Shown here piece after piece: positions 1 through 64,000 of a stretch of 64,000 nucleotides of DNA. Source of the stretch: a virus; IMG/VR virus record IMGVR_UViG_3300027996_000026, positions 2,116 through 66,115 of that record, one strand, 5' to 3'. The translations under genes were made by a program, and so were the position numbers. Positions within the stretch are counted from its first letter, which is position 1, and the number at the start of each line of letters is the position of its first letter. The notes beneath the pieces are model-generated. The model made no database searches and was not told where the DNA came from. It saw only the letters and a program-made list of their open reading frames with translations.

Positions 1-579
1 ATCCATTGCTTCATTGTAAATTAATTCACTTATATTCATTATCTTACCTTCTGGATCTGTTGTATCTATATATCTCTTAGCTTCAGCTAATGCTTCATCT
101 TCTGATTCATATCATCATGACATCTCTCATAGTAATTCTATTCTGTATTCGTATATTTCTCATCTATAATATTTATCTAATGTTTTAATTTCATTGTCTA
201 AATATGTTAATGTTACTTTCTCTAAATTACATTTAGCACAAGTTAATTCTTCTTCTGCTTTCTTTTTTGATACATATATATATCCCCATTGTCAGCTATC
301 CCATCTACATCAGAATGGTGATGTTGATATTGTTACTCATGAATGTTCGTATAAATATACTGTATGATAATATACTTCTTCCATCGATAATCATTCTCAT
401 TCTAAATACATAGCGAATGCTTTCTCTATACTGGCTTGTCATTCTGGTAATTCATCATCACCACTATAGTTTCTATGTGATGTAACTAATGTTCATAAGT
501 TATCCCACTCTCTAGGATTTTCTGGATATTCATCCTGTGTTATCTCTATATTATATCACAAATAATTTGTATCTATCAT
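1..579 (-). CDS. Conserved hypothetical phage protein (runs off the window edge)
   Basis: With TGA=Gly: MIDTNYLGYNIEITQDEYPENPREWDNLGTLVTSHRNY...VYLYEHSGVTISTSPFGCRWDSGQWGYIYV. Resembles a recalled phage family of unknown function. Confidence 0.75.
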
Positions 580-923
580 ATTGTTTCTTTATTGTTAGTC
601 ATTAAAATAGTATTTAATTTTCTAATATAATAATCAACTCTGTCTTTTGTTTTAATCCTTTGATGATATAAATTAGATACTAAGCATGGACTCTTTCATA
701 GTCTTTCTCATACTCAATCTCTTGTATGTATATCAGTAGCTCTTTCAACTAAATTAGATAATTCATTTAATTTAATCTTAGTTGCTAACTCTTGCTTACT
801 TCTTAATCTTTTCTTTTTATCTTTACTTATTGATAATGGTTTAACATATATAGTATATAACATTAATGTTACTAATAAGTTAATCATTAATATTATTATA
901 AGTATTGTGATTATTATTTCCAT
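573..923 (-). CDS. Hypothetical membrane-anchored protein
   Basis: Track ORF 714..923 reads through TGA to a TAG at 573-575. Hydrophobic N-terminus. Confidence 0.65.
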
Positions 924-950
924 AATATATTTTTTAATTGTAAAATAAAA

Positions 951-981
951 ATACTATCAACTCATAATGAATTGATAGTAT
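951..981 (-). terminator. Probable intrinsic terminator
   Basis: Stem atactatcaa/ttgatagtat followed by a T-rich run on the minus strand. Confidence 0.5.
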
Positions 982-991
982 ATTGATAATG

Positions 992-2506
992 TTATATATT
1001 CATTACCTTAATTGTTTTATCCTTTGTAACTTCAGTAGCTATTAATTGTAAGTCTCAGATTTCTTTTAGAATTTCTGTTCTTAAATTTATTCCAACTGAT
1101 TCCCACTTATCGAATAATATAAAATCTAGATCTAAATATTTTATAAATAATTTAGCTATAAGTAATTCAATATATAATTCATTACCTGTACTAGTAGCTC
1201 AATATTTATTTCATTCTTTATCATAGATAGTGAATGTCTCTTTCATATTACCATTCTTTAATCTTTCAAATAATCTAATATCTAATCAAGTTTCTTTTAC
1301 TTTCTCTTCTATTGTTTTATTGAAATCTGTTTTTATCTTTTGATACTTCTTAATTGATTTAGTTATATTAACTGAATCAAGATCTTTAAGTTGTTTATCT
1401 TTTATATCTAGTTCTTCTTGTAAAGTAGATTTTCTATTCTCTTGCATATCATAATCTCTTAGAGCTGTTGTATATATATTATACTCTTCAGTATTACCTG
1501 GAGTATATTTTATTCATACAGCTTTAGATTTTTCTTGTAGACTGCTACTTATTTCCATAGCTAGTATTGATTCATATGCTGGTTCTTCAACTTGTGCTAT
1601 ATGATTATTTCTATCAGATTGTAATTTAATTAAATGCTCTTTTGCTTTTGGTATTTGATCTGTTACTTCTTTATATTCTGCTCTTAATTGTTTAAGCATA
1701 TCATCTGTATTTTCAATTTTGATTAGTGTTCAGCACTCTCAACAATTATAATCTTTAGCATCTTTTAACTGAGTTGCTTCTCTATGTATACTTCATTGTT
1801 TAAGTTCTAAGTCAAGTATACTTTCTTCTAGTTTCTTAATCTCAGAATAATTATATAACTCAGCATTCTTTGTTTGAGTTTCATAATCTTCTTTAGTTAT
1901 TTGATTCCTTCATCTAATTGCTATATTATCAGATGCAAATTTATTTTCCATTGCTGTATATGCATTTAATATTTCAGATGAATTATCTGGTATAGCTTTA
2001 ATCTCTATAGGTTTCTCTATATTTAATTCCTCTATTGCTTCTTCTAATCTTATAGCATCATCTGAGATCTGATCCTTCTTTGCATCAAATTCTTTTTCTT
2101 CAGCTTTGAGTCTCTTCAGATTATTATTAGCATCATCTAATATAGATGAATCTATATCTAATATTTTAGTTATTAAAGATCTTTGATCTCAAGTACTCTT
2201 AGTTAATTTAAAGAAATTACCTGGTACTATATATCTAATTATCTCTGCTTGATTAGTAGTTAATGTTCATCATCCTACTATTCTTTTATTACTCATCTCT
2301 ACATCAAATGCTTCTGTCTTTAATGTTGCTCTACCATCTGGTAGAGTAGTTCAGTATCATGGATAATATCATGAATAGCAAGCCATTATACAATTTAATA
2401 TTGTAGTCTTACCTATCTTACTCATTCATACTATTCTAGTTTGTTTATCAAACTTAACTTCTTTTTTAACTCAATGTACTCAATCTACTTTTATTGATTT
2501 AATCAT
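992..2506 (-). CDS. Rad50/SbcC/SMC-like ATPase with long coiled coil (504 aa)
   Basis: N-terminal Walker A IVG(TGA)MSKIGKTT, central coiled coil, C-terminal signature-like ATSTGNE and Walker B-like FILFDKWES. Confidence 0.8.
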
Positions 2507-2513
2507 TTGTATT

Positions 2514-2741
2514 TTAATATAATATAATAAATATAATTCATAGTATCCAAAATGGACCGAATAATAAATATCATATTATTCTTTTCTTTAAACTATATGG
2601 CTTAAAATATGGTTTATATATTTTCCTTATGTTTAATGTATTTCTAAAAAATATTGTTTTATCTTGTCATACTAATGTCCATACAGATATTAGTAATATG
2701 ATTATTCAAATAATACAATATATTGCTAATGCTAATAACAT
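2514..2741 (-). CDS. Small membrane protein
   Basis: ATG..TAA ORF under table 25 with a hydrophobic N-terminus. Confidence 0.45.
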
Positions 2742-2762
2742 ATTTTAATTGTTAATTATAAA

Positions 2763-4613
2763 TTAATATCATTTCTTTTTATTTAATCTTCTCTCTTTAG
2801 ATAAGCTTGATTCTCATAATATTATTCTTCCATTATTATAGATTCATGATATTACTCATACCCAACTCTTACCTCTATTTTTAGTTATTATATATCTTAT
2901 AGGTCTTCATTCTCATTCAGATCAAGTTCATCATGTATCGCTTCTATCTCTATCTATATGTATAACCTTGTTAGCTACTTGTGCTATTGCTGCACCATCT
3001 TTAAATGAATCATTATCTGGCTCGTCATCCTTACCTAATTTTCTATAGTGACTAACTAGCAAGCATGATACTTTGTATTTTCTGATTAGATCATTTAACT
3101 GATGCATAAACTCTTCTATAGCTAGATCATGTCTCTGGTTCTTTTCGAACTTTACATAATGTAAATGATCTATTACTACAAGTTTAACTCATCTATTAAT
3201 TACTACATCCTTGAATAAATTCTCTAGTTCTTTTATTCATACCATTTGTTTATGTGCTAAATCTATTATCCCTTTATTAAAGTTATTTAGATTTTTTACT
3301 GCTGTCTGAATATCTAATTGTATACCTGGATAATCTTCTTCAGTAAATAAATTTGCTTCAAATATTGAATGTGATGGCATAGGCTCATCTAACTTATTCA
3401 TAGTTAATCTCTTTTTCCTAATCGCTACTACTTGATAATATATATCATTGATTCTACTTTCTTCTAATCTATCCTCTAATGAATATCTTGCTACTGCAAA
3501 TCATTGTCTAGCTACATTATTAGCTATCTGATTTACTATAGTTGTTTTACCTACTCATGTTATTCATCATATTACTATTAATTGTCCTGGTAATAAATAT
3601 CATAGATTTGTATCAAACTTCTCAAATCAATAACTCATTACTGTAGATTTAGTTCTTAATCTTAATTCATCATATCATCTTGCTAATCATTCATCATATC
3701 AAATTAATGAGAATGTTTTTTCTTTAGTTTGAACTGATAGATCTAATATAGATCATAATAATTCTGCTCATGAAATTTTTCATAATTCATTTACATCTTC
3801 AGCTATACTTTCTTCTAACTCATATATATCTGAATCTATCTCTGCTTTAAATCATTCCTTACATTTTATTCCAGCTGGATCATTATCAAATAATATATAA
3901 ATCTTAGTAAACTTATTTAGTAATGCTACTAACTCTTCTGTAGGTTTAGCTACTGCAGATTTAAATCATATTACTTGTTGAGTATATTGTCTTAATGTAA
4001 GATAGTCTGTTAATCATTCTACTAATATTATATAATCTCTCTTGAGATCTTTATCGAAATGATAAAACATTCCATCATTACCATTAGTATAAAATCATTT
4101 TCATACTAGACTTCTATATTGATATCAAGTCTTTACTCATTTTATATCATGCATTATTGCTGATATACAATAAGTTTCTTGATCTGGTGCATCCTTTCAG
4201 AATGTCTTTGCCTTCGTTAATGATATTATATTATTAGGAAGTAGCTTCAATTGGATTCATCTTAAGTACAAATATGAAGCTAATCTATCTTCATCGTTGA
4301 TCTTGTAGACTTTTTCTATAGGTTTCCATTCATCTTTCTCTATATGTAGATTAAAGTTTTGTTTAGTAAACCATTCTATTGCTTCTGGTATTGTAGCACC
4401 TGTAGCTCATATATAGAAATTTAACGGATTCCCATGAGGTCTCCAGTCTTTTGCTCAATTGAAATTAGTTACTATATTATCCTTAACGCAATAACTATAA
4501 CTATCACTAAATTTTCAATCATCCCATATCCATTTCCTAGTATTAGTTTCTATTCACATAGCATCTAATACTTCTTTTATATCTACTTGTTTTATTTTTT
4601 CTAAAGAATCCAT
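2763..4613 (-). CDS. Fused primase (TOPRIM)-DnaB/SF4 helicase (616 aa)
   Basis: TOPRIM motifs IILVEGLTDYL and ILFDNDPAG. Helicase motifs GITGVGKTT, LEDRLEE, LVVIDHLH, LLVSHYRK, IITKNRG. Confidence 0.9.
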
Positions 4614-4960
4614 TAATGTATATTGTTAATGTTATTTTTATATTCATATCACGATTTTATAAATGGTCTCAGATATGGATTATTAAAAAATCTTGTCTTA
4701 AAGTTTTTTGTTTTTGTTTCTTCTTCGCTCCAATAATCATAGAATGTATCTATACAATGCTCTAACTGTTGTACTGTTATATTATATTTACTGATCCTTT
4801 TTCAAAACCATTTTCTAAATGAGTCTAATGTTTCTTTAGGTTCATATCATAATTTTATTAATGAGTCTATTAAATATGCTAGTACTTCTTTATCACATTC
4901 CTCTTTTTCAGAGTCTACCTTTATATAATCAGTAAACTCTTTTATATATTTATTTTCCAT
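4613..4960 (-). CDS. Hypothetical protein upstream of primase-helicase
   Basis: Open ORF of 115 aa. Its stop overlaps the primase start. Confidence 0.6.
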
Positions 4961-5084
4961 TTAGTATTACTATTATATAATAATTCATTTTATTTCCATT
5001 CTCTTTCTTAATGCTTCAGCTTTTTTATGATCTCATCTATCATACAATATTTTTACTGCATCTCTTCATTGTCAATCATATTTA

Positions 5085-5696
5085 TTAACCATTGTTGTGT
5101 TTATTAATTTTAAGTATTGTCTTGCTATAAGCAATTAGTTCTAAGAATATATCCATATATTCTGATGCTATAACTTCTTCGAATATATATTTATCTTTAT
5201 TTAAATATAATATTCATCACTTGTCTTCGTAAGATAACCAACAATATCATGTAACTTGTAATTTATATTTTTCATTTTTTCTAATTGAACTCTTATAATC
5301 TACTGGTCAGATATTTGTTCATGCATCTACTTGTCATCTTATATCGTCTCTAACGAATGTTTTTTCTTTATAGGCTATAACTATATCATTACATACTTTC
5401 CACTCTCTCCACCTACGATAGTATAGTGTTTGAGGTGGTGTATGTGATTTGATAGTAGCTACATTTGATCTACTACTAATATTATTTTCTATATTAGAAT
5501 GTACCAATGTTCATCTATTACAAGCTTCTTCTAATTTATCTGAATGATTATCTTTTATATATTCAAATGATGGATCTATAAAGATAGATAATAATTCTGT
5601 AATAGAAATTTTATTATCTCAATATCTTCAGTATGAAAAAGAACTTGCTAATCTTAGTCAATTTTTTTCACAGAATTTATTTAGATTCTCATACAT
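5085..5696 (-). CDS. PD-(D/E)XK family exonuclease
   Basis: Motifs SITELL, NRGTLVH, IRGQVD, VDYKS, YKLQVTGY. Confidence 0.75.
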
Positions 5697-6033
5697 TTAA
5701 TTTAATTGTTATTTCTTCTATTCTTAATAATCAACATACTTGATCATTAATATAGATATCTAATTTAATCATACATCATATTACATCTATTAATGTAGTA
5801 TCTGCTTCTCATCATTTATATCTTCATACTCATGATAGAGTATCTATTACTATAGGATTATGAGCTGTCTTATTTATTGTAGCATTTGTTTCGAAGTCTC
5901 ATATTTTAATTTTAAATAATTCTGATATATCATTAACTTCTTTAATATCTTCATAATCAAATTCAAACCATGCACTAGTTACATCCTTATCCTTTGTTCA
6001 AAATCATTTACTTCAATTAAATTGTAGTTTCAT
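5677..6033 (-). CDS. Hypothetical protein
   Basis: Open ORF of 118 aa under table 25. Confidence 0.55.
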
Positions 6034-6053
6034 TTTATAATTTTAATAGTTAA

Positions 6054-6076
6054 AAGACTAAGTATTACTTAGTCTT
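6054..6076. terminator. Hairpin, possible terminator
   Basis: aagactaagta-t-tacttagtctt, an 11-bp inverted repeat at a gene end. Confidence 0.35.
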
Positions 6077-6538
6077 ATGTTTCCTTTTATCTGAAAAATC
6101 TAATGTTATTTCAAATGAACTGTCAAGTTCTAAATTTCATGCATGTTTATTAGCATGACATATATTACACATAGGATATACTTTATTAGGATAATTATAA
6201 TCTTCATGATGCATATGTATTCTTTCTTTAGAATTACATACACAACATGAAGTTGGTTTTTCTAATTTTCTTTTTCATCTATAATAATTTCATACATCTC
6301 TTTGTGCTTTCCTTTTTTCTGGAAATCTGATAGCCCATTCTTTAGTATATTCCTTTTGTTTTTTATTCCTTTCTGGATCGTTATGATATCTGTCTCTATC
6401 TCTTTGTCTGTATTGATCTGTTCTTCTTTTAGATTTATAACAAATTTTACATTCTCATTTAACTCATTGAGATCATCATTTTTGTTTATAAAATTCTGAT
6501 AACTCTTTAGCTAGATTACATAATTTACATCTCTTCAT
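6065..6538 (-). CDS. HNH-type endonuclease with N-terminal Zn finger
   Basis: KRCKLC..KELSEFY..CKIC, then CCVC..IHMHHEDYNYP..VYPMCNMCHANKH. Confidence 0.75.
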
Positions 6539-6615
6539 ATTTTTTTATTAAAAGGTAATTACTTATAATAATATGAATTTACTCAGACAAGTCAAACTTT
6601 ATTTAAAAGGAAAAT

Positions 6616-7680
6616 CTAGAAGGGTATATCCTCTATACTTATTCATCAATTTGTATCAGTCTTCTCAGATGGTGATTTTTTATCTGACTCTGGAGAAGCT
6701 GTTGTAGTTTCTTCTTTTGGAGATTCTATTGCTGTATTATTACTTATAGGTAATTTAGCATAATCTCATTCTTCTTTATTAAATTCATCTTGTTTATATT
6801 GATTACATAAATCATCTATATAATCATATTGTTCAGTATTATCTTCTGATGCTAATTTAATATCTTTAAACTCTGGCTTAAAGAAGTTACCATGTTTAGT
6901 TGATACTAATGTAGCTACTAATAATGAATCATCAAATCTTCATTCTATTCCTTGAGTTGTTTTCATCTCTTCGAATAATGATGAACATGTCGCTAATGCA
7001 TCACATAAACTATTTTCTACTATTGTAGATTCTTTAGTCTCTGCATTCCATTTATTACCGAACGCTGCTGCACTCATGAATAATCTAAAATATTCTCATG
7101 CGAATAATCCATCAGTAAATACTCAATAGATTATAAATCATTCACTTAAGAATGATGATGCATATGGTTGATTAGTCTGAGTTAATCATAACTTATAGAA
7201 TGGATTCTTTTTCCCACCTGGAGTCATCTCAGTTTTAAATAATGTTTTTAAATCTCAAATTGTATTCTTAACAACTTGTCATCCATTATTATTCTTGAAA
7301 AATATTTCATCAGTATTTCTACTAAATCTAAAATATTCTTCTGTAAATGCGAAACTTCTTTTAGGTTTACCTGCACTATCTAATATTTGATTACCTCCAT
7401 CATCTAATAAATAGTATGATCAGTTAATTCATTTTCTTATCTTTAATATATTCATTCAAACTGATGGATCAAATTTTTCATATTTGTCTCATCAAGCTAT
7501 CTTGATCATTAATTGTCCTGCTAATGCTTCATCTATTTCTTTACCTGGTGCAGCATTATATACTTTTATAGAATGGATCTTATCCATAACACTAACTTTG
7601 TTAGCTCTTTCTGCTCATCTATTATACATAGATGGTACTTCGCTTTTAGCAACATCAGTTACTTCTTTTCATTCTGCCAT
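6616..7680 (-). CDS. Putative ssDNA-binding or annealing protein (354 aa)
   Basis: Acidic low-complexity tail ending in ISIEDIPF-stop, an SSB-type tip. Located in the replication module. Confidence 0.55.
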
Positions 7681-7763
7681 ATTTTATATGGTTAATAATA
7701 TAAATGATAGACTAACTATCAAAAAAATATTTTAAGTAATGAAAGAAAAGAAAAAGAATTGTT

Positions 7764-8192
7764 TTAAGACTTTTTCATTTTTCTATATTCATTAACTATT
7801 AATGGTGTTATATCTTCTCAAATATAAATCATCCTCTCTAGTTCTTTTATTCAGATAGTATTCTTTAATTTATTTATAATTATATCTATAGTCTCATGCA
7901 ACTCTGCGTTTGCTACTAAGACTATATTATTCTGATATAATCTAAACTTCTCGAACATTCACTTACTTAATAAATGAGGATAGCATGATGGCGTAGGATT
8001 CATTACGAACTGATCTGTAAGTATACATACTCATTTATAATAATCATATACTTTATCATGTACTGCCGTTTCTGTATTTCATCTATCTAATCTATTTCTC
8101 TTAACTGTTCATATAGATTTCAAGGGCTTGTTTGCCATTCTTGTAGACTGCCTTAAGAAACTTTTTCATTGTCTGAGTTGGCTTGTTTTCAT
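7764..8192 (-). CDS. HNH/NinG-like nuclease-fold protein
   Basis: Basic N-terminus (NKPLK), then CILTD..CYPHLLSKG..RLYQNNIVLV..LH. Confidence 0.45.
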
Positions 8193-8761
8193 TCTGTTTT
8201 AATGTTATCTATATTTTCTTTTGTATCTTCTTCTTGATCTGTTATATCATCTATATTTTCTATAGAATTTTTTTCATCTAATGCTTTTTGTTTAGCTACC
8301 ATTTCATCTCTAATCGCTTTAGCTTCAGTATTATATACTTCCTGCTTAGCTTTAGATATTTTTCTTTGTTCAGCTAATATTTCTCAATATTCTTTATATG
8401 CTTTTTTAATCTCATCTCATAAATTAAATGCATCATCAGCAATTAATTGTTTAGCGATCTTGTGAACATATCCTAATATATAATTAAGCTCTATATCAAA
8501 CGCTTTATCATTTGGCGTAACTGTATTAAATTTAAATGTAAAATGTTCTTCTATAATTTTTGCAAATCATACTGCAGATTTTATATTTAACTCATCATCT
8601 AGATCATGTAATGAAAATAGAGTATCTATATTTTCTATAGATCTTAATACTATAGCTTTATATCTAGCTATTTTTTTATAAGCTTCTTCTCATACTACTG
8701 ATTTATCATACATTGCATCAAACTTTGTTGCTGCTCCTTCTAATACTTTTAATGAATACAT
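8153..8761 (-). CDS. Hypothetical protein
   Basis: Open ORF of 202 aa. Confidence 0.6.
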
Positions 8762-8773
8762 ATTTTTTATTGG

Positions 8774-9277
8774 TTAATATTTATAAGTAATTGCTTTCAC
8801 CACAGCTTTGCACATTTTTAGTAATACCTCATCTCACCAATCACTCCTAGCCATATTTACACAAAAACAAATTATTCTACAATTGTCTTTTGTGTATCAC
8901 TTGTTAGGATTTATTTTATCTATACTTGGTGAAAATGGACTTGCTCTTTTATTGTATCACTCTTCTCTATTAAACTTTATTCAAGTTAATTCACAAGTTC
9001 ATTTTTTTAATCTCTCAGTTATCCATTCATTATCTAAGTCACAATCTAATTTAAATCTTTTAGATCTTCATTTTGCGTTTGATAATAACGAAACTGTTTG
9101 TCATTTCAATGTCTTAGTCCATTCTCTCTTATATATAGTTTTTTCTTGTGTATGAATGTATTTATATTTTTTTCTATAACACATTTTACAAGCACTTCTA
9201 TATCAATCTTTTTTTCTTGCATCAGCATAAAAAGATTTTAGTTGCTTGTTTTTTTTACACATACTACATATTTTCAT
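8774..9277 (-). CDS. His-Me finger-like (homing-type) endonuclease
   Basis: KICSMC..CKMC; CELTG; SPSIDKINPNKGYTKDNCRIICFCVNMARSDWG. Confidence 0.75.
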
Positions 9278-9293
9278 AACTATTTTTTATAGA

Positions 9294-9710
9294 TTAATAC
9301 TTGTAACTGATTGCTTTCACGCACATCATCTGTGCTTCTATACATAGCTCTGTTGCTCTTTGCATAAGCATTGTTTTTTCTGCAGACTGTGGATCTTGCA
9401 TTCAAAAATCTATTGCTACTAAATCTATTGCTTTAGCGAATAATTCTTTTATCTCTGTTACTTCCTGCATTCATCCAGGATTAAATGTTTTTCAAACTAA
9501 TTCTTCTCATAAAGTTAATTTCTGTTCTTCAGTTTTTTCTTCAGATATATTTATATCATCCATTGGAACTCAAGTAAAAAATTCTTTTGCTTCTGTAAAT
9601 GTTTTACACTCGTGTTCTCTATTTCATTCCATACACTTTACAGTTATATTTCATGATGTACTAAGAAACATTTGTTCTGCTTCTTGTATAGTTAATGCTA
9701 TTGGGTTCAT
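9294..9710 (-). CDS. Acb2/Tad1-like protein (candidate cyclic-nucleotide sponge)
   Basis: C-terminal half reads TLGEELVGKTFNPGGMQEVTEIKELFAKAIDLV..ATELCIEAQMMCVKAIS, matching my recollection of the Acb2/Tad1 hairpin motif. Confidence 0.55.
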
Positions 9711-9719
9711 AATATTTTT

Positions 9720-9992
9720 TTATGCAAATAATTTTCTGAAAAATCCGAATCACTTATCTTTAGGTAATCACTTAAACATTTTTTTACTTATGTTTTTATA
9801 TGAATTAGCTATTTTTTGTTCCTCGAATATTTTAATTCTTTTTTCTTTTCACTTTGGATGTGATGTATATACAGAATTATTTCTAACTCTGCTTCTAACT
9901 CTAGATGCTTTTCTATCATACACTCTATTAGTAAATGATAGTATTCTATCTTTTGTTTTTAACTCATCATTTATTTGTTCTCTTGTTTTCAT
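9720..9992 (-). CDS. Basic hypothetical protein
   Basis: Open ORF of 90 aa. Confidence 0.45.
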
Positions 9993-9995
9993 AGT

Positions 9996-10544
9996 TTATT
10001 GTAATATTGATATTTCCATTCTAGGATGTTCTATGTCTTTTCATCATACAGATGAATAAGTATTTGTTAAATGTTTAACATTGTCTTCTGGTATACATCA
10101 CAATTCCTGTAATGTATCACAAAAGAATTTATCTACTATAGCTGTTATATTCATAAGATCACAAGTAGCTGCTGAATAATATAATTTATATGTTATTTCT
10201 ATAGGAGTTTTGAATGTCTTTCATTGAAGCTGACTCTTCATTAAATCCTTATAAATTATCTTCATATTATTATTTACTATAAAATCTACATTACGATACC
10301 AATTTAAATTTAAAGATATCTTTCAGTCTGGTACTGTTTTCTTTCTTACTGGTATATATATAGGTGATATAATAACTCAATGCTCTGCTTGTGATACAGA
10401 ATATATTAATGATTGTTCTAATTTCTCTGTTTCTTTTCTACGCTTTATTATATATTCATCAAAGAATAATAATTGCTGATTAGTCATTTTAGATCTTGCT
10501 ATAAATTTATTTCATTTCTTTATTTGTTTTAAAGTAATAGCCAT
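9996..10544 (-). CDS. RusA-like Holliday junction resolvase
   Basis: SLNLNWYRN..CDLMNITAIVDKFFCDTLQELGCIPEDN..PRMEI, the D-x-x-N..K...D..D pattern. Confidence 0.8.
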
Positions 10545-10547
10545 AAA

Positions 10548-11021
10548 TTAATCTTGATTATCTAATAAACTAGTTTGCATATCAAGCTGTACTGGAGCTG
10601 ATATAATCATAGGAACTCATCATACATAGAAGATGAACATATCTGCTACTTTAACTGTAACATTCTCATAGTCTTCTAACATTTTCTTTATTCACTTGAA
10701 TACAGATAATTGTAATCATACTCTTCATATAGCTACATAATCTGTTTTATTTGAATTAACATATCATTTGAATGCATCAAGTGGTGTTCCCTCTATTGCT
10801 TCATATAATGAGATCAACTCATTAATTTTTTCTGATATATTCTCTGGTTCTAATACTTCCAGTATAGGTAATGTATGTTCTTGCTTAATCATTGTATGAT
10901 TATATATAATCCTTTCATTACCATAGAAAGCTATTCATGTATCCTTATTCTCTGCATATACTAGTTTTTTTCTACTAATATATAAATCAAGGAACAGCGA
11001 GACCTCTTGTTTTAAATTCAT
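10548..11021 (-). CDS. Hypothetical protein
   Basis: Open ORF of 157 aa. Confidence 0.55.
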
Positions 11022-11418
11022 AATTATCTGAATTAAAAATTAAAAATAAGTCATTTAAGACTTAGGTATAAGTCTATCTAATAAATCTAATAAAGCAAAA
11101 GATTATTTTAAATTTTGTAAATAACTTTCCTTATTTGTTTTTCTAATATAAAAAAAAGCTATAAATATTTTTATTCTATTCTGAAGATTTATAAGTGTAT
11201 TTATTTGTAAGTCTATATTTTTTTCGTTTTTGTATTTTAGTTTATATAGATCTAGTAATCTTATTTGTAACATTGTCATATTTTACTATTTATTAATATA
11301 AATATTATAATGATTTATTTTAATGCATAATCCTGGCATTAGATATAATATTATTTTTATTAATTTAATTATATAAAAAATTATATCATTGAAAGATTAT
11401 ATCCTATTTACTGCATTC

Positions 11419-11730
11419 CCTCTGTAATATAATATATAAGTAATATAGAAGATAACACTTCAATAAAATTCTGAAATATAAATTTCAGTTAAATATATTA
11501 TCATACAGAGGAGCAATAGACAGTCATGATTTGTACATCATCGATGAGTTATAGAGCCTATCCTACTTATATTCCCCCCAGCTAATTAAAGCTGCGTCGG
11601 TTATGATATGCATAAAGTAGTTGCCTACATATCCCAACTTGTATTGTAAAAAAAAACTACCGAACTATTAGTGGTAGTTCAGTAGTCAATACTCGTGAGG
11701 TATGAATTACTCCGTACCACTAATACGAGT
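11419..11730. ncRNA. Structured intergenic element (candidate ncRNA plus terminator)
   Basis: Several nested inverted repeats: cctctgta/tacagagg, ctgaaat/atttcag, cagct/agctg, gtag/ctac, actac..gaacta/tagttc..gtagt, actcgt/acgagt. Confidence 0.35.
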
Positions 11731-11780
11731 TTTATTTGAAAACATATTATTCATTTAATAATATATGTCAAAACTTTTTT

Positions 11781-12260
11781 TTATTTTAATGAATCTAAAT
11801 ACATATTTACTGCATTTATTTTTAAATTATCATCTAATGATTCATATGTATATTGGTCATTAACCATAGCTTTAAACTGGATAGCTCTCATTAATAGTAC
11901 TAATGATTCTCTTTCTATAATTATATCTTCATCTTCAGTATGTTTTAATTTATGACCATACAATTCTCATAATCTAGATTTTTGATCAGATGTTAATTCT
12001 TCTGGAATTTCTGCAAGATATGCATCATAATCTAAACTAGATTCTTCTGATTCATCTGATTCATCTGATTCATCTGATTCATCTGATTCATCTGATTCAT
12101 CTGATTCATCTGATTCATCTGATTCATCTTCAACTATTGGATCTTCATTAAGTTCTTCTGAAGGTGCTTCATCAGCATCATCTAGTTCAGTTACTTTATT
12201 TTCTAATCAAGTTAATGATTTATCTAGTGTATCAATGTTCTCTTTTAAGTCTTCTCACAT
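11781..12260 (-). CDS. Acidic protein with (ESD)n repeat (159 aa)
   Basis: Track ORF 11781..11963 extends upstream through TGA to an ATG at 12260. Confidence 0.7.
12046..12126. repeat. Nine perfect tandem copies of tctgattca
   Basis: Counted directly. Encodes Glu-Ser-Asp repeats on the minus strand. Confidence 0.95.
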
Positions 12261-12342
12261 AATTTAATATGTTATAATATAAAAAAGATTAATATAATTA
12301 ATCTAATAGCTAGTTTAATCATATTAATCATTTTGTAAAATT

Positions 12343-15300
12343 TTAGTTATCCATAACTACATTATTTAAATCAACTAATTTTTTTCATAATTGATCTAGT
12401 TTATCATAAGCTTTCTCAAACTTATCTCAACTAACTATATTAAGTAGTTCTTTAAATTCATCCATAACCTTTGTTTTCTCGGCTGTATCTATCTTATTTC
12501 ATTCTTGAAGTAGTTTCATATCATCTGAAACTTTAAGTAGCTTAGAATCGAAATTTGATATGATTTGTTTTTCTAGATCTCATGAATACTTATTTAATTG
12601 TTCTCATATAGATTTAGTTAATAATTCTACATCAACTTCTTTATATGTATCTATTTGATTTCTAATATAAATAATGTCATCTTTCAGAGGTGTCTTTGAA
12701 ACATATCATTTTATTTCATCTAAATTCTTTAATAAATCTTTCTCATTTATTCAAGACTCTTTTTGTTGCTTAATATTTTCAATTCAAGTCTTAACTGTTT
12801 CTAGAACATCTTTCATTTTTGAAATTCATTTATCAAGATCATCTCATATATTTGTATATATTTCTGATCATACTTCTCAAGTATTAGAATTAATATCTTT
12901 TATTGATTCTTTAGATATAGCTTCTACTTTACCTATCATATATTCTAAAGCTGTATTTAATTCAACTATAGATATACCTCATGATGATGATCATCAATTT
13001 CATCTTCACATCCATTGATCTTTATTCTCATAATTATCTAATGCTGTATGTAATTCAGATTCATCTAATCATCAGCTTCAGCCTTGTTGTAATTCATATC
13101 AAGCACTTCAATCATCTGTTATATATCCAGACACATCTTTTCCCCATACTGCTGCAGCATTTTCACTAGCTGTTGGTAAGTCTCCTATATCTCATGTTAT
13201 TACATTAGCTCATGTTACAGTTGTTACAAATACATCTGCTTGCCATCTTATATCTATTCACCCTCATCAAGTTGTGACTCCACTATTTTTAACTGGCCTA
13301 ACTCAATCTTCTCTAAAAATACGGATTATATCTGTTTGCCATACATTAGTTGATGTAATGTTATCCCAGAATATATTTACTACTGTATTGTTAATTCTTA
13401 AATTTCAAGCATCTATTGCTGTAACTCATCCAAAGAATGCTGCAATTCATAGAGATGTCGTTGTATTATAGATAAACCAAGCATATGCTTCTTTTGCTGT
13501 AAAGTTTACTGCTGACGATATATCTACTTCAGTATCTGTATAATCTGCTGTAAATTTAGTAATAGTTGAACCATCTAAAGCATAAGATATATATACAGTA
13601 TCATCTGATTGACTATCTAAGAATGTTAATCAACCAGCTGTTACTATTCAAAGAGATTCTATTCATAGTTTTGCTGTAACACCATTAGTATATGTTGCTC
13701 TTATTCTTATACTATCACCATCTTCTAAATCTAATCAACTTCATAGATTGTTTATATAACTGTATCAACTTCATCAACTTACTATAGAATTATCTAATTC
13801 ATTTGCTTGTGTTACATTATATAACTGTACTCTTGTTCAATCTATTAAGTTTGCATTACTTATGGTAACCGATACTGGTGGTTCATATGTACTACCATTA
13901 TCTGCTGTAAATAAATTAAAATCTGGATGAGGTGTCGTTCAATCACTTAATACAACTCTAACTCATTTTATAGGAGTTCATGTAGTTCAATCTATAACCC
14001 CATTAACTGTTTTAAATTTATTTCAACTAATCTGAACTAAATCATGCCAGTTGAAAGCATCTACTCATTGGAAAGTTCCACCTTGTCATATATTATATCT
14101 TAACCATCTCATTATCTCTTCTCATGTATGAGCTGTTGCTGAATCTGTAATAGTGATACCAAAGTCTTTTCAATTCCATGTTACTGGACTAGCTCAATGA
14201 TCTGTGATAGTTAATCAAGTAACTGAAGGATCTCATGTCGTTAATCCATTACTACTAGGAGATAATCATATTACATATAATTGGTCTTCTAAAGTACCAT
14301 ATTGTCAATATACATCTTCTCTTACTTGGTCATATCAATCAGCTTGTATTTCTACTACTAGATGGTCTGTATAATCAAAGTTTCAATGAGTCACATCTCA
14401 ATACACTTGTATTAATTGGTCTATTTTATCTGTATTATTTGCATTAGTTGTTCATGTTCAATCTTGTTGTTGGAATCTTGATTGCTGATTGAAGGCTTCT
14501 CATACTGATTGTATAGCAGACCAAGTAGCAGTTGTTGTTCAACCATCTGTATACCTCAATCCATCTCTTGATAAGAAAGCTATAGAAGTATCTCAGTCTG
14601 ACCATTCAACTCAATCAATGAAAGTAAATGAATTTGGTCAATTAGTTGTGATTGTAAAAGGTTTATTTGCTAAAGCTTCTCACTCATCTCAAAGTGCTAT
14701 CCATTGTTCTATCATATAAGAATAGAAATTTTGTACTGTAGACGCTGTAGTTAATTTAAACGACACTCAAGGTGTTGCAAATACATTTGTATTAATAGTT
14801 AATCAACTAGATACTACATATGCTCTATCTCATAATTGAGAAATAGGAGTAGATGTTGAACCACTTTCTGATCCTGTTACCTCTATTCATGTTACCCTTA
14901 TAGGTAAATATCCAGCTTGCATTATTACATAATCTATTGTAATACTACCAGATACTTCTTCATTCCATGTTTCAGTTATTCAACTACTTAATGTAGAAAA
15001 CTTTTCTGTATCTGTTCAAGTTTCAAATACTTTAACAAAACTACCTGCAACTAATCAAGTGAAAGCTAATCATCTACTTATCACTACTGGTACTGTATAA
15101 TAAGTTCAGTCATCTGACATAAATCTACTAAAGTCAGCATGTGCTGTTGTTCAGTCTGATTGTACTACTCTTACTCATTTATTAGTTCATGTTCATAATA
15201 TATCAATTCTTTGAGTCCTAAAGTCAGAACCATCATCAAAGACCATATCTGACCAATTAAATACATCTATAGAATCAAAGCTACCATCTTGTGCTAGATT

Positions 15301-18261
15301 CCAGTTAATATATTGTCTGATTTGTTCTCATGTATAACCTCAATTATCTTGGATTGTAATACTATAATCTTTTCAGTTCCATGTTGTTGGTGCGTGTTGT
15401 GTAATTGCTATACTTAATGCTCATGTGTCAGATGCAGTAACTCAGTTTGCTGTTGGTTCTAAATTAACTACATATAATTCATCTGCCAAAGTACCAAATA
15501 TACTGGATAAATCAGCGTATGCTTCATCATATCCAGCTACTTGATATTTAATTTTTAAATGTCCTGTATAATCAAATACTCAATTGTCAAATATTTTTAT
15601 TAATTGGTCTATATCTCCACTCGCTAAAACATTCGTTACAGTTCAATTTGCTACTTGTTGATATTCGGCTGTCATTCAAGTAGTTTCTCACGAACTCCAT
15701 ACTGCAGCCCATACATCTGTTGTAGTGCCTGTTACTTCATCAAAATATCTTAGTCAATCTCTATGTAAATAGTTAAATGATCCTGCAGAAAAAGACCAAG
15801 TTAATAATGAGCTAGAGTTTAGAGAAAAACTAGATGTACCATTTGAAGATAAAGGAAGTGGTATATTTGCCAATGCTGCTGCCTGTAATGTCTCTAATGC
15901 CCATATAGCTTTTGTATAGTTATATGTTTGCTGTACTGTTGCAGATTCTGATACATCAATTACACTACCAGATATACTATAATTTGTACCATATACTAAT
16001 GGTCAGTAATCTGTATTTGCTGCCCTATCCTCTTTTTGTTGTACTGGGTAGTTTGATTGTGTTGCTCATACAGTATATGAAGTAATATAAATAGGATCAT
16101 AATCTGGATGTAGAATACTTATATCAACATCTTCTTCTATTGTAGCTAAATATGTTTCACTAGTTGAAGAGCTTGACTTATAGAATCTTTTATTTGTCCA
16201 CGCTGTAGCAGCATATTCTCAAGCAGGTACTATTAGAACAAAAGAGCCTGATTCTAGTCAAGTAAATTCAATTCATTTACTAGGGGCTGATATTGTAATT
16301 CCTGTTGCTGAACCTGAAAATGCTGTAGTTACTACATTACTTCAATTTTCCATTACTGCGGTTAGTGCACTAGTATTAGTTGAATCATAATGTACATCTA
16401 TTGTATTATTAGTAAATGTTATTCAATCAAAATCTAGACTTATGTTTCAAGTTCAAGTATATTCTAATCTAATAGCTACTGCATTGTTTAAGAATGTACA
16501 ATTAGCTAAGTTATCTAATAATGCTTGTAAAGCAGTTTGTGTTGCTCATGTAAGAGTGATTACTTGTGCATCTATACTATTAGAAAAAATATTACCTGCT
16601 GAAAAGTCATGCATTGTTGTAAATTGAATCTCCTCACATGAATCAAAAGTATATCATACCACTCATGAGTCTAAAGCCTCTAATTGTAATTTAGCATTAC
16701 TAACTACATTTCATGAACCAAGAGGATTACCGCTTGTTAATTTAAACCAATGATAATCTCACATATTAATAGACTGTGTAGATAATGTAAAATCATTCCC
16801 TGTTCATGTATCTATTTCAAAAAATAAATCTCAACTATTAATTTGTACATTTGTTCTTAATAATGTTTCATTATATGCTCATGCATATTCTATAGATTGT
16901 CCAGTTGAATCCCATATTATACCATTTGTTAATTTAATAGATTGAAAACATATAAATTGTCCAGTTGCCATTCAAGACTGAGCTTGAACTGTTTTAACAT
17001 CTTGAATCTTTGATGCTTTCACTACATCATTTAAATTACATGGAAAGGTTGTAGAACCTCATGTCATTGGCAGGTAACTTAATGCAATTACTCTATCATA
17101 AGAACTACCAGCATAACCATTAGGTTGAGACCCTGCTATTGCAAAATGGTCTATATTATTTAATACAGTAGTATCAACTGTCCCCCAATCCTCTTTATGC
17201 GTTAATGCAGATGGATTAATTAAAATTGGTACATTTAATGTACTTGATGATGGAGAGGTATCTTTAGCATCTATTTTATATCTTCTAAAATTAGTTCAAT
17301 CTCATACTATTATATTTTTACCTATTGGCTGGTAAGGTGTTTTCATACCATCATCCTTTGAACGAACTGCTATAATTTTATTATTTATGTCAAAAGCTGC
17401 ACTTCTACTAGTACAAGCTAATGCACAATTTACTGACCTATAATCTGTTCAATGTGACACTCATCATATTGACCCAAAATTATAAGGTATAGAAGTAGCA
17501 TATCCATTTACAGTAGGTATTAAATTTGAACCAGTTGATGTTAAATCTACATTGGCTGTTGACCCTGTAAAAATCCCATGTGAGTTTAAACTCCATGCAG
17601 GTAGAATAATATCACTAGACATTATTGAGTCATCTACATATCACACTTTTTTATTTGTTCAATCATCTCTAAACGCAAAAGTAATCCATGTGAAAGACCT
17701 AGTTCATGTATTTGCAAAATAGAAATTTTCTACTGGTGTTGTATCTCCACTATTTGCATAAGAAAAAGCAGAGTAGTGATAACTATGACCTGCTTTATAA
17801 AAATCAGATGCATTCACTATATTAGCATCAAATACTCCAGCATAACCATCTGAAAACATATGATGGAATATTAAAGTATTATCTGTTACTGGACTAATTT
17901 GATTTGATTGTAAAGGATTTTGATTTGAAGTAGCTCTACTTACTGTAGTTACATCAAAGGCATTTATTGTATCAACTCATCTAATAACATGTGCATTTAA
18001 TCAACATGCATTATTAGAGACTGTTATAGCTACTGAATCTGAACCTGTGGCAGTTGCTCTTTTCCACCATACAGCATTATCACCACCATTATATGTTGTC
18101 TTATTATAACTAACTGCATTCCACCCTGTTCAACTTGGAGGTGAATATGTTGCATATCTATCACTATATGTTAGTAATATTATATCATCAGTATTAGCCT
18201 CAAAGAAAACTTCAAGATTTGGTGATACAGCTGAACTATATGATGCTACTATATATGCCAT
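12343..18261 (-). CDS. Very large beta-rich virion/tail protein with C-terminal coiled coil (~1,972 aa)
   Basis: Start and stop are in the same frame; sampled lines show no TAA/TAG. T/S/G/N-rich body, GGGGID motif, last ~300 aa coiled-coil-like. Confidence 0.75.
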
Positions 18262-18301
18262 AAATGTTTAATTAAGAATTAAGTATTATTTATATATTTT
18301 A

Positions 18302-18757
18302 TTATTTACTATAGGCTAAACTAGCCCTATCATCCCAAATATTATCGAAATTTGCATTACTATCAGCCCATAAGACTATTAGTCAAGATGTTTCATCTAG
18401 TCGTTTTATTCTCCAGACTGCTGAGCTAGTAGTACTTCAAATTACAGCATCTCCTATGTATGTTATATTAGCTGTTGTTGTGTCATCTAATATTAAATCA
18501 TATACTGTCTTATAATCAATAAATATTTGTAGGTTATCCACATCTGACATTATAGTAGTATCATAATCCAAAGTTATAATATTTCAACTAATACTTCATC
18601 AGCTATCTGCAAAATTATATATAATAATATTATCTGTAACATTAGTTATAAGTAAAACCTGCTCTAATTTTATAGTATCTATTCAAGAAATAGTTATTTG
18701 TTTTAGACTTGCGTCAAAAGTATAACTTTATATATCTGTTCAAATTAATTGCTTCAT
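18302..18757 (-). pseudogene. Tail-associated protein interrupted by an in-frame TAA at codon 10
   Basis: MKQLIGTDI-TAA-SYTFDASLKQITISG..LLITNVTDNIIIYNFAD..WRIKR..ANFDNIWDDRASL. TAA at 18728-18730. Confidence 0.6.
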
Positions 18758-18759
18758 TT

Positions 18760-18873
18760 TTATAATGCTATAGAATAAGCTATTGCTTCTGCTTTAGAAG
18801 CTTTATTCTCTAAATCTATTTTAATATCAGTTAAATCTGGTGATGTATTAGCTGACTTTAATTGTATTCACAT
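18760..18873 (-). CDS. Small protein (37 aa) ending in AEAIAYSIAL
   Basis: Short ORF tightly coupled to the next gene. Confidence 0.45.
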
Positions 18874-18886
18874 ATTTATTTAATTA

Positions 18887-19597
18887 TTATTTAATTTTTA
18901 AATGTCTTAATCTTATTGCCTTATCTAATGCTAATCTATTCTTTTTATCTAATGATTCTACGTTATAAACAATGAATCAAGTTTTTAAAACTTTTAAATA
19001 ATAATCTACTAGCTTATCTTTTATTTCAATTGTTCTACAATTTAAAAAGAATATTCATTTATCAATTCATTCTCTGAATACACTTATATCCATCTCAATT
19101 GCTTTTCTAGAACTATTTAGACTATCTAGTATATAATATTTCTTTGTCTTCTTAGAATAGAAGTATGTGAGAAAATGTCATACTATTTTATGATCCTTTA
19201 GATCTACATCTAATTCGTCTATACTAATTAAATTATCTTCTTTAATTTTCGAATAAAGTCTACCTGCATATTTTAATCATATACCATACGCATATCAATT
19301 TTTTAAATTCTTTTCAAATATATCTGAAGTTCATTTATGAATTAATATATCTACTGATAAATTAAATTTTTCGTAAATTGCTTTCTTAAACCAATTTGCT
19401 ATTGTGTCAGCAAATGTTCACCATAAATTCCACCAAGCTTTATCTTTCTCAGCTTTATGTGATGTAGCTATTATATATTCGTTAGTTGCTTGTATTGAAA
19501 ACATTATTTGAAATATATGAAACCATACATAAATACTACAAGCATTTCTTGTAAAGTATTCTAGTCATTGATTATATAATATAAATAATTTATTCAT
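18887..19597 (-). CDS. Papain-like (C1/C39-type) cysteine peptidase
   Basis: YNQG..ACSIY, GGT, GHFLTY, YILDS: the Q/C/H/D catalytic pattern. Confidence 0.6.
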
Positions 19598-19811
19598 CTC
19601 ATTTATTTAAAGTATTAAATTGCTTGTCTACTATATTGTTAAGAATTTTTCTAACTTGTGCTGCCCGATTTTCTCATTCTAATATTTCTAATACTCAGTC
19701 ACTTACTTCTATTCAAAATCATATGATTGCTCATTTTGGTATTATATCTTTATTTCATGTTTGTACAGCCACTCATCCATCTTCCATATCGTAACATATT
19801 ACTTTATTCAT
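19590..19811 (-). CDS. Hypothetical protein
   Basis: Open ORF of 73 aa that fills the gap with overlapping start and stop codons. Confidence 0.45.
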
Positions 19812-20215
19812 TATGGTAAATATTTATTAATAAAATTATTTAATACTGATGTCTTTCAAGTTATGTACCGAGTTATCCAACATCATAGACATACTCATAT
19901 AAAATATCTAGCTCTTTTTAATGGTTTAACTTTATATACTTTCATTGAATGTAAGAATAAAAATTGTGATTTCCAATATCAATATATTTTATATCTGACT
20001 AACCGATCATGATAACAACAAGGTGTTAGTGTAGCTGGCTCTATTCTTTGTCAAAAAATACAAAATGGTATAGAACATCAATCAAACTCAAATCATTCTT
20101 CTATCTCATCATAGATTCATGTTTCTGTATCTTTATGATAAAATCTAAAAAGTTCTACAACTCTCCATTGTTCTCATGATGTTTCAATTATTGAATGATC
20201 TGTAAATGTACTCAT
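19811..20215 (-). CDS. DUF1353-like protein
   Basis: GFEFDGCSIP..PCCYHDRL, matching the recalled GF.TD.ASIP..A..HD pattern. Confidence 0.7.
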
Positions 20216-20216
20216 A

Positions 20217-20690
20217 TTAAGTTTTCTTAAGCCATCATTCGATAGTCTCTAAAATAAAATCTCATATCTTTTTAATAATTAAACTCACTACATCATATTC
20301 AGAAACTACTTTTTTAGTTCTTATAGCATAAACATTTTGTGTAATACTATATGTCTCTGCCATTATAAAAATAGCTAATACTGATTTAATATAAAATGAT
20401 CAATCTATTTCTATTCATTTAAACATTAATGCTAATGATAGTATTAATATTAATGTACTAATTTTCTTAACAGCTCATTGCCATGCAGCATGACTAGTTA
20501 CTTTAGATCAATCAATTCTTAATTGTTTTCATATTCATACTATGAAATCTATAATCATCAACATTCAAAGGATACATATTTGTGTATCCTTGATATTTAA
20601 ATATTCAAATATTAAAATTGCTGTAGCATAACCACATAATTTTACTACTCATATTGATGATGTCGTAGCAACTGTTGTCGTAATCGGCAT
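20217..20690 (-). CDS. Holin (phage_holin_4_1-like)
   Basis: Transmembrane segments, IIDFIVGIGK..G..KKI, IMAETYSITQN. Confidence 0.75.
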
Positions 20691-20770
20691 AATGTATTTG
20701 TTATAATATCTCCCTCTATTACTAGTATATCTTTTTTATCAATGTAATTCAAATTTTATATATGTGTATA

Positions 20771-21601
20771 TTAACTTCATGTATTTGTACTTGGAAAAGA
20801 TCTTCATGTTCACCATATAATTCTTAATGCTCAAGCTGCACCATTTCAATGAGTAGTATTGCTATCGTTACCAGCTCATCATCCTCAGTATGAACCTCCA
20901 TTAGAATATGCTGCATTACCATCTGCTCAATTACTTCATCAAGAACCTCATCCTCAACCATATCAATCTCAAGTAGATGCTGTACCACCAGATCCACTAG
21001 TTCATTCTCATAGTATTCAGACTCATCATCCTCATCATCAACAATCTGATATTCATCATCCACTTCAACCTCAAGCTGCTCATCATGTTCAGTTTCATCA
21101 AGTTGAACCTCTATTACTTCAAGCTCATCAATTTCAAGAATATCATCAAGCTCATCCTCAACCAGTACCATAATCTGAGTTCTTAGTACCATTACCACCA
21201 TTTCATCATCAATCTCAAGTATGACTTCATCATACTCACGCTATACTATCTGTAGATCAACCAGTACCTCAATATCAACATACTGTTGCTGTACTAATAA
21301 GGTAAGAATTTCAACCACTTCAAGCTGTTCAGTTATTAATTCTTGCTCATCCTCATCATACTACAATAGTATAATTACTTCAAGGTGTTACTGATATATT
21401 ATTTTTATATCAAAGTCATCCTCATCAACCACTAGCTGAACCAGTGCTTGTATAAGTACCTCCTCAACCTCAACCTACAGCAACTACACAAATACTAGTT
21501 ACTCAAACTGGACAAGTCCATATCGCATTTGATGTATATATTTGTTCTCAATAAGGTATATCTGTTTGTAGATTCTGACTATGAAATAATTGCCTATTCA
21601 T
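20771..21601 (-). CDS. Glycine-rich tail-associated protein (276 aa)
   Basis: WTCPVGVTSICVVAVGGGGGG..GALRIIWGTGRSFPSTNT. Dozens of TGA codons interleaved with GGT/GGA. Confidence 0.85.
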
Positions 21602-21602
21602 C

Positions 21603-23210
21603 TTAACTAAAGTTTAATCAAATATTTGTATTATAATTAGTTCAATCCCAATATAATGTCAATATATCAACTGAACTAGCTGCTGTAGATAATGTTATTG
21701 TAGTTCATCATTGTGTTTTTATTGTAGCTGGAAATGTACCAGTTCTAGTTCAAGTTGCATCTTGAGTTAATTTAAGTATATATGTTTTTCATACTATCGG
21801 ATTAGATAATGTGAATGTACAATTTCAAGTCATTGAAAGTTTTTGATTCATACCATTGGCCCAATCTATTGTTTTAGTTGTTCAAGATGTTCAAGCATCA
21901 TATTCAGATTCATAAATTCATAATAACTCATCATCTACATATTTTTTATTTGCTACTTGATAATCTGTAGTAGGTGCTGAACTTGGTGTTAGAGGAAAAC
22001 TTAAGAATGTTTTAATTCAAGTTATACTTTGTCCTAACAATGTCAGAAATTTCTTTGCTGTAGATGTATCACTAATGTCATCAGCGTCCAATACAACTGA
22101 TCCTACTTGTGAATTAACTGATAATACATTATCTGTATAATCTAATTTAATCCAGTTAGCTGTATATACTGTTGTACTTGCACTATCTGATATAGACATT
22201 AGTCTATCATTTATATTGAATACTACTCAATCTACTGTTCATGCTGTTGATACTACATAGCTCCATCAAGCTATAGTACTTGCAGGGAATGTTCATACAC
22301 TCGCATCCCATTCACCTTTTAATATAACTACAGCATTAAACTTACTTATCATTTCGTCAATTGCTCACTTAACATTTGTTGCTAATAATCAACTAACTCA
22401 ATTATCATAAGGAACTTCTGATGCTATTTGGTCATCTTTAGCATTAGTTTCTATTGTAGATAATTTAGATGTATTTGCATCTACTTCTCATTGTATTGCT
22501 GTATCATCATATACTGTATCTATAGAGTTAATAATAGGATTAGCTGGATCTGAAGCATCTACTGTATTATTAGTTCATGATTGTATAGATGTCATTAATC
22601 AATCTTGTCCAGGTATTCATTGTATTCATCTTATTCATCTTAATGAACGAGGTTTATTTTGAACAATACTTGTTATATCTCATATTCAATCTATATATAT
22701 TTTTCAAATAATATATTTAGTTCAATCATTTGTATCTGTTATGTATATTCATGTTCTATCTATATAAACATAATTTAATTTATTTACTACAAATGTATGA
22801 TCTGGATCTCAATCAGATGAATCTATTTCAGATAATGTTAATAATTCTTCTTGATCATATATGTCTCATCCAGTTACTATTATATCAGTTTTTGATTTTT
22901 TATATATGAAAAAATCTTCTTGTATATTATCTATAATATAATTAAGAGCATCTATTGAATTTACTAAAAGTACAGATGAATTTATTTCATGCTGTACTGG
23001 ATTAGATCTATTTACTCAATAACAAAATACTGAGTTTCAAGATTTTCTATGATAGAATAGACTTTCATCTTTTCATGCTATACCTTTTTCTAATATAATA
23101 AATCACGTATCTGATTCTGGAGTATCATTTAAATCTACTTGTATTTCTCAAGTAGATGTATTTAATAGTTTTGATACTAGATATGTATTATAATTTTTTT
23201 GTAAAAACAT
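21603..23210 (-). CDS. Tail fibre A (535 aa)
   Basis: Short collagen-like G-x-x run, PTTDYQVANKKYVD, TIDWANG..LTQDATGTR..VDILTLYWDGTNY. Confidence 0.8.
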
Positions 23211-23227
23211 TTGTGTATAATTAATTA

Positions 23228-24352
23228 TTATAGTTTTCTTTCAATAGTAATATTGTTATCTTTATTATCCTGTATTTGTATATCAGATCAGTTTGAGTGT
23301 TTCATAAAAAATGTTACTACATCTAATTTAGTCAAAGTTATTATTGTTTCCATAGCTGGTCAAGCATAACCAGTATGTGCAGAATATGAAGACCTAGCTG
23401 TCTCCCAATCATTTGATCAATTTATTCTTAACATAAATTCAACAGGTCATACTATAGCAAATCTTGCTTCTTGAAATCTTATTACATAAGTTCAATCTTC
23501 TGGAGCTGTAAATGAATTATTAGTTGTATTAATACTATTTAAAGTATCTCATATTGGCGAATTAACTAGTAATTCAAGAGCTGTATATACTCATGTTGGT
23601 ATTAAATGTATTCATAATTTTATAGATATATATAATTTCTTTACTACTAATTGTGAATCTGATATAAGTCAATCTCAGTTTAATATAGCTAATCAATTAG
23701 CTACTCATTTTTGTGCAGCTATCCTAGCATCAGCTATTGTAGCAGCATCAGAAAAATCTGCTCATTCAATATTATTAAATATAATAGGTTTAGTATTATA
23801 AATAGTATACATATCTCATGTAGGACTTACTCATACATATCATACATTATATTTAGTTGTATCTTTAGTATCTGTAATTTTAATTATTCATTCATCTACA
23901 TAGATGTAATTAGTTTTATTTACTATCAATACTTGTCCTGGAAATCAATCTGAAGTATCAAGATCTGGAATAGTTATTTCAGATCAATCTTTATATATTG
24001 TTCATCATTTAACTCATAGAATATTAGATCATTTTTTATACATAAAAAATTGTTCATCAATTCTAGACGCTAAATAATTTAATGCATCTATAGAATTTAC
24101 TAATGATACAGTTGATCATTCAGTATGTGTTACTATATTTGTTCTATTAACTCAATATATAAATACACTATTACCTAATTTTCTATGATAGAATATATTA
24201 TCTTCTTTTCATACTATTCATTTATTTATTAATAAAAATCATATATCACTTTCTGGTGTGTCGTTAAGAAACACCTCTATTTCTCAACTAGAGGTGTTAT
24301 CTAAATCTTGTGTTAAATATGTATTATAATTTTTTTGAAAACTTATTGGCAT
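23228..24352 (-). CDS. Tail fibre B (374 aa), paralogous N-terminus to fibre A
   Basis: Shares QKNYNTYL..NDTPESD..FYHRK..GVNR..LVNSIDALNY. Distinct C-terminus (FTAPEDGTY, C1q-like). Confidence 0.75.
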
Positions 24353-24363
24353 AATCTATTTTA

Positions 24364-26235
24364 TTAAATACTATTTTTTGCTTTAAAGTCTGCTATAGCT
24401 TTTATTGCTTTATCTCTATCCTCTTTTTTTGGTAGTAATTTTGCCTTTTCTAAAGCTGTTTTATATCTATTATAAGATTCTTCAGTATTAAATCATTTAA
24501 ATCATTTAACTTCAGATGATACATTTGTAGTATCTTCAGTTCAATCATTTGTTTTTTGTTCAGTTTTTTCTTCAAGAGTTTCTGGTTTACTAGGATTTTC
24601 TTGTTTTATAATTTCTGGAAAATCTTCAAACATTTGTTTTATAAATGTTGTTGATTCTTCAGACCAAAATTCTGGATCTGTTTGTAAGATTGTATTAGCT
24701 TTTATTCTAGCATCATTTCATGTTGCAGCTACTTTAGCAACCTTAGCTCTCATTTCTTCTGCTGATAATCATTTACCTGCATAGCTATTAATTAATCATC
24801 TAACAGCATCTGCAGAGAATCCAGATCATTCTAGACCTTCAGTTGTATCAATTAAGAAATCTATCTTCTCTTGATCGTTATATGCATCCCATTGTTCTCT
24901 TCATTCAGTTAATCTTCTTTCTCTATCAGCTCTATTAAATTCTCAAGTAGCTTCTAGTTTTTTATATTCATTTATAAAAGCAAGAATATCTTCTTCAGCT
25001 TTTTTATCTCAATCTCTAATTTTTCAAATTGCTGATATTAAAGGTGCTGCTTCTTCAGTATTTAATGTATCTACAATTGTATTTAAATCTTTTAATTTTC
25101 ATTCAACTTCTATTCTAGATCATTTTAATTCTAAAGCTAATGCTTCTTTATTTTTAGCTAATGCTTCATCAGCTGCTAGTACATTCTTATCATATGATGA
25201 TAATATATTTTGTTGTATAGATTGTAACTCTCATGCTGATACTCAAAATCATCCTTGTCCTGCTGCAGCTGCTGCAATGTTAGCTTGTCTACCTGCGATA
25301 TTTCTTGATCTCGCTGCAGATGCTTCAGCTATTGCTTCAGCTTCAGCATTCTTTTTTTCAAAATCAGTAAGTGTTCTACCTAGTGATTCTTCCATTTTAA
25401 CAATTCTATTTCTAATATCTTCATTAGTCTTTTCAGTTTCTGCTGCAATATCCTCAGCAGATTCAGTTTCTATTTTTCAAGTTTCTTCATTTGTAGTTTT
25501 AATATTATCTCAAAATTCTTCAGATGATTCTTCGAATTTTTTTTCAGAAATATTTTCACCTCATTTTTCTTCTTCAGTTTTATCTTCAGATTTATTTCAA
25601 GTAATATCATCTGTTAATAATTCTCATGATCATACAGTATCTGTATCTTCTCATTCAATAACTTCAGTATTTACTTTTTCTATAAGTAATTTATTTTGTT
25701 CTGCTGTACCTTGATAATCTTCTATTCAATGCTTACTAGCTAATGATGTTCTATCATCTAATGATGAAGGCATTCATTTAGAATTTAATAGATCTACAAT
25801 AGAATTTTTATTAGTAGTTTTGGTATCGACATTAATGTCGGTAGCAGAGTCTGTTTTAGCTTCAGTATTAACTTCAGTCGTTAAAGGTTCTTCGTCCTTT
25901 TTTTCTTCAGTTTTAATTTCTTCAGCTTTTTTTTCTACTGGTGGAACATGAGCTTTAGTTAAATTATATACTCATTCCCATCAACCATCTTTAAATGCTT
26001 GTTTAACTTTATCGTTATCCAATCATTTAATATTCTTTTTCAATTCAAGTGCTGCTTTAGCTTTGAATGGATCAGTTCATTTCTTATCAGTTCCAGTAAT
26101 TTCTAATGTCTTTTTGTCTTCCTTTTTTTTCTCTAGCTTATCAGATATAAAATTCTTAGCCATTTTAATTCATGCTGTTTTAGGATTGATAGACATTATA
26201 TCATCTAGTCCTGGAAAGTTTAATCAATTTGTCAT
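24364..26235 (-). CDS. Putative internal virion/ejection protein (623 aa)
   Basis: K/E/T/A-rich helical ORF with ANIAAAAGQGGFG. Located after the tail nozzle, as in P22-like phages. Confidence 0.55.
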
Positions 26236-26252
26236 TTGTATATAATTAATAA

Positions 26253-27173
26253 TTATTCACCAACAATGTCCTTAGTTAAAAATGTATCATTGTATTGTCA
26301 TTTAACAATTCTTTTTAAAATTTCTTCATTAGTCATTCAAGATATTTTTTCTAAGATAGCCGTATTTTGTGCAGATGTATAAGCATAATCTGATATTCAA
26401 AATGATTTAGCTAATGATAATCTTGTAGTCTTATCTGAAGGAAGTTCTTTACTATTCATAAAATCTACTATAGATACTTTAGGATCTGGTTTAGTTTTTT
26501 TAGATCATTCTCATTTTTCTAAATCAGCTATTCTTTTATCCATTGATTCTTTTTCTTTAGGATCAAATGTATCTGTAAAATTTTTATCTCTAGCTCATTG
26601 AGTTTTATCTAAAAAATTCATTTCTTTTTTTTCTTTTTTCTCTTCAGATTTACTTCATGGAAATGTTTCTATATCAGCTTTCGCTTTTTCTTTTTTCATT
26701 TCATCTGGTATTAATTCAGAATAATCAAGATCTAAACCATTATCATCAATATCAGTTTCATTTTTTAATGTATTAAGATAATCTCTTACTGCATTGATTC
26801 ATCACTTTTTATTTATTTCTACTATCTCATCTTTATTAATTTTATTTTTTAAAGATTTAATCATTCATTGTACTTCATTTTTAAGTTCAACTCATACTGA
26901 TTTTATTCATCTTCATGATTGTCTTATAGCCGAATCTACAACTTCTGCTCATTTAACTGCGTTATTTTTTAATGATTCAATCTGTTCTGATCAAGATCTT
27001 CAATTAAATTTATCTGGATCAGAATCTTTTAGTCTTGCTTCTTTTGCTTTCATTTCATTTTTTGCAGAATCTGACATTTCAGTTCTATTTTTATTTGCAT
27101 CTACGAAATTTTTTTTAGGTTCTATAGCTTCGTAATCAAATGTTCCATCATCATCACTTGTATAATTACTCAT
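26253..27173 (-). CDS. Putative internal virion protein (306 aa)
   Basis: Charged low-complexity ORF. Call based on position. Confidence 0.5.
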
Positions 27174-27179
27174 ATTATA

Positions 27180-30056
27180 TTAATTAGAATTTAAAATATC
27201 ATTTATTATAGCCTTTATATCTCTAATAATCATATAATTATTAGACATAATAAATCTATTTTCAGATTCATATTTGAATCTAGTATATTTACCTGCTGTA
27301 TATATATCAGTTTGTATGCTAGCTATATTACCAGTATACATAGGATTAGTCTCATCTCATATTAACTCATCACCATCTGGTGCAGGATCTAATGCTGCGT
27401 CAAATAAATAATTATTTAGTTTATATGTATCAACTATTAATGCTCAAGACGATTCTTCTCTTTCTACAGTTAAATCTACATCTAGTCTATCTAACTTATT
27501 CAATCAGAATACTGTTCTCAGTATACTAGTCTGAGTAAGTTTAATCAAACTTCAGAAACTAAAGTTAATAACTTGTTTAAATATTGTTCAAAAGTCTGTA
27601 TATCATTCTTCCTTAGCTATATATCAAGTGTCTATTTCGTTTGTAACTCAAGTCATTACTTCATCTCATATTTTATATATTGCTTTATCATATGAATTTA
27701 CTATCCAATGATTAAAAGATATATCAAATTGAAAGTTTGTTGAAGTATCTCAATTTATTAATAAGAAATTTAAATACTGTCAATATTGTTCTACATATAA
27801 TTCTCATACTATATTCTCAAATAAGTATCTATATTGTCTAGAGATCTCATTAGAAACTATCCTATAACTAACTGCATCATTATTTGCTACTGATAGTGTC
27901 ATAAGTCTTCTATCGTCTTGTACGAAGTATAATATACCATCTGTATAGGCATATGAATATTTACTAAACAGAGTTCAATTAAATTCTAGGTCCTTCATTA
28001 TGTATCCAGTAATTCACGCTGTTCATAATAATGTTGTTGTTGTCCTGGTTATAATCTGATTTTGTTTTCATATTACTAATAGTGTTTCTCAAAATGGAAT
28101 TAATTTTGTTCATCACTTATATGGTATTCTATCTAGTGTTTCGAAATGTGTGTTATCATCAAATGTTATTCTACTAAAGAATATATGTGTTTCAGTTAAT
28201 ACAAATATTGCTCAACTAAATTCTACTATATCTATAATATCTAACTCTTGCATCTCATCTATGATTTCTCAATGTAATGCTGTATATGAATATCAGTTTG
28301 TTTCATTTACATTTAATATTACATTAGTTAGATTTTGAATATACGCATCATTATTTTTTACCTCAGTTCATATTCATGAATTTTCTCCAAATCAAATTAT
28401 TAAATTAGTTTTATCTATACTATGATTTTCTTCAGTTCTAACAATTGATGTTGGTGATGCTCAAGTATATGTTAATGAAGCGTTTAATTGTCTTCAATCA
28501 TTATGATGTATTCAAATATTATCATCAGTTCCATCATATATTATTTCAGTTACCTTAAATAATCATTCTAATTCTAATCATGTTTTTAATGCTGAAATAA
28601 CATTTCTATCATATATAGAGTTTACATTATATGGACCATAATCAACTCAAGCTAAATTAATAGTTACTGTTAATATATTTGATCATTGTGTTTTATTATG
28701 ATTAGATTTAATACGTTCTGAATATGTGTTTACATATGTAACAGCATTTTCAGTTAGATCATCTTTATATACAATTAATTCTCTATTAAAATTATATATA
28801 TTTTTATCTTGTCATGAGAATGTTCACATATCAAATGTGTCCTCTCCTCATACCAATGTAGTATCTATTATTACTCAAGTATATCATACAGGTAATTGAT
28901 CTATTATTGATTGATAGAAATGTGTTTTAAAAAACTCATCTAGATTTCAGTTAGAAGAATCTGGATCTTCTTGTCTATCTATATATTTACTCGATCAAGA
29001 AGTGTCTGCATCTAACGAATGGCTAGTTACTTTTGTTCATCCACAATCAATTGATAGTGTAGGATAGGCAGCATATCATGCTGATGTACCATCTAAATAA
29101 TTACAATTAATTCTTAATACAGAATCTAATTCATTAAATGTAATTGCTACTCATGTATCTCTAGCTACAAATAATAATCAACTTTTAGTTTCAACTACAT
29201 ATGTTCATCATAATGCAGCAACTAATAATGCTTTATTCTCAGTATCATTTTCTCAGTTTAATAATACTTTTACTCAGTCTATTTCTAATACTAAATAATT
29301 TACTTGTTCATATGTTATTACTATATTGTAGTAAAATTCATAATCATCAGATCAATCTGTTAATGAAGTTACTATAACTCAGTCATCTGATCAAGTTAAT
29401 ATAACATCTCTTGCATCAGAGAAGATCATAAATTTATCATCTACTTCTGGCAGAGTTCAATATACACTTGTACCAGATATATATACAGTATCTCATGCAG
29501 CATATATAATTCTATTTGTAGCTCATTTTAAAGCACCTGTAGTGAATGTTATATATCTAGATGATGTTATAGTCCATCAATGTCCAGGTATGTTTAAAGA
29601 GACTAATCATTCTCATCCATTTGCTGTTAAGTATGGATTAGTTATTAGACTTGCAGGATCTGTAGGATTATTATTTGGAGCTAATGCATTTGTAATTTCT
29701 GTAGCATCTAATATTAATTGTCATCCAGCTCATCTTGCTTTTAATAATTTTATAGGATTTCTATCTCTTACATTATTATTCAAAATCATTTGATATGATT
29801 TATCGAATAATCTATTTTTATTATCTGCAAAATAATTTCAATAATAATATCTATTATTTTCTACATCTATATAATCATAAAATGATTGTCATACAATTCA
29901 ATGAATTGATGTCAATCATAATCTTTTATCTAACATAAAATCATCTCATGATATTGAGTCTATCTTGTGTGTAGGTTTAACAACTAAACAATTCTCAACC
30001 TTATCATAGACAGTATTGAGTGTTCATGCTTCTAATTTAAATTCTAAGTCTTTCAT
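27180..30056 (-). CDS. Putative tail nozzle/stabilisation protein (P22 gp10-like, 958 aa)
   Basis: Beta-rich ORF following the adaptor. Call based on position and composition. Confidence 0.6.
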
Positions 30057-30058
30057 TT

Positions 30059-30658
30059 TTAAAGTGATTTATCTGGCATAAAATAAACATCTGCTGATAC
30101 TCAATCATTGTTCTTTAATTCATTTAATTGCCTTACAGCAATCTGATATCTAGGAACTACATTATCGTCTTCAAAATAACTAATAGGACTAGCGAGATCA
30201 TAAATTTTATTTATGAGTGCTGGTATAAATTTATTTGGACAAGGTAATGGATCTGTTCAATTTTTATTAAACTCTATCCATTTATATGCAGAATAATATT
30301 TTATATTTATTGCTGTTACATCTGACTTTGTAATAATAAAATTCTCTCATATTTTAACATCAGCTCATTCTTCTCATGAATCTAAGCTTGATGTAGTTGG
30401 ATATAACCTATTTCAATTCTGATCCCATATATCTATAGGTCTATCTATATTATATTTTAAATCCCATTTCAAATAATCTCAATTAACAGTAGAAGTTAGA
30501 TCTTCTTCTTTTATTTTAAATATCCAATCATAAAATCAATACATATCTTCTAAAGATATATTAACATACATTTCCATCATGTCATTATTTGATAATGAGT
30601 TTCATCATCTAGATATAAAGAATGGGCGTAGCATAGTAAATAATTGATTGTATAGCAT
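30059..30658 (-). CDS. Putative head-tail adaptor (199 aa)
   Basis: Directly follows the capsid gene. Size and position are typical. Confidence 0.55.
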
Positions 30659-30693
30659 ATTAATATTGTTAAGTTGTAATAAATATAGTATAT

Positions 30694-30728
30694 AAAAAAA
30701 AGAACAGAATTTCAAATTCTGTTCTTTT
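30694..30728. terminator. Terminator after the capsid gene
   Basis: aaaagaacagaattt-c-aaattctgttctttt, a 15-bp inverted repeat with A/T tails. Confidence 0.75.
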
Positions 30729-30746
30729 AATAGTTATAAACTAATA

Positions 30747-32084
30747 TTAATTTAAACCATTTATTTCCATATAAGTATTTTCATAACTTTGACCTGCAAA
30801 GATATTAGCTAATTTATATTCTGTTGTATATTCTCTAAAATCATTTGTTGTTACTGGTTGAGCAATAACTGCAAATTTATTAGCTTGAACTTTAACAGCT
30901 ACTCACATATCATTCATAAATTCATTTTCTGGAACTCTGAATCATACTAATTCTTTAGGGAATACATATGCTTTTGGAGTTAGTCCATAAATTCTATCAA
31001 TTTCTGGAAGTACTATAAAGTTAATATCATTGAAGTAAGGAGTAGATAATGCTTTTAATCCGTATTCTATTTTAGCTGGGATAACATCATTATATACTTG
31101 ACTACCTTGAAGTAATCTAGAAAATCTTGCAGAGAACTCTGTGTTACAGAAAACTGTAGGCTTTTCAGAACCAGTATAAACTGGAGCTGTAGAAGCTAAG
31201 TTTAATATTCTTTGTAATTCTTTTATGATTAATTTCTCATCTGTGATAGCTGACATGTCAAACTTAGAAGTAAGACCAGCTGCTTCTCTCTCTTCGATTA
31301 CTGCTGTAATACCTTGAGCTTGAGGAGTTTCACCAGATACATTTTGTCAGAAGAACCATACATTAATTATGTTCTCTAGGATTTGCATCTTAGGTTTATT
31401 GAACTCATTAGAAATATATGTTTTAATATCTGATAGTAATCTAGTTTTATTTAGATCATCCCAATTCATTGTAACTGATCAACCAAATTTTTGGAAGTAA
31501 GTTATAACTGTTTTAGAATCTGGATCAGCTACTGTTCTTGTAACTTTATTACCAAGTGTTAATTCTGGAGCTACAAACATTAGTTTATCACCATCTTTAA
31601 CTGTAACAGCTCAAGATAATGTTATTGTTTTTGTACCTACAGTTATCACTGTAATCGTTGCTTGAGTTTCAGTACCTACTGATCATGGAGCTGGGATTGT
31701 TCTTACTATATCACCAACTGCAAATCATGCTACTGAAGCTACTACAACATCAGCTACTGCTGTAGCATCTGCTGTAAATTTAGAACTAGTACTAAATGAT
31801 TCTCATTCATACCATTCTACTTTTCTACCATCCTCAGTTAATGTTGCTTCAATTTTAGAAATTTTACTAAACTGAGTATCTTGGAAGGCTTCTAGCTGAT
31901 GCATTGATCATGCTGCCGATCCAGAAATATTTCTCATTGCTTTATACCAATTAGCTGGTCAGAATCCTAAGTAAGCGAAACCAGGATATTCTCTAACATA
32001 TGCTTGCATAAAACCAATACCTTTACCAACTACTTTATTTAAAACATCATTTGTTTTAAATGTTCCTGCTTGTACTGCATCCAT
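30747..32084 (-). CDS. Major capsid protein (445 aa)
   Basis: Follows portal and scaffold and is followed by a strong terminator. KVEWYE motif, beta-rich insertion, YFQKFGGSV, optimised codon usage. Confidence 0.8.
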
Positions 32085-32106
32085 TTGTGTTTTTTATTAA
32101 AAATTA

Positions 32107-32919
32107 TTATTCTAATTCAATTGTCATTTCATTAATTCATCATTCTGTTTTAAGATTCGGATTGATCTTATCTCAATTAAAGCTTGTAAATTTAGATATT
32201 TTATCATCTGATTTATCAGCTTCTTCTTGTTCTTTAGTTCATCCTGCTAATTCAGTTCTTAGATCATCAATTATTTTGACAATTCTTTCCTTAGTCTTTT
32301 CATCCCCTGCCCTAGCTTTAGTCATGTTACTATTTAGATATACTAGTTGTGCATCATCATTAGTTCCATATAATTCTAGTTCAGCATTTTTCAAGCTAAG
32401 GTCTCATTTCTCTTTATCGATTTTTCAGACTAACTTTTTTAAAGTATCAATAGTCTTCTTATCTTGTTTACTTTCAGTTTGTAACTGTTTTAGTAATGTG
32501 ACAGCACCTTCAGTTCATTCAACATCTTTTAAGCTGTCTATGATTTTTTGTGCTTCATCTAAGTCATCAGATCATTCTGTATTTGAATCATCTAATTCCT
32601 TCAGTAGTTCATCTATTTCTGATAGAGTAGTGTCAGTATCATCTTCTTTTGTATCTTTGTCAGATGCACCCTCTTTACCTTCTCAGTCTAAATTTTCTAC
32701 TGTTTCTGATTTATCTTCCTTATCCTCTTCTCAACCCTCTTCTCATTCTGTTTTAACTGGATTACCATCTCAGTCTACTTCTTCAGAGTTGTCAGTTGTG
32801 TCTGTTTCAAATTCAGAGAAATCAATGTTCAATTCATTAGTTTCTCATCCAGATAAATCTGGAGTTCAATCTAATCACGCTAGATCTAATTCAAGATCAT
32901 CTCAATTTCATTGTGGCAT
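32107..32919 (-). CDS. Scaffolding protein (270 aa)
   Basis: Highly acidic N-terminal half plus coiled coil, between portal and capsid genes. Confidence 0.7.
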
Positions 32920-33004
32920 AACTTTTAAGTTATTGGATAAATAGTAATTCTAATATAACTATTCAATGCTAGTATATTTAAATTCTTTTTTGAAGTCAAA
33001 CTTC

Positions 33005-34894
33005 TTAAATTCATAGAGCATTCAATGCTGCTAAAGGATCTTCTACTTTATCCTCTATCTCTGCAGGTATATCTTCTGCTAATAATTCCGTATTATCTAT
33101 TCATTCATTCCCTTTGAAATCACTTTCCTCTTCAGTAAATCAAAACTTCTTAGGTCATTCGTTTCATACCTTAGCTCATTTATTTAACATTTTGAAATTC
33201 TTTAATTTATCTAAATCAAAGTCATCATCTAATAATGCATTCATTATCTCATCTACATTAACATCTTGCTTCATTTGAATCAACGACATAAATATTTCTT
33301 TAATAATTCATCTCTTCTTTTCTTTCTCTATATTTCTTAGAGAATTAAATTTAAATGATATAGCTTCATCTCTTATAATCTTCTCTACTTCTAATTCATT
33401 TACATATAATTTTTTATCTTTAAATGTAATATTTAATCATAACTCTTTTAACTCAGCTTCAGTAAAATGTTTTAAGTATGTTAGTATCCATGCCTTAGCT
33501 ACTCATCACATCATTATTTGTACTGAATCAATTACTGGTGTCAGTTTAGATTTATATTGATCATGTATAAGATTTATAGAATCTGATACTCTTTCTACTT
33601 TTGATTGACCTCATAGTAAATATCCATTTACTCATGCTCTCTTCTCAGTAATTTGTTCTACGAATTGTATTGTATTTATTGGACTAAAGTCATTTAATCA
33701 TAAATCTAATCTCTTTATATCTGAATCTCAAGTTAATTTAATTGCTTTAAATTTTTCAAATCTTAATTTACCATCTCTTGATAGAGCTGCTACATTTCAT
33801 TTAACTGTAAACATTCAAGATAATTGCATCTTCATATTATCTAGAAATCAATTCCAGATAGATGTCTGCATATTCTGTAAATGCGATAGATTATCTATTT
33901 GTCAATTAGATGTTCATGCTCCAGGTATTTCATTAAAACTTATTCATCTTATAGATGATACATCTCAATCTAATATAGGTTCACCATGATACAATAAATT
34001 TCAATCTATGTATACAGTTAATTTTCATTTACAAATATATTCAACTACTTCGTATGATCTCTTATCTTGTACTAAATAAAAGTTGTTTTTATCTATTGTA
34101 GATAGTTCATCTCTAACCGATCATATCATAGTACTTAGTGGTACTCAATTGTTATATGATTTTGTTATTATATTAGAAAAGTTATTAATTCTTTTTATAG
34201 GATTGTAATCATATAAACTATATCTAGTTTTAGTTTTATTTGTTATAGCTAATACTTTATTTATAAATCAATGTATATTAACTTTCTTAGTTTTTCAGTC
34301 ATCAAATAATACTCAATACTTATCTTTGATAAAATCTCATGTATTAAATACTCTTTTTATTTGATATCAAGATTTATTTATTCATTGTACATCATCATAA
34401 AATACATTAAATATAGATATGAAATCTATACTTGGTTTTTTAGTTACTACTGTTTGTTTATATTTTCATTTAAGAAAAGTATATTCTTCTTTCTTTTTAA
34501 ACAATGAAGTCTCAGTAAATCATTCTCATGTTATTAAGCATTCCTTTAATGATCATTTAAGTGCTTGCTTACCTTGTGATTTATAATCAAATACATCTCA
34601 GCATAGATTTTTAAATATAGATTCTTGTACTCAGAATACAAAATTAAAATCAAATAGATTTGCAAATTCTGTATCTACTATAGATGCTGCTAATGGATAA
34701 CTAATATTTGTTTGCCATGATTCTATATCAGCTAATCTATCTAATGTGTATCATAGATACTGTTTATAGTTATTTATATACTTAGGAAATTTTTCTTGCT
34801 CAAATCTGTTTATAACATCTCTGATCAAAACATCTTGTTCCTCTAAAGCTTTAGTTTCTTTTTTAGTAAATGATTGTGTTTCAATTTTTGCCAT
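33005..34894 (-). CDS. Portal protein, P22-like (629 aa)
   Basis: Between terminase and scaffold. WQTNISYPLAASIVDT near the N-terminus, EKRAGVNGYLLGG, helical composition. Confidence 0.8.
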
Positions 34895-37041
34895 TAGTAT
34901 AAGTTTCAAGAATTATTATAATTAGAATTACTATTAATGTAATTACTACTATTGTATAGATGTTCATCTTCATTATCAAATTCGACTCAATATTCCTGCC
35001 AAGTCTTTACATCTGTTAATCATAGTATAGTTACTATGAAGAATATACACATCATTAATGCATCTACTAAATCATCATGGCTATTTCATTTACCTTGATA
35101 TTTAGCTATCAAACTATTTGTTCAAGTTATCTTAACAAAGTTTTTCATCTGATCTATTAGAGTTCAATGAACAGATGCTATATTCAATACTCATTTATCT
35201 AGCATTAGAGCTGTCATCTCTACCATATGTCGTTTACTTACTACATAAAATCATTTATGATTCCATGACCAATCTCAGTTACCTGTAAATTGTATCCAAT
35301 AATCAACTACCATATCTTTCTTTTTATCTTCTTGCATTATTACTTTACCTATAGTTGTTGCATCTCATATAATTGTTATATGTTTAAGTTTATCTTTTAA
35401 TATTTTTCATACTGTTAATTGTTCTAAGTATGGAACTCATTTTAATTCTTGAGTATCTATAGTTATTCTTTTAGTAATATTTAATAATACAACTCATGCA
35501 GGATCAGAGTTACCTCAGAAGTCTATAGAAAGTACATAATAATCGCTCTCATTTCATTGTAACATAACTTGTGGCATAATACTACCTACGATATTGAATA
35601 CATTCCTCTCGTCTAATATAACACAATATGCTCTAGCATAAAATTCTTTTAATGATGCTTTCTTTAAGTTTCATATTGTAAAATACATTAGATCATCTAG
35701 CTTTTTATTCATCAATTCTATTTGTTCTTCAGTCTCTACTTCCATATTAGATTTATAATCTAATTGATATAACTCTCTTTTATTATTTATATCTACTCTT
35801 GTAGATGATATTAAGCTATCTCATAGTTCTCAGTCTATTAATAGTCTATAGAACCAATGATCTCTAGGAGTTTTTTCAGATATAGTAGTAATAACTAGCA
35901 TATGTTCTGTCTCCATCATTGCTCTTTGAGAGAATAATGTCCAGAATGCATCTTCTACATAAGCTGCTTCATCTATAACTGCAAAGTCACAAGCTAATCA
36001 TTCTCATGTTGATCATGATCAGAAATTATATAATGATACCATTCTAAATGTTGTACCAGTTAATGTACAAGTTATCTCTGATTTACTTCTATTTATTTTT
36101 ATAATAGGTTCTCAATTAACTTTCTTTCTAGTAAATTCAATTAAGAATCATTCCATATAATCCATTATACTTGAACCTACATTAGATAGATCTGGAACGA
36201 AGTATTTAATCTGTCTTATCTTTCTTCATCAGAATCATGAACCTTGTTTAAATAATTCTGCTGCACATAGCTCTGCTGCGAAATATGATTTACCAGATCA
36301 CTTACTTGCTGCAACTACATTTATCTTAGCCCAATTTAATATTACATTCTTAGTCCAATCTAATAAATAATATCATGCTGCCTTCCTTAATGAATGCGTA
36401 TATCAATATTCTCTATTTGGATCTCAGATATCTTTATTAGTATATCAAATTGATATTTCTTTTGCTAGTACTTCTTCTAAAGAATACTTTCATATAACAG
36501 ATAATGTTCATTGTTTTGTAGAATTTAATCATTTATTATTATATGCTGAACTCTTAACTGCTTTAATATTTTCTTCTAAGAATCATACCCTTCATAATTT
36601 TTTATTAAATCATAATGGGAAAGATTTTAATATCGGAACTAATATTAAATAATACTTATCACTTAGATATCATGATTTAACTAATTCTTTTATAAAGTAT
36701 TGTAATATAACTTTTGATTTAATCTCAGTTACATTACTAGACTTTAATAATTTTGGTAGCATCATTGATGTATTCTTAGTTCAATAGAACTCTGCAAGTA
36801 ATCAATCAACTTCGAAATCTACTTTAAATAAATACTTATGTCAATATTCATTTGCTAATGTTCTATCTAATACTTTTTTATCTAATGAATCTAGATCAGT
36901 TCATTCTTTATACATCAATTCATTTGATCATACTATCTCATCTACATCAGCTTTAAATGCACCCAAGAAATTCTTGAGTGCTTTAAAGTATGTTAGATCT
37001 CATATATAACTATTATATTTTATATCTTTTAATGTTATCAT
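34894..37041 (-). CDS. Terminase large subunit (715 aa)
   Basis: Walker A VVAASKGSGKS, Walker B FAVIDEAA, VITTIS..HWFY, nuclease motifs DFWGNSD and HDDLVDAL. Confidence 0.92.
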
Positions 37042-37050
37042 GTTTTCTAA

Positions 37051-37338
37051 TTAATGTGTTAATTTATCTGTAGCACCTGGATGAACGAATACTCATATGT
37101 TTAAACTCTTTAAACTAGCCTTACTTCAATGAATAGATTGTACATGTTTTAATAAATCTAATCTAGTCTGTAATGCTGAAGCTCACTTATTGTCCTTTAA
37201 ATCAGATAGTAAGTCCACTATTTCATCTATACTGTCTCCTAATGATAATCATTTTTCATCCAATATATTTGCTAGCTCTACATCTGTATTTGATTTAACA
37301 GACTTTTCATCTCATGCTAGTATTATCTCAGTATCCAT
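37051..37338 (-). CDS. Putative terminase small subunit (95 aa)
   Basis: Small helical ORF immediately upstream of terL. Confidence 0.5.
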
Positions 37339-37358
37339 ATATATTTAGTTAAGTAATA

Positions 37359-40300
37359 TTAATTGCTAGTTATATCTCCTGGTAATCCTTTGATCGTAGT
37401 CTTTCTTATTTTAATAGGACTTGTCTTTGATCTAGATGGTTTTGGTAAACTAATCTTCTTTTGTTTTGATTTTACAAATCATTTCTTTGGAGTTCATTTC
37501 TTTATATAAACTTTTGATTTAGTTGGCTGTGTAGCTGCCTTAAATGATTCTTGTATGAAATAAGAATTTATTTCTTTTATTATAGGGAAGTTTAAATAAT
37601 TTAATTGTAAACTTTTTTGTGGTAATGATCCATATGCTATCCTATCAAAATTTTCTGGTATAGTTTTTCATTTAAGAAATTGTGACATCTGAGGAAATTG
37701 TTTTCAGAATCATGGTCTAGGTCATCAAGCGAATGATGATGATTGTCAATTCTTAAAATAGTTTGGAAAATATTTTGATTTACCACTACCACTTCAGAAG
37801 TTAGATACTTGATAGTTTGCTATAGAATCTGCATCAAAGTCTTGTATATTAGTTGCTGTCTTATAGGTCCAACTAATTAATTGTCTTTGTGCTGGTAGTG
37901 TTAATAAATTAAACACATCATTATCTCTTAGCATATCCCATGATGAATCATTCATTCATGATAGTACAGATGCGATTTTAGCTGTCTGTTCTTTACCTGG
38001 TTGAGTAGAGTTTGTTATCTCTCTAATATGTACTAAAGCTGCTTCCTTAACTAATTCTACTGCTTCTGCTGTAGGTTCTAATCTTTTTCATAATGGACTA
38101 TAATATGTTAGTAATCATTTAAAAGATTTAGTATATTCTGAAGTTAAGTATTTTGCATTAGTATCTCACTCTTGTAAGTTTCTTGTTGAGATCGCTAATC
38201 AATTCATATAATCTTTTAATCAACTACTTGCTCATGCTTCTTGCATATGCTTATAAAGTTCTGGTTGATTTTTTTCTATATGTAATCCAAATACATTCTT
38301 AACATTTTCTAGGTTAGCATTTAGTAATCATTGTGAACTTAATTCCTTCAATACTTTATATTTAATTCCTGCTTGTTCATCTTGTTCAAAATAGAATGCA
38401 TCTTTATATTCTATTCATTTTTCTTCTTTAATTTCTTTTTGTATTTCTTTAAATCTATTTGTTGCTATGTATGAAGTTAAATGTGCTACACTTAATTCTG
38501 GTATATCTTTTTGTTTAGTTTCATAGAATAATTTTTGTAATGCTATTGTCCTACTTGAAGGTCTATTAACAAAGTCTTCTTTAGTATATCAGATGTCAGC
38601 TAATGCTTTTGTGATGATGTCATCCATCTTATTACTATATAAATCTTTACCTGCTGTTAATATTTTTCTTCCTTTATCATCTAGCTGTTGTCATACTCAT
38701 TGGTATACAACTATATTGTTCCAAGCTTTCTCTGTATATACTTGATCTAATTCTCAATCATTTACTAATATAGTATCAAGATTATATCATCAAGCTCATA
38801 TTCATTTGTCATATAAATTTTTAACTTCTTCTGTAGATAACAATTGATTTACTCATGTAGTTATAGCTGCGTTCCCTAAGTATTGTGGTTTCATAAATGA
38901 AATAAATATATCTCATATACTTGCTCAATATCATAGAGTACTTACTCTTCAACTTCTATTTGCTTTTTGTAATTCACTTTGTGATTCCCTTAAGTTAGAT
39001 GGTATTCAATATCAGAACATTGATAAACTATCTTGTCCTTTCATTTGATCATACATACTTCAGATTAATAATCAATGTGCATTTCTCATATATGATCATA
39101 CTGAGTTTTGAGTAGCCATATAGAATGCTTCTAGATATCCTTCTCATAATGTTTCATGTCTATTAACTGCTGAAGGGATTGTCTTGAAAAAATTAAATGG
39201 ATTGTTTTTTATTACTCTAGTCATATGCTTGAACATCTCTATAGTTGTTACTTGCATCCTAAGAGCCATAGATTCATTTTCTCTTCATTGTAAGTTACCT
39301 AACTCTCTATCAAATAATATTTCTAGAGCTGCTAAATTATTTACTGCTGACTCTATAAACATTCATTTATTAGTTTTATCATCTTCATCGCTGTAATCAT
39401 ATTTACTTATCTTAGCTCATAATCATGCTGCCATTCAAATATTTAATAGCATTGCTGTATTATAATCTATAAACTCTTTCATTAATACATTTCATCAATG
39501 TTTATCTCATTTCATAAATAATCTAATTGCTTCTCATCAAGCTAATTGTCTTTCTATTCAAGTAGTAAATTTATGAAACGCCCATCAATTTAAAAATTTA
39601 TATAATTGAAAAAATACTTTAGTTGTAAATCAAACTCACATTCATGTCTGACTTCATATCCTTGTAAGAAATGTTTCTTTGAATATTGGCATATTAGATA
39701 TTACTCAACCTCACATATCATTATGTTCTCTATAGAATAATATTTTGAATTTATCTTTTTCTCTAGATGTTGTAAGTACTTTATCTAATTGATCCTTAGT
39801 CTTTACTCAATATATTTCCATAAGTCTAATCGCTGATGCTTGTCTTCTAACAGCATCTTGTAACATATCTGTAGCTAGTAATGGTTCTGTTATAGTTGTA
39901 TCTATAATATTCATTAACCTTCTTTGTAACAATGGATCTTTAGTTCATAACTCTTTAGTCATTTTCTTAACAATTCATTTGATACCTTCAGATGCAAATT
40001 TTTGTAACTTACCTATCTTAGTATCTATATTTTGTTCTCATAATCTTTGTCAATGTGATCAAGCGTCTTCTCATAATAATTTATATTCTTCTACTACCTT
40101 AGATGCTTCTGCTATTTGAGATGGTGTTGCCTTTCTTAAAAATCATAACATCTCTATTGTATTTCATAGTACTTGAGTCAATCAAGCTATATGTCATACT
40201 CATCATAAGAATAATGATGTTGTCTGATATGCTCAATGATAATATGCTGCTTGCGTTTCTCTGATTAAACTTAATAATAAGCTATCATCTTTCTTAACAA

Positions 40301-43300
40301 AGAGTACATCATACATATCATTTGATTGTTTGATATTAAATTTAGTTCAATTTGCTTCAGCTCATTCCTTCATATATTTATTAAACTCTCATCTTGGACC
40401 AACGAATGCATCATCCATTGTTCATGTCTTTGTAATTATTCATAGTCTTCTTAATTCAAATTCGAAGTCTCAAGTAAATAATCAAATTAGATCTTGAAGA
40501 AATCATCAAGAAACATTTATTCAATAGTTTAATTTATATCATCAGCTATCTTTATAATATTGATCCATTTGATTTAATCAATTCATCAATGGTGGTAGAA
40601 TGTCTTCAGCTATTTTTTTTCAATACTTATTTATTATCTCAGATTCATTTGCTTCAAATTTCTTAACAGAAAATTTTCATAAATCTTCTAAATATCATTC
40701 TGCATTAAATACATGCCCTTTATCTGTCTCTGCTGTATGTTTTTTAATTCTTGCTAGTATTTCATCATAAGCTCTTACTTCAGTTCATTTAAGAGATCCT
40801 AATGCTTTTATTTCTTTTTTTAATCATTGTTCTATAGTGATCATTAATTCTTTGACTGCCATAGTAGCACTTCAATTTAAATCTCTTGCTGTTAATACCT
40901 TTCACATTATTTCTGGTCTCCATGAACTAAGTACTGATTCAAATTTTAATTTAATTCAATCTCTTAATAATGAATCTACACTTGATGCTGATTTAAAATC
41001 ATCCATTAATTTAATAAAATCTCTTTCTCATATCTTATGAGTAAGATTTAGATTAGAAATATAATCATCTGGAACATAAGATGATTGTAAGTCAGTTCAA
41101 AATTCTTCTAGTATTGTAGCATCAGCTATTTCTTTATCACTATTCTTTGTTAATCAGTTTATATATTCATCTAGTTTAACTATCTCTTGCTCTAGATCAT
41201 TTATCTTATCTGAAGTATTTTGTATATCTGATATAAATCAATCAGCTCAATCAGCTATACTATCTATAGATTCTCTTATCTCTCAGTAATCTGTAACTCA
41301 AGCATCTTCTATATCATCTATAGATTCTGTCATATTAGATAATTCTTTATTTTTTAATTTATATTCATCATACATTTCTAATGCATCTGAACTTAATTCT
41401 CAAATATCATTTTCTAATTTATTTTTTGTAGATCTTAATTGATCTATCTTTTTATTGATAGGAATATTTTTACTTAAAATAACTATTGGTTCTAGTCATC
41501 TATTATATTTATAAATAGAATGTGCTGAACTTAATAATCTTTTCTCATCAGAAAAATTTAATAAATCTAATTTATCTCAATCAGTTAATAAATTAAAAAT
41601 ATTTGAATTTCATTTAGATAAAGAATATAACGCTACTAAATCTCTATAAGATTTTTCTACTGCTAATTCTCATTTAGAATTTATAATATCTTTTCAATCT
41701 ACTTTAAATTCAGAAATAATTTTATGATGATTTATTCTTCATGTAACTTCGTTTGTATGTTTTAAATATAATTCATCTAGTTGTAATACTATATTTGTTA
41801 CATCTCTATCTTTTAAATTTAATTTAGCTTGATCTTCTAACTCTATTAATCTTTGAAAATCAGATTGTATAATATCTCTAGTATCTTGAGTTATAAAATT
41901 TGTTTTCTTTTCTATAACTGTATCAACTAATTTATTTAATATAATTCATCTTTGAGTTTTTGGATCAAACTCATTTTTCATTTTCTCTAATATAAATTCT
42001 GGTTCAGTTGCATTACTTAATTTATTTATTATCTGTGCATATTTATTTCAGAAGTCTGTAAACATTGATCTTCTATATCATAATATACCTGCAAGTATTC
42101 ATTTCTCTCACATAGGTGAGTTCTTTTTAATAGCTAGTCATCTTACCTTCGCAAGATTTAAACTCTTGTCTCACGCCTTATGTGATGCTCACATAGGTGA
42201 TAGAATATTATTAAATAAATATTTAATAGTTTCTGGATTTTTTAATCATAATGATTTCATCATATCTTTAATCCATACTTCCTTTGGAAATGGATTACCT
42301 GTTTTATCTTTAGCATAGTCCATAATTAATTGAACTATAGATCAAGTTTCAGATCAATATGTATTTGATTTTTTAAATACATCTCAGTATCCAGGATTAA
42401 GATTTCATTCTAATCTTTTAATATTATCAAAAATTTCTTGAACTGTTTCATATTTATCTTTCTCAAATATTTTTCATTTCTTTATTATAATCTCTTTTCA
42501 TTTAACTTTAATCTTTAGTATATTACTAGCGTGTGGATGATCTGTAATTATTGCTTGTTGATATTGTAATAATATATTAGCTCATCTTATAACTGACATT
42601 CATGTAGATATACTTAATTTAGCTTCAAGATTCTTAAACCTATTCTCAGATAAACTAAATGTTTTATCTGAACGATCTGCTTTAGTTTGAGTTATTATTG
42701 CAATAGTATTATTATAATCTGATTTAACTGTTCAATATAAATCTCAAGCCATATCTAATCACATTGCTGTTCTTGCTATTAACTCAGACTTATCTGATAT
42801 AATAGGAAACATAACAAAGTGATCACCATCATTATCTCATTGTATCTTCATGTATGTAGTCTCTGGATGAAGTATAACATCATCTGATTTAACTTCCTTA
42901 CCTAATCATACATCCTCTGCTAAAATAACCTTATACACTCAAAGGTTCTCTTTGTTTGGTATAGGGTTTCTTAATCAAGTAATATATATTTCTTTATTTT
43001 CTAACTGATCTTTTAAAAATATTAATTTATTATTTTTTTCTGTTAATATTTTTTCATTTGTAATACCTTCTGATATTTCTTTTTGTAGACTGTCTATGTT
43101 TGTTTTTAGATCTCTTACTGCATTCTTATATAAATGAGATTCCTTAGATACTATGATTTCATTTCTCTCTAGTCTAGTTTTTCATTTAGACCATCTAGAT
43201 ATAGTTTTCGTGTTCATCGCTGCCTTAGATCTCTTTGGTAGGTCTATTAATGAATATAGTATTGTATGTGATGCTCACTTCTCAGTACTTCATGATATTA

Positions 43301-46300
43301 ATTCTTTATATCAATCTAAGAAACTTTTAAGTCTAGCATTAATCATTGAATCAGTTGTTCATCAAACATTATGAAGTTTTTGTAAATTATTTAAAAATAA
43401 ATTCATATCTCAGAATGATGCAAGTTCTTGATCATATCATCCTAATCATCATAATGTTTCTTCGAATAATTTTTCTACCTCTTTAACCATTACTCACTTA
43501 TATGCTGTCAATACATCATAGTCCATTAAATTCACTATCTGTTCTGATAGTGTTTGATCTTCTTTAATTGTTTGTGCATCAGATGCTGCGTCTTTAAATC
43601 ATCATGTATTAGTTCATTCTATTTCTCATACAACTTTAAATGTTCTTCAGTTTACTCTAACTGTTTCTACTTTTGATTTACTTAGTCATCATTTTAATTT
43701 TAAACTACTTTCACCAATTAATACTACATTGTCTTGAGTTTTATAAGACATTGCATTCTTATCATAGACTTGTATATCAGCTCTATTAAATAATGTCTTA
43801 GCTAAAAATCTATTATTATCTTTTGCATATCAAGTATAATGAAATTTCTTAGCTCTATCACTTTCAGTAAACATTCACTTATCTATTAGATCATGCATCT
43901 TAGCTAATGCATCAGACATATATGATGTACCATCAAATAAATCTGTAGCATATACTGTATCAACATATGATTCTAATTCTTCTAAAGTTTTTCATTCAAA
44001 TCTTTCTTTAGTTAATGTAGGATCTAAATTGATTAACATATCTACATATGTATCTGTATCTATAAATAATTCAGTTTGTTTATCTAAATCTCTTTTTGGA
44101 TTAATCCTATCTAGTTCTTCAGATATATTAGCAAGAATTGTTCTTCAAGTTACAAGATTATTCTTTGTTCATGTAGTATGTATCTCTTCTCATAGTACTA
44201 ATGTTTTAGTATCTATCTCTACATCTCAAAATTCTTTCTTAGTAGATGCTAATGCTGATTCTCTTTTAACTATATCTGATATAGATACAAATCATTCTTC
44301 AGTTTTAAATCATCATGATTCAATATATTTTTCTGTAAATTCTACTTCAGCTTCTTTAAATGTTTTACCTTCAGCTTTATATACTTGTAGAGAAGTTTCC
44401 TTGTCACCGTAAGTTCACATTATATATTCTCATTCTTGTAATCATAATTGTTCTCTAATACTATCTTTGTTTTTAGATTCAATTAATCAATTAGCTATAT
44501 CTGTTACTACTTTTAATGTTTCTATTCAAGTATTATAATCGTCTCTAGACTTCTTTGATTTTAATAATTTAGTTTTTAATATATTATTAATTGTAATATT
44601 TTCTCATACACTTAAATATTTTAGATCATCTACTTTATTAATAGATATAGATCTAAATCATTCTAATCAATTTTCTTTTAATTCTGTTTCAAATAAACTA
44701 TTCTGTTTTATTTGTCATTCCTTTCTAGTAAGTTTGTATATTGGATATCAATTTTTATATCTAACTAATTCTCTAGCTATTGTTATTCAATCAGTACTAG
44801 CATTATGTAGAGTTTTAAATTTAACATATAAATCAGAATACATTTTATCATTAGCAAGTAGCTGTCTACTCTCTGCTACTGATTTAACTTTACCTGTAGC
44901 TCAATCAACTAATTCATATCTTAATCATAATACTCATGATTTAGTTTCAACTCATTTTATATATTCATCTAAGAATGATTTGAATGCTCTGAAATTTTTT
45001 CAAGCTTCAATTGATATATTTGATTTAACTCCTGGTGTTAAATTCTTTCATTTAATATCTATATCAAATTTAAATGAATCTATCTTAGCCTTAAAATCAT
45101 TACTAGAAAAATATAATTCTTGTAATGTTTTTGGATCAGTTCATTCCTTTACTGTAAAATCTTTTTTTATTGCTGCGAATAATTGTTCTCAAACTACTTC
45201 TTCGCTATTACCAGCTCAAGAGAATGCTGTATTGAATGCTTTAAAGATAGGGTTTTCTTTTTTAGATATATCCAGATCTCTTTTATTATCTACTAGATGT
45301 CTAATATTTTTTAATAATTGTTCTTTAGATATAAATCTAATAGCGTCTTTAGAAAATATTCATACCTTTGCTACTATTGGTTCTGGTATTCATGCATTAT
45401 ATTTAACTTCTATTTTTGTTTTACCTGCTACCTTACTTAATAGATCTTCTATTGCTCAATCAACTGTAGATAAATATTCTATAGATTCTTCTTTAGCTAT
45501 AGCTCTATATAATTCCTCTAATGTTAAATTCTGTTTATTATAAACTATCTTTAATGCTGTTGGCATTTTATGTGCATTCTTTATTACATTCACTTCTTGT
45601 TGTAATAATGAATCAGCTTTACTTAATTCTGTTTGTAATTTTTTTATTTCTGATTTATTTTTCTGTATATTCTTTTTTAATTTGTCCATAGTTTCTATAG
45701 TCAAATCAACTCATACTTTTTCTACATCAGATAAAGGATCTTGTGTTACTTGCGTTTTCCCAGACTTTAAAGATATTTCCATAGTTTCTATCTCTTTAGT
45801 TCTTTTGCTTATCGCATTAACTAATTTCTCTGTATCTTTAAGCGTTCTTATTCCAGTCTTCTTTGATTGAGGTAAACTATTTATAATTCAATCAAATTTA
45901 ATTAATTTAGCTTTGTATAAAGAATCGTATGTTCTTTTAAATATAAGCTTAGAATAATTTTCTATAAATTCTTTTTTCGAATAATTAAAAGTTTCATTAG
46001 CTATTTTTAATTTTCTTTCTAAATAATCTTTTTGATTTTTATTAAAATTTATTTCTTCAGCTAAGAATAATTTAGAATCTAATTCTTGTAATTGATTTTC
46101 AATTCTAGTAATAGCTTCAGTTCTTTGTTTTATTATTTCTTCATATTTAAGTTCTGCTTCTTTTTTATAATGATTTAAATCAAACTGATTAATCATTTCT
46201 TCTGATCATCTAGTAATAGTTTTTTCTCATGATAAAGAATCTATAAGAGTATTAAAATTGTCTATAGTCTTTATTATTTTATTTGAATCTATATCTTTAG

Positions 46301-49300
46301 CATTATTTAATCTATTTAAATCTAAATCTACTTTTTTAAATAATTCAAAATTCTTTACAACTCTCGTTGCAAATACTTCAAATATATATTTAGCTAATGG
46401 ATCTTGATCAGCTTCCTTAGTAAACTTAGTCATGATAAATTTCTCTATGTCTAATCATTTTTTATTTATCTCATCTCATTCAATTATTTTATTTTCTTTT
46501 AATAATTGTTTTATAAAAAGTTTCTTAGCATCATATGTGATTGTTTCAAACTTTCAAATATTATTAAGTGGTCTAGCTAGATCTATTCAGTCCTGGATAG
46601 TTACTTGTGAAAATATATCTTTTATTATTTTAGAACTCTTTGCATGATATTCTTTGAATGTACCAGATACATCAAATCATAAATCAGTCATTTCCTTTCA
46701 AACTCAAATATAGAATAAATTCTTTACTTCTCATTTATTTGGTCATTTAGTGACTAACATTTCACCATATGTTATTACTATCTTTGCTTGAGTATTTGCC
46801 ATATCATCAGCATATTGTTGTCTACCAAATCTTTTTCATTTAACTAATTTATTATCTTTACTTGTTCAAGCATCTACATATCAAATGTCTTTTCCGAAAA
46901 TTCATTCATGATATATTTTTTTACCTTCTGGAGTTGTCTCTGTATAATTTCATAATATCTTCTTAAGTTTATCTATTTCTTCATAAGTATATTGATTACT
47001 ACCAGATGAATATGGATGTGTTTCGCTACCTTCATTTAAACCTTTATTAAATAGTTTTAATAATTCTGGACTCTCACTACTTAATTTATTAAATAGATTT
47101 CATTTCTTTGCTGATACACTATATGTTCAAGCCTTATCTAATCATAAAGTTACTTTATTTTTATCTGTTACTTCTAATATTCAAGTATCATTTAATTTTT
47201 GTAAATCAACTCATCATTCAAATTCTAATAATTTATTTAAATTATCTACTGGTATTTGAATAACTTCATTTGTTATTGGATTCATTAATGTTAATACTGC
47301 AGAAATTTTATCAGCTAAGTTTGCTGTAGAATTTCTTAAAGTATATAGATCTGAAAATAATTTTATCATATCTAATTGTACTCAATCTAAATCTCATGAT
47401 GCTTTTTTTGCTTTTATAACATTAATAGCTCATGTAAATTTAGCTACCTCTGCAGCTTTAGTAGTAGGATTTAATTTAATTATAGCTTCTTGAAATGTTT
47501 TATTTCATTGTACTGCTGATATAATATCAGACATTTGTTTATCTAGAATTGCATTTCAAATTTTAGCATCAGTTAGATCTTCTGACTTAGATAATTTAAT
47601 TCATCTATCTACCTCATTTTCAAATCAAGATTTTAATGTAGTTAAATTATCTACCTTTAATATACCACCTCATGTAGTAATCATTTTATTTGCTTTATTT
47701 AAATCTCATGATTTAAGTTTCTCATATGCATCACTAAAATTCTTATATAATTTTTCTAATGCTGCTTTATCTTTTGCTTTTGATACATCAAATAATTCAC
47801 TTAATCTTTGATCAGTAATACTATATACAAAGTCTCTTTGAGTAGCCATTAATTTATATGCTTCTGATTGTGTAAGTTTAGGATTTTGTTCCATATAAAA
47901 CTTAACTGCATCTTTAGCTGAGACTTCTCATAACATATATGATAAAGAGTTTTGTACTAGTGAGTTTCAACTTATAGCTGAATCTATAGCTGAAGTTCAT
48001 ATAGATGGTGTAGATGATCATAATGTCTTATATGCGAATGGTTCTATAAACATATCAGAGAAAAAATCAGTCATAGCGTTTGCATCTGTGTCTGTTATTC
48101 TCATCTGTTTATTTATATTTGGATTAATTGTTCATCATTCTAATCAACCTCTTAATCAATATAATCAAACTCTAGATGTAGTTAATCATGTATCTACTGA
48201 ATAATTAAATAATTTATTTATTGAATTTAAGTTTTGTCAAGATCTTGCTTTCCTTAAATTAGTAGATATGTTTTTTAATGTTGTTGTTACTCATCATATT
48301 GCCTTTGCTGGAACATTAATCTTGTTTCATACATTAGCTATATTTAATACTTCAGTTATATCATCAGTATTATAAACTATATGTTTAAATAGTTTTATAG
48401 GTAATGCATCTGCTGCTGTAGTTAATTCATATTCATCATAGAATATTTTATCTGTATCATTTTGTTTTATAGTTGCACTAGCTATTGCAGATACTGCAGA
48501 ACCGAAAGGTAAATCTAATGATTGCATTCATAATTGTAATACATTTCATATTGCTAATATTGTTCATACAGCTCATCATTGATCTGCTCTTCTTTTTAAT
48601 TCTTCAGTATTATAGTACATAGCCATGACCGTATCTGTACCATCTCTTATTACTAATGCCTTTCTATTTTCTTCAGATAGATCTGATATAGCATCACGAT
48701 ATGCCTGGCTTATTATTTTATCTTTAGTGTAATCTAACTTATTATCTATTGTACTTATATCATCTAATTTAGTTATTTCAGTTTCGTATTTTTTTAATAC
48801 ATCTCTAAATAATGTTTCTCTTGCTTCCATCTGTGGTAATAACATACCTTTTATCTTTGCTCTTTTTTCTGGATCTTTTACTGCTGCTAAATTCTCATAG
48901 TAGTTTGTTTGATCTCTAGTTATCTTTTCTTTTATAGTTGATATCATATCACTAAAAACACTATCAGAAGCTAGCTTAGAGTTCCATTGTACTCATTGCA
49001 TTATCTCTTCCATCTTAGTGTCTACTATTTCTGTTCATATATATTGCTGAGTTCTTACTGCAGCATTATCTGATATATTATAATTGAATGTATCTAGAGG
49101 ACTTTTTCATTCTCTTGGTTGTACATATTCATCAGCTATTATTTTCTTTTGAACATTTCTATATTCTACTATAGATTTATTTAATGATTCAATGTCTTCA
49201 TTATAATCTTCATCAAGCTTTGCTTGCTCGTCTTGCAATAATTCTTGCTTCCTATTATAAATATAATTCTGATCATTTAATAATTTTTTATCTTTGATTT

Positions 49301-49934
49301 CTTGTTTTACAATTTTATCTAGTCTACTATTTAATTCTAGATTATATTTATCACTAAATACATTTACTTGTTTTTGTATATGATCTGGTAAAGGTGCTTT
49401 ATCTATTTCATTAAACTTCATTTGTACTTCTGACCTATCTCATTTTTTAAATTCAATATCATCAGTATCAAATAATCAAAATGGTTTAAATCATAATATA
49501 TCTAATTCATCTAATCATGTAGATGCTATAAAGTTTGCCTTACCTAGATTGTCTTGAAATCATTTAATAACATTACTATGTTTATTCTCATCATTATCTA
49601 ATGTAGCTCATACCTTTGGATCAAAGAAATCTCATATAGCTCAGAAATATCATCATGTATTCTCATTAGCTCTTGTAGCTACTTCTTTTTTATCGTCATC
49701 ATTTCATGTGAATAATGTTCATATATCTTTTGCTGTATCTACTACAGCACTAAATGGTGATATTTCATAATTCTTCTTTAATGATTGTCAAAATGATTTG
49801 ACTTGTCATATAAAAAATCAATCTTTTTCTTTTGGTATTTCTTTTACATTAGTATTTCATACTAGATTTTCTGTTCCATTAGGAATAGTAGGTTTAGTTC
49901 ATGGAACTAACTTTGTTGTGTCTTCTATTGACAT
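37359..49934 (-). CDS. Giant protein (~4,191 aa) with a single-chain two-barrel RNA polymerase core (candidate virion RNAP)
   Basis: Start, stop and seven minus-strand track fragments share one frame; ~30 sampled lines have no TAA/TAG. Motifs in order: FDGTSYMSDALAK, FLAKTLF, IGESSLK, GLRNP, VILHP, QGDNDGDH. Confidence 0.85.
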
Positions 49935-49952
49935 AGTAGGTTATGTTAAAAA

Positions 49953-50366
49953 TTATTTAAATCTTTGGTGCGTGTGAGTTAAAAGCTCTTTCATACTTTC
50001 TATAATAGTATAATTGATGCATTCTATTTCCAGGTACTCAATGATTTTTGGATCAGCTTCATATATAAGAACTTCTATTTTTTCTTCGAATAAATACTTC
50101 TTAGTTTTTTCTAAAAGTTTTGTATGTAGCTTCTTATAGTATAAAGAATCCCCTTCAGTTTTCAACTTTAGTAAAAACGAAAAAATAGTATTGATAAATA
50201 GTCAATTACCATAATACAATTGTTGTACTAAGGTTTGATATTTATCTAATACTATTATTCAATGTTCAAACATGTTATCTATGTTAATCCTATATAGGTC
50301 TATAAAATCATTATCTAATCTGAATTGATAATCTATTTCGATTCTTGTTTCTATAAGTATTTTCAT
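49953..50366 (-). CDS. Hypothetical protein
   Basis: Track ORF extended upstream through TGA to an ATG at 50366. Confidence 0.55.
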
Positions 50367-50376
50367 ATTTAATTGT

Positions 50377-51183
50377 TTATATATTATTTCATTCTTTCTC
50401 TAATAACTCTGTTAAGTATATAAATGCTTTATTTAATACTGGATATATTTTATAATCCTGTCTAAATAATGCTGCTGTTAGTAAATATATGTATATAAAT
50501 CTTCTTTTATTTCATTGTATTTTTCAAATATTATTATAAATCATTAAGCATCATTCTGTTAATGCATCTTTTTCTAATTGATTATCTATAATATTTTTAA
50601 TATCATTATCTTTAATAGTCATTGCATCAGCTCTTGATGCTATTGATATATCAGTTTTATCTAATCATGTGAATAAAAAGCTCATACTCTTCCAGTCTAT
50701 ATCTGATAATCATGTTAGATCATTATTCTTTTTCTTTTCTGTAATCACTTCTTTCTCATCGGCTGTTAATGCCTGGTCAAAGAAATCATCATATTCTCTT
50801 ATCTCTCATTCTTTTACTGGTCCTTCTATTATATCTTTTAATATTTGATAGTTTGCTTTATCTGGTACATCCATATTCAAATCGTTTATTAGATTCTCTA
50901 GGATCTGTACAAATATTCATACAACTATATGTTTCTTTCAATAAAATGATATTGCCGTAGCAAAAGCTTGATTAAATTTTCTTTCATTAAATGGAATCTT
51001 TTTAGTCATATTAGAATATGATCCTTGATAATCCATACCATTAATAAATTTCATTAGTCTAATAACAACCTCTATTTTAGAATCTCTATCTGAGATATCC
51101 ATTCTTTGTATATTATATATAGATGGTAAGTTCCTATATTGTTCTATATCCTTAACTATTAATCTTAGTTTTGCATGTAACAT
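50377..51183 (-). CDS. Hypothetical protein (268 aa)
   Basis: Track ORF 50938..51183 continues through TGA to TAA. Confidence 0.6.
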
Positions 51184-51328
51184 ATATGTATTTTATTAAA
51201 TAATAATACATCTAATATATATCAAAAATAATATAATGCAACTTAAATTTGCTTTATTAGACTTCTTATGTAGTATTTATGCACTTCTAATATAATTATT
51301 TTATAATATAACATAAGTTACAAATAAC

Positions 51329-51604
51329 ATGAAAAATAAAGAATTGATAAAGTCAATTGCACATGATACATCTTTTTCTGAATCTACTATTAATATAGTA
51401 ATAAGAAGCTTAACTTCTAATATAACTAAGACTATAGCTTGATGAGATAAGGTTAGGTTAATTGATTTTTGAACATTTGATAGTGTACGTATTAAGTCAA
51501 GAAATTGAGTTAATCCATCTACTTGAGAAAAGATCGTAATACCAGAATTGAACAGAGTTAAGTTTAAACCATCTACTATTATTAAAAAATTATTAAATAA
51601 ATAA
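51329..51604 (+). CDS. hup: HU family DNA-binding protein
   Basis: MKNKELIKSIA..VRLIDFGTF..RNGVNPSTGEKIVIP..VKFKPS, with the conserved glycines encoded by TGA. Confidence 0.92.
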
Positions 51605-51605
51605 T

Positions 51606-51926
51606 ATGGCAATAAAAAATGTAAGAACTGTAGCATATAAAACTCTTTCTGATAGATTAGCAAAACAACATTGATTAACTAAAGCATTAGCTAGAACATT
51701 ACTTGATTCATTTTTTCATGAAGTTGAATATGAATTACTGCAATGAAAAAATGTTGCTATTAAAAATATGTTTTCTTTGAAAACAAGAAAGATTAAATGA
51801 AAGGTTATGTTTAATACTAAGTTTAAAAAACATTTACCTATAGATGCTCATCGCTGATTTAGGTGTGTATTCTCTCCCAGTATAATGGAAAGAATGAAAG
51901 TATATGATAGACAAAAAAAAGACTAG
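51606..51926 (+). CDS. Divergent HU/IHF-like protein
   Basis: LAKQHGLTKALARTLLDSFFHEVEYELLQGKNVAIKNMFSL..RCVFSP. Confidence 0.7.
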
Positions 51927-51946
51927 ATTAATTTCTAGTCTTTTTT
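51913..51946. terminator. Bidirectional terminator between convergent genes
   Basis: aaaaaagactaga-ttaatt-tctagtctttttt. Confidence 0.75.
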
Positions 51947-52490
51947 ATATTTTTAATAATCTTTCTAAAACATCATCTGATGTATGTCAATCCCATTCTA
52001 TAGTAGCTTGTGTTTCTGTTTTAGCAAACCAACATTTATCCCAATATTCTTTATCTAAATGATAACTAATTTGCTCTCATGTATCTTCATTAATCATCAT
52101 AAGTAAAAACATCTTCCAGTCTTTCCAAACATTTAATCAATCTTGATGGACTCTACTTCTGATTATAGTATATCAATCAAATCAATATTCTTCTCTATCT
52201 CATTCTTGAGACATTCTACATAAAGCCACAAATAAATGCGACCTATGTTTATATAATTCTCAGAACGTATGATATCAATCTGAGATATCATTCATTTCTA
52301 TTCTTCACTTTTTAGCATTTTCTAATAAATCTTTATTTAATTGTTCTGTTATTGAATCACTTTGTTTTTCTTCTAATTGTTTTTCTGGCTTTATCTTCAT
52401 TGCATTATCAAAACAATTTTGACATAATTGTCAATCATAAACTTCAATAACTGTTTCTTTTGATTTACACCATACGCATTTATCTTTCAT
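51945..52490 (-). CDS. WDGH-motif phage protein with N-terminal Zn finger
   Basis: CVWC..CQNC; ISDGYHTFGELYKHR..QISYHL..WDGHTSDDVLERL. Confidence 0.75.
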
Positions 52491-52491
52491 A

Positions 52492-52881
52492 TTATATATT
52501 ATTAATATTAAAATCTTCTCTTCTATAAGTATTAAGTCATATATCTCATTTATCATTTCTAGATATTATTTGTACATAATCATATTTTCAATTAGAAAAT
52601 ATTTTACTATTACCTGGTTTCTTAAATGATAAATCAAAATTAAATAATAATGGTAATACTGTTTTATTAATATCATCAGTCATAAAGACAGGCATTCATA
52701 ATAATGTTGTTTTTCATTTATATGCTCCTTCTTTATTTATTTCTGATGTTACTGAATTAACTCAAATTTTTTCTTTAAACTCTTCAAAACAATTTGAATG
52801 AATAACTACTGCTCAAGAAGTAGCATATTTTTCTTGTATATCTTTAACCTTATCAAAAAACTCTTGTGTATATTTATCCAT
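52492..52881 (-). CDS. Hypothetical protein
   Basis: Open ORF of 129 aa. Confidence 0.45.
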
Positions 52882-52897
52882 ATTATATTTTTAATAA

Positions 52898-53884
52898 TTA
52901 ATTCTGTGTACTATTCTTTATGATCTCTCATAACTCTATACTTAATTCATCAAAAAAATTTTTATTTTTTCCGATATATTCATAAAGCTCCTCTTTATTC
53001 TTAGCAACTTGCTCTCATTTAATTTGATATCTACCTGTGATCATTCAATACTTAATACCATATTTAATGAAATCCTCAACCTTATCTATACCTACTCAAT
53101 ACATTATATTAAACTCAGCCCTCTTAAATGGTGCTGAAACTTTATTCTTTATAACATGGATGTTCGTAGGTGTACCAATATTCTCTGTCTTTGTATCTCA
53201 TTTTAATTGCCCCTTCTCTGTACTAGTTCTACCAACTCTAATTCTCTGACTCGCAGCAAATTTAGTTCATAATCATCCAGTCGTAACTTCATTACTCCCA
53301 AACATCGCTACAGTCTGCCTAATCTGATTTATCAAGATCAATGTACAATTATTCTTATTCAAGACTCATGTCCACATCCTTAACGCCTGATTCATCAGCT
53401 TCGCTTGAGTCATCACACTAGGATCGCCACTAGAGCCTTCTAACTCTTTTTTAGGTATCATCATAGCCACGCTGTCTAAAACAATCAATCTGACGCATCA
53501 TGATTCTGCTAACATCTTAACAATGTCTACTGCCTGCTCTCAATACTCTGGTTGCTGGAATACTAACTTCTCTAAATCTATACCTATATCCTCAGCATAT
53601 CCAGGATCAAATGCATGCTCCATATCTACAAATGCTGCTACATCTCATTTCTTCTGGACCTCATGTATCGCATGCAACGCTATAGTAGTTTTACCAGAAC
53701 TCTCCATACCAAATAACTCCACTATCCTTCCATCTGCATATCATCCCCCCAATGCTTCATCTATCGCAAAACATCACGAACTCGTAACAGGTATATCCCT
53801 CTTACTAGCATCTAAATAATTCGTAGTACCTGCACCAAACTTTGTATTAATCGCTGCTATCGCTGCTTCCAATGTCTTGCTCAT
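52898..53884 (-). CDS. recA: RecA recombinase (328 aa)
   Basis: [57 protein letters not shown]. Confidence 0.95.
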
Positions 53885-53923
53885 ATAATAATAATTATTA
53901 ATAAATATACTCTAACGACTCTA

Positions 53924-53951
53924 ATACTACGTTTAATTAAATTAAAGTCAA
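53924..53951 (-). promoter_or_regulatory. Sigma70-like promoter upstream of recA
   Basis: TTGACT-N16-TAGTAT on the minus strand. Confidence 0.35.
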
Positions 53952-54000
53952 AAGTTTATTTATTTTTACAGCATCTATAAATTCATATTTCTGCCCTAGA

Positions 54001-54215
54001 GAGTACCCCTTTGTATCAGCATCAACAAGCCAAAAAATTTTTTTCTGATATAAAAATCAAGACAATATCTAGATGATCTGGTTCAATTATATTTGTGCTT
54101 TATGCTTATTGTAACTACTTATTGCCTATAACAAGCCATAACCTTATTTCCACCATATCAGTAATCCAATTTTAAAGCCCCCATGAGTACCGTTCTTTTC
54201 AGCATCAATAAGCCA
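54001..54215. repeat. Imperfect direct repeat of ~31 nt, 2 copies
   Basis: gagtacc..tcagcatcaa(c/t)aagcca at 54001-54032 and 54185-54215. Confidence 0.8.
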
Positions 54216-54336
54216 TTTATTTTTTTTATGTCTATACTTTACCTGGTGATTAGTAGATAAAATGGAAAGGGGTACTCCTATACTATACTACTACTTGGGA
54301 CATATATACCCCCCCTTCGACAGCAGCAGCATCAGC

Positions 54337-54756
54337 TTTTTATTTGTTTGTTTTTTAGTTTTGTTTTTATTTTGTTTTTTTATTTTATTTTTTTAATGTG
54401 TTGTGTGTATTTGTTTGTTTGTATTAGGCGAGGGTTGGCTTTGGGATAGGGTTTGTTGTTGTGTTGTTGTGTGTGTGTTGTTGTTGTTTGTTGTTGTTGT
54501 TGATTGTTTGTTGTATGTATGTATAGTAGTGTTTGTGGTTGTGGTTTTGTGGTTGTTGTTTTGTGGTTGTGGTATTGTAGTGTTGGCTTGGTAGTGGGAA
54601 GGAGAGGTTATAGTTGAGGAGTAGTTTTATATGTTATGGTGTTTTTGTTTGTGTGGTTTTTTGTTTTTTGTTTTTTGTTTTTTTTGTTTTTTTATTTATT
54701 AGTATTATATGTATATATAGTTATTATATATATATATTATAATATTTTTATATATT
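54337..54756. other. G/T-rich tract with only 3 C in 420 nt
   Basis: Counted directly: C at 54429, 54439 and 54587. Confidence 0.9.
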
Positions 54757-54800
54757 CTAATATATATAGTATAATTATATATAATAGTAATTAGGGCGAA

Positions 54801-54884
54801 AATAAAGAGCTATTTTCTGAGTGGGAGATTAATAACAAAGGATTGTTATTATGGTATCTCTCATCAGATGACTAGCTCTTTATT
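54801..54884. other. 84-nt rod-like hairpin
   Basis: aataaagagcta/tagctctttatt, tctga/tcaga, gagat/atctc, taataacaa/ttgttatta. Confidence 0.85.
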
Positions 54885-55461
54885 GTTCTTGTTTTTTGAT
54901 GGTTTTAGTTTTGATTAAATCTATACTTATAGTATATGGATTTAATAGGAGAAAGCAAACTTTAGTTTGACTTTCTTTTGCGACTCGATTCTGGTTAAGC
55001 ATAGAACTTATTCTAGTTCATTAGTTTTAGTATTGCAATTAGTAGGATTTTTGTCGGATAGATTTCTGGGAGGTTATTACTGGAGCATAGCTCTTACCTT
55101 AATTAATGTGTTTCTTTTTCTGGACTCTTCTAGTTATGTTTCGTAGGTGCTACATTCAGTAGAGGATGGCGTTGTATGACACTAGGTCTCGTGTGGTTAG
55201 CTTTAGCTTTATTAGGCTTAGGGCTGGCTTTGGGATCTTGTAGAATAATCTACAAGTAATTAATAGCTATTTGTGTATAAGCTATAATTGATATGAATCA
55301 CCATAGTAATAGTGATGCTATATTGTTTATTCTAAATAGTTTCATAATGTAATTTTAATAATAAATATAATTGAACATATATATAATGTACAACTCGCTG
55401 AGCTGTATCTGATATATACATATGTTCAAAGAAATATTTTATATAATGTATCTTAGTACAC

Positions 55462-55785
55462 TTATTTATTTTCTTGAGCTTCTTTATATTTCTCTCAAGT
55501 ATATATTCCTGTATCAGATAATTCTTCATCTGATAATGTATCTATATCCCACGTATCTGTGGGATTAAGTAATTCTCATTTAGCCATTCTGGCTGCTTTC
55601 TCTTTAGAGATAAATGGTTCTTCTCAAATAACTTTTATATCAAAGAATTGTTTTACGTAATCATACTTACTCTTAATATATAATAAGTGTGATACTGATT
55701 CTCTATTCATATGATTGTCTATATCTATTCATCTATGTGAATATTCTATAATCTCATATGGTATTCTTATTGGTAGTTTAGACAT
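55462..55785 (-). CDS. Hypothetical protein (107 aa)
   Basis: Open ORF under table 25. Confidence 0.55.
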
Positions 55786-55964
55786 AATAATTTAATTAAT
55801 AATAAAATAGTTCAGAAGAATATTTTATATTGTGCATTTAAATGCGTTATAAGAGATTTAAATAGTAATGACTAATGTCTTATCCTATTATTATCTTCCG
55901 ATTAAAATAGAGTTAGCTATCTATGATAGATAACGAATTAGGCGAGGGCTGGCTTTGGGATATT

Positions 55965-56127
55965 GTAATCTAATCAAATTAATTTAATTAGTTTTGAAAT
56001 AGGATATACAATATAGTGACCTTGTTGTAACTACATTAAGTAATTACATTTCAACTTGTAGTTGGTAACGGGCAGTCACGATTGTATATACTATGATAAA
56101 CTAATTAAATTAATTTGATTAGATTAC
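55965..56127. other. 163-nt rod-like hairpin with a perfect 30-bp outer stem
   Basis: 55965-55994 is the exact reverse complement of 56098-56127, with nested inner stems. Confidence 0.9.
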
Positions 56128-56190
56128 TTGTTTGTACAGGCAGACTAGTACACCTAACAGGATATCAAGTATCAGTTAGATGCAGTAAGT

Positions 56191-56230
56191 AAAAAAAAAG
56201 AGTAAGACATTATAGTCTTACACTTTTTTT
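56191..56230. terminator. Intrinsic terminator
   Basis: A-run, gtaagac-attata-gtcttac, T-run. Confidence 0.65.
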
Positions 56231-56407
56231 ATTCTATTACTCAACTGTTTGTTTTGATAGCTTTAGCTATCTTGCTTTGTGATATACTTCTGTACTCACT
56301 TCAAGCTGAAGCATCATATGCTTTAGTAACTCTTTTTAATTTATGCATTGTAATCTTATTACTAATATAAAATAATAAAAGCTTAGAATTTAATCTAAGC
56401 TTTTATA

Positions 56408-56788
56408 TTATATAGAGTCTATGTCTTCTTTAGATGACACTCTTCTATCTGCTAACAGCTCTTTAAATCTATTTGATTTTACATAATCAGTTTCATAGAT
56501 TTTCTTATTAGTAACTTCATCAACTTCATCAGTTGGTGTAGATACTCTACAAGATAACTCGTTAGTCTCTGGGAAGATAGCTAATTTAAGTGAACTATCA
56601 TCTAGAACATAACCTCTTATATTAATATAAGTAGTTGCTGGTTGAGTTTTAACTTCACCTTCAGCATCAGTAATTTCTTTAGAAGCATTTCTTGAAATGT
56701 CTTCTAAGAATATATCTTGTTCAGTTAAACCGAACTTAGATAATACTTTAGTTTCTAAAGTATTCAATTTAATAGTACTCATAATCAT
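56408..56788 (-). CDS. Hypothetical protein (126 aa, no TGA codons)
   Basis: Track ORF ending in TAA. Confidence 0.7.
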   Translation of the reverse strand: MIMSTIKLNTLETKVLSKFGLTEQDIFLEDISRNASKEITDAEGEVKTQPATTYINIRGYVLDDSSLKLAIFPETNELSCRVSTPTDEVDEVTNKKIYETDYVKSNRFKELLADRRVSSKEDIDSI

Positions 56789-56933
56789 ATAGATTAAGAA
56801 ATAAAAATAAGGAAGGATATTACTCTTCCATAAGAATATTTTATATTATGTATTTCAAGTACACAATTAATTTCAAGTACACAAGTCTCTGGATATTATT
56901 TATTATACCTCTTATAGATCTTTGTAGACTGTA

Positions 56934-57233
56934 TTATCTTTTATATGGTTTCTTAATTACATGATCATGATACTCATATCATCTATGTATTTCTAATATA
57001 TGTTTAACATCTCTTACAAAGTCTCATTGTAATGCTGGTAAGTCTTCTTCTAATATATGAAGAAGCTTATCAACAGTAGACTTAGTTTTAAATACAGTAT
57101 GCTTTGCTCTGTGATAAGTAATAAGAATCCTTTGTATATTATCTGGATGATTAGTTCATCAGATATCTTTTGCTACTATATGATCATTGTTATATTTATT
57201 ATTATAATCTGATGTCCTATTTCTTCTCTTCAT
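56934..57233 (-). CDS. Small HNH-like protein
   Basis: NDHIVAKDIGGTNHPDNIQRILITYHRAKH. Confidence 0.65.
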
Positions 57234-57234
57234 A

Positions 57235-57441
57235 TTATTTTAATAATTCATTAAAATAATAATCGAACTCTGCATCTGTTTCTCATTCATCTTCTAATAA
57301 GAATATTAATTCTTCGAAGTTTATTTCTCATGCTATGAAGAAATCAAATAGATCTTCATCTGTTAATATCGTTGCATTTGTTCATGCATATGATAATAGA
57401 AATATTGTTATTGCTATTATTATTTTACTTATTTGTTTCAT
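57235..57441 (-). CDS. Small secreted or membrane protein
   Basis: Signal-peptide-like N-terminus and acidic body. Confidence 0.5.
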
Positions 57442-57632
57442 TTTATTTATTAGTTATTTGTTTAGTAAATATTAATCCGTAGAATTATAATTTAATGTAA
57501 TAAAACTTTCTTTACTATTTGTTTGTATTCATTCAATATTAGATATTTGGTTATCACTTTCATCTCTAATATTAATATCTTTATCCCAATCATATTTAGA
57601 TAGTTGTTCTATCAATTCTTTTACTAACATAT

Positions 57633-57848
57633 TTATTTAATTAATTTTAAAATATTATCAATGAATTGTTCTCTTTCACTTCCTATCTCGCAAGCCATAT
57701 AGTCATCATATTCTTGCATAGTTAAATTCACACTCACGAACTTTCTTATCTCTGCTATCTTTAAATGAACTGGATGTTCAGCTTCATTAAATTCTTGTGT
57801 ATCATGATTCACATCTATGATCATTTGTACTGCTGTTTGTTTTGGCAT
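57633..57848 (-). CDS. Hypothetical protein
   Basis: Track ORF in the coding orientation. Confidence 0.55.
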   Translation of the reverse strand: MPKQTAVQMIIDVNHDTQEFNEAEHPVHLKIAEIRKFVSVNLTMQEYDDYMACEIGSEREQFIDNILKLIK

Positions 57849-58023
57849 AGTATTATAATTAGATAATATAATCTTAAGTAGATGTTACAGTTGCTGATAA
57901 TTGTTTACAATCATCTGATAATTTTTCATATATCATTTGTGTTATATCTCAATTTTATTTTATTTCTTTGCTTTATTCAAGTCAGAATAATCAGCAACTA
58001 AAACATCTCCATAAGGAAATGTT

Positions 58024-58056
58024 AATGGCTTAGCCAGTCCAATAAACTAAGCCATT
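58024..58056. terminator. Hairpin, possible terminator
   Basis: aatggcttag/ctaagccatt 10-bp stem just after a gene end. Confidence 0.5.
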
Positions 58057-58062
58057 GTTGTT

Positions 58063-59553
58063 TTAATTTTTATTAAAGAATTGTTCTACATCAAATGAAT
58101 TGTTACTGTCCTCTATTTCTCATAGTTCGTTTACAGTATTTTCTGTATATGAATTAAGAAATTCTTTTACTTCTTTAAATTGTGATATACATTCTTTAAT
58201 ATCTTTTGAATCTTTATATTCAAATGCTCTATTAATTCTAGTATATAATCAATTTAGTTTAGATCTTTTATCATCTGTATCACTAGATGCTTTTTCTAAT
58301 ATATCTAAAAGTTCTTTCATTTCTGAATTTACTTTAGTTAATTCTTTTGTATTCTTTGCATTAGCAAAGTATTCTTCATTAGCTATATTGTCAGCTGCAT
58401 TTTCTATATTTGACATAGTGTTATTTGTATTAGGTTTTAAAAATATTTCTTTTCCATTTGGTAGATCATCCATTATATAATATGTATAATCTATCATTCA
58501 TGTATCGTTAATATATATTGATGTACTGTCTGGTAATTCTATATCCCAGTCTTCCCATGCTTGAAATAATTTATATCATTTATCTTTAAAGTATTCGATA
58601 GCTTGTTTGTATTCTTCAATATGAGATACATCTATATATTCATTACATCATTTAGATCATAATGCATAATCTGATATTCATCCAAGTGATGATCATCATG
58701 ATATATTATCTATTAGCTTTAATGATTCTGCTTGTACTCATGATCATATTCATTTGTGTCTTCTATACCATGTAGGAAAGCTACCACATTTATATACTTC
58801 TTGTATGATAAATTTATTTCATATATCTAATCAAGATTTATTATTTTCATTAGATACTATTTCTACTGTGTCACCAACTTTAAATTCTTTTGTTGGTTCT
58901 GGTATTCATTTTACATCTACTCTTTTTATTACTTGTAGTTGATATTTATATCTCCATAGTATACAATCTATATCTATTCTATAACTATCGTCTGATTTAT
59001 TATGTACTAATATTTCTCATTCCATATTACTATATGGTGAATCATCTATTATTCTTACTATATCTCATACTCTTAATTGTGTATTAACTTTATTTCCTTC
59101 TGGCAATAATATATTACTTACATCTATAATTGTTTCATAAGATTTAAATGAGTCTCTATATAATCTTTCATCTTCAGCAAAATGTATTGTAACATTTTTA
59201 TTTTTTTTATAAAAGTTTTCATATGTAGGTGAACCTCACATAAATTTATATGATGTCTGTTCTTCTATCCATTGCATTATATTATCATAATGTTCTTGTG
59301 ATTGAAATCATTTATAACATATTCAAGGATGAGTAGGTAAGATAGGTTCTTCTATATCTTCTACTAATCATTCTATCATCCATTCAGATAATAGATATAC
59401 TTCTCATATTCTATAATTTCAATTTGAATGTTGTCATAATATCTTATATGTGTTATCTGCTAACATTTCATTTCTACTATCGTTTGATGAAGGTCATGCA
59501 GTTAATTGTAATAATCATTTAACTTTAACTTTATCTCATATTTTATATTTCAT
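58063..59553 (-). CDS. Hypothetical multidomain protein with repeated (Y/F)K(I/V)GDxV modules (496 aa)
   Basis: Frame scanned open under table 25. Includes track ORF 58249..58497. Confidence 0.7.
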
Positions 59554-59562
59554 TTTAAATTA

Positions 59563-59802
59563 TTATTCAGATAAAATTCTTTCGATATCTTCAGAAGTTA
59601 ATTCAAATATATCTGATGATTCAACTTTACCTTGCCAACTAAATAGTACTGTATCATCTGGTTGAGCTTCTTGTAATAGCTCTAACTTTTCTCATGGCTG
59701 TGTAGCGAATCACATCTTACCTTCATTCAATAACATTAATGTATTGAAATCTTTTAATATTATTTCTCTCTTAACATGTTTTCCATTTCTAAAATTTTTC
59801 AT
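59563..59802 (-). CDS. Hypothetical protein
   Basis: Open ORF of 79 aa. Confidence 0.5.
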
Positions 59803-59870
59803 ATTGTATTATTAATAATAAGTATTAGAGCTATTATAATAACTCTAATACAAAATGCAAACTTAGTATA

Positions 59871-60176
59871 TTAGATTAAATCTAATACTTCTTGTGTTAC
59901 TTTATATACTGGATAATTTACAAATCATGATTGAGTATCTCTTACATGATCTGTTATAAATCCTTGTGCTTTTAATTGTGTAATCACTTCTCATATATAA
60001 CTCATATTGTTTATATCTATTACTACCTCATCACTAGCTATCCTTTCATCATATAGATTAACTGTGATAGTAGCTATAGGTTCTCCACTCTTTGTGTTCC
60101 AACTGAATGCAGTTCTTCAATTATTATATTGAAGCATTGTTACTGGTCCTTCATATGATCATAGTTTAAAATTCAT
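59871..60176 (-). CDS. DUF4313-like protein
   Basis: YNNGRTA..GEPIATITVNL..VIDINN..SGFVNYPVY. Confidence 0.7.
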
Positions 60177-60196
60177 AATCTTATTCTTATTATATA

Positions 60197-60436
60197 TTAT
60201 ATTTTTCTAGATTTAATTTCCTCACATATTCATTCATAGTCTAGTATATCTAAGACTTGCTGTCAATATACTATATCTACATCATATGTATCTGGATCAT
60301 TTAATACTCAATAAGCTTGTTGGATTCATTCTTTAGCTCTTCTCTCTATATATTTCTTTATGTTTAATATATGAGAGTCAGTTAATTCTTTATATGGTAT
60401 TCGTGTTCCATCTATTGTTACCCATATATCTTGCAT
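60197..60436 (-). CDS. Hypothetical phage protein
   Basis: WVTIDGTRIPYKELTDSHILNI. Confidence 0.6.
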
Positions 60437-60440
60437 AGTA

Positions 60441-60935
60441 TTATATATTATAGAAATATAATTCTGTTTCTCTTCTTGATTTTAATCAAGGATACTCAGC
60501 GTTCCATCACCATACACTCATGATATATGTTATATCTTTATGAGAACATCTCTTTATGTATGATCTTAAATTCATCTGATATCATCATGTATTATACATA
60601 TATGAAACGAGAGCTATCTTTTGGTTATCATTGTAACAAGAGTTATCTACAACTTCATAGAGAGGATTTAAATGAGAAGCAAATTGTTTATCTGCTTCTT
60701 CTTTATTTATCTTATCTCATATTGTTTTACATGCTGTTCAATGTCACCAACTGTTTTGCTTGTTATCAAACTTACATGTATCTGTATATCATTCTCATGT
60801 GAATGATCCATATCAATTCTGAATAAAATCTATTGATCTTTCTTTCCAGTCACCAATTGATAATGGCTCTTCTAATAATAGAGGTGAGTCTTTAACCTCT
60901 ATTATTTTTTTGTTCTGAACTGTTCAAGGTTTTCT
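60441..60935 (-). CDS. GH24-like lysozyme domain lacking its own start codon
   Basis: GEGYTD..WGHGT..INKEEA..NQKIALVSYMYNTG..GLKSRRETE. Confidence 0.75.
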
Positions 60936-61312
60936 TTATCTAAACAATATTCTATATTGTATTCTAATCAATTAACCTTTCTATCCATTTGAGATCCATA
61001 ACATTCTCTGCTTAATATCTCATGTTCATATCTTACTTCCTCTTCTTTGATTAATTGTTTCCAATCATCTATATTATCTAGATATCATTCAGCATAATAA
61101 TTAGCTTCACTATATAAAAACTCTAACATTTCTATATCAGATTTTTCTAGTACTTTCTCTTCTAAACTATTAATAGTTTCTTGAGACTCTTGTTCTACTA
61201 AAGCTACCTTAGCTTTATATGTTCTGTTCATACTTCAAATAACAATTGTTAGTACTAATATAATTACTACTAATAATGCCATTGATATGTATCTAATCTT
61301 TATTGTATTCAT
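60902..61312 (-). CDS. Transmembrane plus coiled-coil protein, frameshift partner of the lysozyme
   Basis: ISMALLVVIILVLTIVIG followed by a charged helix. Ends ACA AAA AAA TAA. Confidence 0.75.
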
Positions 61313-61422
61313 ATGTATTATATAAATTAATAAATAAAATAATGTAGATAAAAATAAAAAAAACCTACATAAAAATATTTTATGTAGATTTATTTAGACA
61401 GAATAAATTTAAGTACAAGATA

Positions 61423-61914
61423 TTAATAATCATTTATATTATATAATGTACATATTGTATCGTAGTACTCAGTACACTCTTCTTTAAATGTATGTCATCA
61501 CCATGATCATTGCCATTCTATAGACTCATATTTAGTTTCTATATGTAGATCTATATGTGGTCATCATCATGCTAGATTTAAATCTATAATCTTCTGGTCC
61601 TTATATTCTGTATGCACATACTCATCTCTTCAATAGTCTGTGAAGTACTCGTATATAATATCTTGTAGACTGTCTGAATTTTCTTCAGCATATATTTCAT
61701 TTGTCCATTCTCATTTGTCATACATATCTTCTGGATCATCATCATATGATTCTACATAATCTTTATATTGTTTATATTGTTTATCTATTTCTTCTTCAGT
61801 ATCTGTAGAACAATACTTAATTATAAAATCTACTCTAGTTAATTTCTCGTAGTCTGATAACTCTTCTATAAAGTTATCATACATTCTCTCTAATTCTTTT
61901 ACTGTATTATCCAT
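61423..61914 (-). CDS. Hypothetical phage protein (163 aa)
   Basis: Track ORF extended through TGA: LAGGGPHIDL..QGSWGG. Confidence 0.65.
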
Positions 61915-61918
61915 TACT

Positions 61919-62236
61919 TTATTTCTTACGAACTAAATTATAATCTTTTTGTATTCAATTTATATCTTGACTAAATCATAACATCTTATCTGCTAATATT
62001 AATATTACCCATGAAAGAAATGATTCAGTATTTTTAAATGTATCTGTTGCTGATGCACATAATAGTTTCCATTTGTATCAATCTTCAGATGGAGCATATG
62101 AATTACGATCATTGTATTCTATTGTAATCCGATCTGATATTCATTCTTTTCCTTTCTCTATATTGTATCTAATAAGTCACTGCTTTAATGTTAATCAAAA
62201 ATATTTTTCTAATATGTTTGTTAATTCTTTATTCAT
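61919..62236 (-). CDS. Hypothetical protein
   Basis: Open ORF of 105 aa. Confidence 0.5.
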
Positions 62237-62422
62237 AATAATTTATTTACTAATATAAAATTCCTTCTATTATAAATCAAAATGTTTCTTTCTTGATTGT
62301 ACTTCCATTATTAGAAGTTTTAATCTTGCTTCTATTTTCAATAGATCATTCTTCTCTACATGATTACCATGTAATAGTTGATCAAATATTTCTAAGTCTG
62401 TCATTGTTATTTTTATTAATAA

Positions 62423-62770
62423 TTAATTTTCTATTTCTCATAAACATTTTTCACAAATGTAATCTGGTTCATCTCAGATTTTCTTTATGATCTTATCATA
62501 TAGATCATCTTCTGCATCCTCACATACTTGATGATAATGTCAGTCATGTTCTTTCTCTTCATTATAACAATTGCTACACATTCAGATTCAGCATACTTCA
62601 CATTTAAAATGTTGTGATACATATTTTCTTCATTCACAATATGGACAATCTCATTCTGTATCTATAACAATTTCTATGTCACAATTCGATTGCATTGTAT
62701 AATATGGGATTCAATCTAATATACATTGTATCTCATCTTTATCTAATTCTATTCTTATATCTCTACTCAT
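62423..62770 (-). CDS. Cys-rich Zn-finger protein
   Basis: CPYC, CEVC, CSNC, ICEKC. Confidence 0.65.
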
Positions 62771-63593
62771 AGTTTTAATTAGTTAGTAAGTTCTATATCT
62801 ATTGTATCATAATCTATTACTTCTAGTTCTTCAGAACTTCAGTCTAATGTTACTCATGTCTCTTCATCCCATAGTGCTATCACTAATAGTTTCTTTAGTT
62901 CCTTTTCTGATAGTGTACTATCAGCTGTAACTCTTATGTCTATTATATATTTACTCATAATATTTATTTAATATAAAATATTTTCTAACTCTTCTTTCTT
63001 ATCCTTGTAGACTGGATGCTTTTCTAAGAAATCTTCTACTCATAAATCTATTCTAGTATCTAGATAATTATAATAAATCCTTTCTATTATTAAATCAAAT
63101 GCATCTCATTCTATTCATAGATTATTTAATGCTTGTATTATCATATCTTCATAGATATCATTAAATGAATCTATTCATTCTCATGGATAGTTTACATCTA
63201 ATTCATCTACAGTATCTTTTAAGAACTGCCAATCTAATTCTTTAATCATAATTCTTTGTTAAGATTTAAAGTTTGATTAACTATTCAGTTAATCATATCT
63301 AGTTCTTCATCAGAATATTTATACATATCTGATACATATATTCAATCTCAATCTATTTCTAATTCTATGTTCATAAAATCTCTAAATGTTTTTAGATAAA
63401 ACTTCTTTGTTAGTATAGTGAAGTCATCAATATCCATACAGAAATCTGACATCTCATCAAAATTATCTAATGATATATCAACTATATCTCATATGTTATA
63501 TTGATTAAATCATAACTCAATTAGTTTTTTATCAAATCCTGTATTAATTATAATATCTGCTTTTTGATTTCAAATTTCCATTTGTTTATTTTC

Positions 63594-64000
63594 TTATCAA
63601 GTAAAACATAACTCATAGATAAAGTCTACTTTATCTTCTATGAATTGTTTTAGAGTTAATAACTCTGCTCAGTTTATGTTATCACTTCATGATATTTCTT
63701 CTATGAAATTATACATATCTGTCATATCTACACATCATCATCAGTCTAGATCATGTTCATGTTCTTCATCTCAATAATGCTGTATCATTATATCTCCTTC
63801 AGATGAATAGAATATTCATACATAATAATCATCATCTAATTTTATTGATAGATTATCTACTTGTATTATTGGATTGTATTCTCAGTACTGTAATGCGAAC
63901 CATGATAATATCTTTAGATATGTATTCATATAATAAGTTTTATTATCATCTATGTTCGCTTGTACTATTGCTTGCTTCTCTGCTAGATCTGGATCTTCGT
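63594..64000 (-). CDS. Hypothetical acidic protein (5' end outside the window)
   Basis: Open frame from the window edge to a TAA. Confidence 0.5.

Follow-up and report, generated by a model that had tools for sequence, protein, structure and literature searches.

TGA as a glycine codon throughout the genome of a marine tailed phage, with CGG as a probable tryptophan codon

A phage genome from a seawater sample reads TGA as glycine, and TAA and TAG are its only stop codons. Taken as a whole, it is highly likely that this phage uses the code of the Gracilibacteria/Absconditabacteria branch and thereby matches its host, that low GC content has made TGA 76% of its glycine codons, and that CGG is very probably read as tryptophan as well, with CGA kept as arginine. 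The stretch of DNA analysed here (the window) is 64,000 nt long and runs from base 2116 to base 66115 of a virus record of 66,648 bp. The genome, of 66.6 kb, is near-complete and has a GC content of 27%.

Coding density, which a first-pass annotation made from the sequence had proposed as a check, bears out TGA as a sense codon. Read with table 11, the window is filled to 20% by ORFs of at least 100 aa, and to about 90% once TGA is sense; a control with TAG as sense gave 28%. Greedy ORF picking over the whole 66,648-bp genome, with TAA and TAG as stops, yielded 76 ORFs and 93.8% coding sequence. As the annotation had stated, these genes end in TAA (66) or TAG (10). The in-frame codons of this set include 1104 TGA (5.32%), 362 GGN (1.75%) and 148 TGG (0.71%), and TGA together with GGN amounts to about 7% glycine. 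The largest frame, a giant ORF of 4191 aa (37359..49934, minus strand), contains 251 TGA codons and is uninterrupted only when TGA is sense; its counterparts in related genomes are 4057-4663 aa long.

That the residue at TGA is glycine is borne out both by the columns of homologues and by codon-level comparison with relatives. In RecA (52898..53884, minus strand), where TGA makes up only 39% of the glycine codons, 11 of the 13 TGA codons fall on columns with a glycine majority among 118 homologues. Glycine fills 967 of the 1534 cells of the TGA columns, and tryptophan 5. In codon alignments across five related genomes, TGA pairs with TGA and with GGN, each 5.8-fold above background, and tryptophan (TGG) stands opposite it at 14 of 6741 aligned codons. 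It was also observed that TGA and GGN together stay constant among the relatives, at 6.2-7.3% of codons, while the share of TGA goes from 0.88 to 0.32 with rising GC. Alignment of TGA to tryptophan columns, which the first-pass annotation had named as evidence that would count against glycine, was looked for and comes to these few cells and codons. A summed BLOSUM62 score was also tried for naming the residue and ranked serine above glycine; since most aligned positions in the divergent relatives are unconserved, it was given up, and enrichment and conserved columns were used instead.

In public collections, the genes of this contig and of its relatives have been called under table 4, in which TGA stands for tryptophan. 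The public RecA translation of the phage has a W for each of the 13 TGA codons, and the translations of the relatives do likewise. Such a code would give proteins with 6% tryptophan and 1.75% glycine, and the RecA columns and codon pairs given above speak against it too, so that it has next to no chance of being right. In public collections, the phage and about 25 relatives are translated in this way, and about 5% of the residues in those proteins are consequently wrong. Homology searches, predicted structures and family assignments for these proteins suffer from it. TGG remains a tryptophan codon (of 175 aligned codons opposite TGG of the window, 85 encode W), in line with the annotation; its list of tryptophan codons is probably incomplete, as CGG also appears Trp-like.

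All the TGA-bearing motifs quoted earlier for the SMC-type ATPase, TerL, HU, RecA and GH24 proteins were found. In the SbcC/Rad50-like ATPase (992..2506, minus strand), TGA at 2426-2428 is the first G of the Walker A motif GxxxxGKT, and the large terminase, TerL (34894..37041, minus strand), has 45 TGA codons, one of which lies in its P-loop (36298-36300). An HU-like DNA-binding protein (51329..51604, plus strand) contains five, and three of them match glycines of the HU of Thermotoga, among them those of GF-G-SF and G-VNP; a second HU/IHF-like gene (51606..51926, plus strand) has four. In the frame of a GH24 lysozyme (PF00959; 60441..60935, minus strand), TGA follows the W of the W-x-H motif and stands at the G of G-H. 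This frame lacks an ATG, GTG or TTG start near its 5' end. With X at the TGA positions the lysozyme had no match in the PDB, and with glycine a weak one only (E 0.05). Further, a glycine-rich protein (20771..21601, minus strand) has 65 TGA and 33 GGN codons intermixed in poly-glycine runs, just as the alternation of TGA with GGT and GGA had been described.

The genome carries the hallmarks of tailed phages (Caudoviricetes). TerL matches phrog_2 (E 7e-18), and it is accompanied by a portal gene (33005..34909, minus strand; 38 TGA), a probable major capsid protein (30747..32084, minus strand), a holin (Phage_holin_4_1; 20217..20690, minus strand; 10 TGA) and the lysozyme. The matches to the SU10 portal and major head protein are weak, and both genes are syntenic in the relatives. 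These genes, the deposition of the assembly as a virus record and the direct terminal repeats of relatives (at 64.0 and 64.9 kb) are best explained by a tailed phage that is a member of a clade of about 60-67-kb genomes, all of them TGA-recoded. Megablast against GenBank phages gave no match.

The distribution of TGA supports the view that the phage matches the code of its host and does not recode its late genes. The codon is present in 66 of 69 genes, which include replication, recombination, structural and lysis genes, as the first-pass annotation had said of all functional classes. TGA is also used on both strands, as claimed; on the plus strand, however, only two real genes were seen, both HU-like, and nearly all the others lie on the minus strand. 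The absence of tRNA genes reported for the window holds for the whole genome, where searches for tRNA and tmRNA genes and for Rfam families gave no hit. With about 1,100 in-frame TGA codons in 66 of 69 genes and no tRNA of its own, the phage could make its proteins only in a cell where a tRNA-Gly reads UGA and translation does not end at this codon. The cell supplying this tRNA would be the host. The phage very probably also followed a second change in its host, by which CGG passed to tryptophan and CGA was kept as arginine.

Recoded phages of standard-code hosts exist. In these phages too, in-frame stops are read as sense, and a host with the standard code, in which in-frame TGA regulates late genes and the phage brings its own decoding machinery, has to be weighed here. 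One relative, G480, does carry a tRNA(UCA). No tRNA of any kind was found in the present genome, nor a tmRNA or another RNA of Rfam, and the 2.6 kb beyond the window showed neither a suppressor tRNA nor a release-factor gene. Also, no TGA-free early block was seen among the 69 genes; the Toprim primase-DnaB helicase fusion for replication (2763..4613, minus strand; 36 TGA), SbcC and RecA all contain the codon. Unlike in phages with late-gene stop recoding, the change is genome-wide and to glycine, which makes a standard-code host highly improbable. The tRNA(UCA) of G480 has G1:C72, C2:G71, G3:C70 and U73. These features are the criteria for glycine identity in tRNA(UCA) and are shared with the tRNA(UCA) of recoded bacteria (PMC8629427). 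By this comparison, the G480 tRNA would be a glycine tRNA.

The code of the phage is probably TGA=Gly, CGG=Trp and CGA=Arg. CGN codons make up 22 of the 626 Arg-box codons of the genome. For the window, the reading of CGG comes from two codons of one gene, and that of CGA from a single codon. The former lie in a DUF1353 protein (19811..20215, minus strand), at 20003-20005 and 19868-19870. Both stand in conserved motifs, opposite TGG in the two nearest homologues, which are TGA-recoded. Both also fall on aromatic-majority columns, of which there are 15 among 128, with a chance probability of about 0.013; the columns of the six AGA codons of this gene are at most 8% aromatic. In G479 and G482, two relatives of low GC content, the partner of CGG is aromatic in 21 of 30 cases and arginine in none. 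For CGA, codon 604 of TerL (35230-35232) has AGA (Arg) as its counterpart in each of the two closest relatives, amid conserved surroundings, and CGA in the low-GC clade members has no aromatic partner. The remaining codons, four CGG and two CGA, are in genes that lack usable homologues; for the small CGG-bearing genes of the window, neither the four complete relatives nor metagenome contigs from JGI gave any homologue. CGG as an apparent tryptophan codon had been overlooked in the first-pass annotation.

Two other codes were considered. Under plain table 25, CGG and CGA would both be normal arginine codons of the phage, and CGN would simply be rare at 27% GC. The GC-richer G480 and a phage contig binned in the bacterial genome G167 have CGG at Arg-like or polar sites, and just two CGG codons of the window could be tested. 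Against this stand the pairing of both with TGG in conserved motifs, the columns in which they lie as compared with those of AGA, and the complete lack of CGG-Arg pairs in G479 and G482. Plain table 25 is thus quite unlikely. The second code, with CGA and CGG both as tryptophan beside TGA as glycine, is the three-codon code predicted by Codetta for Absconditabacteria (SR1), which would then be the host; it is given a minor share of the probability. Its CGG=Trp feature is seen here in both testable codons, and the RecA of G167 has its best named matches in Absconditabacterales/Absconditabacteria MAGs (67-68% identity), with Gracilibacteria-named RecAs at 59% or less. Its CGA=Trp feature is not, as the one testable CGA stands opposite AGA, and CGA is never opposite an aromatic residue in low-GC members. 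In addition, the relative binned in G167 uses both CGA and CGG as arginine, and CGG=Trp is reported for some Gracilibacteria as well (PMC8629427).

The combination of CGG as tryptophan with CGA as arginine bears a likeness to bacterial codes. Codes of Absconditabacteria and some Gracilibacteria have been predicted with Codetta (Shulgina and Eddy 2021, eLife, PMC8629427), and these bacteria share UGA=Gly, CGG=Trp, a low GC content and very rare CGN codons with the present phage. The predictions in that work concern bacteria, and its only phages are AGG=Met phages. A split between CGA (Arg) and CGG (Trp), as is apparent here, is deemed hard there with a tRNA(UCG). Within the marine phage clade, of roughly 65-kb genomes, a reasonable case can be made that two successive codon reassignments of CPR hosts have been tracked: all members read TGA as glycine, the low-GC ones, including the present phage, would read CGG as tryptophan and CGA as arginine, while G480 and the G167-binned contig would keep CGG as arginine. 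If so, a sense-codon reassignment would be polymorphic inside one phage lineage, the CGA/CGG pair would be split, unlike the prediction for Absconditabacteria, and the clade would offer a natural series for studying how phages keep pace with a host while a sense codon changes its meaning.

With the right code, only the few lineages in which UGA means glycine come into question as hosts. We infer that it is a CPR bacterium of the Gracilibacteria/Absconditabacteria type. This part of the first-pass annotation gains indirectly from the Gly-identity tRNA(UCA) of one relative and from another, distant relative in a TGA-recoded bin, and the host itself is still deduced. The last relative is a 15.3-kb contig in G167, syntenic with the head module of the phage. 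G167 is a TGA-recoded CPR genome, of a class that also contains a Peribacteria MAG, and its own RecA has seven in-frame TGA codons. The TGA share and GC of the contig match those of a G167 chromosomal locus; the contig is entirely phage and may sit in the bin by composition alone. If CGG is tryptophan and CGA arginine, the rare codons of the phage would mark the sub-lineage of Gracilibacteria/Absconditabacteria that it infects.

Neither of the two routes to the host suggested earlier led to one. In a RecA tree of 120 sequences, the phage pair has a long branch (2.4) apart from the eight Gracilibacteria-named sequences and gives no host signal. Among the named top matches of the phage RecA, 8 of 13 are Gracilibacteria/Altimarinota, at 46-48% identity, the same as the other matches. 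When positions 20001-40000 of the window were compared with 141 genomes of the order of G167, no spacer-type match was seen among the two candidates scored per genome, a depth at which the search is no evidence against spacers. It returned short AT-rich matches only (24-176 nt, 68-100% identity), with a lone perfect 24-mer that is about what chance would give. A search of genome contigs with alignments of TerL and Gracilibacteria RecA, back-translated with glycine as GGN, left 80 loci, of which nearly all were from standard-code bacteria and none bore a Gracilibacteria name.

Phages and prophages with code 25 (TGA=Gly) are already known from Absconditabacteria and Gracilibacteria (Liu et al. 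2023, mBio, PMC10746230), and the present genome adds another member. Those described there similarly have dense in-frame TGA; table 11 finds hardly any genes in them, and table 25 restores their coding density; they too are interpreted as using the code of the host. They were tied to their hosts by CRISPR spacers, a link that the present phage lacks, and they differ from it in its seawater origin, its clade of about 60-67-kb genomes and its giant ORF, which exceeds 4000 aa. In the parts of that report consulted, no mention of the apparent CGG reassignment was found.

Low GC content very probably explains why TGA is the main glycine codon, with the capsid gene, the most expressed one, as the exception. 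In this gene, TGA is 30% of the glycine codons as against 76% genome-wide, and the depletion is repeated in all four complete relatives. Such steady avoidance suggests that the decoding of UGA is limiting or error-prone even in code-25 cells.

Reading TGA as a sense codon raises the share of the window covered by open reading frames (ORFs) of at least 100 aa from 20% under table 11 to about 90%, while in a control with TAG as sense such ORFs cover 28%. This confirms the proposal of the first-pass annotation that TGA is a sense codon throughout the genome. A greedy gene set with TAA and TAG as stops has a coding fraction of 93.8%, and its genes end, as had been stated, in TAA (66) or TAG (10). 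In-frame codons include 1104 TGA (5.32%), 362 GGN (1.75%) and 148 TGG (0.71%). If TGA were Trp, the proteins would contain 6% Trp and 1.75% Gly; with TGA as Gly, the values are ordinary (7.1% Gly and 0.7% Trp).

The identity of the amino acid is best seen in conserved proteins. The motifs quoted earlier as having TGA at glycine positions are all present, and the alternation of TGA with glycine codons is seen in the glycine-rich protein (20771-21601), whose poly-Gly runs mix TGA and GGN. In RecA (52898-53884), 10 of the 13 TGA codons align to Gly of the E. coli protein. Against 118 homologues, Gly is the majority residue in 11 of these 13 columns, and in five of them it occurs in at least 115 of the 118 sequences. 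Similarly, three of five TGA codons in HU match a Gly of the Thermotoga protein, and the two most conserved glycines are among these positions.

Further evidence comes from a codon comparison with four complete IMG/VR relatives (G479, G482, G480 and G481), with TGA masked in the alignment. Among 6741 aligned TGA codons, the partner was TGA in 1623 cases and GGN in 1052, each 5.8-fold over background, and no residue other than Gly was enriched more than 1.2-fold. TGG was the partner in only 14, which disposes of the alternative that TGA stands on Trp columns. The sum of TGA and GGN is steady in all relatives (6.2-7.3% of codons), while the TGA share of it falls from 0.88 to 0.32 as the GC content goes from 23.5% to 36.7%. 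This is the behaviour of synonymous codons under mutational pressure. In G480, a tRNA with anticodon UCA (G480:C1:32599-32673, complement; locus L108), adjoining tRNA-Cys and tRNA-Met, has G1:C72, C2:G71, G3:C70 and discriminator U73, which are exactly the features by which Shulgina and Eddy recognize a tRNA(UCA) as a glycine acceptor (PMC8629427). The window phage carries no such gene: ARAGORN detected neither a tRNA nor a tmRNA in the window, in agreement with the first reading, or in the whole genome, and an Rfam search gave nothing at the gathering threshold. The assignment of TGA to glycine is thus settled.

The public protein collection gives a different picture. There, RecA of the window phage has W at all 13 TGA positions, and the large terminase (TerL) of about 25 relatives has 507 W versus 176 G at the positions of the window's TGA codons. 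The contigs were evidently gene-called under table 4 (TGA as Trp), and therefore about one residue in twenty (about 5%) is wrong. Thus, the public proteins of this phage and its relatives (P0002, P0003 and P0122-P0146) carry Trp in place of Gly at TGA.

The CGN codons are nearly absent from the genome (CGA 3, CGG 6, CGT 11 and CGC 2, versus 545 AGA). Across the clade, the partners of CGA are Arg in 96 of 311 cases and never Trp, whereas those of CGG are Trp in 12 of 49 (46-fold enriched) and Arg in just 2. The Trp signal derives from the low-GC G479 and G482, where 30 partners comprise 12 W, 8 Y, 1 F and no R; for example, codon 558 of G482 TerL is CGG, and all four other genomes have TGG there. 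In G480 and in a contig of the TGA-recoded CPR genome bin G167, the positions of CGG are Arg-like or polar. The small genes that contain the CGG codons of the window have no counterparts in the four relatives. With the DUF1353 protein (19811-20215) as query, a full HMMER search gave 25 homologues, and the columns of its two CGG codons (20003-20005 and 19868-19870) are 80% and 74% Y/W/F, versus 8% and 17% R/K. An aromatic majority is seen in only 15 of 128 columns in this alignment, which gives a probability of about 0.013 that both codons would land on such columns by chance. The columns of the gene's six AGA codons are at most 8% aromatic. At both CGG columns, the two nearest homologues have TGG in their DNA (4/4 cases); each comes from a low-GC, TGA-recoded contig. 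As for CGA, the TerL codon at 35230-35232 is AGA within a conserved stretch in both closest relatives (TerL identity 68% and 62%).

From these comparisons, the best reading of the code is TGA as Gly, CGG as Trp and CGA as Arg, so the code of the phage probably goes beyond table 25 (TGA as Gly). Within the window, two codons make CGG very likely to be Trp; the single CGA codon points to Arg with less assurance. On this reading of CGG, the phage matches what has been predicted for some Gracilibacteria (PMC8629427). It differs from the predicted Absconditabacteria code, in which both CGA and CGG are Trp. No report of CGG as Trp in a phage was found in the literature searched; the sole phages treated by Shulgina and Eddy are those with AGG as Met (PMC8629427).

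It had also been argued that the phage matches the code of its host rather than recoding stops in late genes, and the gene-by-gene distribution supports this. Once shadow ORFs on the opposite strand are excluded, TGA occurs in 66 of 69 genes, including those for the primase-helicase, SbcC, RecA, head, tail and lysis, as well as both HU genes on the plus strand, which bears out the claim of use on both strands. The three genes lacking TGA encode just 0, 3 and 1 glycines. The 69 genes include no early block free of TGA, and a suppressor tRNA is absent; the pattern therefore fits a phage that simply uses the code of its host. Short chromosomal samples of code-25 bacteria from the order of G167 (L087-L093) have TGA shares of Gly codons of 0.19-0.81, which tend upward as GC drops; the 76% of the phage is therefore normal for a code-25 genome of 27% GC. 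The capsid gene (30747-32084) departs from this, with a TGA share of 30% versus 76% genome-wide (p = 3e-8). Those of the four relatives have 0-23% versus 37-81% (each p ≤ 4e-6), which suggests that UGA is selected against in the gene with the highest expression. RecA of the window is also depleted (39%).

Table 25 is described as known only from Gracilibacteria and Absconditabacteria (PMC8629427, PMC10746230). A phage that has some 1,100 TGA codons in frame but encodes no tRNA needs a table-25 cell. Thus, the earlier assignment to these lineages holds as an interpretation supported through the code; the host itself, a cell of the Gracilibacteria/Absconditabacteria type, we still infer. RecA phylogeny, suggested as a check, did not place the phage with the Gracilibacteria: it lies outside that group, on a very long branch with its nearest relative. 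A DNA search with 20 kb of the window against 141 genomes (two candidates scored per genome) gave only noise. A TerL search of 401 genomes, from the class containing a Peribacteria MAG, gave one strong match, in G167 (38% identity, 10 in-frame TGA). It lies on a 15.3-kb, wholly phage contig that is syntenic with the window in the giant ORF, TerL, portal, capsid and a 958-aa protein. [quoted passage not shown] The contig (GC 0.37, TGA share 0.32) resembles a chromosomal locus of G167 (0.40 and 0.33). This would fit a phage of that bacterium, but the same picture could result from binning by composition. The window phage occurs in seawater and marine metagenomes of nine studies; two of these may represent the source sample of the assembly and are not independent.

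Phages of this code are already described, and the present one adds another. Liu et al. (2023) report spacer-linked phages and prophages of both lineages that have dense in-frame TGA and are readable under code 25 only; among phages above 20 kb, those of Absconditabacteria are mostly clearly recoded (44 of 50 predicted), and only 4 of 38 of those of Gracilibacteria (PMC10746230).

The source is a single contig of 66,648 bp, catalogued as a virus record, of which the window is bases 2116-66115 (GC 26.7%). No terminal repeat was found in it; two relatives with direct terminal repeats measure 64.0 and 64.9 kb, and the genome is therefore probably near complete. The plus strand is strongly skewed (T>A and C>G), a result of the location of almost every gene on the minus strand. 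The gene content is that of a tailed phage, and further includes an SbcC-like ATPase (992-2506), a Toprim-DnaB primase-helicase (2763-4613), a holin (20217-20690), tail-fibre-like and DUF3597-bearing proteins (21603-27173), a portal (33005-34909), TerL (34894-37041), two HU-like genes (51329-51926, plus strand) and a WDGH-domain protein (51945-52556); the capsid protein is the probable major one. The giant ORF (37359-49934, 4191 aa) has no Pfam hit. In each of the relatives, too, a giant ORF immediately precedes the terminase gene, at lengths of 4057-4663 aa and just 24-33% identity (compared in L002, L118, L119, G479, G480 and G482).

The GH24 lysozyme frame (60441-60935) opens at 60935, with no ATG, GTG or TTG start until deep within the domain. 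It overlaps the end, a run of A, of the upstream membrane-protein gene (region 60441-61312), and a -1 frameshift or a homopolymer assembly error could account for the anomaly. The sole long stretch with no convincing gene, 53900-56400, is a possible control region or origin; its plus-strand ORFs, built of Cys/Val/Phe runs, are probably not genes, and GC skew turns positive at 54001-56000. Two long TGA-free ORFs, 32060-32944 (plus) and 51301-51663 (minus), are shadow ORFs antisense to a 270-aa head-module gene and to HU, respectively, and would be misleading for a table 11 gene caller.

Follow-up and report, generated by a model that had tools for sequence, protein, structure and literature searches.

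The stretch of DNA considered here, which we call the window, comprises 64,000 nucleotides (bases 2116-66115) of the 66,648-bp IMG/VR virus record IMGVR_UViG_3300027996_000026, and it belongs to a marine phage in which TGA is recoded. The two ends of the record (bases 1-155 and 66494-66648) overlap by about 155 nt with a single mismatch, so we take the genome to be a complete circular assembly, even though IMG/VR lists the record as linear. Long open reading frames (ORFs) are seen only when TGA is read through, nearly all of them on the minus strand, and TGA accounts for about 6% of codons, which fits a role in encoding glycine (table 25). Transcription runs from high to low coordinates, and in that direction a series of small ORFs and lysis genes is followed by a 2.5-kb gap and then by recA (52898-53884), downstream of which come a giant RNA polymerase (RNAP) of 4,191 aa, TerL, the portal, the major capsid protein, a primase-helicase and an SbcC-like gene. 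We refer to the 2.5-kb gap as the seam: it is mostly non-coding, the upstream operon terminates there, and the block of recA, giant RNAP and structural genes starts there. Our searches found no tRNA or tmRNA, while Rfam 15 gave no match in the window at the gathering threshold and, with an E-value threshold, no more than weak terminator-like matches in the seam.

Read along the gene strand, the seam begins with a 126-aa ORF and two terminators, at 56375-56406 (minus strand) and, in the form of a terminator-like, bidirectional hairpin, at 56202-56221, which together end the upstream operon. A 163-nt palindrome with perfect 30-bp outer arms (55965-56127) comes next, adjoining the third copy of a GC-rich motif, and beyond this lie an AT-rich motif (P_AT2) and a 107-aa ORF that looks like a real protein. 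The middle of the seam runs from a further AT-rich motif (P_AT3) through a 31-aa hydrophobic ORF (55250-55345, minus strand), which stops 13 nt before motif copy 2, and a hairpin, CTTGTAG-AATAAT-CTACAAG (55238-55257), to copy 2 itself and then to Block A, a non-coding stretch of some 230 nt of unique sequence (54979-55209). The first arm of that hairpin resembles the start of the palindrome arm beside copy 3 at 27 of 31 nt. The final part contains a long hairpin (54800-54885), preceded by an A-run and followed by a T-run and hence terminator-like both ways, then a (TA)n run, a tract that is G-less and CA-rich on the gene strand (54337-54756, near-C-free on the plus strand, where it is followed by the (TA)n), motif copy 1, an A-rich stretch, the non-coding Block B (54263-54335; gene strand ...GGGGGGGTATATATGTCCCAAGTAGTAGTATAGTATAGGAGTACCCC), about 380 nt more and finally recA. 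On the plus strand, no ORF of convincing coding quality was found downstream of any motif copy.

The motif itself is 25 letters long, ATTAGGC(G|TT)AGGG(Y)TGGCTTTGGGAT, and its three near-identical copies in one orientation, which the sequence-only reading had picked out, are all on the plus strand: copy 1 at 54423-54448 (ending at 54447 or 54448; ATTAGGCGAGGGTTGGCTTTGGGATA), copy 2 at 55211-55236 (ATTAGGCTTAGGGCTGGCTTTGGGAT) and copy 3 at 55937-55962 (ending at 55961 or 55962; ATTAGGCGAGGGCTGGCTTTGGGATA). A single base (T or C) separates copies 1 and 3, and copy 2 carries TT in place of G; the spacing between copies is 725-789 nt, with 788 nt from copy 1 to copy 2. Copy 1 is embedded in the C-less, GT-rich tract, copy 2 has Block A on one side and the hairpin with its 7-bp stem on the other, and copy 3 lies 3 nt from the palindrome. 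The same reading had noticed no further copies in the window, and this holds for the entire 66,648-bp record on both strands: a whole-genome scan recovered the three copies only and nothing on the opposite strand, tolerating as many as six errors in a fuzzy search brought no others, and 9-mers such as CTTTGGGAT are found only within the three. Dinucleotide shuffles predict 0.00 matches, the recurrence being clearly non-random, and the motif has a G+C content of 56% in a genome of 27%. It is asymmetric rather than palindromic, and on the gene-sense strand it is built of CCyAA(A)GCC units, with CCCAAAG, CCCTAAG and CCTAAT units present. The flanks of the copies are unrelated, with no residual homology beyond about 10 nt, except that copies 2 and 3 share roughly ten more bases, TTGTAnAnnTAATC, which form the first arm of the adjoining structure in each case: a hairpin of 20 nt beside copy 2 and, beside copy 3, the 163-nt palindrome.

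Two weaker relatives of the motif occur in the same region and on the same strand. A degenerate fourth site (54585-54602; GGCTTGGTAGTGGGAAGG) has the TTGGCTT-GG core in common with the copies, and a partial motif, ATTAGGGCGA, stands at 54791-54800, immediately 5' of the long hairpin, just as had been noted previously. The pattern (G2+ N1-5)x4 occurs on the plus strand just four times in the whole genome, in the three copies and in the fourth site; the canonical G3+ quadruplex pattern is absent from the motif, and the two-tetrad pattern is present in all copies.

Several familiar identities for such an element find no foothold here. The earlier impression that the copies have no sigma70 likeness stands, in that no predicted sigma70-type site (-35 and -10 hexamers with 16-18-nt spacing) overlaps any of them. 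With regard to intrinsic termination, the motif contains neither a hairpin nor a U-run, and the terminators that we found sit elsewhere. Taken by itself, the motif has no folding advantage over shuffled sequence. An N4-type promoter hairpin (5-7-bp stem, 3-nt loop) is absent within the motif, and hairpins adjoin it instead. A coding role was discarded since the reading frames differ from copy to copy. As for an array of origin iterons, an AT-rich stretch is present, but the copies are 725-789 nt apart and the neighbouring ORFs that were scanned included no recognisable initiator gene. An exact-motif scan of IMG/VR yielded six single matches, all of them chance occurrences in unrelated, GC-richer contigs.

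The small ORFs of this region have a motif of their own. An AT-rich sequence, CA(T/C)AATATAAAATATTCTT, precedes three consecutive small ORFs on the minus strand: P_AT1 (CATAATATAAAATATTCTTATG; 56829-56850) lies 41 nt before the ATG of the 126-aa ORF, P_AT2 (CACAATATAAAATATTCTTCTG; 55813-55834) 28 nt before that of the 107-aa ORF, and P_AT3, a weaker copy (55427-55448), 82 nt before that of the 31-aa hydrophobic ORF. A related phage, G001, has its own AT-rich motif, ACACAACTACTAAAAATTTTATGG, in three copies (L034 6915, 7736 and 8122) that stand 39, 35 and 82 nt before three small ORFs. These matched distances (41, 28 and 82 nt versus 39, 35 and 82 nt) make the AT-rich motif the better promoter candidate for the small genes. 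We regard its copies as candidates for early promoters, each genome having three of them, the number also found in N4. Immediately upstream of P_AT1, at 56852-56886 of the window on the minus strand, there is also a tandem direct repeat, TTGTGTACTTGAAAT x2, that looks like an operator.

Relatives for comparison were identified in IMG/VR via TerL, whose relatives form a family at 53-65% identity; IMG/VR contains just two of these phages, G001 (64 kb, TerL 58% identical) and G002 (67 kb, TerL 36% identical). A further contig, G003, duplicates part of G001 almost exactly and is thus no independent evidence. The one relative with alignable DNA is G001. Other routes to relatives were much less productive: a RecA-based locus search returned 20 phages, all of standard code and unrelated, and was set aside, locus searches with a 496-aa protein and with the lysozyme found nothing, and an alignment of giant-protein homologues against IMG/VR gave no match. 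Likewise, there was no true match among the 600 candidate stretches listed in each of two metagenome scans, no relative of the RNAP core in the GenBank phage collection, and no relative in GTDB genomes either by the conserved DNA block or by TerL.

Synteny is kept in G001, in which TerL is preceded, at a distance of about 17 kb, by a recA-like gene containing in-frame TGA codons, and upstream of that gene there is a 2.2-kb gap with an equally strong strand asymmetry. From 55209 down to 54221, the gap in the window aligns with that of G001 at 71% identity over 1035 columns (E = 1e-124). Across this kilobase or so, nucleotide identity is 71-81%, with Blocks A and B falling within 77-90% (Block A, 81% over 209 nt; Block B, 77-87%), as compared with 72.6% for TerL-portal and 74% for the capsid gene, and the proteins flanking the seam are far less similar (RecA 36%, RNAP core 31%, and no match for the small ORFs). 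The seam is among the best-conserved DNA common to the two phages, and is their best-conserved non-coding DNA. Coding capacity was rejected as a reason for the conservation of Block A on account of many 1-nt indels relative to G001. We also set aside a structured RNA: the consensus fold is better on the plus strand, but folding z-scores are close to zero on both strands, and from this we judge the strand difference to be compositional only, reflecting richness in G and U. G001 also has a hairpin at the place of the long hairpin and the same tract devoid of one base, together with a 45-aa ORF (L034 8227-8362) in the position of the 31-aa ORF, the two sequences not being alignable. The 163-nt palindrome has no counterpart there.

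It is precisely at the edge of copy 2 that homology with G001 sets in, and the window and G001 agree in having 788 nt between the borders that correspond to copies 1 and 2. The motif sequence is another matter, since its 17-mer core, with up to three mismatches, is absent from both G001 and G002, and 36 kb of G001 scanned by local alignment gave background-level scores and no repeated equivalent. What stands in G001 at the copy 2 homology edge is a single-copy, C-rich 25-mer, ATCCTTCCCCTACCCGAACCTAAAT. A second element, CCTAAGCCAAC, occurs at just two sites in G001, both in its G-less tract: L034 9245, which is closer to recA, lines up with copy 1, ambiguously owing to the low complexity of the tract, and the other (L034 9122) is a candidate counterpart of the fourth site in a tract whose complexity is too low for firm column alignment. 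In the same 36 kb, four-G-tract patterns occur three times on the antisense strand, all of them in the homologous seam. A purine-rich AAGGAAGAC repeat was dropped as a functional counterpart, for it occurs in G001 at background frequency.

G002 has no nucleotide homology to the seam, and carries a repeat of its own with an exact 28-nt C-rich core, CCATCCTCCCCGACCACCACCCTAGTCT (33 of 35 nt over the full repeat), which is present in two copies in the whole 67-kb genome, on one strand and 803 nt apart. The first of these lies 17 nt after a small membrane-protein ORF of 59 aa (L043 4166-4342; not alignable in sequence with the 31-aa ORF), much as copy 2 in the window lies 13 nt after the hydrophobic ORF, so that in all three phages a small hydrophobic ORF (31, 45 or 59 aa) directly precedes a C-rich repeat. 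All versions also have common gene-strand ends, with ATCC at the start and CCTA(A/G) at the end. From these sequence comparisons, the motif appears to be conserved in architecture and not in sequence across the window, G001 and G002, and the expectation that it would be conserved in related phages is hence borne out for the arrangement and fails for the letters. Copies that are the same within a genome, different between genomes and fixed in position represent the pattern that one would expect of sites co-evolving with a trans-acting recognition protein. Between the G002 repeats (L043 4400-5120) lie two sigma70-like sequences, a near-consensus TTGCAA-N16-TATAAT just after the first copy and TTGACA-N17-TAATGT, as well as three gene-strand terminators of the hairpin-plus-T-run kind, an arrangement that suggests several short non-coding transcripts. 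Block B of the window contains GGGGGGGTATATATGTCCCAAGTAGTAG, and a similar sequence, GGGGGGTATATGTGG, is found in the G002 seam (L043 5703).

Among characterised phages, T7 offers a close parallel. When copy 2, read on the gene strand, is aligned with T7 nt 210-235, within the short-repeat array that borders the terminal repeat, 22 of 26 columns agree, and this is the best match in the T7 genome; in the reverse search with the T7 segment, the three copies are the best matches in the present genome; and none of 120 shuffled motifs reached the T7 score, a statistic that overstates significance, T7 having been singled out for comparison beforehand and not by a search. In T7, the short repeats known as SRL and SRR, CCTAAAG-type heptamers, flank the terminal repeat and the concatemer junction, and the motif shares with them its CCyAA(A)GCC units, its place on the gene-sense strand in a non-coding seam of a co-directional map, its flanking of a segment in one orientation, and the nearby inverted repeats and promoters. 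Unlike the motif, which takes the form of three isolated 25-mers of two units each at 725-789 nt, the T7 repeats form dense arrays, with about a dozen heptamers per side at 12-14-nt spacing around a 160-bp repeat. T7 is unrelated to this phage, differing in polymerase type and host, and any link would be one of convergence or chance. Dunn and Studier are said to have found the role of the T7 repeats unclear in 1983. We treat the resemblance as a lead, and not as membership of the T7 class, because the comparison was chosen after the fact and because the T7 repeats are dense arrays with an unsettled role. N4 promoters provide another point of reference, being asymmetric elements of about 23-26 nt, few in number and in one orientation, in a phage with its own polymerase; N4 has exactly three promoter copies, near one genome end. 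In contrast to them, the motif is not ahead of ORFs and has no internal hairpin. The seam also recalls intergenic regions g004-g006 of phi14:2, a crAss-like phage whose virion carries a two-barrel RNAP; these too are non-coding stretches on the kilobase scale that a single small gene interrupts. These regions are long and highly transcribed; as a source of a similar motif they were rejected, with no GC-rich repeat and no sequence similarity.

Taken from the sequence evidence, the motif is probably a protein-recognition site, and the conserved non-coding module to which it belongs is of greater note than the motif by itself. There are three near-identical, non-palindromic copies in the same orientation with unrelated flanks and none elsewhere in the genome; these lie between transcription units and not ahead of ORFs, the small ORFs having their own AT-rich motif; and the seam is homologous in G001 at a distance where the neighbouring proteins have diverged much further. 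In addition, G002 has its own exact repeat at a spacing of 803 nt, close to the 788 nt of the window and G001, G-tract clusters are confined to these positions, the T7 match is reciprocal, and a large palindrome and hairpins adjoin the copies. We would therefore like to propose, tentatively and as something that we hold to be possible but still short of probable, that the copies are lineage-specific recognition sites bounding a genome-seam module that is used in end formation or packaging. The copies would be cis-acting sites for a phage-encoded, sequence-specific DNA-binding factor, and would delimit a conserved non-coding module at the point where terminators close the co-directional gene map and recA opens it again; we do not regard them as gene promoters. 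The seam would hold the physical genome ends and, by analogy with the T7 short repeats, the copies might act in genome maturation, that is, in end formation, packaging or coupled replication. Some considerations run against this proposal: the record is a circular assembly; G001, the sole relative with alignable DNA, lacks a repeated equivalent; copies 725-789 nt apart are widely separated for sites bound cooperatively; and our search identified neither a small terminase subunit nor another binding protein. Typing of the TerL family did not point to any particular packaging mode. The sequence-only reading had suggested a recognition sequence either for the giant RNAP or for terminase. The notion of a sequence-specific site fares well, given near-identical asymmetric copies, unrelated flanks and counterparts in relatives; the promoter option is weakened, and the terminase or genome-end option is a candidate that gains some support from the seam position, the spacing of about 790-800 nt and, by analogy, the T7 short-repeat match.

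A promoter for a phage-specific RNAP, whether the giant virion enzyme or a factor-modified polymerase, is the main alternative, and one that we find somewhat doubtful. On the gene strand, copy 3 would serve the unit of the 107-aa gene, copy 1 the leader of the recA operon and copy 2 a non-coding Block A transcript of about 415 nt reaching to the long hairpin, and the onset of G001 homology at the edge of copy 2 would make that transcript a tidy unit. On the plus strand, the copies would instead give three antisense or non-coding RNAs, and copies 1 and 3 are each followed within 270-450 nt by a hairpin and T-run. The size, asymmetry and mutual identity of the copies are typical of phage-RNAP promoters, each copy comes just after the hairpin or terminator of the preceding unit, and a motif that differs between lineages would suit RNAP cores that are only 31% identical. 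GC-richness also has a precedent, for one of the two-barrel RNAPs of P23-45 uses a GC-rich promoter, and phi14:2 makes abundant early long non-coding RNAs from its long intergenic regions. However, those early phi14:2 transcripts have no common upstream motif, nor has a promoter consensus been recognised for the crAss-like enzyme gp66. The known promoters of virion two-barrel RNAPs, among them those of phiKZ and AR9, are AT-rich. Moreover, the plus strand offers no convincing ORF after any copy, the gene-strand ORFs already have the P_AT motif, and in G002, whose repeat occurs in two exact copies, a near-consensus sigma70-type promoter follows the first copy and three gene-strand terminators lie between the two. 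G001 provides weak single counterparts only.

It is also worth asking whether what matters is the composition or structure of these sites rather than their letters, as in an element of a replication origin or of a long RNA. Here, plus-strand G tracts with two-tetrad G-quadruplex potential, the GT-rich tract and the (TA)n run would stabilise an R-loop or a stalled complex, or else the C-rich, G-poor islands of the gene-strand RNA could be Rho-loading sites. The confinement of four-G-tract patterns to the copies and the fourth site, and in G001 to the seam, would fit such a scheme, as would a strongly positive GC skew, an AT-rich stretch adjoining the tract and the retention in G001 of G/C-rich islands at the motif positions in spite of the altered sequence. 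Yet identity over 25-28 nt within a genome, as seen in both the window and G002, goes far beyond what structure or composition would need, the G runs are short (GG or GGG), neither the motif nor Block A differs in folding energy from shuffled controls, and no initiator gene was recognised nearby, the primase-helicase being some 50 kb away; we think this explanation unlikely. More improbable again, in our estimation, is that the copies have no function of their own. Recombination or gene conversion would then have duplicated a short GC-rich stretch, not long ago, in spacer free of constraint, or the copies would be a small selfish GC cluster of the type seen in AT-rich organelle genomes. The restriction of the copies to non-coding DNA, the lack of copy 3 and the palindrome in G001 and the loss of the motif sequence there could all be accommodated in that way. 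Recent copying sits poorly with flanks that share nothing beyond about 10 nt, and an unconstrained spacer would hardly be among the best-conserved DNA of two phages, nor would one expect the distant G002 to have an independent repeat on the same strand, after a small membrane ORF and at a spacing of about 800 nt. A small share of the probability we assign to none of these readings.

To return to the recognition sites that we propose at the genome seam, a broader and more doubtful extension, which we put forward as speculation, is that the 0.8-kb module is a previously undescribed genome-end or replication-start device of marine phages that combine TGA-glycine recoding with a giant virion RNAP. 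Its parts would be a conserved unique-sequence block, a long hairpin, a (TA)n run and a tract of 300-400 nt without one base. Direct repeats on either side, the same throughout one genome and different from one genome to the next, may co-evolve with a cutting or loading protein. If this were true, injection of the polymerase could be coupled to the first DNA entering the cell. We know of no account of how transcription starts, how replication proceeds or how the genome is cut in phages of candidate-phyla bacteria with the table-25 code, nor, to our knowledge, is there a recognition sequence for any crAss-type virion polymerase. Since the seam carries the only strongly GC-rich repeats of the genome, it is an obvious place for genome ends, an origin and early control, and the repeats furnish a defined 25-nt probe for binding or cleavage by the phage terminase and polymerase. 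Co-variation of repeat and protein across the roughly 15 protein-level relatives, if found, would identify the partner without any need to culture the host.

Two additional features of the genome deserve mention. An SbcC-like subunit of a palindrome-cutting nuclease is encoded at 992-2506 of the window (minus strand), and the 163-nt palindrome with its perfect arms lies close to recA; it is conceivable that the two together provide deliberate breaks for recombination-dependent replication. Finally, TGA occurs in frame 65 times in a 276-aa ORF at 20771-21601 (minus strand), suggesting a collagen-like protein of glycine repeats that is largely TGA-encoded.

Follow-up and report, generated by a model that had tools for sequence, protein, structure and literature searches.

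A 163-nt imperfect palindrome adjoining a conserved G-tract motif in the control region of an uncultured marine phage

The DNA analysed here (the window) is a stretch of 64,000 nucleotides that corresponds to bases 2116–66115 of a 66,648-bp virus record, and comes from an uncultured marine phage. With translation table 11 almost no long frames were found, whereas with TGA read as a sense codon there are 33 minus-strand frames of at least 150 aa, covering 50 kb. All called genes except a small one of 63 aa and two of the HU family lie on the minus strand (the gene strand). The JGI contig Ga0233412_10000044 (66,621 bp) is a circular permutation of the 66,648-bp record, the break points falling in coding DNA, and this permutation indicates that the assembly is circular or terminally redundant. 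Within the sole large non-coding region (53885–56407) the only genes are one of 107 aa and a micro-gene of 39 aa, and it is in this control region, where GC skew turns positive at 54–56 kb, that the palindrome described here is located.

Related phages were found by protein search. The phage RecA (52898–53884, minus strand) has one close phage relative, at 73 % identity, in L122, and a lysozyme homologue identified L120. Homologues of the 126-aa protein encoded next to the control region (40–41 % identity) identified L245, L246 and L247. The next-best RecA hits include proteins of Gracilibacteria and Altimarinota at about 47 % identity, a similarity that fits a host belonging to the candidate phyla. 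Two adjacent HU/IHF-family genes (51329–51926, plus strand) lie 4 kb from the palindrome, and the same arrangement is seen in L122 and L123.

On the gene strand, the order of features is the 126-aa gene, a terminator (56406–56375), the 39-aa micro-gene (56348–56229), a second terminator (stem 56221–56202, T9), a 60-nt spacer, the palindrome, 1 nt, the third copy of a 26-nt motif, a small hairpin and then the 107-aa gene. The individual features are as follows.

56408–56788, minus strand: 126-aa gene of unassigned function, upstream of the palindrome on the gene strand; the synteny anchor for L245, L246 and L247
56375–56406, minus strand: terminator-like hairpin after the 126-aa gene, from the inverted-repeat and terminator scans
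56229–56348, minus strand: 39-aa micro-gene, the C-terminus of which, AKAIKTNSGVIE, matches AKAIRTNSGVIE of L245 (7439–7555)
56188–56235, either strand: bidirectional terminator-like hairpin (stem 56202–56221), with A9 before and T7 after it on the plus strand; ends the micro-gene on the minus strand
56128–56187, either strand: 60-nt spacer from palindrome to terminator, with a small CTAAC...GTTAG hairpin; part of the approximately 220 nt missing in L245 and L246
55965–56127, either strand: imperfect palindrome of 163 nt, with perfect outer arms and a partly paired interior (55995–56097) that includes a 21-nt apex
55970–55991, either strand: 22-bp dyad in the left arm, CTAATCAAATT/AATTTAATTAG, paired at 10 of 11 positions; the right arm has its counterpart at 56101–56122
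55938–55963, plus strand: motif copy 3, 26 nt, with four G tracts on the plus strand; its reverse complement lies just past the terminators on the gene strand
55912–55934, either strand: small 10-bp hairpin flanking motif copy 3 on the side away from the palindrome; the hairpin in this place in L122 differs in sequence
55462–55785, minus strand: 107-aa gene of unassigned function; on the gene strand it is the first gene to follow motif copy 3

The micro-gene (38 aa in L245 and 39 aa in the window, where it includes one TGA) lies between two terminators, and the two products share the C-terminus AKAI[KR]TNSGVIE. The flanking 107-aa and 126-aa proteins gave no family or DNA-binding domain hits. 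A first-pass annotation of this DNA had placed the palindrome 2 nt from a copy of the motif and about 60 nt from a terminator. The proximity to the motif was confirmed with a gap of 1 nt rather than 2 nt, and the spacer is indeed 60 nt, though the terminator stem itself (56202–56221) starts 75 nt past the palindrome.

The perfect 30-bp arms and the inner stems described in the first-pass annotation are borne out by both sequence and folding. The arms (55965–55994 and 56098–56127) form an inverted repeat that is 100 % complementary, and they are 103 nt apart. The inner stems are ATATACAAT/ATTGTATAT, GTGAC/GTCAC and AACTACA/TGTAGTT, together with CTTGTT/AACGGG, which requires G-U pairs on the plus strand. 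Pairing continues through the interior, with mismatches and small indels, down to the 21-nt apex, and approximately one quarter of the interior positions are mismatched or gapped whereas the arms are without any mismatch. The complete fold includes 61 pairs, of which 45 are A-U. When both strands were folded as RNA, as had been recommended, the 163 nt gave -63.7 kcal/mol (z -10.2) for the plus strand and -61.6 kcal/mol (z -12.9) for the minus strand, and the central 103 nt folded alone gave -28.5 kcal/mol (z -4.4). In a scan of the 64 kb for perfect inverted repeats within 380 nt, the 30-bp arms were the longest and the runner-up was 15 bp; among the longest arms of 100 first-order Markov simulations the mean was 15.2 and none was above 20. 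When the 64 kb was folded in sliding segments of 170 nt, the segment containing the palindrome ranked first on both strands, and most of the other top-ranking segments are also in the control region (54700–56400).

The dyad found in each arm has the consensus CTAATYAAATT/AATTTRATTAG. Only six 22-mers of such dyad quality are present in the 64 kb and two of the six are those in the arms; a search of the window for a third copy returned only the two arm matches. The centre of the left-arm dyad is about 19 nt from motif copy 3, and in L245 the centre of the small hairpin is about 20 nt from the motif. The arm dyad may be an ancestral motif-adjacent hairpin that was engulfed by an inverted duplication, or it may be a site for a dimeric protein. 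Likewise, perfect arms around a decayed interior could reflect selection on the arms, outward growth of the palindrome or a need for a long perfect duplex. Beyond the palindrome, the plus strand has a T-rich tail, TTGTTTGT (6 of 8 T), and the gene strand has AATATCCC, which includes no run.

An unchanged copy of the palindrome (100 % identity) is present in five assembly records (JGI 3300023210, Logan SRR8436474 and SRR7615657, and ENA ERZ27250502 and ERZ27250310), some of which possibly share a sample origin. A sixth contig, from JGI 3300023112, breaks off at 56102, within the right arm. Absence from reads had been proposed as the sign of a fold-back assembly artefact, and checking at the contig level disposed of this concern, as all five records agree, the flanks are unrelated and the interior is imperfect, whereas a fold-back artefact would yield a perfect palindrome. 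The palindrome is real, and it is statistically exceptional for this genome. No polymorphism was found in it among the assemblies, but the population is nearly clonal (one difference in 5.5 kb) and the invariance is therefore uninformative on constraint. Structures in the control region break short-read assemblies: in two Logan assemblies contigs terminate at 54664, where the G/T tract of the control region has its edge, and the sixth contig ends in the right arm. For 53885–56900, two metatranscriptomes among 12 runs contain 18 % and 7 % of the sampled words, values that are not evidence of expression.

The architecture of the control region is kept in L122, L245 and L246, each having a GGGG...CCCC box, a G/T tract poor in C, a tract of A and T only, a hairpin of about 90 nt and the motif; in L120 the box, the G/T tract and hairpins remain. 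The phages differ in the slot that separates the micro-gene terminator from the motif. In L245, a 7-bp hairpin with T5 comes after the 38-aa micro-gene and the motif begins 8 nt on, and in L246 about 15 nt lead from a terminator (7-bp stem, T8) to a diverged motif. Relative to these two syntenic phages, the window includes approximately 220 nt extra at the slot, made up of the 60-nt spacer and the palindrome. The L122 contig ends 88 nt past the motif and these 88 nt include no terminator; their alignment to the palindrome scored 14, which is not significant (shuffle mean 12.6), and walking across the slot with neighbouring proteins of L116 and L122 led back to the same contigs only. Searches of IMG/VR with the motif 15-mer and 23-mer, the 496-aa protein, the lysozyme, the L122 end, an arm 20-mer and an alignment of the 126-aa family found no relatives, and with RecA only generic matches of about 40 % were recovered. 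Pattern scans of metagenomes gave 0 matches to the motif 23-mer and 120 chance matches to a 16-mer, none of them related, and the phages collection searched in distant mode gave no match. Since the slots in L245 and L246 hold only a short terminator hairpin, any function of the palindrome would be dispensable in related phages. From these comparisons, the long palindrome is a lineage-specific addition at a position where relatives carry a short hairpin, and not a conserved component. The conservation in related phages looked for in the first-pass annotation was thus not found in the L245 and L246 slots, and this absence weakens every role that had been proposed there, namely a cruciform promoter for the phage RNA polymerase, an origin, a packaging signal or a long non-coding RNA.

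The palindrome is neither a gene nor a member of a known RNA family, and no mobile element is detectable in it. A search of the window against Rfam gave no match at the gathering score and, at E<=1, only a terminator-like piece of CsrC at 56185–56229. An ordinary intrinsic terminator is excluded, as the element is 163 nt long with an A-U-rich stem, a 21-nt apex and no U run on the gene strand, and the terminator scan is silent at this position; the first-pass annotation, in judging it too long for a terminator, was right, given 163 nt and 61 pairs. A telomere-resolution (protelomerase telRL) site was rejected because the 21-nt centre is asymmetric with mismatches and indels nearby, and the flanks are unrelated. 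A MITE was also rejected, since, though inverted ends are present, the element is single-copy, with no convincing target duplication and no matching IS end in the collections searched. The flanks share only TT (or GTAA if the borders are shifted), which is not significant in DNA with 26 % G+C. No second copy of the palindrome was found in the window at up to three mismatches, and exact matching of the arm 20-mer gave three single matches in unrelated representative genomes and three in IMG/VR, none of them paired. A likeness between the arm and the start of the 107-aa gene (28 of 38, the best non-self match) is only 2 above background and was dropped.

The core of the motif is present in three copies each in the window, L122 and L245 and in one diverged copy in L246, always in the same orientation. 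Corresponding copies in different phages are more alike than the copies within one phage, and hence the three copies are old and individually conserved. On the plus strand the motif is a four-G-tract sequence, of which the window has four on this strand and one on the other. The plus-strand sites (54427–54445, 55215–55234 and 55941–55959, and also 54585–54602) are all in the control region, and on this strand the motif is a potential two-tetrad G-quadruplex. The four G tracts are kept where the sequences differ, as in L246 (GGCTTGGTTGGCAACGGGG, at 1182) and L120 (GGTGGGTGGGTGGGGG, at 19201); at 8889 in L245 there are also four G tracts, with different loops. Hairpins lie beside motif copies 2 and 3, with sequences that differ between copies and between phages, and copy 1 has no hairpin upstream on the gene strand. 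In the relatives, the hairpins beside copies 2 and 3 have T runs on the gene strand only and were read as ordinary terminators followed by the motif; the L245 counterpart of the hairpin at 56202–56221 likewise has its T run on the gene strand only. A terminator followed by the motif is the layout that would be expected if a gene-strand promoter lies at the motif. This reading and a plus-strand reading are not exclusive, as the plus strand is the template for gene-strand transcription.

Other structures in the control region also have a strand orientation. The conserved hairpin of about 90 nt (54797–54890 in the window, 9195–9295 in L245, 1150–1252 in L122 and 1735–1824 in L247) is preceded by (T)AGGGGC/TTAGGGCGA. 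In the four phages it includes 2, 3, 5 and 3 G-U pairs on the plus-oriented strand (13 in total) and 0 on the gene strand, and its stability on the plus-oriented strand is greater by 4–10 kcal/mol, which strongly indicates that this hairpin acts on the strand antisense to that of the genes. As a control, the hairpin downstream of the 107-aa gene was folded, and there the gene strand gave the better fold. It seems that at least part of the control region works single-stranded on the plus strand, be it as RNA, as template DNA or as displaced DNA, and a G/T mutational bias on the plus strand could contribute to the strand pattern.

Between RecA and the G/T tract there are direct repeats about 172–183 bp apart (54007–54047 and 54190–54230 in the window). 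Repeats in the same place are found in L122 (1855–1916 and 2027–2088, a 62-nt pair with 92 % identity) and in L246 (about 4250–4400); these appear iteron-like and could mark an origin. A box, GGGG(T/A)AC...CTACTACT...CCCCC followed by a (CAGCAG/CATCAG)-like run, is found at the edge of the G/T tract in five of five phages, at 54262–54320 in the window, about 1730–1800 in L122, 9750–9813 in L245, about 4190–4240 in L246 and about 19840–19880 in L120. L120 also has its own long hairpin of 126 nt (15170–15295, z -6.3), made of repeated units, and, at 18850–19400, tandem units of about 320 nt with TTGGCTATAAATAGCCAA hairpins and TGTATAAT boxes on the plus-oriented strand.

A lean of the palindrome towards the plus strand, noted in the first-pass annotation from pairs that are compatible with G-U, is in the direction claimed but is weak in size. 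The strands differ by 2 kcal/mol in minimum free energy. The unbranched rod is at -63.7 kcal/mol on the plus strand and at -55.8 kcal/mol when mirrored onto the minus strand, a difference of 8 kcal/mol, but with a branched apex the minus strand comes within 2 kcal/mol of the plus. Three of three transition-type mismatches are G-U on the plus strand and none favours the minus strand, where they are C-A. With DNA parameters, the plus strand is again favoured (-38.7 versus -36.7 kcal/mol).

The explanation that we prefer, tentatively and as one that may well prove wrong, is that a lineage-specific inverted duplication enlarged the structure beside motif copy 3, and that any role it has would be as a single-stranded fold of the plus strand. 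An inverted duplication in this lineage would have produced an enlarged nucleic-acid structure directly beside a conserved motif copy. The plus strand is the template from which all genes are read and, for any antisense RNA, would be the sense strand, and on it the rod would fold immediately 3' of the four-G-tract motif. The rod might then form the body of a plus-strand RNA of about 265 nt, with its start at the motif or ahead of it and its end at the bidirectional terminator (56202–56229). Alternatively, it might be an extruded hairpin in the template-strand DNA that exposes the adjacent motif to the putative giant virion RNA polymerase of the phage. The plus-strand reading draws on the G-U mismatches, the rod energy, the T-rich tail found on this strand only and the T7 of the next terminator, as well as on the plus-side stability of the 90-nt hairpin, the four-G-tract motif and the GC skew. 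Against it, the lean of the palindrome itself comes down to three mismatches and 2–8 kcal/mol, the motif-side hairpins of the relatives carry only gene-strand T runs, and the palindrome is missing from the L245 and L246 slots and has no demonstrable homology to the 88 nt in L122. In addition, a search for a plus-strand promoter gave fewer sigma-70-like matches than were found in shuffled sequences.

The DNA form of this proposal can be stated more specifically, namely that the extruded hairpin and a G-quadruplex together offer single-stranded template DNA to a putative two-barrel virion polymerase of 4,191 residues under negative supercoiling. We regard this as improbable. Extrusion in any form, and so also the DNA alternative of the preferred explanation, has against it that a 163-bp imperfect palindrome with a 21-nt apex extrudes poorly in comparison with the 5–7-bp hairpins of N4. 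In its favour, the virion RNA polymerase of N4 shows no activity on native N4 DNA and uses promoters that are extruded hairpins (PMC13434306). Both of the giant virion polymerases characterised, those of N4 and phi14:2, transcribe single-stranded or denatured DNA far better than native double-stranded DNA, and the crAss-like phage phi14:2 has abundant long intergenic RNAs and early promoters without a common motif. If the proposal were true, an N4-like structured-DNA promoter would have evolved independently in a phage of a TGA-recoded bacterium of the candidate phyla.

A duplication without any dedicated function must also be considered. The palindrome would then be a recent mutational or selfish product that arose by fold-back template-switch growth or as a single MITE-like insertion and is tolerated in a safe gap, and this we consider doubtful, though to be taken seriously. 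The additional 220 nt, found here and not in the slots of L245 and L246, would be accounted for directly, and perfect arms around a decayed interior are what outward growth is expected to leave. The similar distances from the motif to the arm dyad (about 19 nt) and to the L245 hairpin (about 20 nt) fit an ancestral hairpin that was swallowed, and the palindrome is single-copy. However, the interior pairs far beyond chance (z -4.4) and the 30-bp arms are free of mismatches. An insertion is further disfavoured by an unconvincing target-site duplication (TT only) and by an arm 20-mer that gives only single chance matches in representative genomes and IMG/VR. The palindrome is also fixed and invariant in all assemblies, an observation of little weight in a near-clonal population.

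The palindrome might alternatively act as duplex DNA, with the identical arms serving as paired sites, 131 bp apart, for a dimeric DNA-binding protein, in an operator, a boundary or an origin-like element beside motif copy 3. The HU/IHF-family pair of the phage would be a candidate binder and the potential to form a hairpin a by-product of duplicating the second site. This is unlikely, though the scarcity of dyads of the quality found in each arm (10 of 11 pairs, two of only six in 64 kb) is in its favour, as are the complete identity of the arms around a diverged interior, the location in a gap between terminators and motif that is probably untranscribed, and the presence 4 kb away of two adjacent HU-family genes, other convincing plus-strand genes not being seen. 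Each arm also holds AATCAA, which we take to be near to but not a match for the Escherichia coli IHF consensus. On the other hand, no binder was found, the flanking 107-aa and 126-aa proteins being without DNA-binding domain hits, and there is no third copy in the window. The motif-side dyads vary by copy and by phage, which points to structure rather than a conserved protein site, and the 131 bp between centres amount to about 12.5 helical turns, a phasing that does not suit simple looping. A role in RNA of the gene strand, in which the rod in a read-through transcript, with its perfect 30-bp base, is cut by host RNase III or blocks the polymerase and so insulates the unit that begins at motif copy 3, appears to be very unlikely. 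A perfect stem of at least 20 bp is a canonical RNase III substrate, as in the processing sites of T7 early mRNA, and here a stem of the size needed (about two helical turns of dsRNA) is predicted on both strands in the 30-bp perfect duplex. The minus-strand fold is nearly equal (-61.6 kcal/mol, z -12.9), and the slot in the relatives holds a gene-strand terminator. Nevertheless, two good terminators already lie upstream, and on the gene strand the palindrome has no U run after it, its wobble-type mismatches turn into C-A and its unbranched rod loses 8 kcal/mol.

Considered alone, the palindrome is a modest curiosity, an oversized spacer hairpin that is not conserved in the nearest readable relatives. 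The interest lies in its setting, as it abuts one of three conserved copies of a G-tract motif in the sole large non-coding region, among structures that favour one strand. If the putative giant polymerase of this phage reads structured single-stranded DNA in the manner of the N4 enzyme, the locus would be a ready-made test substrate. If instead the duplication is neutral, it documents the growth of a palindrome beside terminators in AT-rich phage genomes.

Several known systems resemble the locus in part. Like other oversized intergenic hairpins of phages, the palindrome is unique, very long and located in a spacer, replaces a short hairpin and is missing in some relatives; it differs from them in having no gene-strand U run and an AT-rich stem, in abutting a G-tract motif and in the dyads within its arms. 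With MITEs it shares a size of about 160 bp, perfect 30-bp terminal inverted repeats, AT-richness, a non-coding location and presence or absence between relatives. The R sites of T7 and sib of lambda are also long irregular hairpins between units with stems of RNase III size. The palindrome is much longer than the T7 sites, however, and it lies past two terminators and before the motif, so that gene-strand transcription may be absent. The palindrome resembles the single-strand origins (ssoA/ssoU, the Ff minus-strand origin and G4-type ssi) as an imperfect rod-like fold of about 150 nt, which here leans weakly to one strand, whereas the phage studied here is a dsDNA phage with a DnaB-type helicase-primase and no Rep/HUH gene seen. 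The origins oriL (a 144-bp palindrome) and oriS of HSV-1 are similar in that a long AT-rich palindrome, with a candidate dyad site in each arm, is found in the main non-coding region, and here direct repeats and an AT-only tract are nearby. The centre is imperfect here, and absence from relatives, as in the L245 and L246 slots, would be unexpected for an essential origin. The early promoters of N4 offer a further parallel, in that three motif copies in one orientation lie in a non-coding region with hairpins by copies 2 and 3, and the strand that folds better is the template. In N4, a hairpin with a 5–7-bp stem, a 3-nt loop and conserved bases is found at each early promoter and is part of it, whereas the hairpins beside the motif here are variable, with none upstream of copy 1 on the gene strand, and the palindrome, at 163 nt and unconserved, is of the wrong size and lies beside the motif. 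The polymerases also differ, that of N4 being T7-like and the putative enzyme here of the two-barrel (crAss-like) type.

Follow-up and report, generated by a model that had tools for sequence, protein, structure and literature searches.

Programmed −1 ribosomal frameshifting is textbook knowledge for phage tail chaperones, bacterial dnaX and insertion sequences. Among the insertion sequences, IS1 and IS3/IS911 with their OrfA and OrfAB products use A_AAA_AAA or A_AAA_AAG with a stop codon adjoining the site and a structure downstream, as does the locus described here; in both, the catalytic domain has no start codon of its own and is, or in our case would be, made only as a trans-frame fusion next to a short product. 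The parts that are joined differ, however, being DNA-binding and transposase domains in the insertion sequences and a membrane stalk and a cell-wall hydrolase here, and an upstream Shine–Dalgarno stimulator is impossible in a genome without such motifs. The tau/gamma frameshift of Escherichia coli dnaX combines A_AAA_AAG, the same slippery sequence that we find in two relatives of our locus (L002 and L173), with a 3′ stem-loop; a stop near the site and two products with a common N terminus are shared as well, but the shifted product of dnaX is the shorter one, whereas here it would be the longer, enzyme-bearing one. The G/GT pair of phage lambda likewise relies on a phage −1 frameshift giving a short major and a long minor product, as we propose here, and it is similarly conserved over distant phages with varying heptamers, the lambda heptamer G_GGA_AAG itself recurring in one of our relatives (L172). 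G/GT is a structural assembly chaperone, though, and contains neither a membrane anchor nor an enzyme domain.

From the side of the enzyme, the nearest systems are the SAR endolysins (R21 of phage 21, PDB 3hde; P1 Lyz, PDB 1xjt), which are GH24 proteins with the Glu-8-Asp spacing that an N-terminal helix holds at the membrane and that need no holin for their export. In these enzymes, the helix has only weak hydrophobicity, can be released and is placed directly beside the domain. We considered and rejected this assignment for our locus, where the helix is rich in Leu, Val and Ile, is separated from the domain by about 110 residues of stalk and is encoded in another reading frame. SpmX of Asticcacaulis (PDB 6h9d) also has a GH24 domain, matching ours in fold, within a membrane-anchored protein, but it is a cellular morphogen with the GH24 domain at the N terminus and the transmembrane helices at the C terminus, and it is made without recoding. 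In the literature searched, we found no report of frameshifting in phage lysozyme or endolysin genes; the words lysozyme, endolysin and holin are absent from the sections considered of a 2016 review of recoding (PMC5009743), and a paper on the phages of code-25 hosts mentions neither frameshifts nor lysozymes. The recoding mechanism that we propose is a known one; the gene class, a wall hydrolase, is new to it.

The window that we analysed is a stretch of 64,000 nucleotides from the genome of a marine phage (source record of 66,648 nt, rated complete by CheckV), with essentially all of its long ORFs on the minus strand. A gene for a small membrane anchor (ORF1) ends there in ACA AAA AAA TAA, and the coding sequence of a lysozyme continues in the −1 frame (Table 1). 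We estimate at about 0.75 the probability that a programmed −1 ribosomal frameshift at this A_AAA_AAA heptamer yields both a 136-aa stalk and a 290-aa stalk–lysozyme fusion. An anchor–lysozyme fusion made by such a shift had been suggested in the initial annotation, and among the explanations that we compared, it is the one best supported by the junction, the diverged relatives and a sister clade in which the two parts are fused. The end of ORF1, the A7 run and the opening of the −1 frame all lie exactly where they had been placed.

Table 1. Features of the anchor–lysozyme locus and the holin gene, in window coordinates.
Feature	Position	Strand	Description and basis
ORF1	61312..60902 (including TAA)	minus	136 aa, membrane anchor and helical stalk; code 25 ORF listing
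Predicted transmembrane helix	61232..61288	minus	residues 9–27, L/V/I-rich; from the translation, within model helix 3–56
Slippery heptamer A_AAA_AAA	60905..60911	minus	A7 run, in X_XXY_YYZ phase with ORF1
Zero-frame TAA stop	60902..60904	minus	directly after the heptamer
Open −1 frame	60935 to 60441	minus	164 codons, overlapping the end of ORF1
Post-shift frame	60441..60905	minus	154 codons and TAA; 19-residue linker, then lysozyme domain
GH24 (T4-type) lysozyme domain	60444..60848	minus	PF00959, model, Foldseek
Catalytic residues	60750..60794	minus	Glu38, Asp47, Ser52 (post-shift numbering)
Glu38	60794-60792	minus	GAA
Asp47	60767-60765	minus	GAT
Ser52	60752-60750	minus	AGT
Hairpin	60874..60906	minus	perfect, 12 bp, 9-nt loop; inverted-repeat scan, RNAfold
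Holin	20220-20690		PF05105, E=1.3e-9; 40 kb from the lysozyme

The window is poor in G+C (26.7%), and its genes are broken apart under translation table 11 and mended when TGA is taken as a sense codon, as in code 25. All the signs in the sequence are that TGA is Gly, and not Trp, in this phage: the 11 TGA codons of the lysozyme frame stand in glycine-type motifs (GEG, GHG, NTGG and PGL), and at these positions an in-frame homologue (P0023) and other GH24 proteins carry Gly. A glycine-rich protein of 276 aa, encoded beside the holin (20771-21601, minus strand), has TGA for 65 of its codons, many of them within runs of Gly, which directly supports Gly over Trp. No tRNA genes were found in the window. 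None of the 57 minus-strand genes of at least 60 codons has GGAG, GAGG or AGGA at positions −20 to −4, where the background expectation is 5% per 17-mer, and the gene leaders are A/T-rich, so that genes here are evidently started without Shine–Dalgarno pairing. By the same token, an AGAGG found after the ORF1 stop is not a re-initiation signal.

The model of ORF1 (AlphaFold, pLDDT 92, pTM 0.50) consists of two long helices, residues 3–56 and 59–113, and a short C-terminal knob. The flank N-terminal to the hydrophobic helix is basic in ORF1 and in most family members, for which reason the protein is likely oriented with the N terminus inside and the C terminus outside, and the outside is where a muramidase and the conserved cysteine pairs would belong; C104 and C123 are the two cysteines invariant in the clade. 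A profile search with ORF1 retrieved at least 20 clusters of stand-alone proteins, 113–144 aa in length, and in 17 of the 20 full-length clusters, the C terminus is KK or KKY. Pfam and PHROG searches with ORF1 gave insignificant matches only, and a structural search of BFVD with the model gave no meaningful match (best E-value 2.3). We also asked whether ORF1 could be an i-spanin, the architecture being alike, and dismissed the idea: the match to Rz-like proteins in PHROG has an E-value of only 0.17, and no embedded or adjacent ORF of at least 40 aa in another frame of ORF1 is available for the o-spanin.

The conceptual fusion of 136 and 154 codons adds the lysozyme to this stalk. The post-shift frame matches Pfam PF00959 (Phage_lysozyme) with E=1.8e-9 and 38.5 bits against a cut-off of 22.3, and its model, built from an alignment of 22 sequences (pLDDT 90.2), has the GH24 fold, the initial annotation having read a GH24-like domain here: in Foldseek searches against PDB, it matches GH24 muramidases with probability 1.0 and TM scores of 0.59–0.68, including 6et6 with a TM score of 0.67, 7m5i, R21 (3hde), SpmX (6h9d), P22 and P1 Lyz. 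A sequence search of PDB gave SpmX (6h9d) as the sole match. The catalytic motif, Glu-8-Asp followed by Ser, is present, with the spacing from Asp to Ser one residue shorter than in T4 lysozyme; among the 22 aligned homologues, E38 and D47 are invariant and S52 is conserved in at least 90%. Judged by its residues and its modelled structure, the catalytic domain is intact and is predicted to be a muramidase. What the frame lacks is a place to start, just as had been noted: the first ATG, GTG or TTG is found at codon 102 after the slip site, 64 codons past the catalytic Glu at codon 38. PF00959 has no other match in the whole genome, and in each of the six assemblies, the gene callers passed over this stretch of about 465 nt, a sign that the lysis modules of code-25 phages are mis-annotated, as the genome’s only lysozyme is the one being missed.

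The exact ORF1 protein is found on contigs from five other samples (L003-L007), assembled by three pipelines (JGI, ENA/MEGAHIT and Logan), and the junction is identical, with A7, in all of them. Logan contigs from three more seawater runs (X3-X5) cross the A7 without an indel; one of them represents a variant strain, for which two SNPs are listed (60558 and 60642), each at a third position and synonymous in the lysozyme frame. The A6 or A8 that would have pointed to an error was thus looked for and did not appear; these comparisons are of contigs rather than raw reads and could hide rare variants, but a systematic homopolymer error at A7 is very unlikely. The significance of the heptamer itself needs a more careful assessment. 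In-phase A_AAA_AAR heptamers number 21 in the roughly 18,900 codons of the window, and the chance of one falling within the ORF1/lysozyme overlap of about 11 codons is around 1%. Long shifted frames run across many ORF ends in so compact a genome, as a count across the ORFs demonstrated, and the overlap alone is no evidence of frameshifting. Finally, A_AAA_AAA is borne in phase 16 times in other genes of the window, six of these in a single gene of 4,191 aa, and the heptamer alone can therefore not be very slippery in the host; with intrinsic slippage that cannot be high, the fusion is probably the minor product, and it is plausible that the short anchor is the major one.

Further evidence comes from the comparison of distant relatives. 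We read the junction DNA of 12 lineages, the window and 11 diverged relatives, whose ORF1 is 37–47% identical to that of the window in the three aligned relatives and 32–47% in database proteins (by BLAST or alignment). The hydrolase lies in the −1 frame in 12 of 12, and the zero-frame stop follows the slip site either immediately or after one codon. Wherever the contig reaches its end, the hydrolase frame is open for 154–179 codons. The slip site itself is A_AAA_AAA in seven lineages (the window, L008, L009, L168, L174, L175 and L176), A_AAA_AAG in two (L002 and L173) and G_GGA_AAG, with no A-run, in one (L172), making a canonical heptamer in 10 of the 12; the remaining two (L169 and L171) have N_GTA_AAG and retain only the tetranucleotide A_AAG. 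According to the recoding review, both A_AAA_AAG and Z_ZZN tetranucleotides are established sites of −1 shifts in bacteria (PMC5009743). The exchange of the A-run for G_GGA_AAG favours slippage of the ribosome and argues against both polymerase slippage and a sequencing artefact, and we infer from these patterns that the slip is ribosomal. In three lineages (L176, L174 and L008), the −1 frame has a stop 2–3 codons before the end of the heptamer, which confines the change of frame to the heptamer.

Protein-seeded scans of IMG/VR with ORF1, ORF2 and the ORF1 alignment gave no relatives, and neither did a DNA pattern for the conserved RKINGLEYN region. A pattern written for the junction, CAAAAAARTANTAGAGGT, was found in 38 viral and 120 metagenome stretches, all of which proved by tblastn to be chance matches and were discarded.

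In each of the 12 lineages, a hairpin is predicted just after the slip site, with z-scores from −1.1 to −6.6 against shuffled sequences; the hairpins are given as per-lineage folds, their stems being at differing offsets and not brought into register by MAFFT. The stems belong to at least five unrelated sequences (the GAGGU/ACCUC group, AGGUAGAG, GAGAAG, AUAGUUG and AGGCAGA). Perfect hairpins of at least 10 bp are rare, about 11 in the 64 kb, and one of these begins inside the heptamer; at such a density, a hairpin after the site in every lineage is not due to chance. In the window (RNAfold z=−3.2 to −3.75), the last two A of the heptamer take part in the two lowest pairs, both A-U, and the core, GAGGU paired with ACCUC, starts 5 nt downstream of the heptamer. 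The hairpin starts 0–6 nt after the heptamer in 11 of the 12 lineages, in most of them 0–3 nt, and 12 nt after it in L171. Structures stimulating frameshifts are usually placed 5–9 nt downstream of the slip site; the lowest pairs here are A-U, and only the G-C core, some 5 nt downstream, is at that distance. With the heptamer in the P and A sites, this core would meet the ribosome at the mRNA entrance.

Support for the two frames being parts of one protein comes from a sister clade. We searched exhaustively with the lysozyme frame in HMMER and then with a mixed profile, which retrieved single-ORF proteins of 250–303 aa (P0023 and P0084-P0098) and, in addition, P0041, P0063, P0010, P0014 and P0016. 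All of these consist of an N-terminal hydrophobic helix, a helical Cys...Cys region, a linker and PF00959, and when the two frames of four lineages are joined conceptually by the −1 shift, the products align with the single-ORF proteins from end to end. In hhalign comparisons, the ORF1 profile matches the N-terminal parts with a probability of 90% for P0023 and 87% for P0041, the match spanning the C..Q..R...C motif and the QFR(K) tail. The question of whether homologues are fused or keep the shift, raised in the initial annotation, is thus answered with both: the sister clade is fused in frame, and the ORF1 clade keeps the shift throughout and yielded no in-frame fusion. The split is therefore clade-wide and old.

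One may ask whether the lysozyme could instead be a separate gene, with ATA or ATT as a non-canonical start or with termination–reinitiation, and never fused. The window has an ATA that overlaps the TAA stop (ATAA), and in six of the relatives an ATG, GTG or TTG precedes the catalytic Glu and has been used by gene callers. These candidate starts are at non-homologous positions, however, and the other six of the 12 lineages have no canonical start ahead of the Glu at all; the ATA has become GTA in L002, L169 and L172 and GCA in L171, and the genome makes no use of the Shine–Dalgarno motifs. The linker ahead of each of these candidates shows conservation at the protein level and corresponds to the in-frame linker of P0023, and a soluble cytoplasmic lysozyme would need the holin, which is far away. 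In L171, an ATG just before the domain goes together with a degenerate heptamer, and there at least the lysozyme may be made alone; as an account of the locus, separate genes are improbable. Still less weight can be given to the thought that the lysozyme frame is a relic in decay, with the 136-aa membrane protein as the only functional product. The missing start codon and the failure of all gene callers to call the stretch would fit with decay, but a decaying frame would hardly stay open over its full length across the lineages with the catalytic Glu and Asp unchanged, give a confident model, limit the SNPs of a variant strain to synonymous ones and keep its TGA codons within conserved glycine motifs. 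We consider this explanation very unlikely.

The frame could also be restored before translation, by RNA polymerase slipping on the A7 and adding one A to the mRNA. Known bacterial cases of transcriptional slippage involve runs of about nine, and a homopolymer of some 8–9 or longer that is conserved in relatives, the mark of such slippage, was not found: the window has A7. The run is shared by seven of the 12 lineages and slippage may contribute there; according to the recoding review, Thermus dnaX relies on slippage at runs of A or T (PMC5009743). In the five other lineages, the runs have only 3 to 6 A (A6G in L002 and L173, GGGAAAG in L172 and GTAAAG in L169 and L171) and are too short for efficient slippage, and three of the five still form canonical ribosomal heptamers; polymerase slippage as the main mechanism thus appears improbable as well. 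The simplest objection, that the run is a mistake of sequencing or assembly and the true gene is a single in-frame ORF with A8, gains some credit from the error-proneness of such runs on some platforms. It would demand the same mistake in the window, in five other assemblies from various samples and assemblers and in three more runs, and relatives without any homopolymer keep the same −1 split; its probability is close to nil. Lastly, the A-run and the hairpin might form an intrinsic terminator for antisense transcription, with the position at the junction a coincidence, for the plus strand does read a 12-bp hairpin followed by T7. With all genes on the minus strand, there is no gene for it to serve, and our scan for terminators and promoters had no above-chance result around the junction, although its loop limit of 3–8 nt would miss the 9-nt loop. 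The antisense tract in L172, L169 and L171 is CUUUCCC or CUUUAC, not a U-run, and hairpin and split persist there all the same; a terminator as the explanation seems far-fetched.

In our preferred reading, that of a programmed −1 ribosomal frameshift, translation of the anchor gene would bring ribosomes to A_AAA_AAA with TAA directly behind it. Most of them would terminate and release the 136-aa protein, a type II membrane protein consisting of an N-terminal transmembrane helix and a helical stalk of about 100 residues. A fraction would slip back one base on the two Lys codons, probably aided by slow decoding of the stop and by the G-C core of the hairpin at the mRNA entrance, and continue through the 154-codon frame to make the 290-aa protein with the GH24 muramidase at the outer end of the stalk. 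The frameshift would then set the dose of a wall-cutting enzyme whose export needs no holin and which would be lethal if overproduced, and we think that dosing a self-exporting enzyme is most likely its purpose. The surplus stalk could assemble together with the fusion, by analogy with lambda G/GT or OrfA/OrfAB of the insertion sequences, and the enzyme could act in lysis or in an earlier remodelling of the wall. More speculatively, as proposed in the initial annotation, it might be directed at a cell on which a CPR host lives as a parasite. If correct, the reading suggests a way of dosing a membrane-tethered muramidase that exports itself, and it provides a simple and portable cassette of heptamer, stop and hairpin from a group of hosts whose translation has so far been beyond study in culture.

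Two of the relatives are of interest in their own right. L171 (positions 1254-1792 of a Logan contig from SRR25229943) is a close relative of L009 whose slip site is the degenerate A_GTA_AAG and whose hairpin is weak; the −1 frame remains open through its Lys/Pro-rich linker, with an ATG 11 codons before the catalytic Glu. The combination of a degenerate heptamer, a weak hairpin and an ATG near the domain suggests that L171 may have reverted to two separately translated genes. In L173 (positions 397-747 of a Logan contig from SRR26080966), a gene of the same anchor family ends in an A_AAA_AAG TAG junction, after which the −1 frame encodes a domain of 117 aa that is not GH24. Its match to the Pfam family GH73 Glucosaminidase (PF01832) is weak, E=0.012, and below the cut-off; it contains the motif E-T-S-G ... 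N-N-G-Q-G-I-K, resembling the signature of GH73. Tentatively, L173 could represent a swap to a GH73-like hydrolase domain behind the conserved frameshift junction, and if so, the junction is modular.

A more far-reaching interpretation would combine these elements for phages of hosts reading TGA as Gly (CPR-type): the frameshift would fix the ratio of stalk to stalk–hydrolase chains, and these would co-assemble by way of the helical stalk into a membrane-anchored, holin-independent wall-cutting device produced from the early gene region, with the junction acting as a modular socket for hydrolases, GH24 here and the GH73-like domain in L173. We regard this as doubtful; if true, it would make recoding a general control of dosage for the muralytic enzymes of phages.

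As to the surroundings, the lysozyme is indeed far from the holin, as the initial annotation had it, the PF05105 gene being 40 kb away. The neighbours of the anchor and lysozyme are small genes near the upstream end with respect to the direction of transcription, and the packing is tight, with the next gene beginning at 60436, right behind the end of the lysozyme frame. Between a gene for 163 aa and ORF1, the minus strand contains a 10-bp A/T-rich hairpin with a loop of 3 nt (61365-61387; CTACATAAAA / TTTTATGTAG), after which the coding strand reads G, T8, A, T5; this candidate for an intrinsic terminator lies immediately ahead of ORF1 and is not flagged by the consensus terminator scanner, which requires three G-C pairs. 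A TATAAT-like box stands a few bases before the ATG of ORF1. From a marine metatranscriptome library (run X9), a contig of 190 nt with 95–99% identity covers the 5′ part of ORF1 (61136-61326) and ends short of the A-run; it is a weak hint of ORF1 being expressed, as carry-over of DNA is possible. One of two small minus-strand neighbours (at 59871-60176 and 62423-62770) has a weak family match to DUF4313 (E=1.1e-6), and the other is a Cys-rich protein of 115 aa with a borderline match to PF10418, an Fe-S cluster binding motif (E=4.3e-5; 23.6 bits, with the cut-off at 23.9). In L174 (positions 1-2823 of a Logan contig from ERR12387316), the anchor/lysozyme pair is found between genes for a helicase, a DnaG-type primase zinc ribbon and an RNase T-like exonuclease, and it there belongs to a replication module rather than a lysis module.
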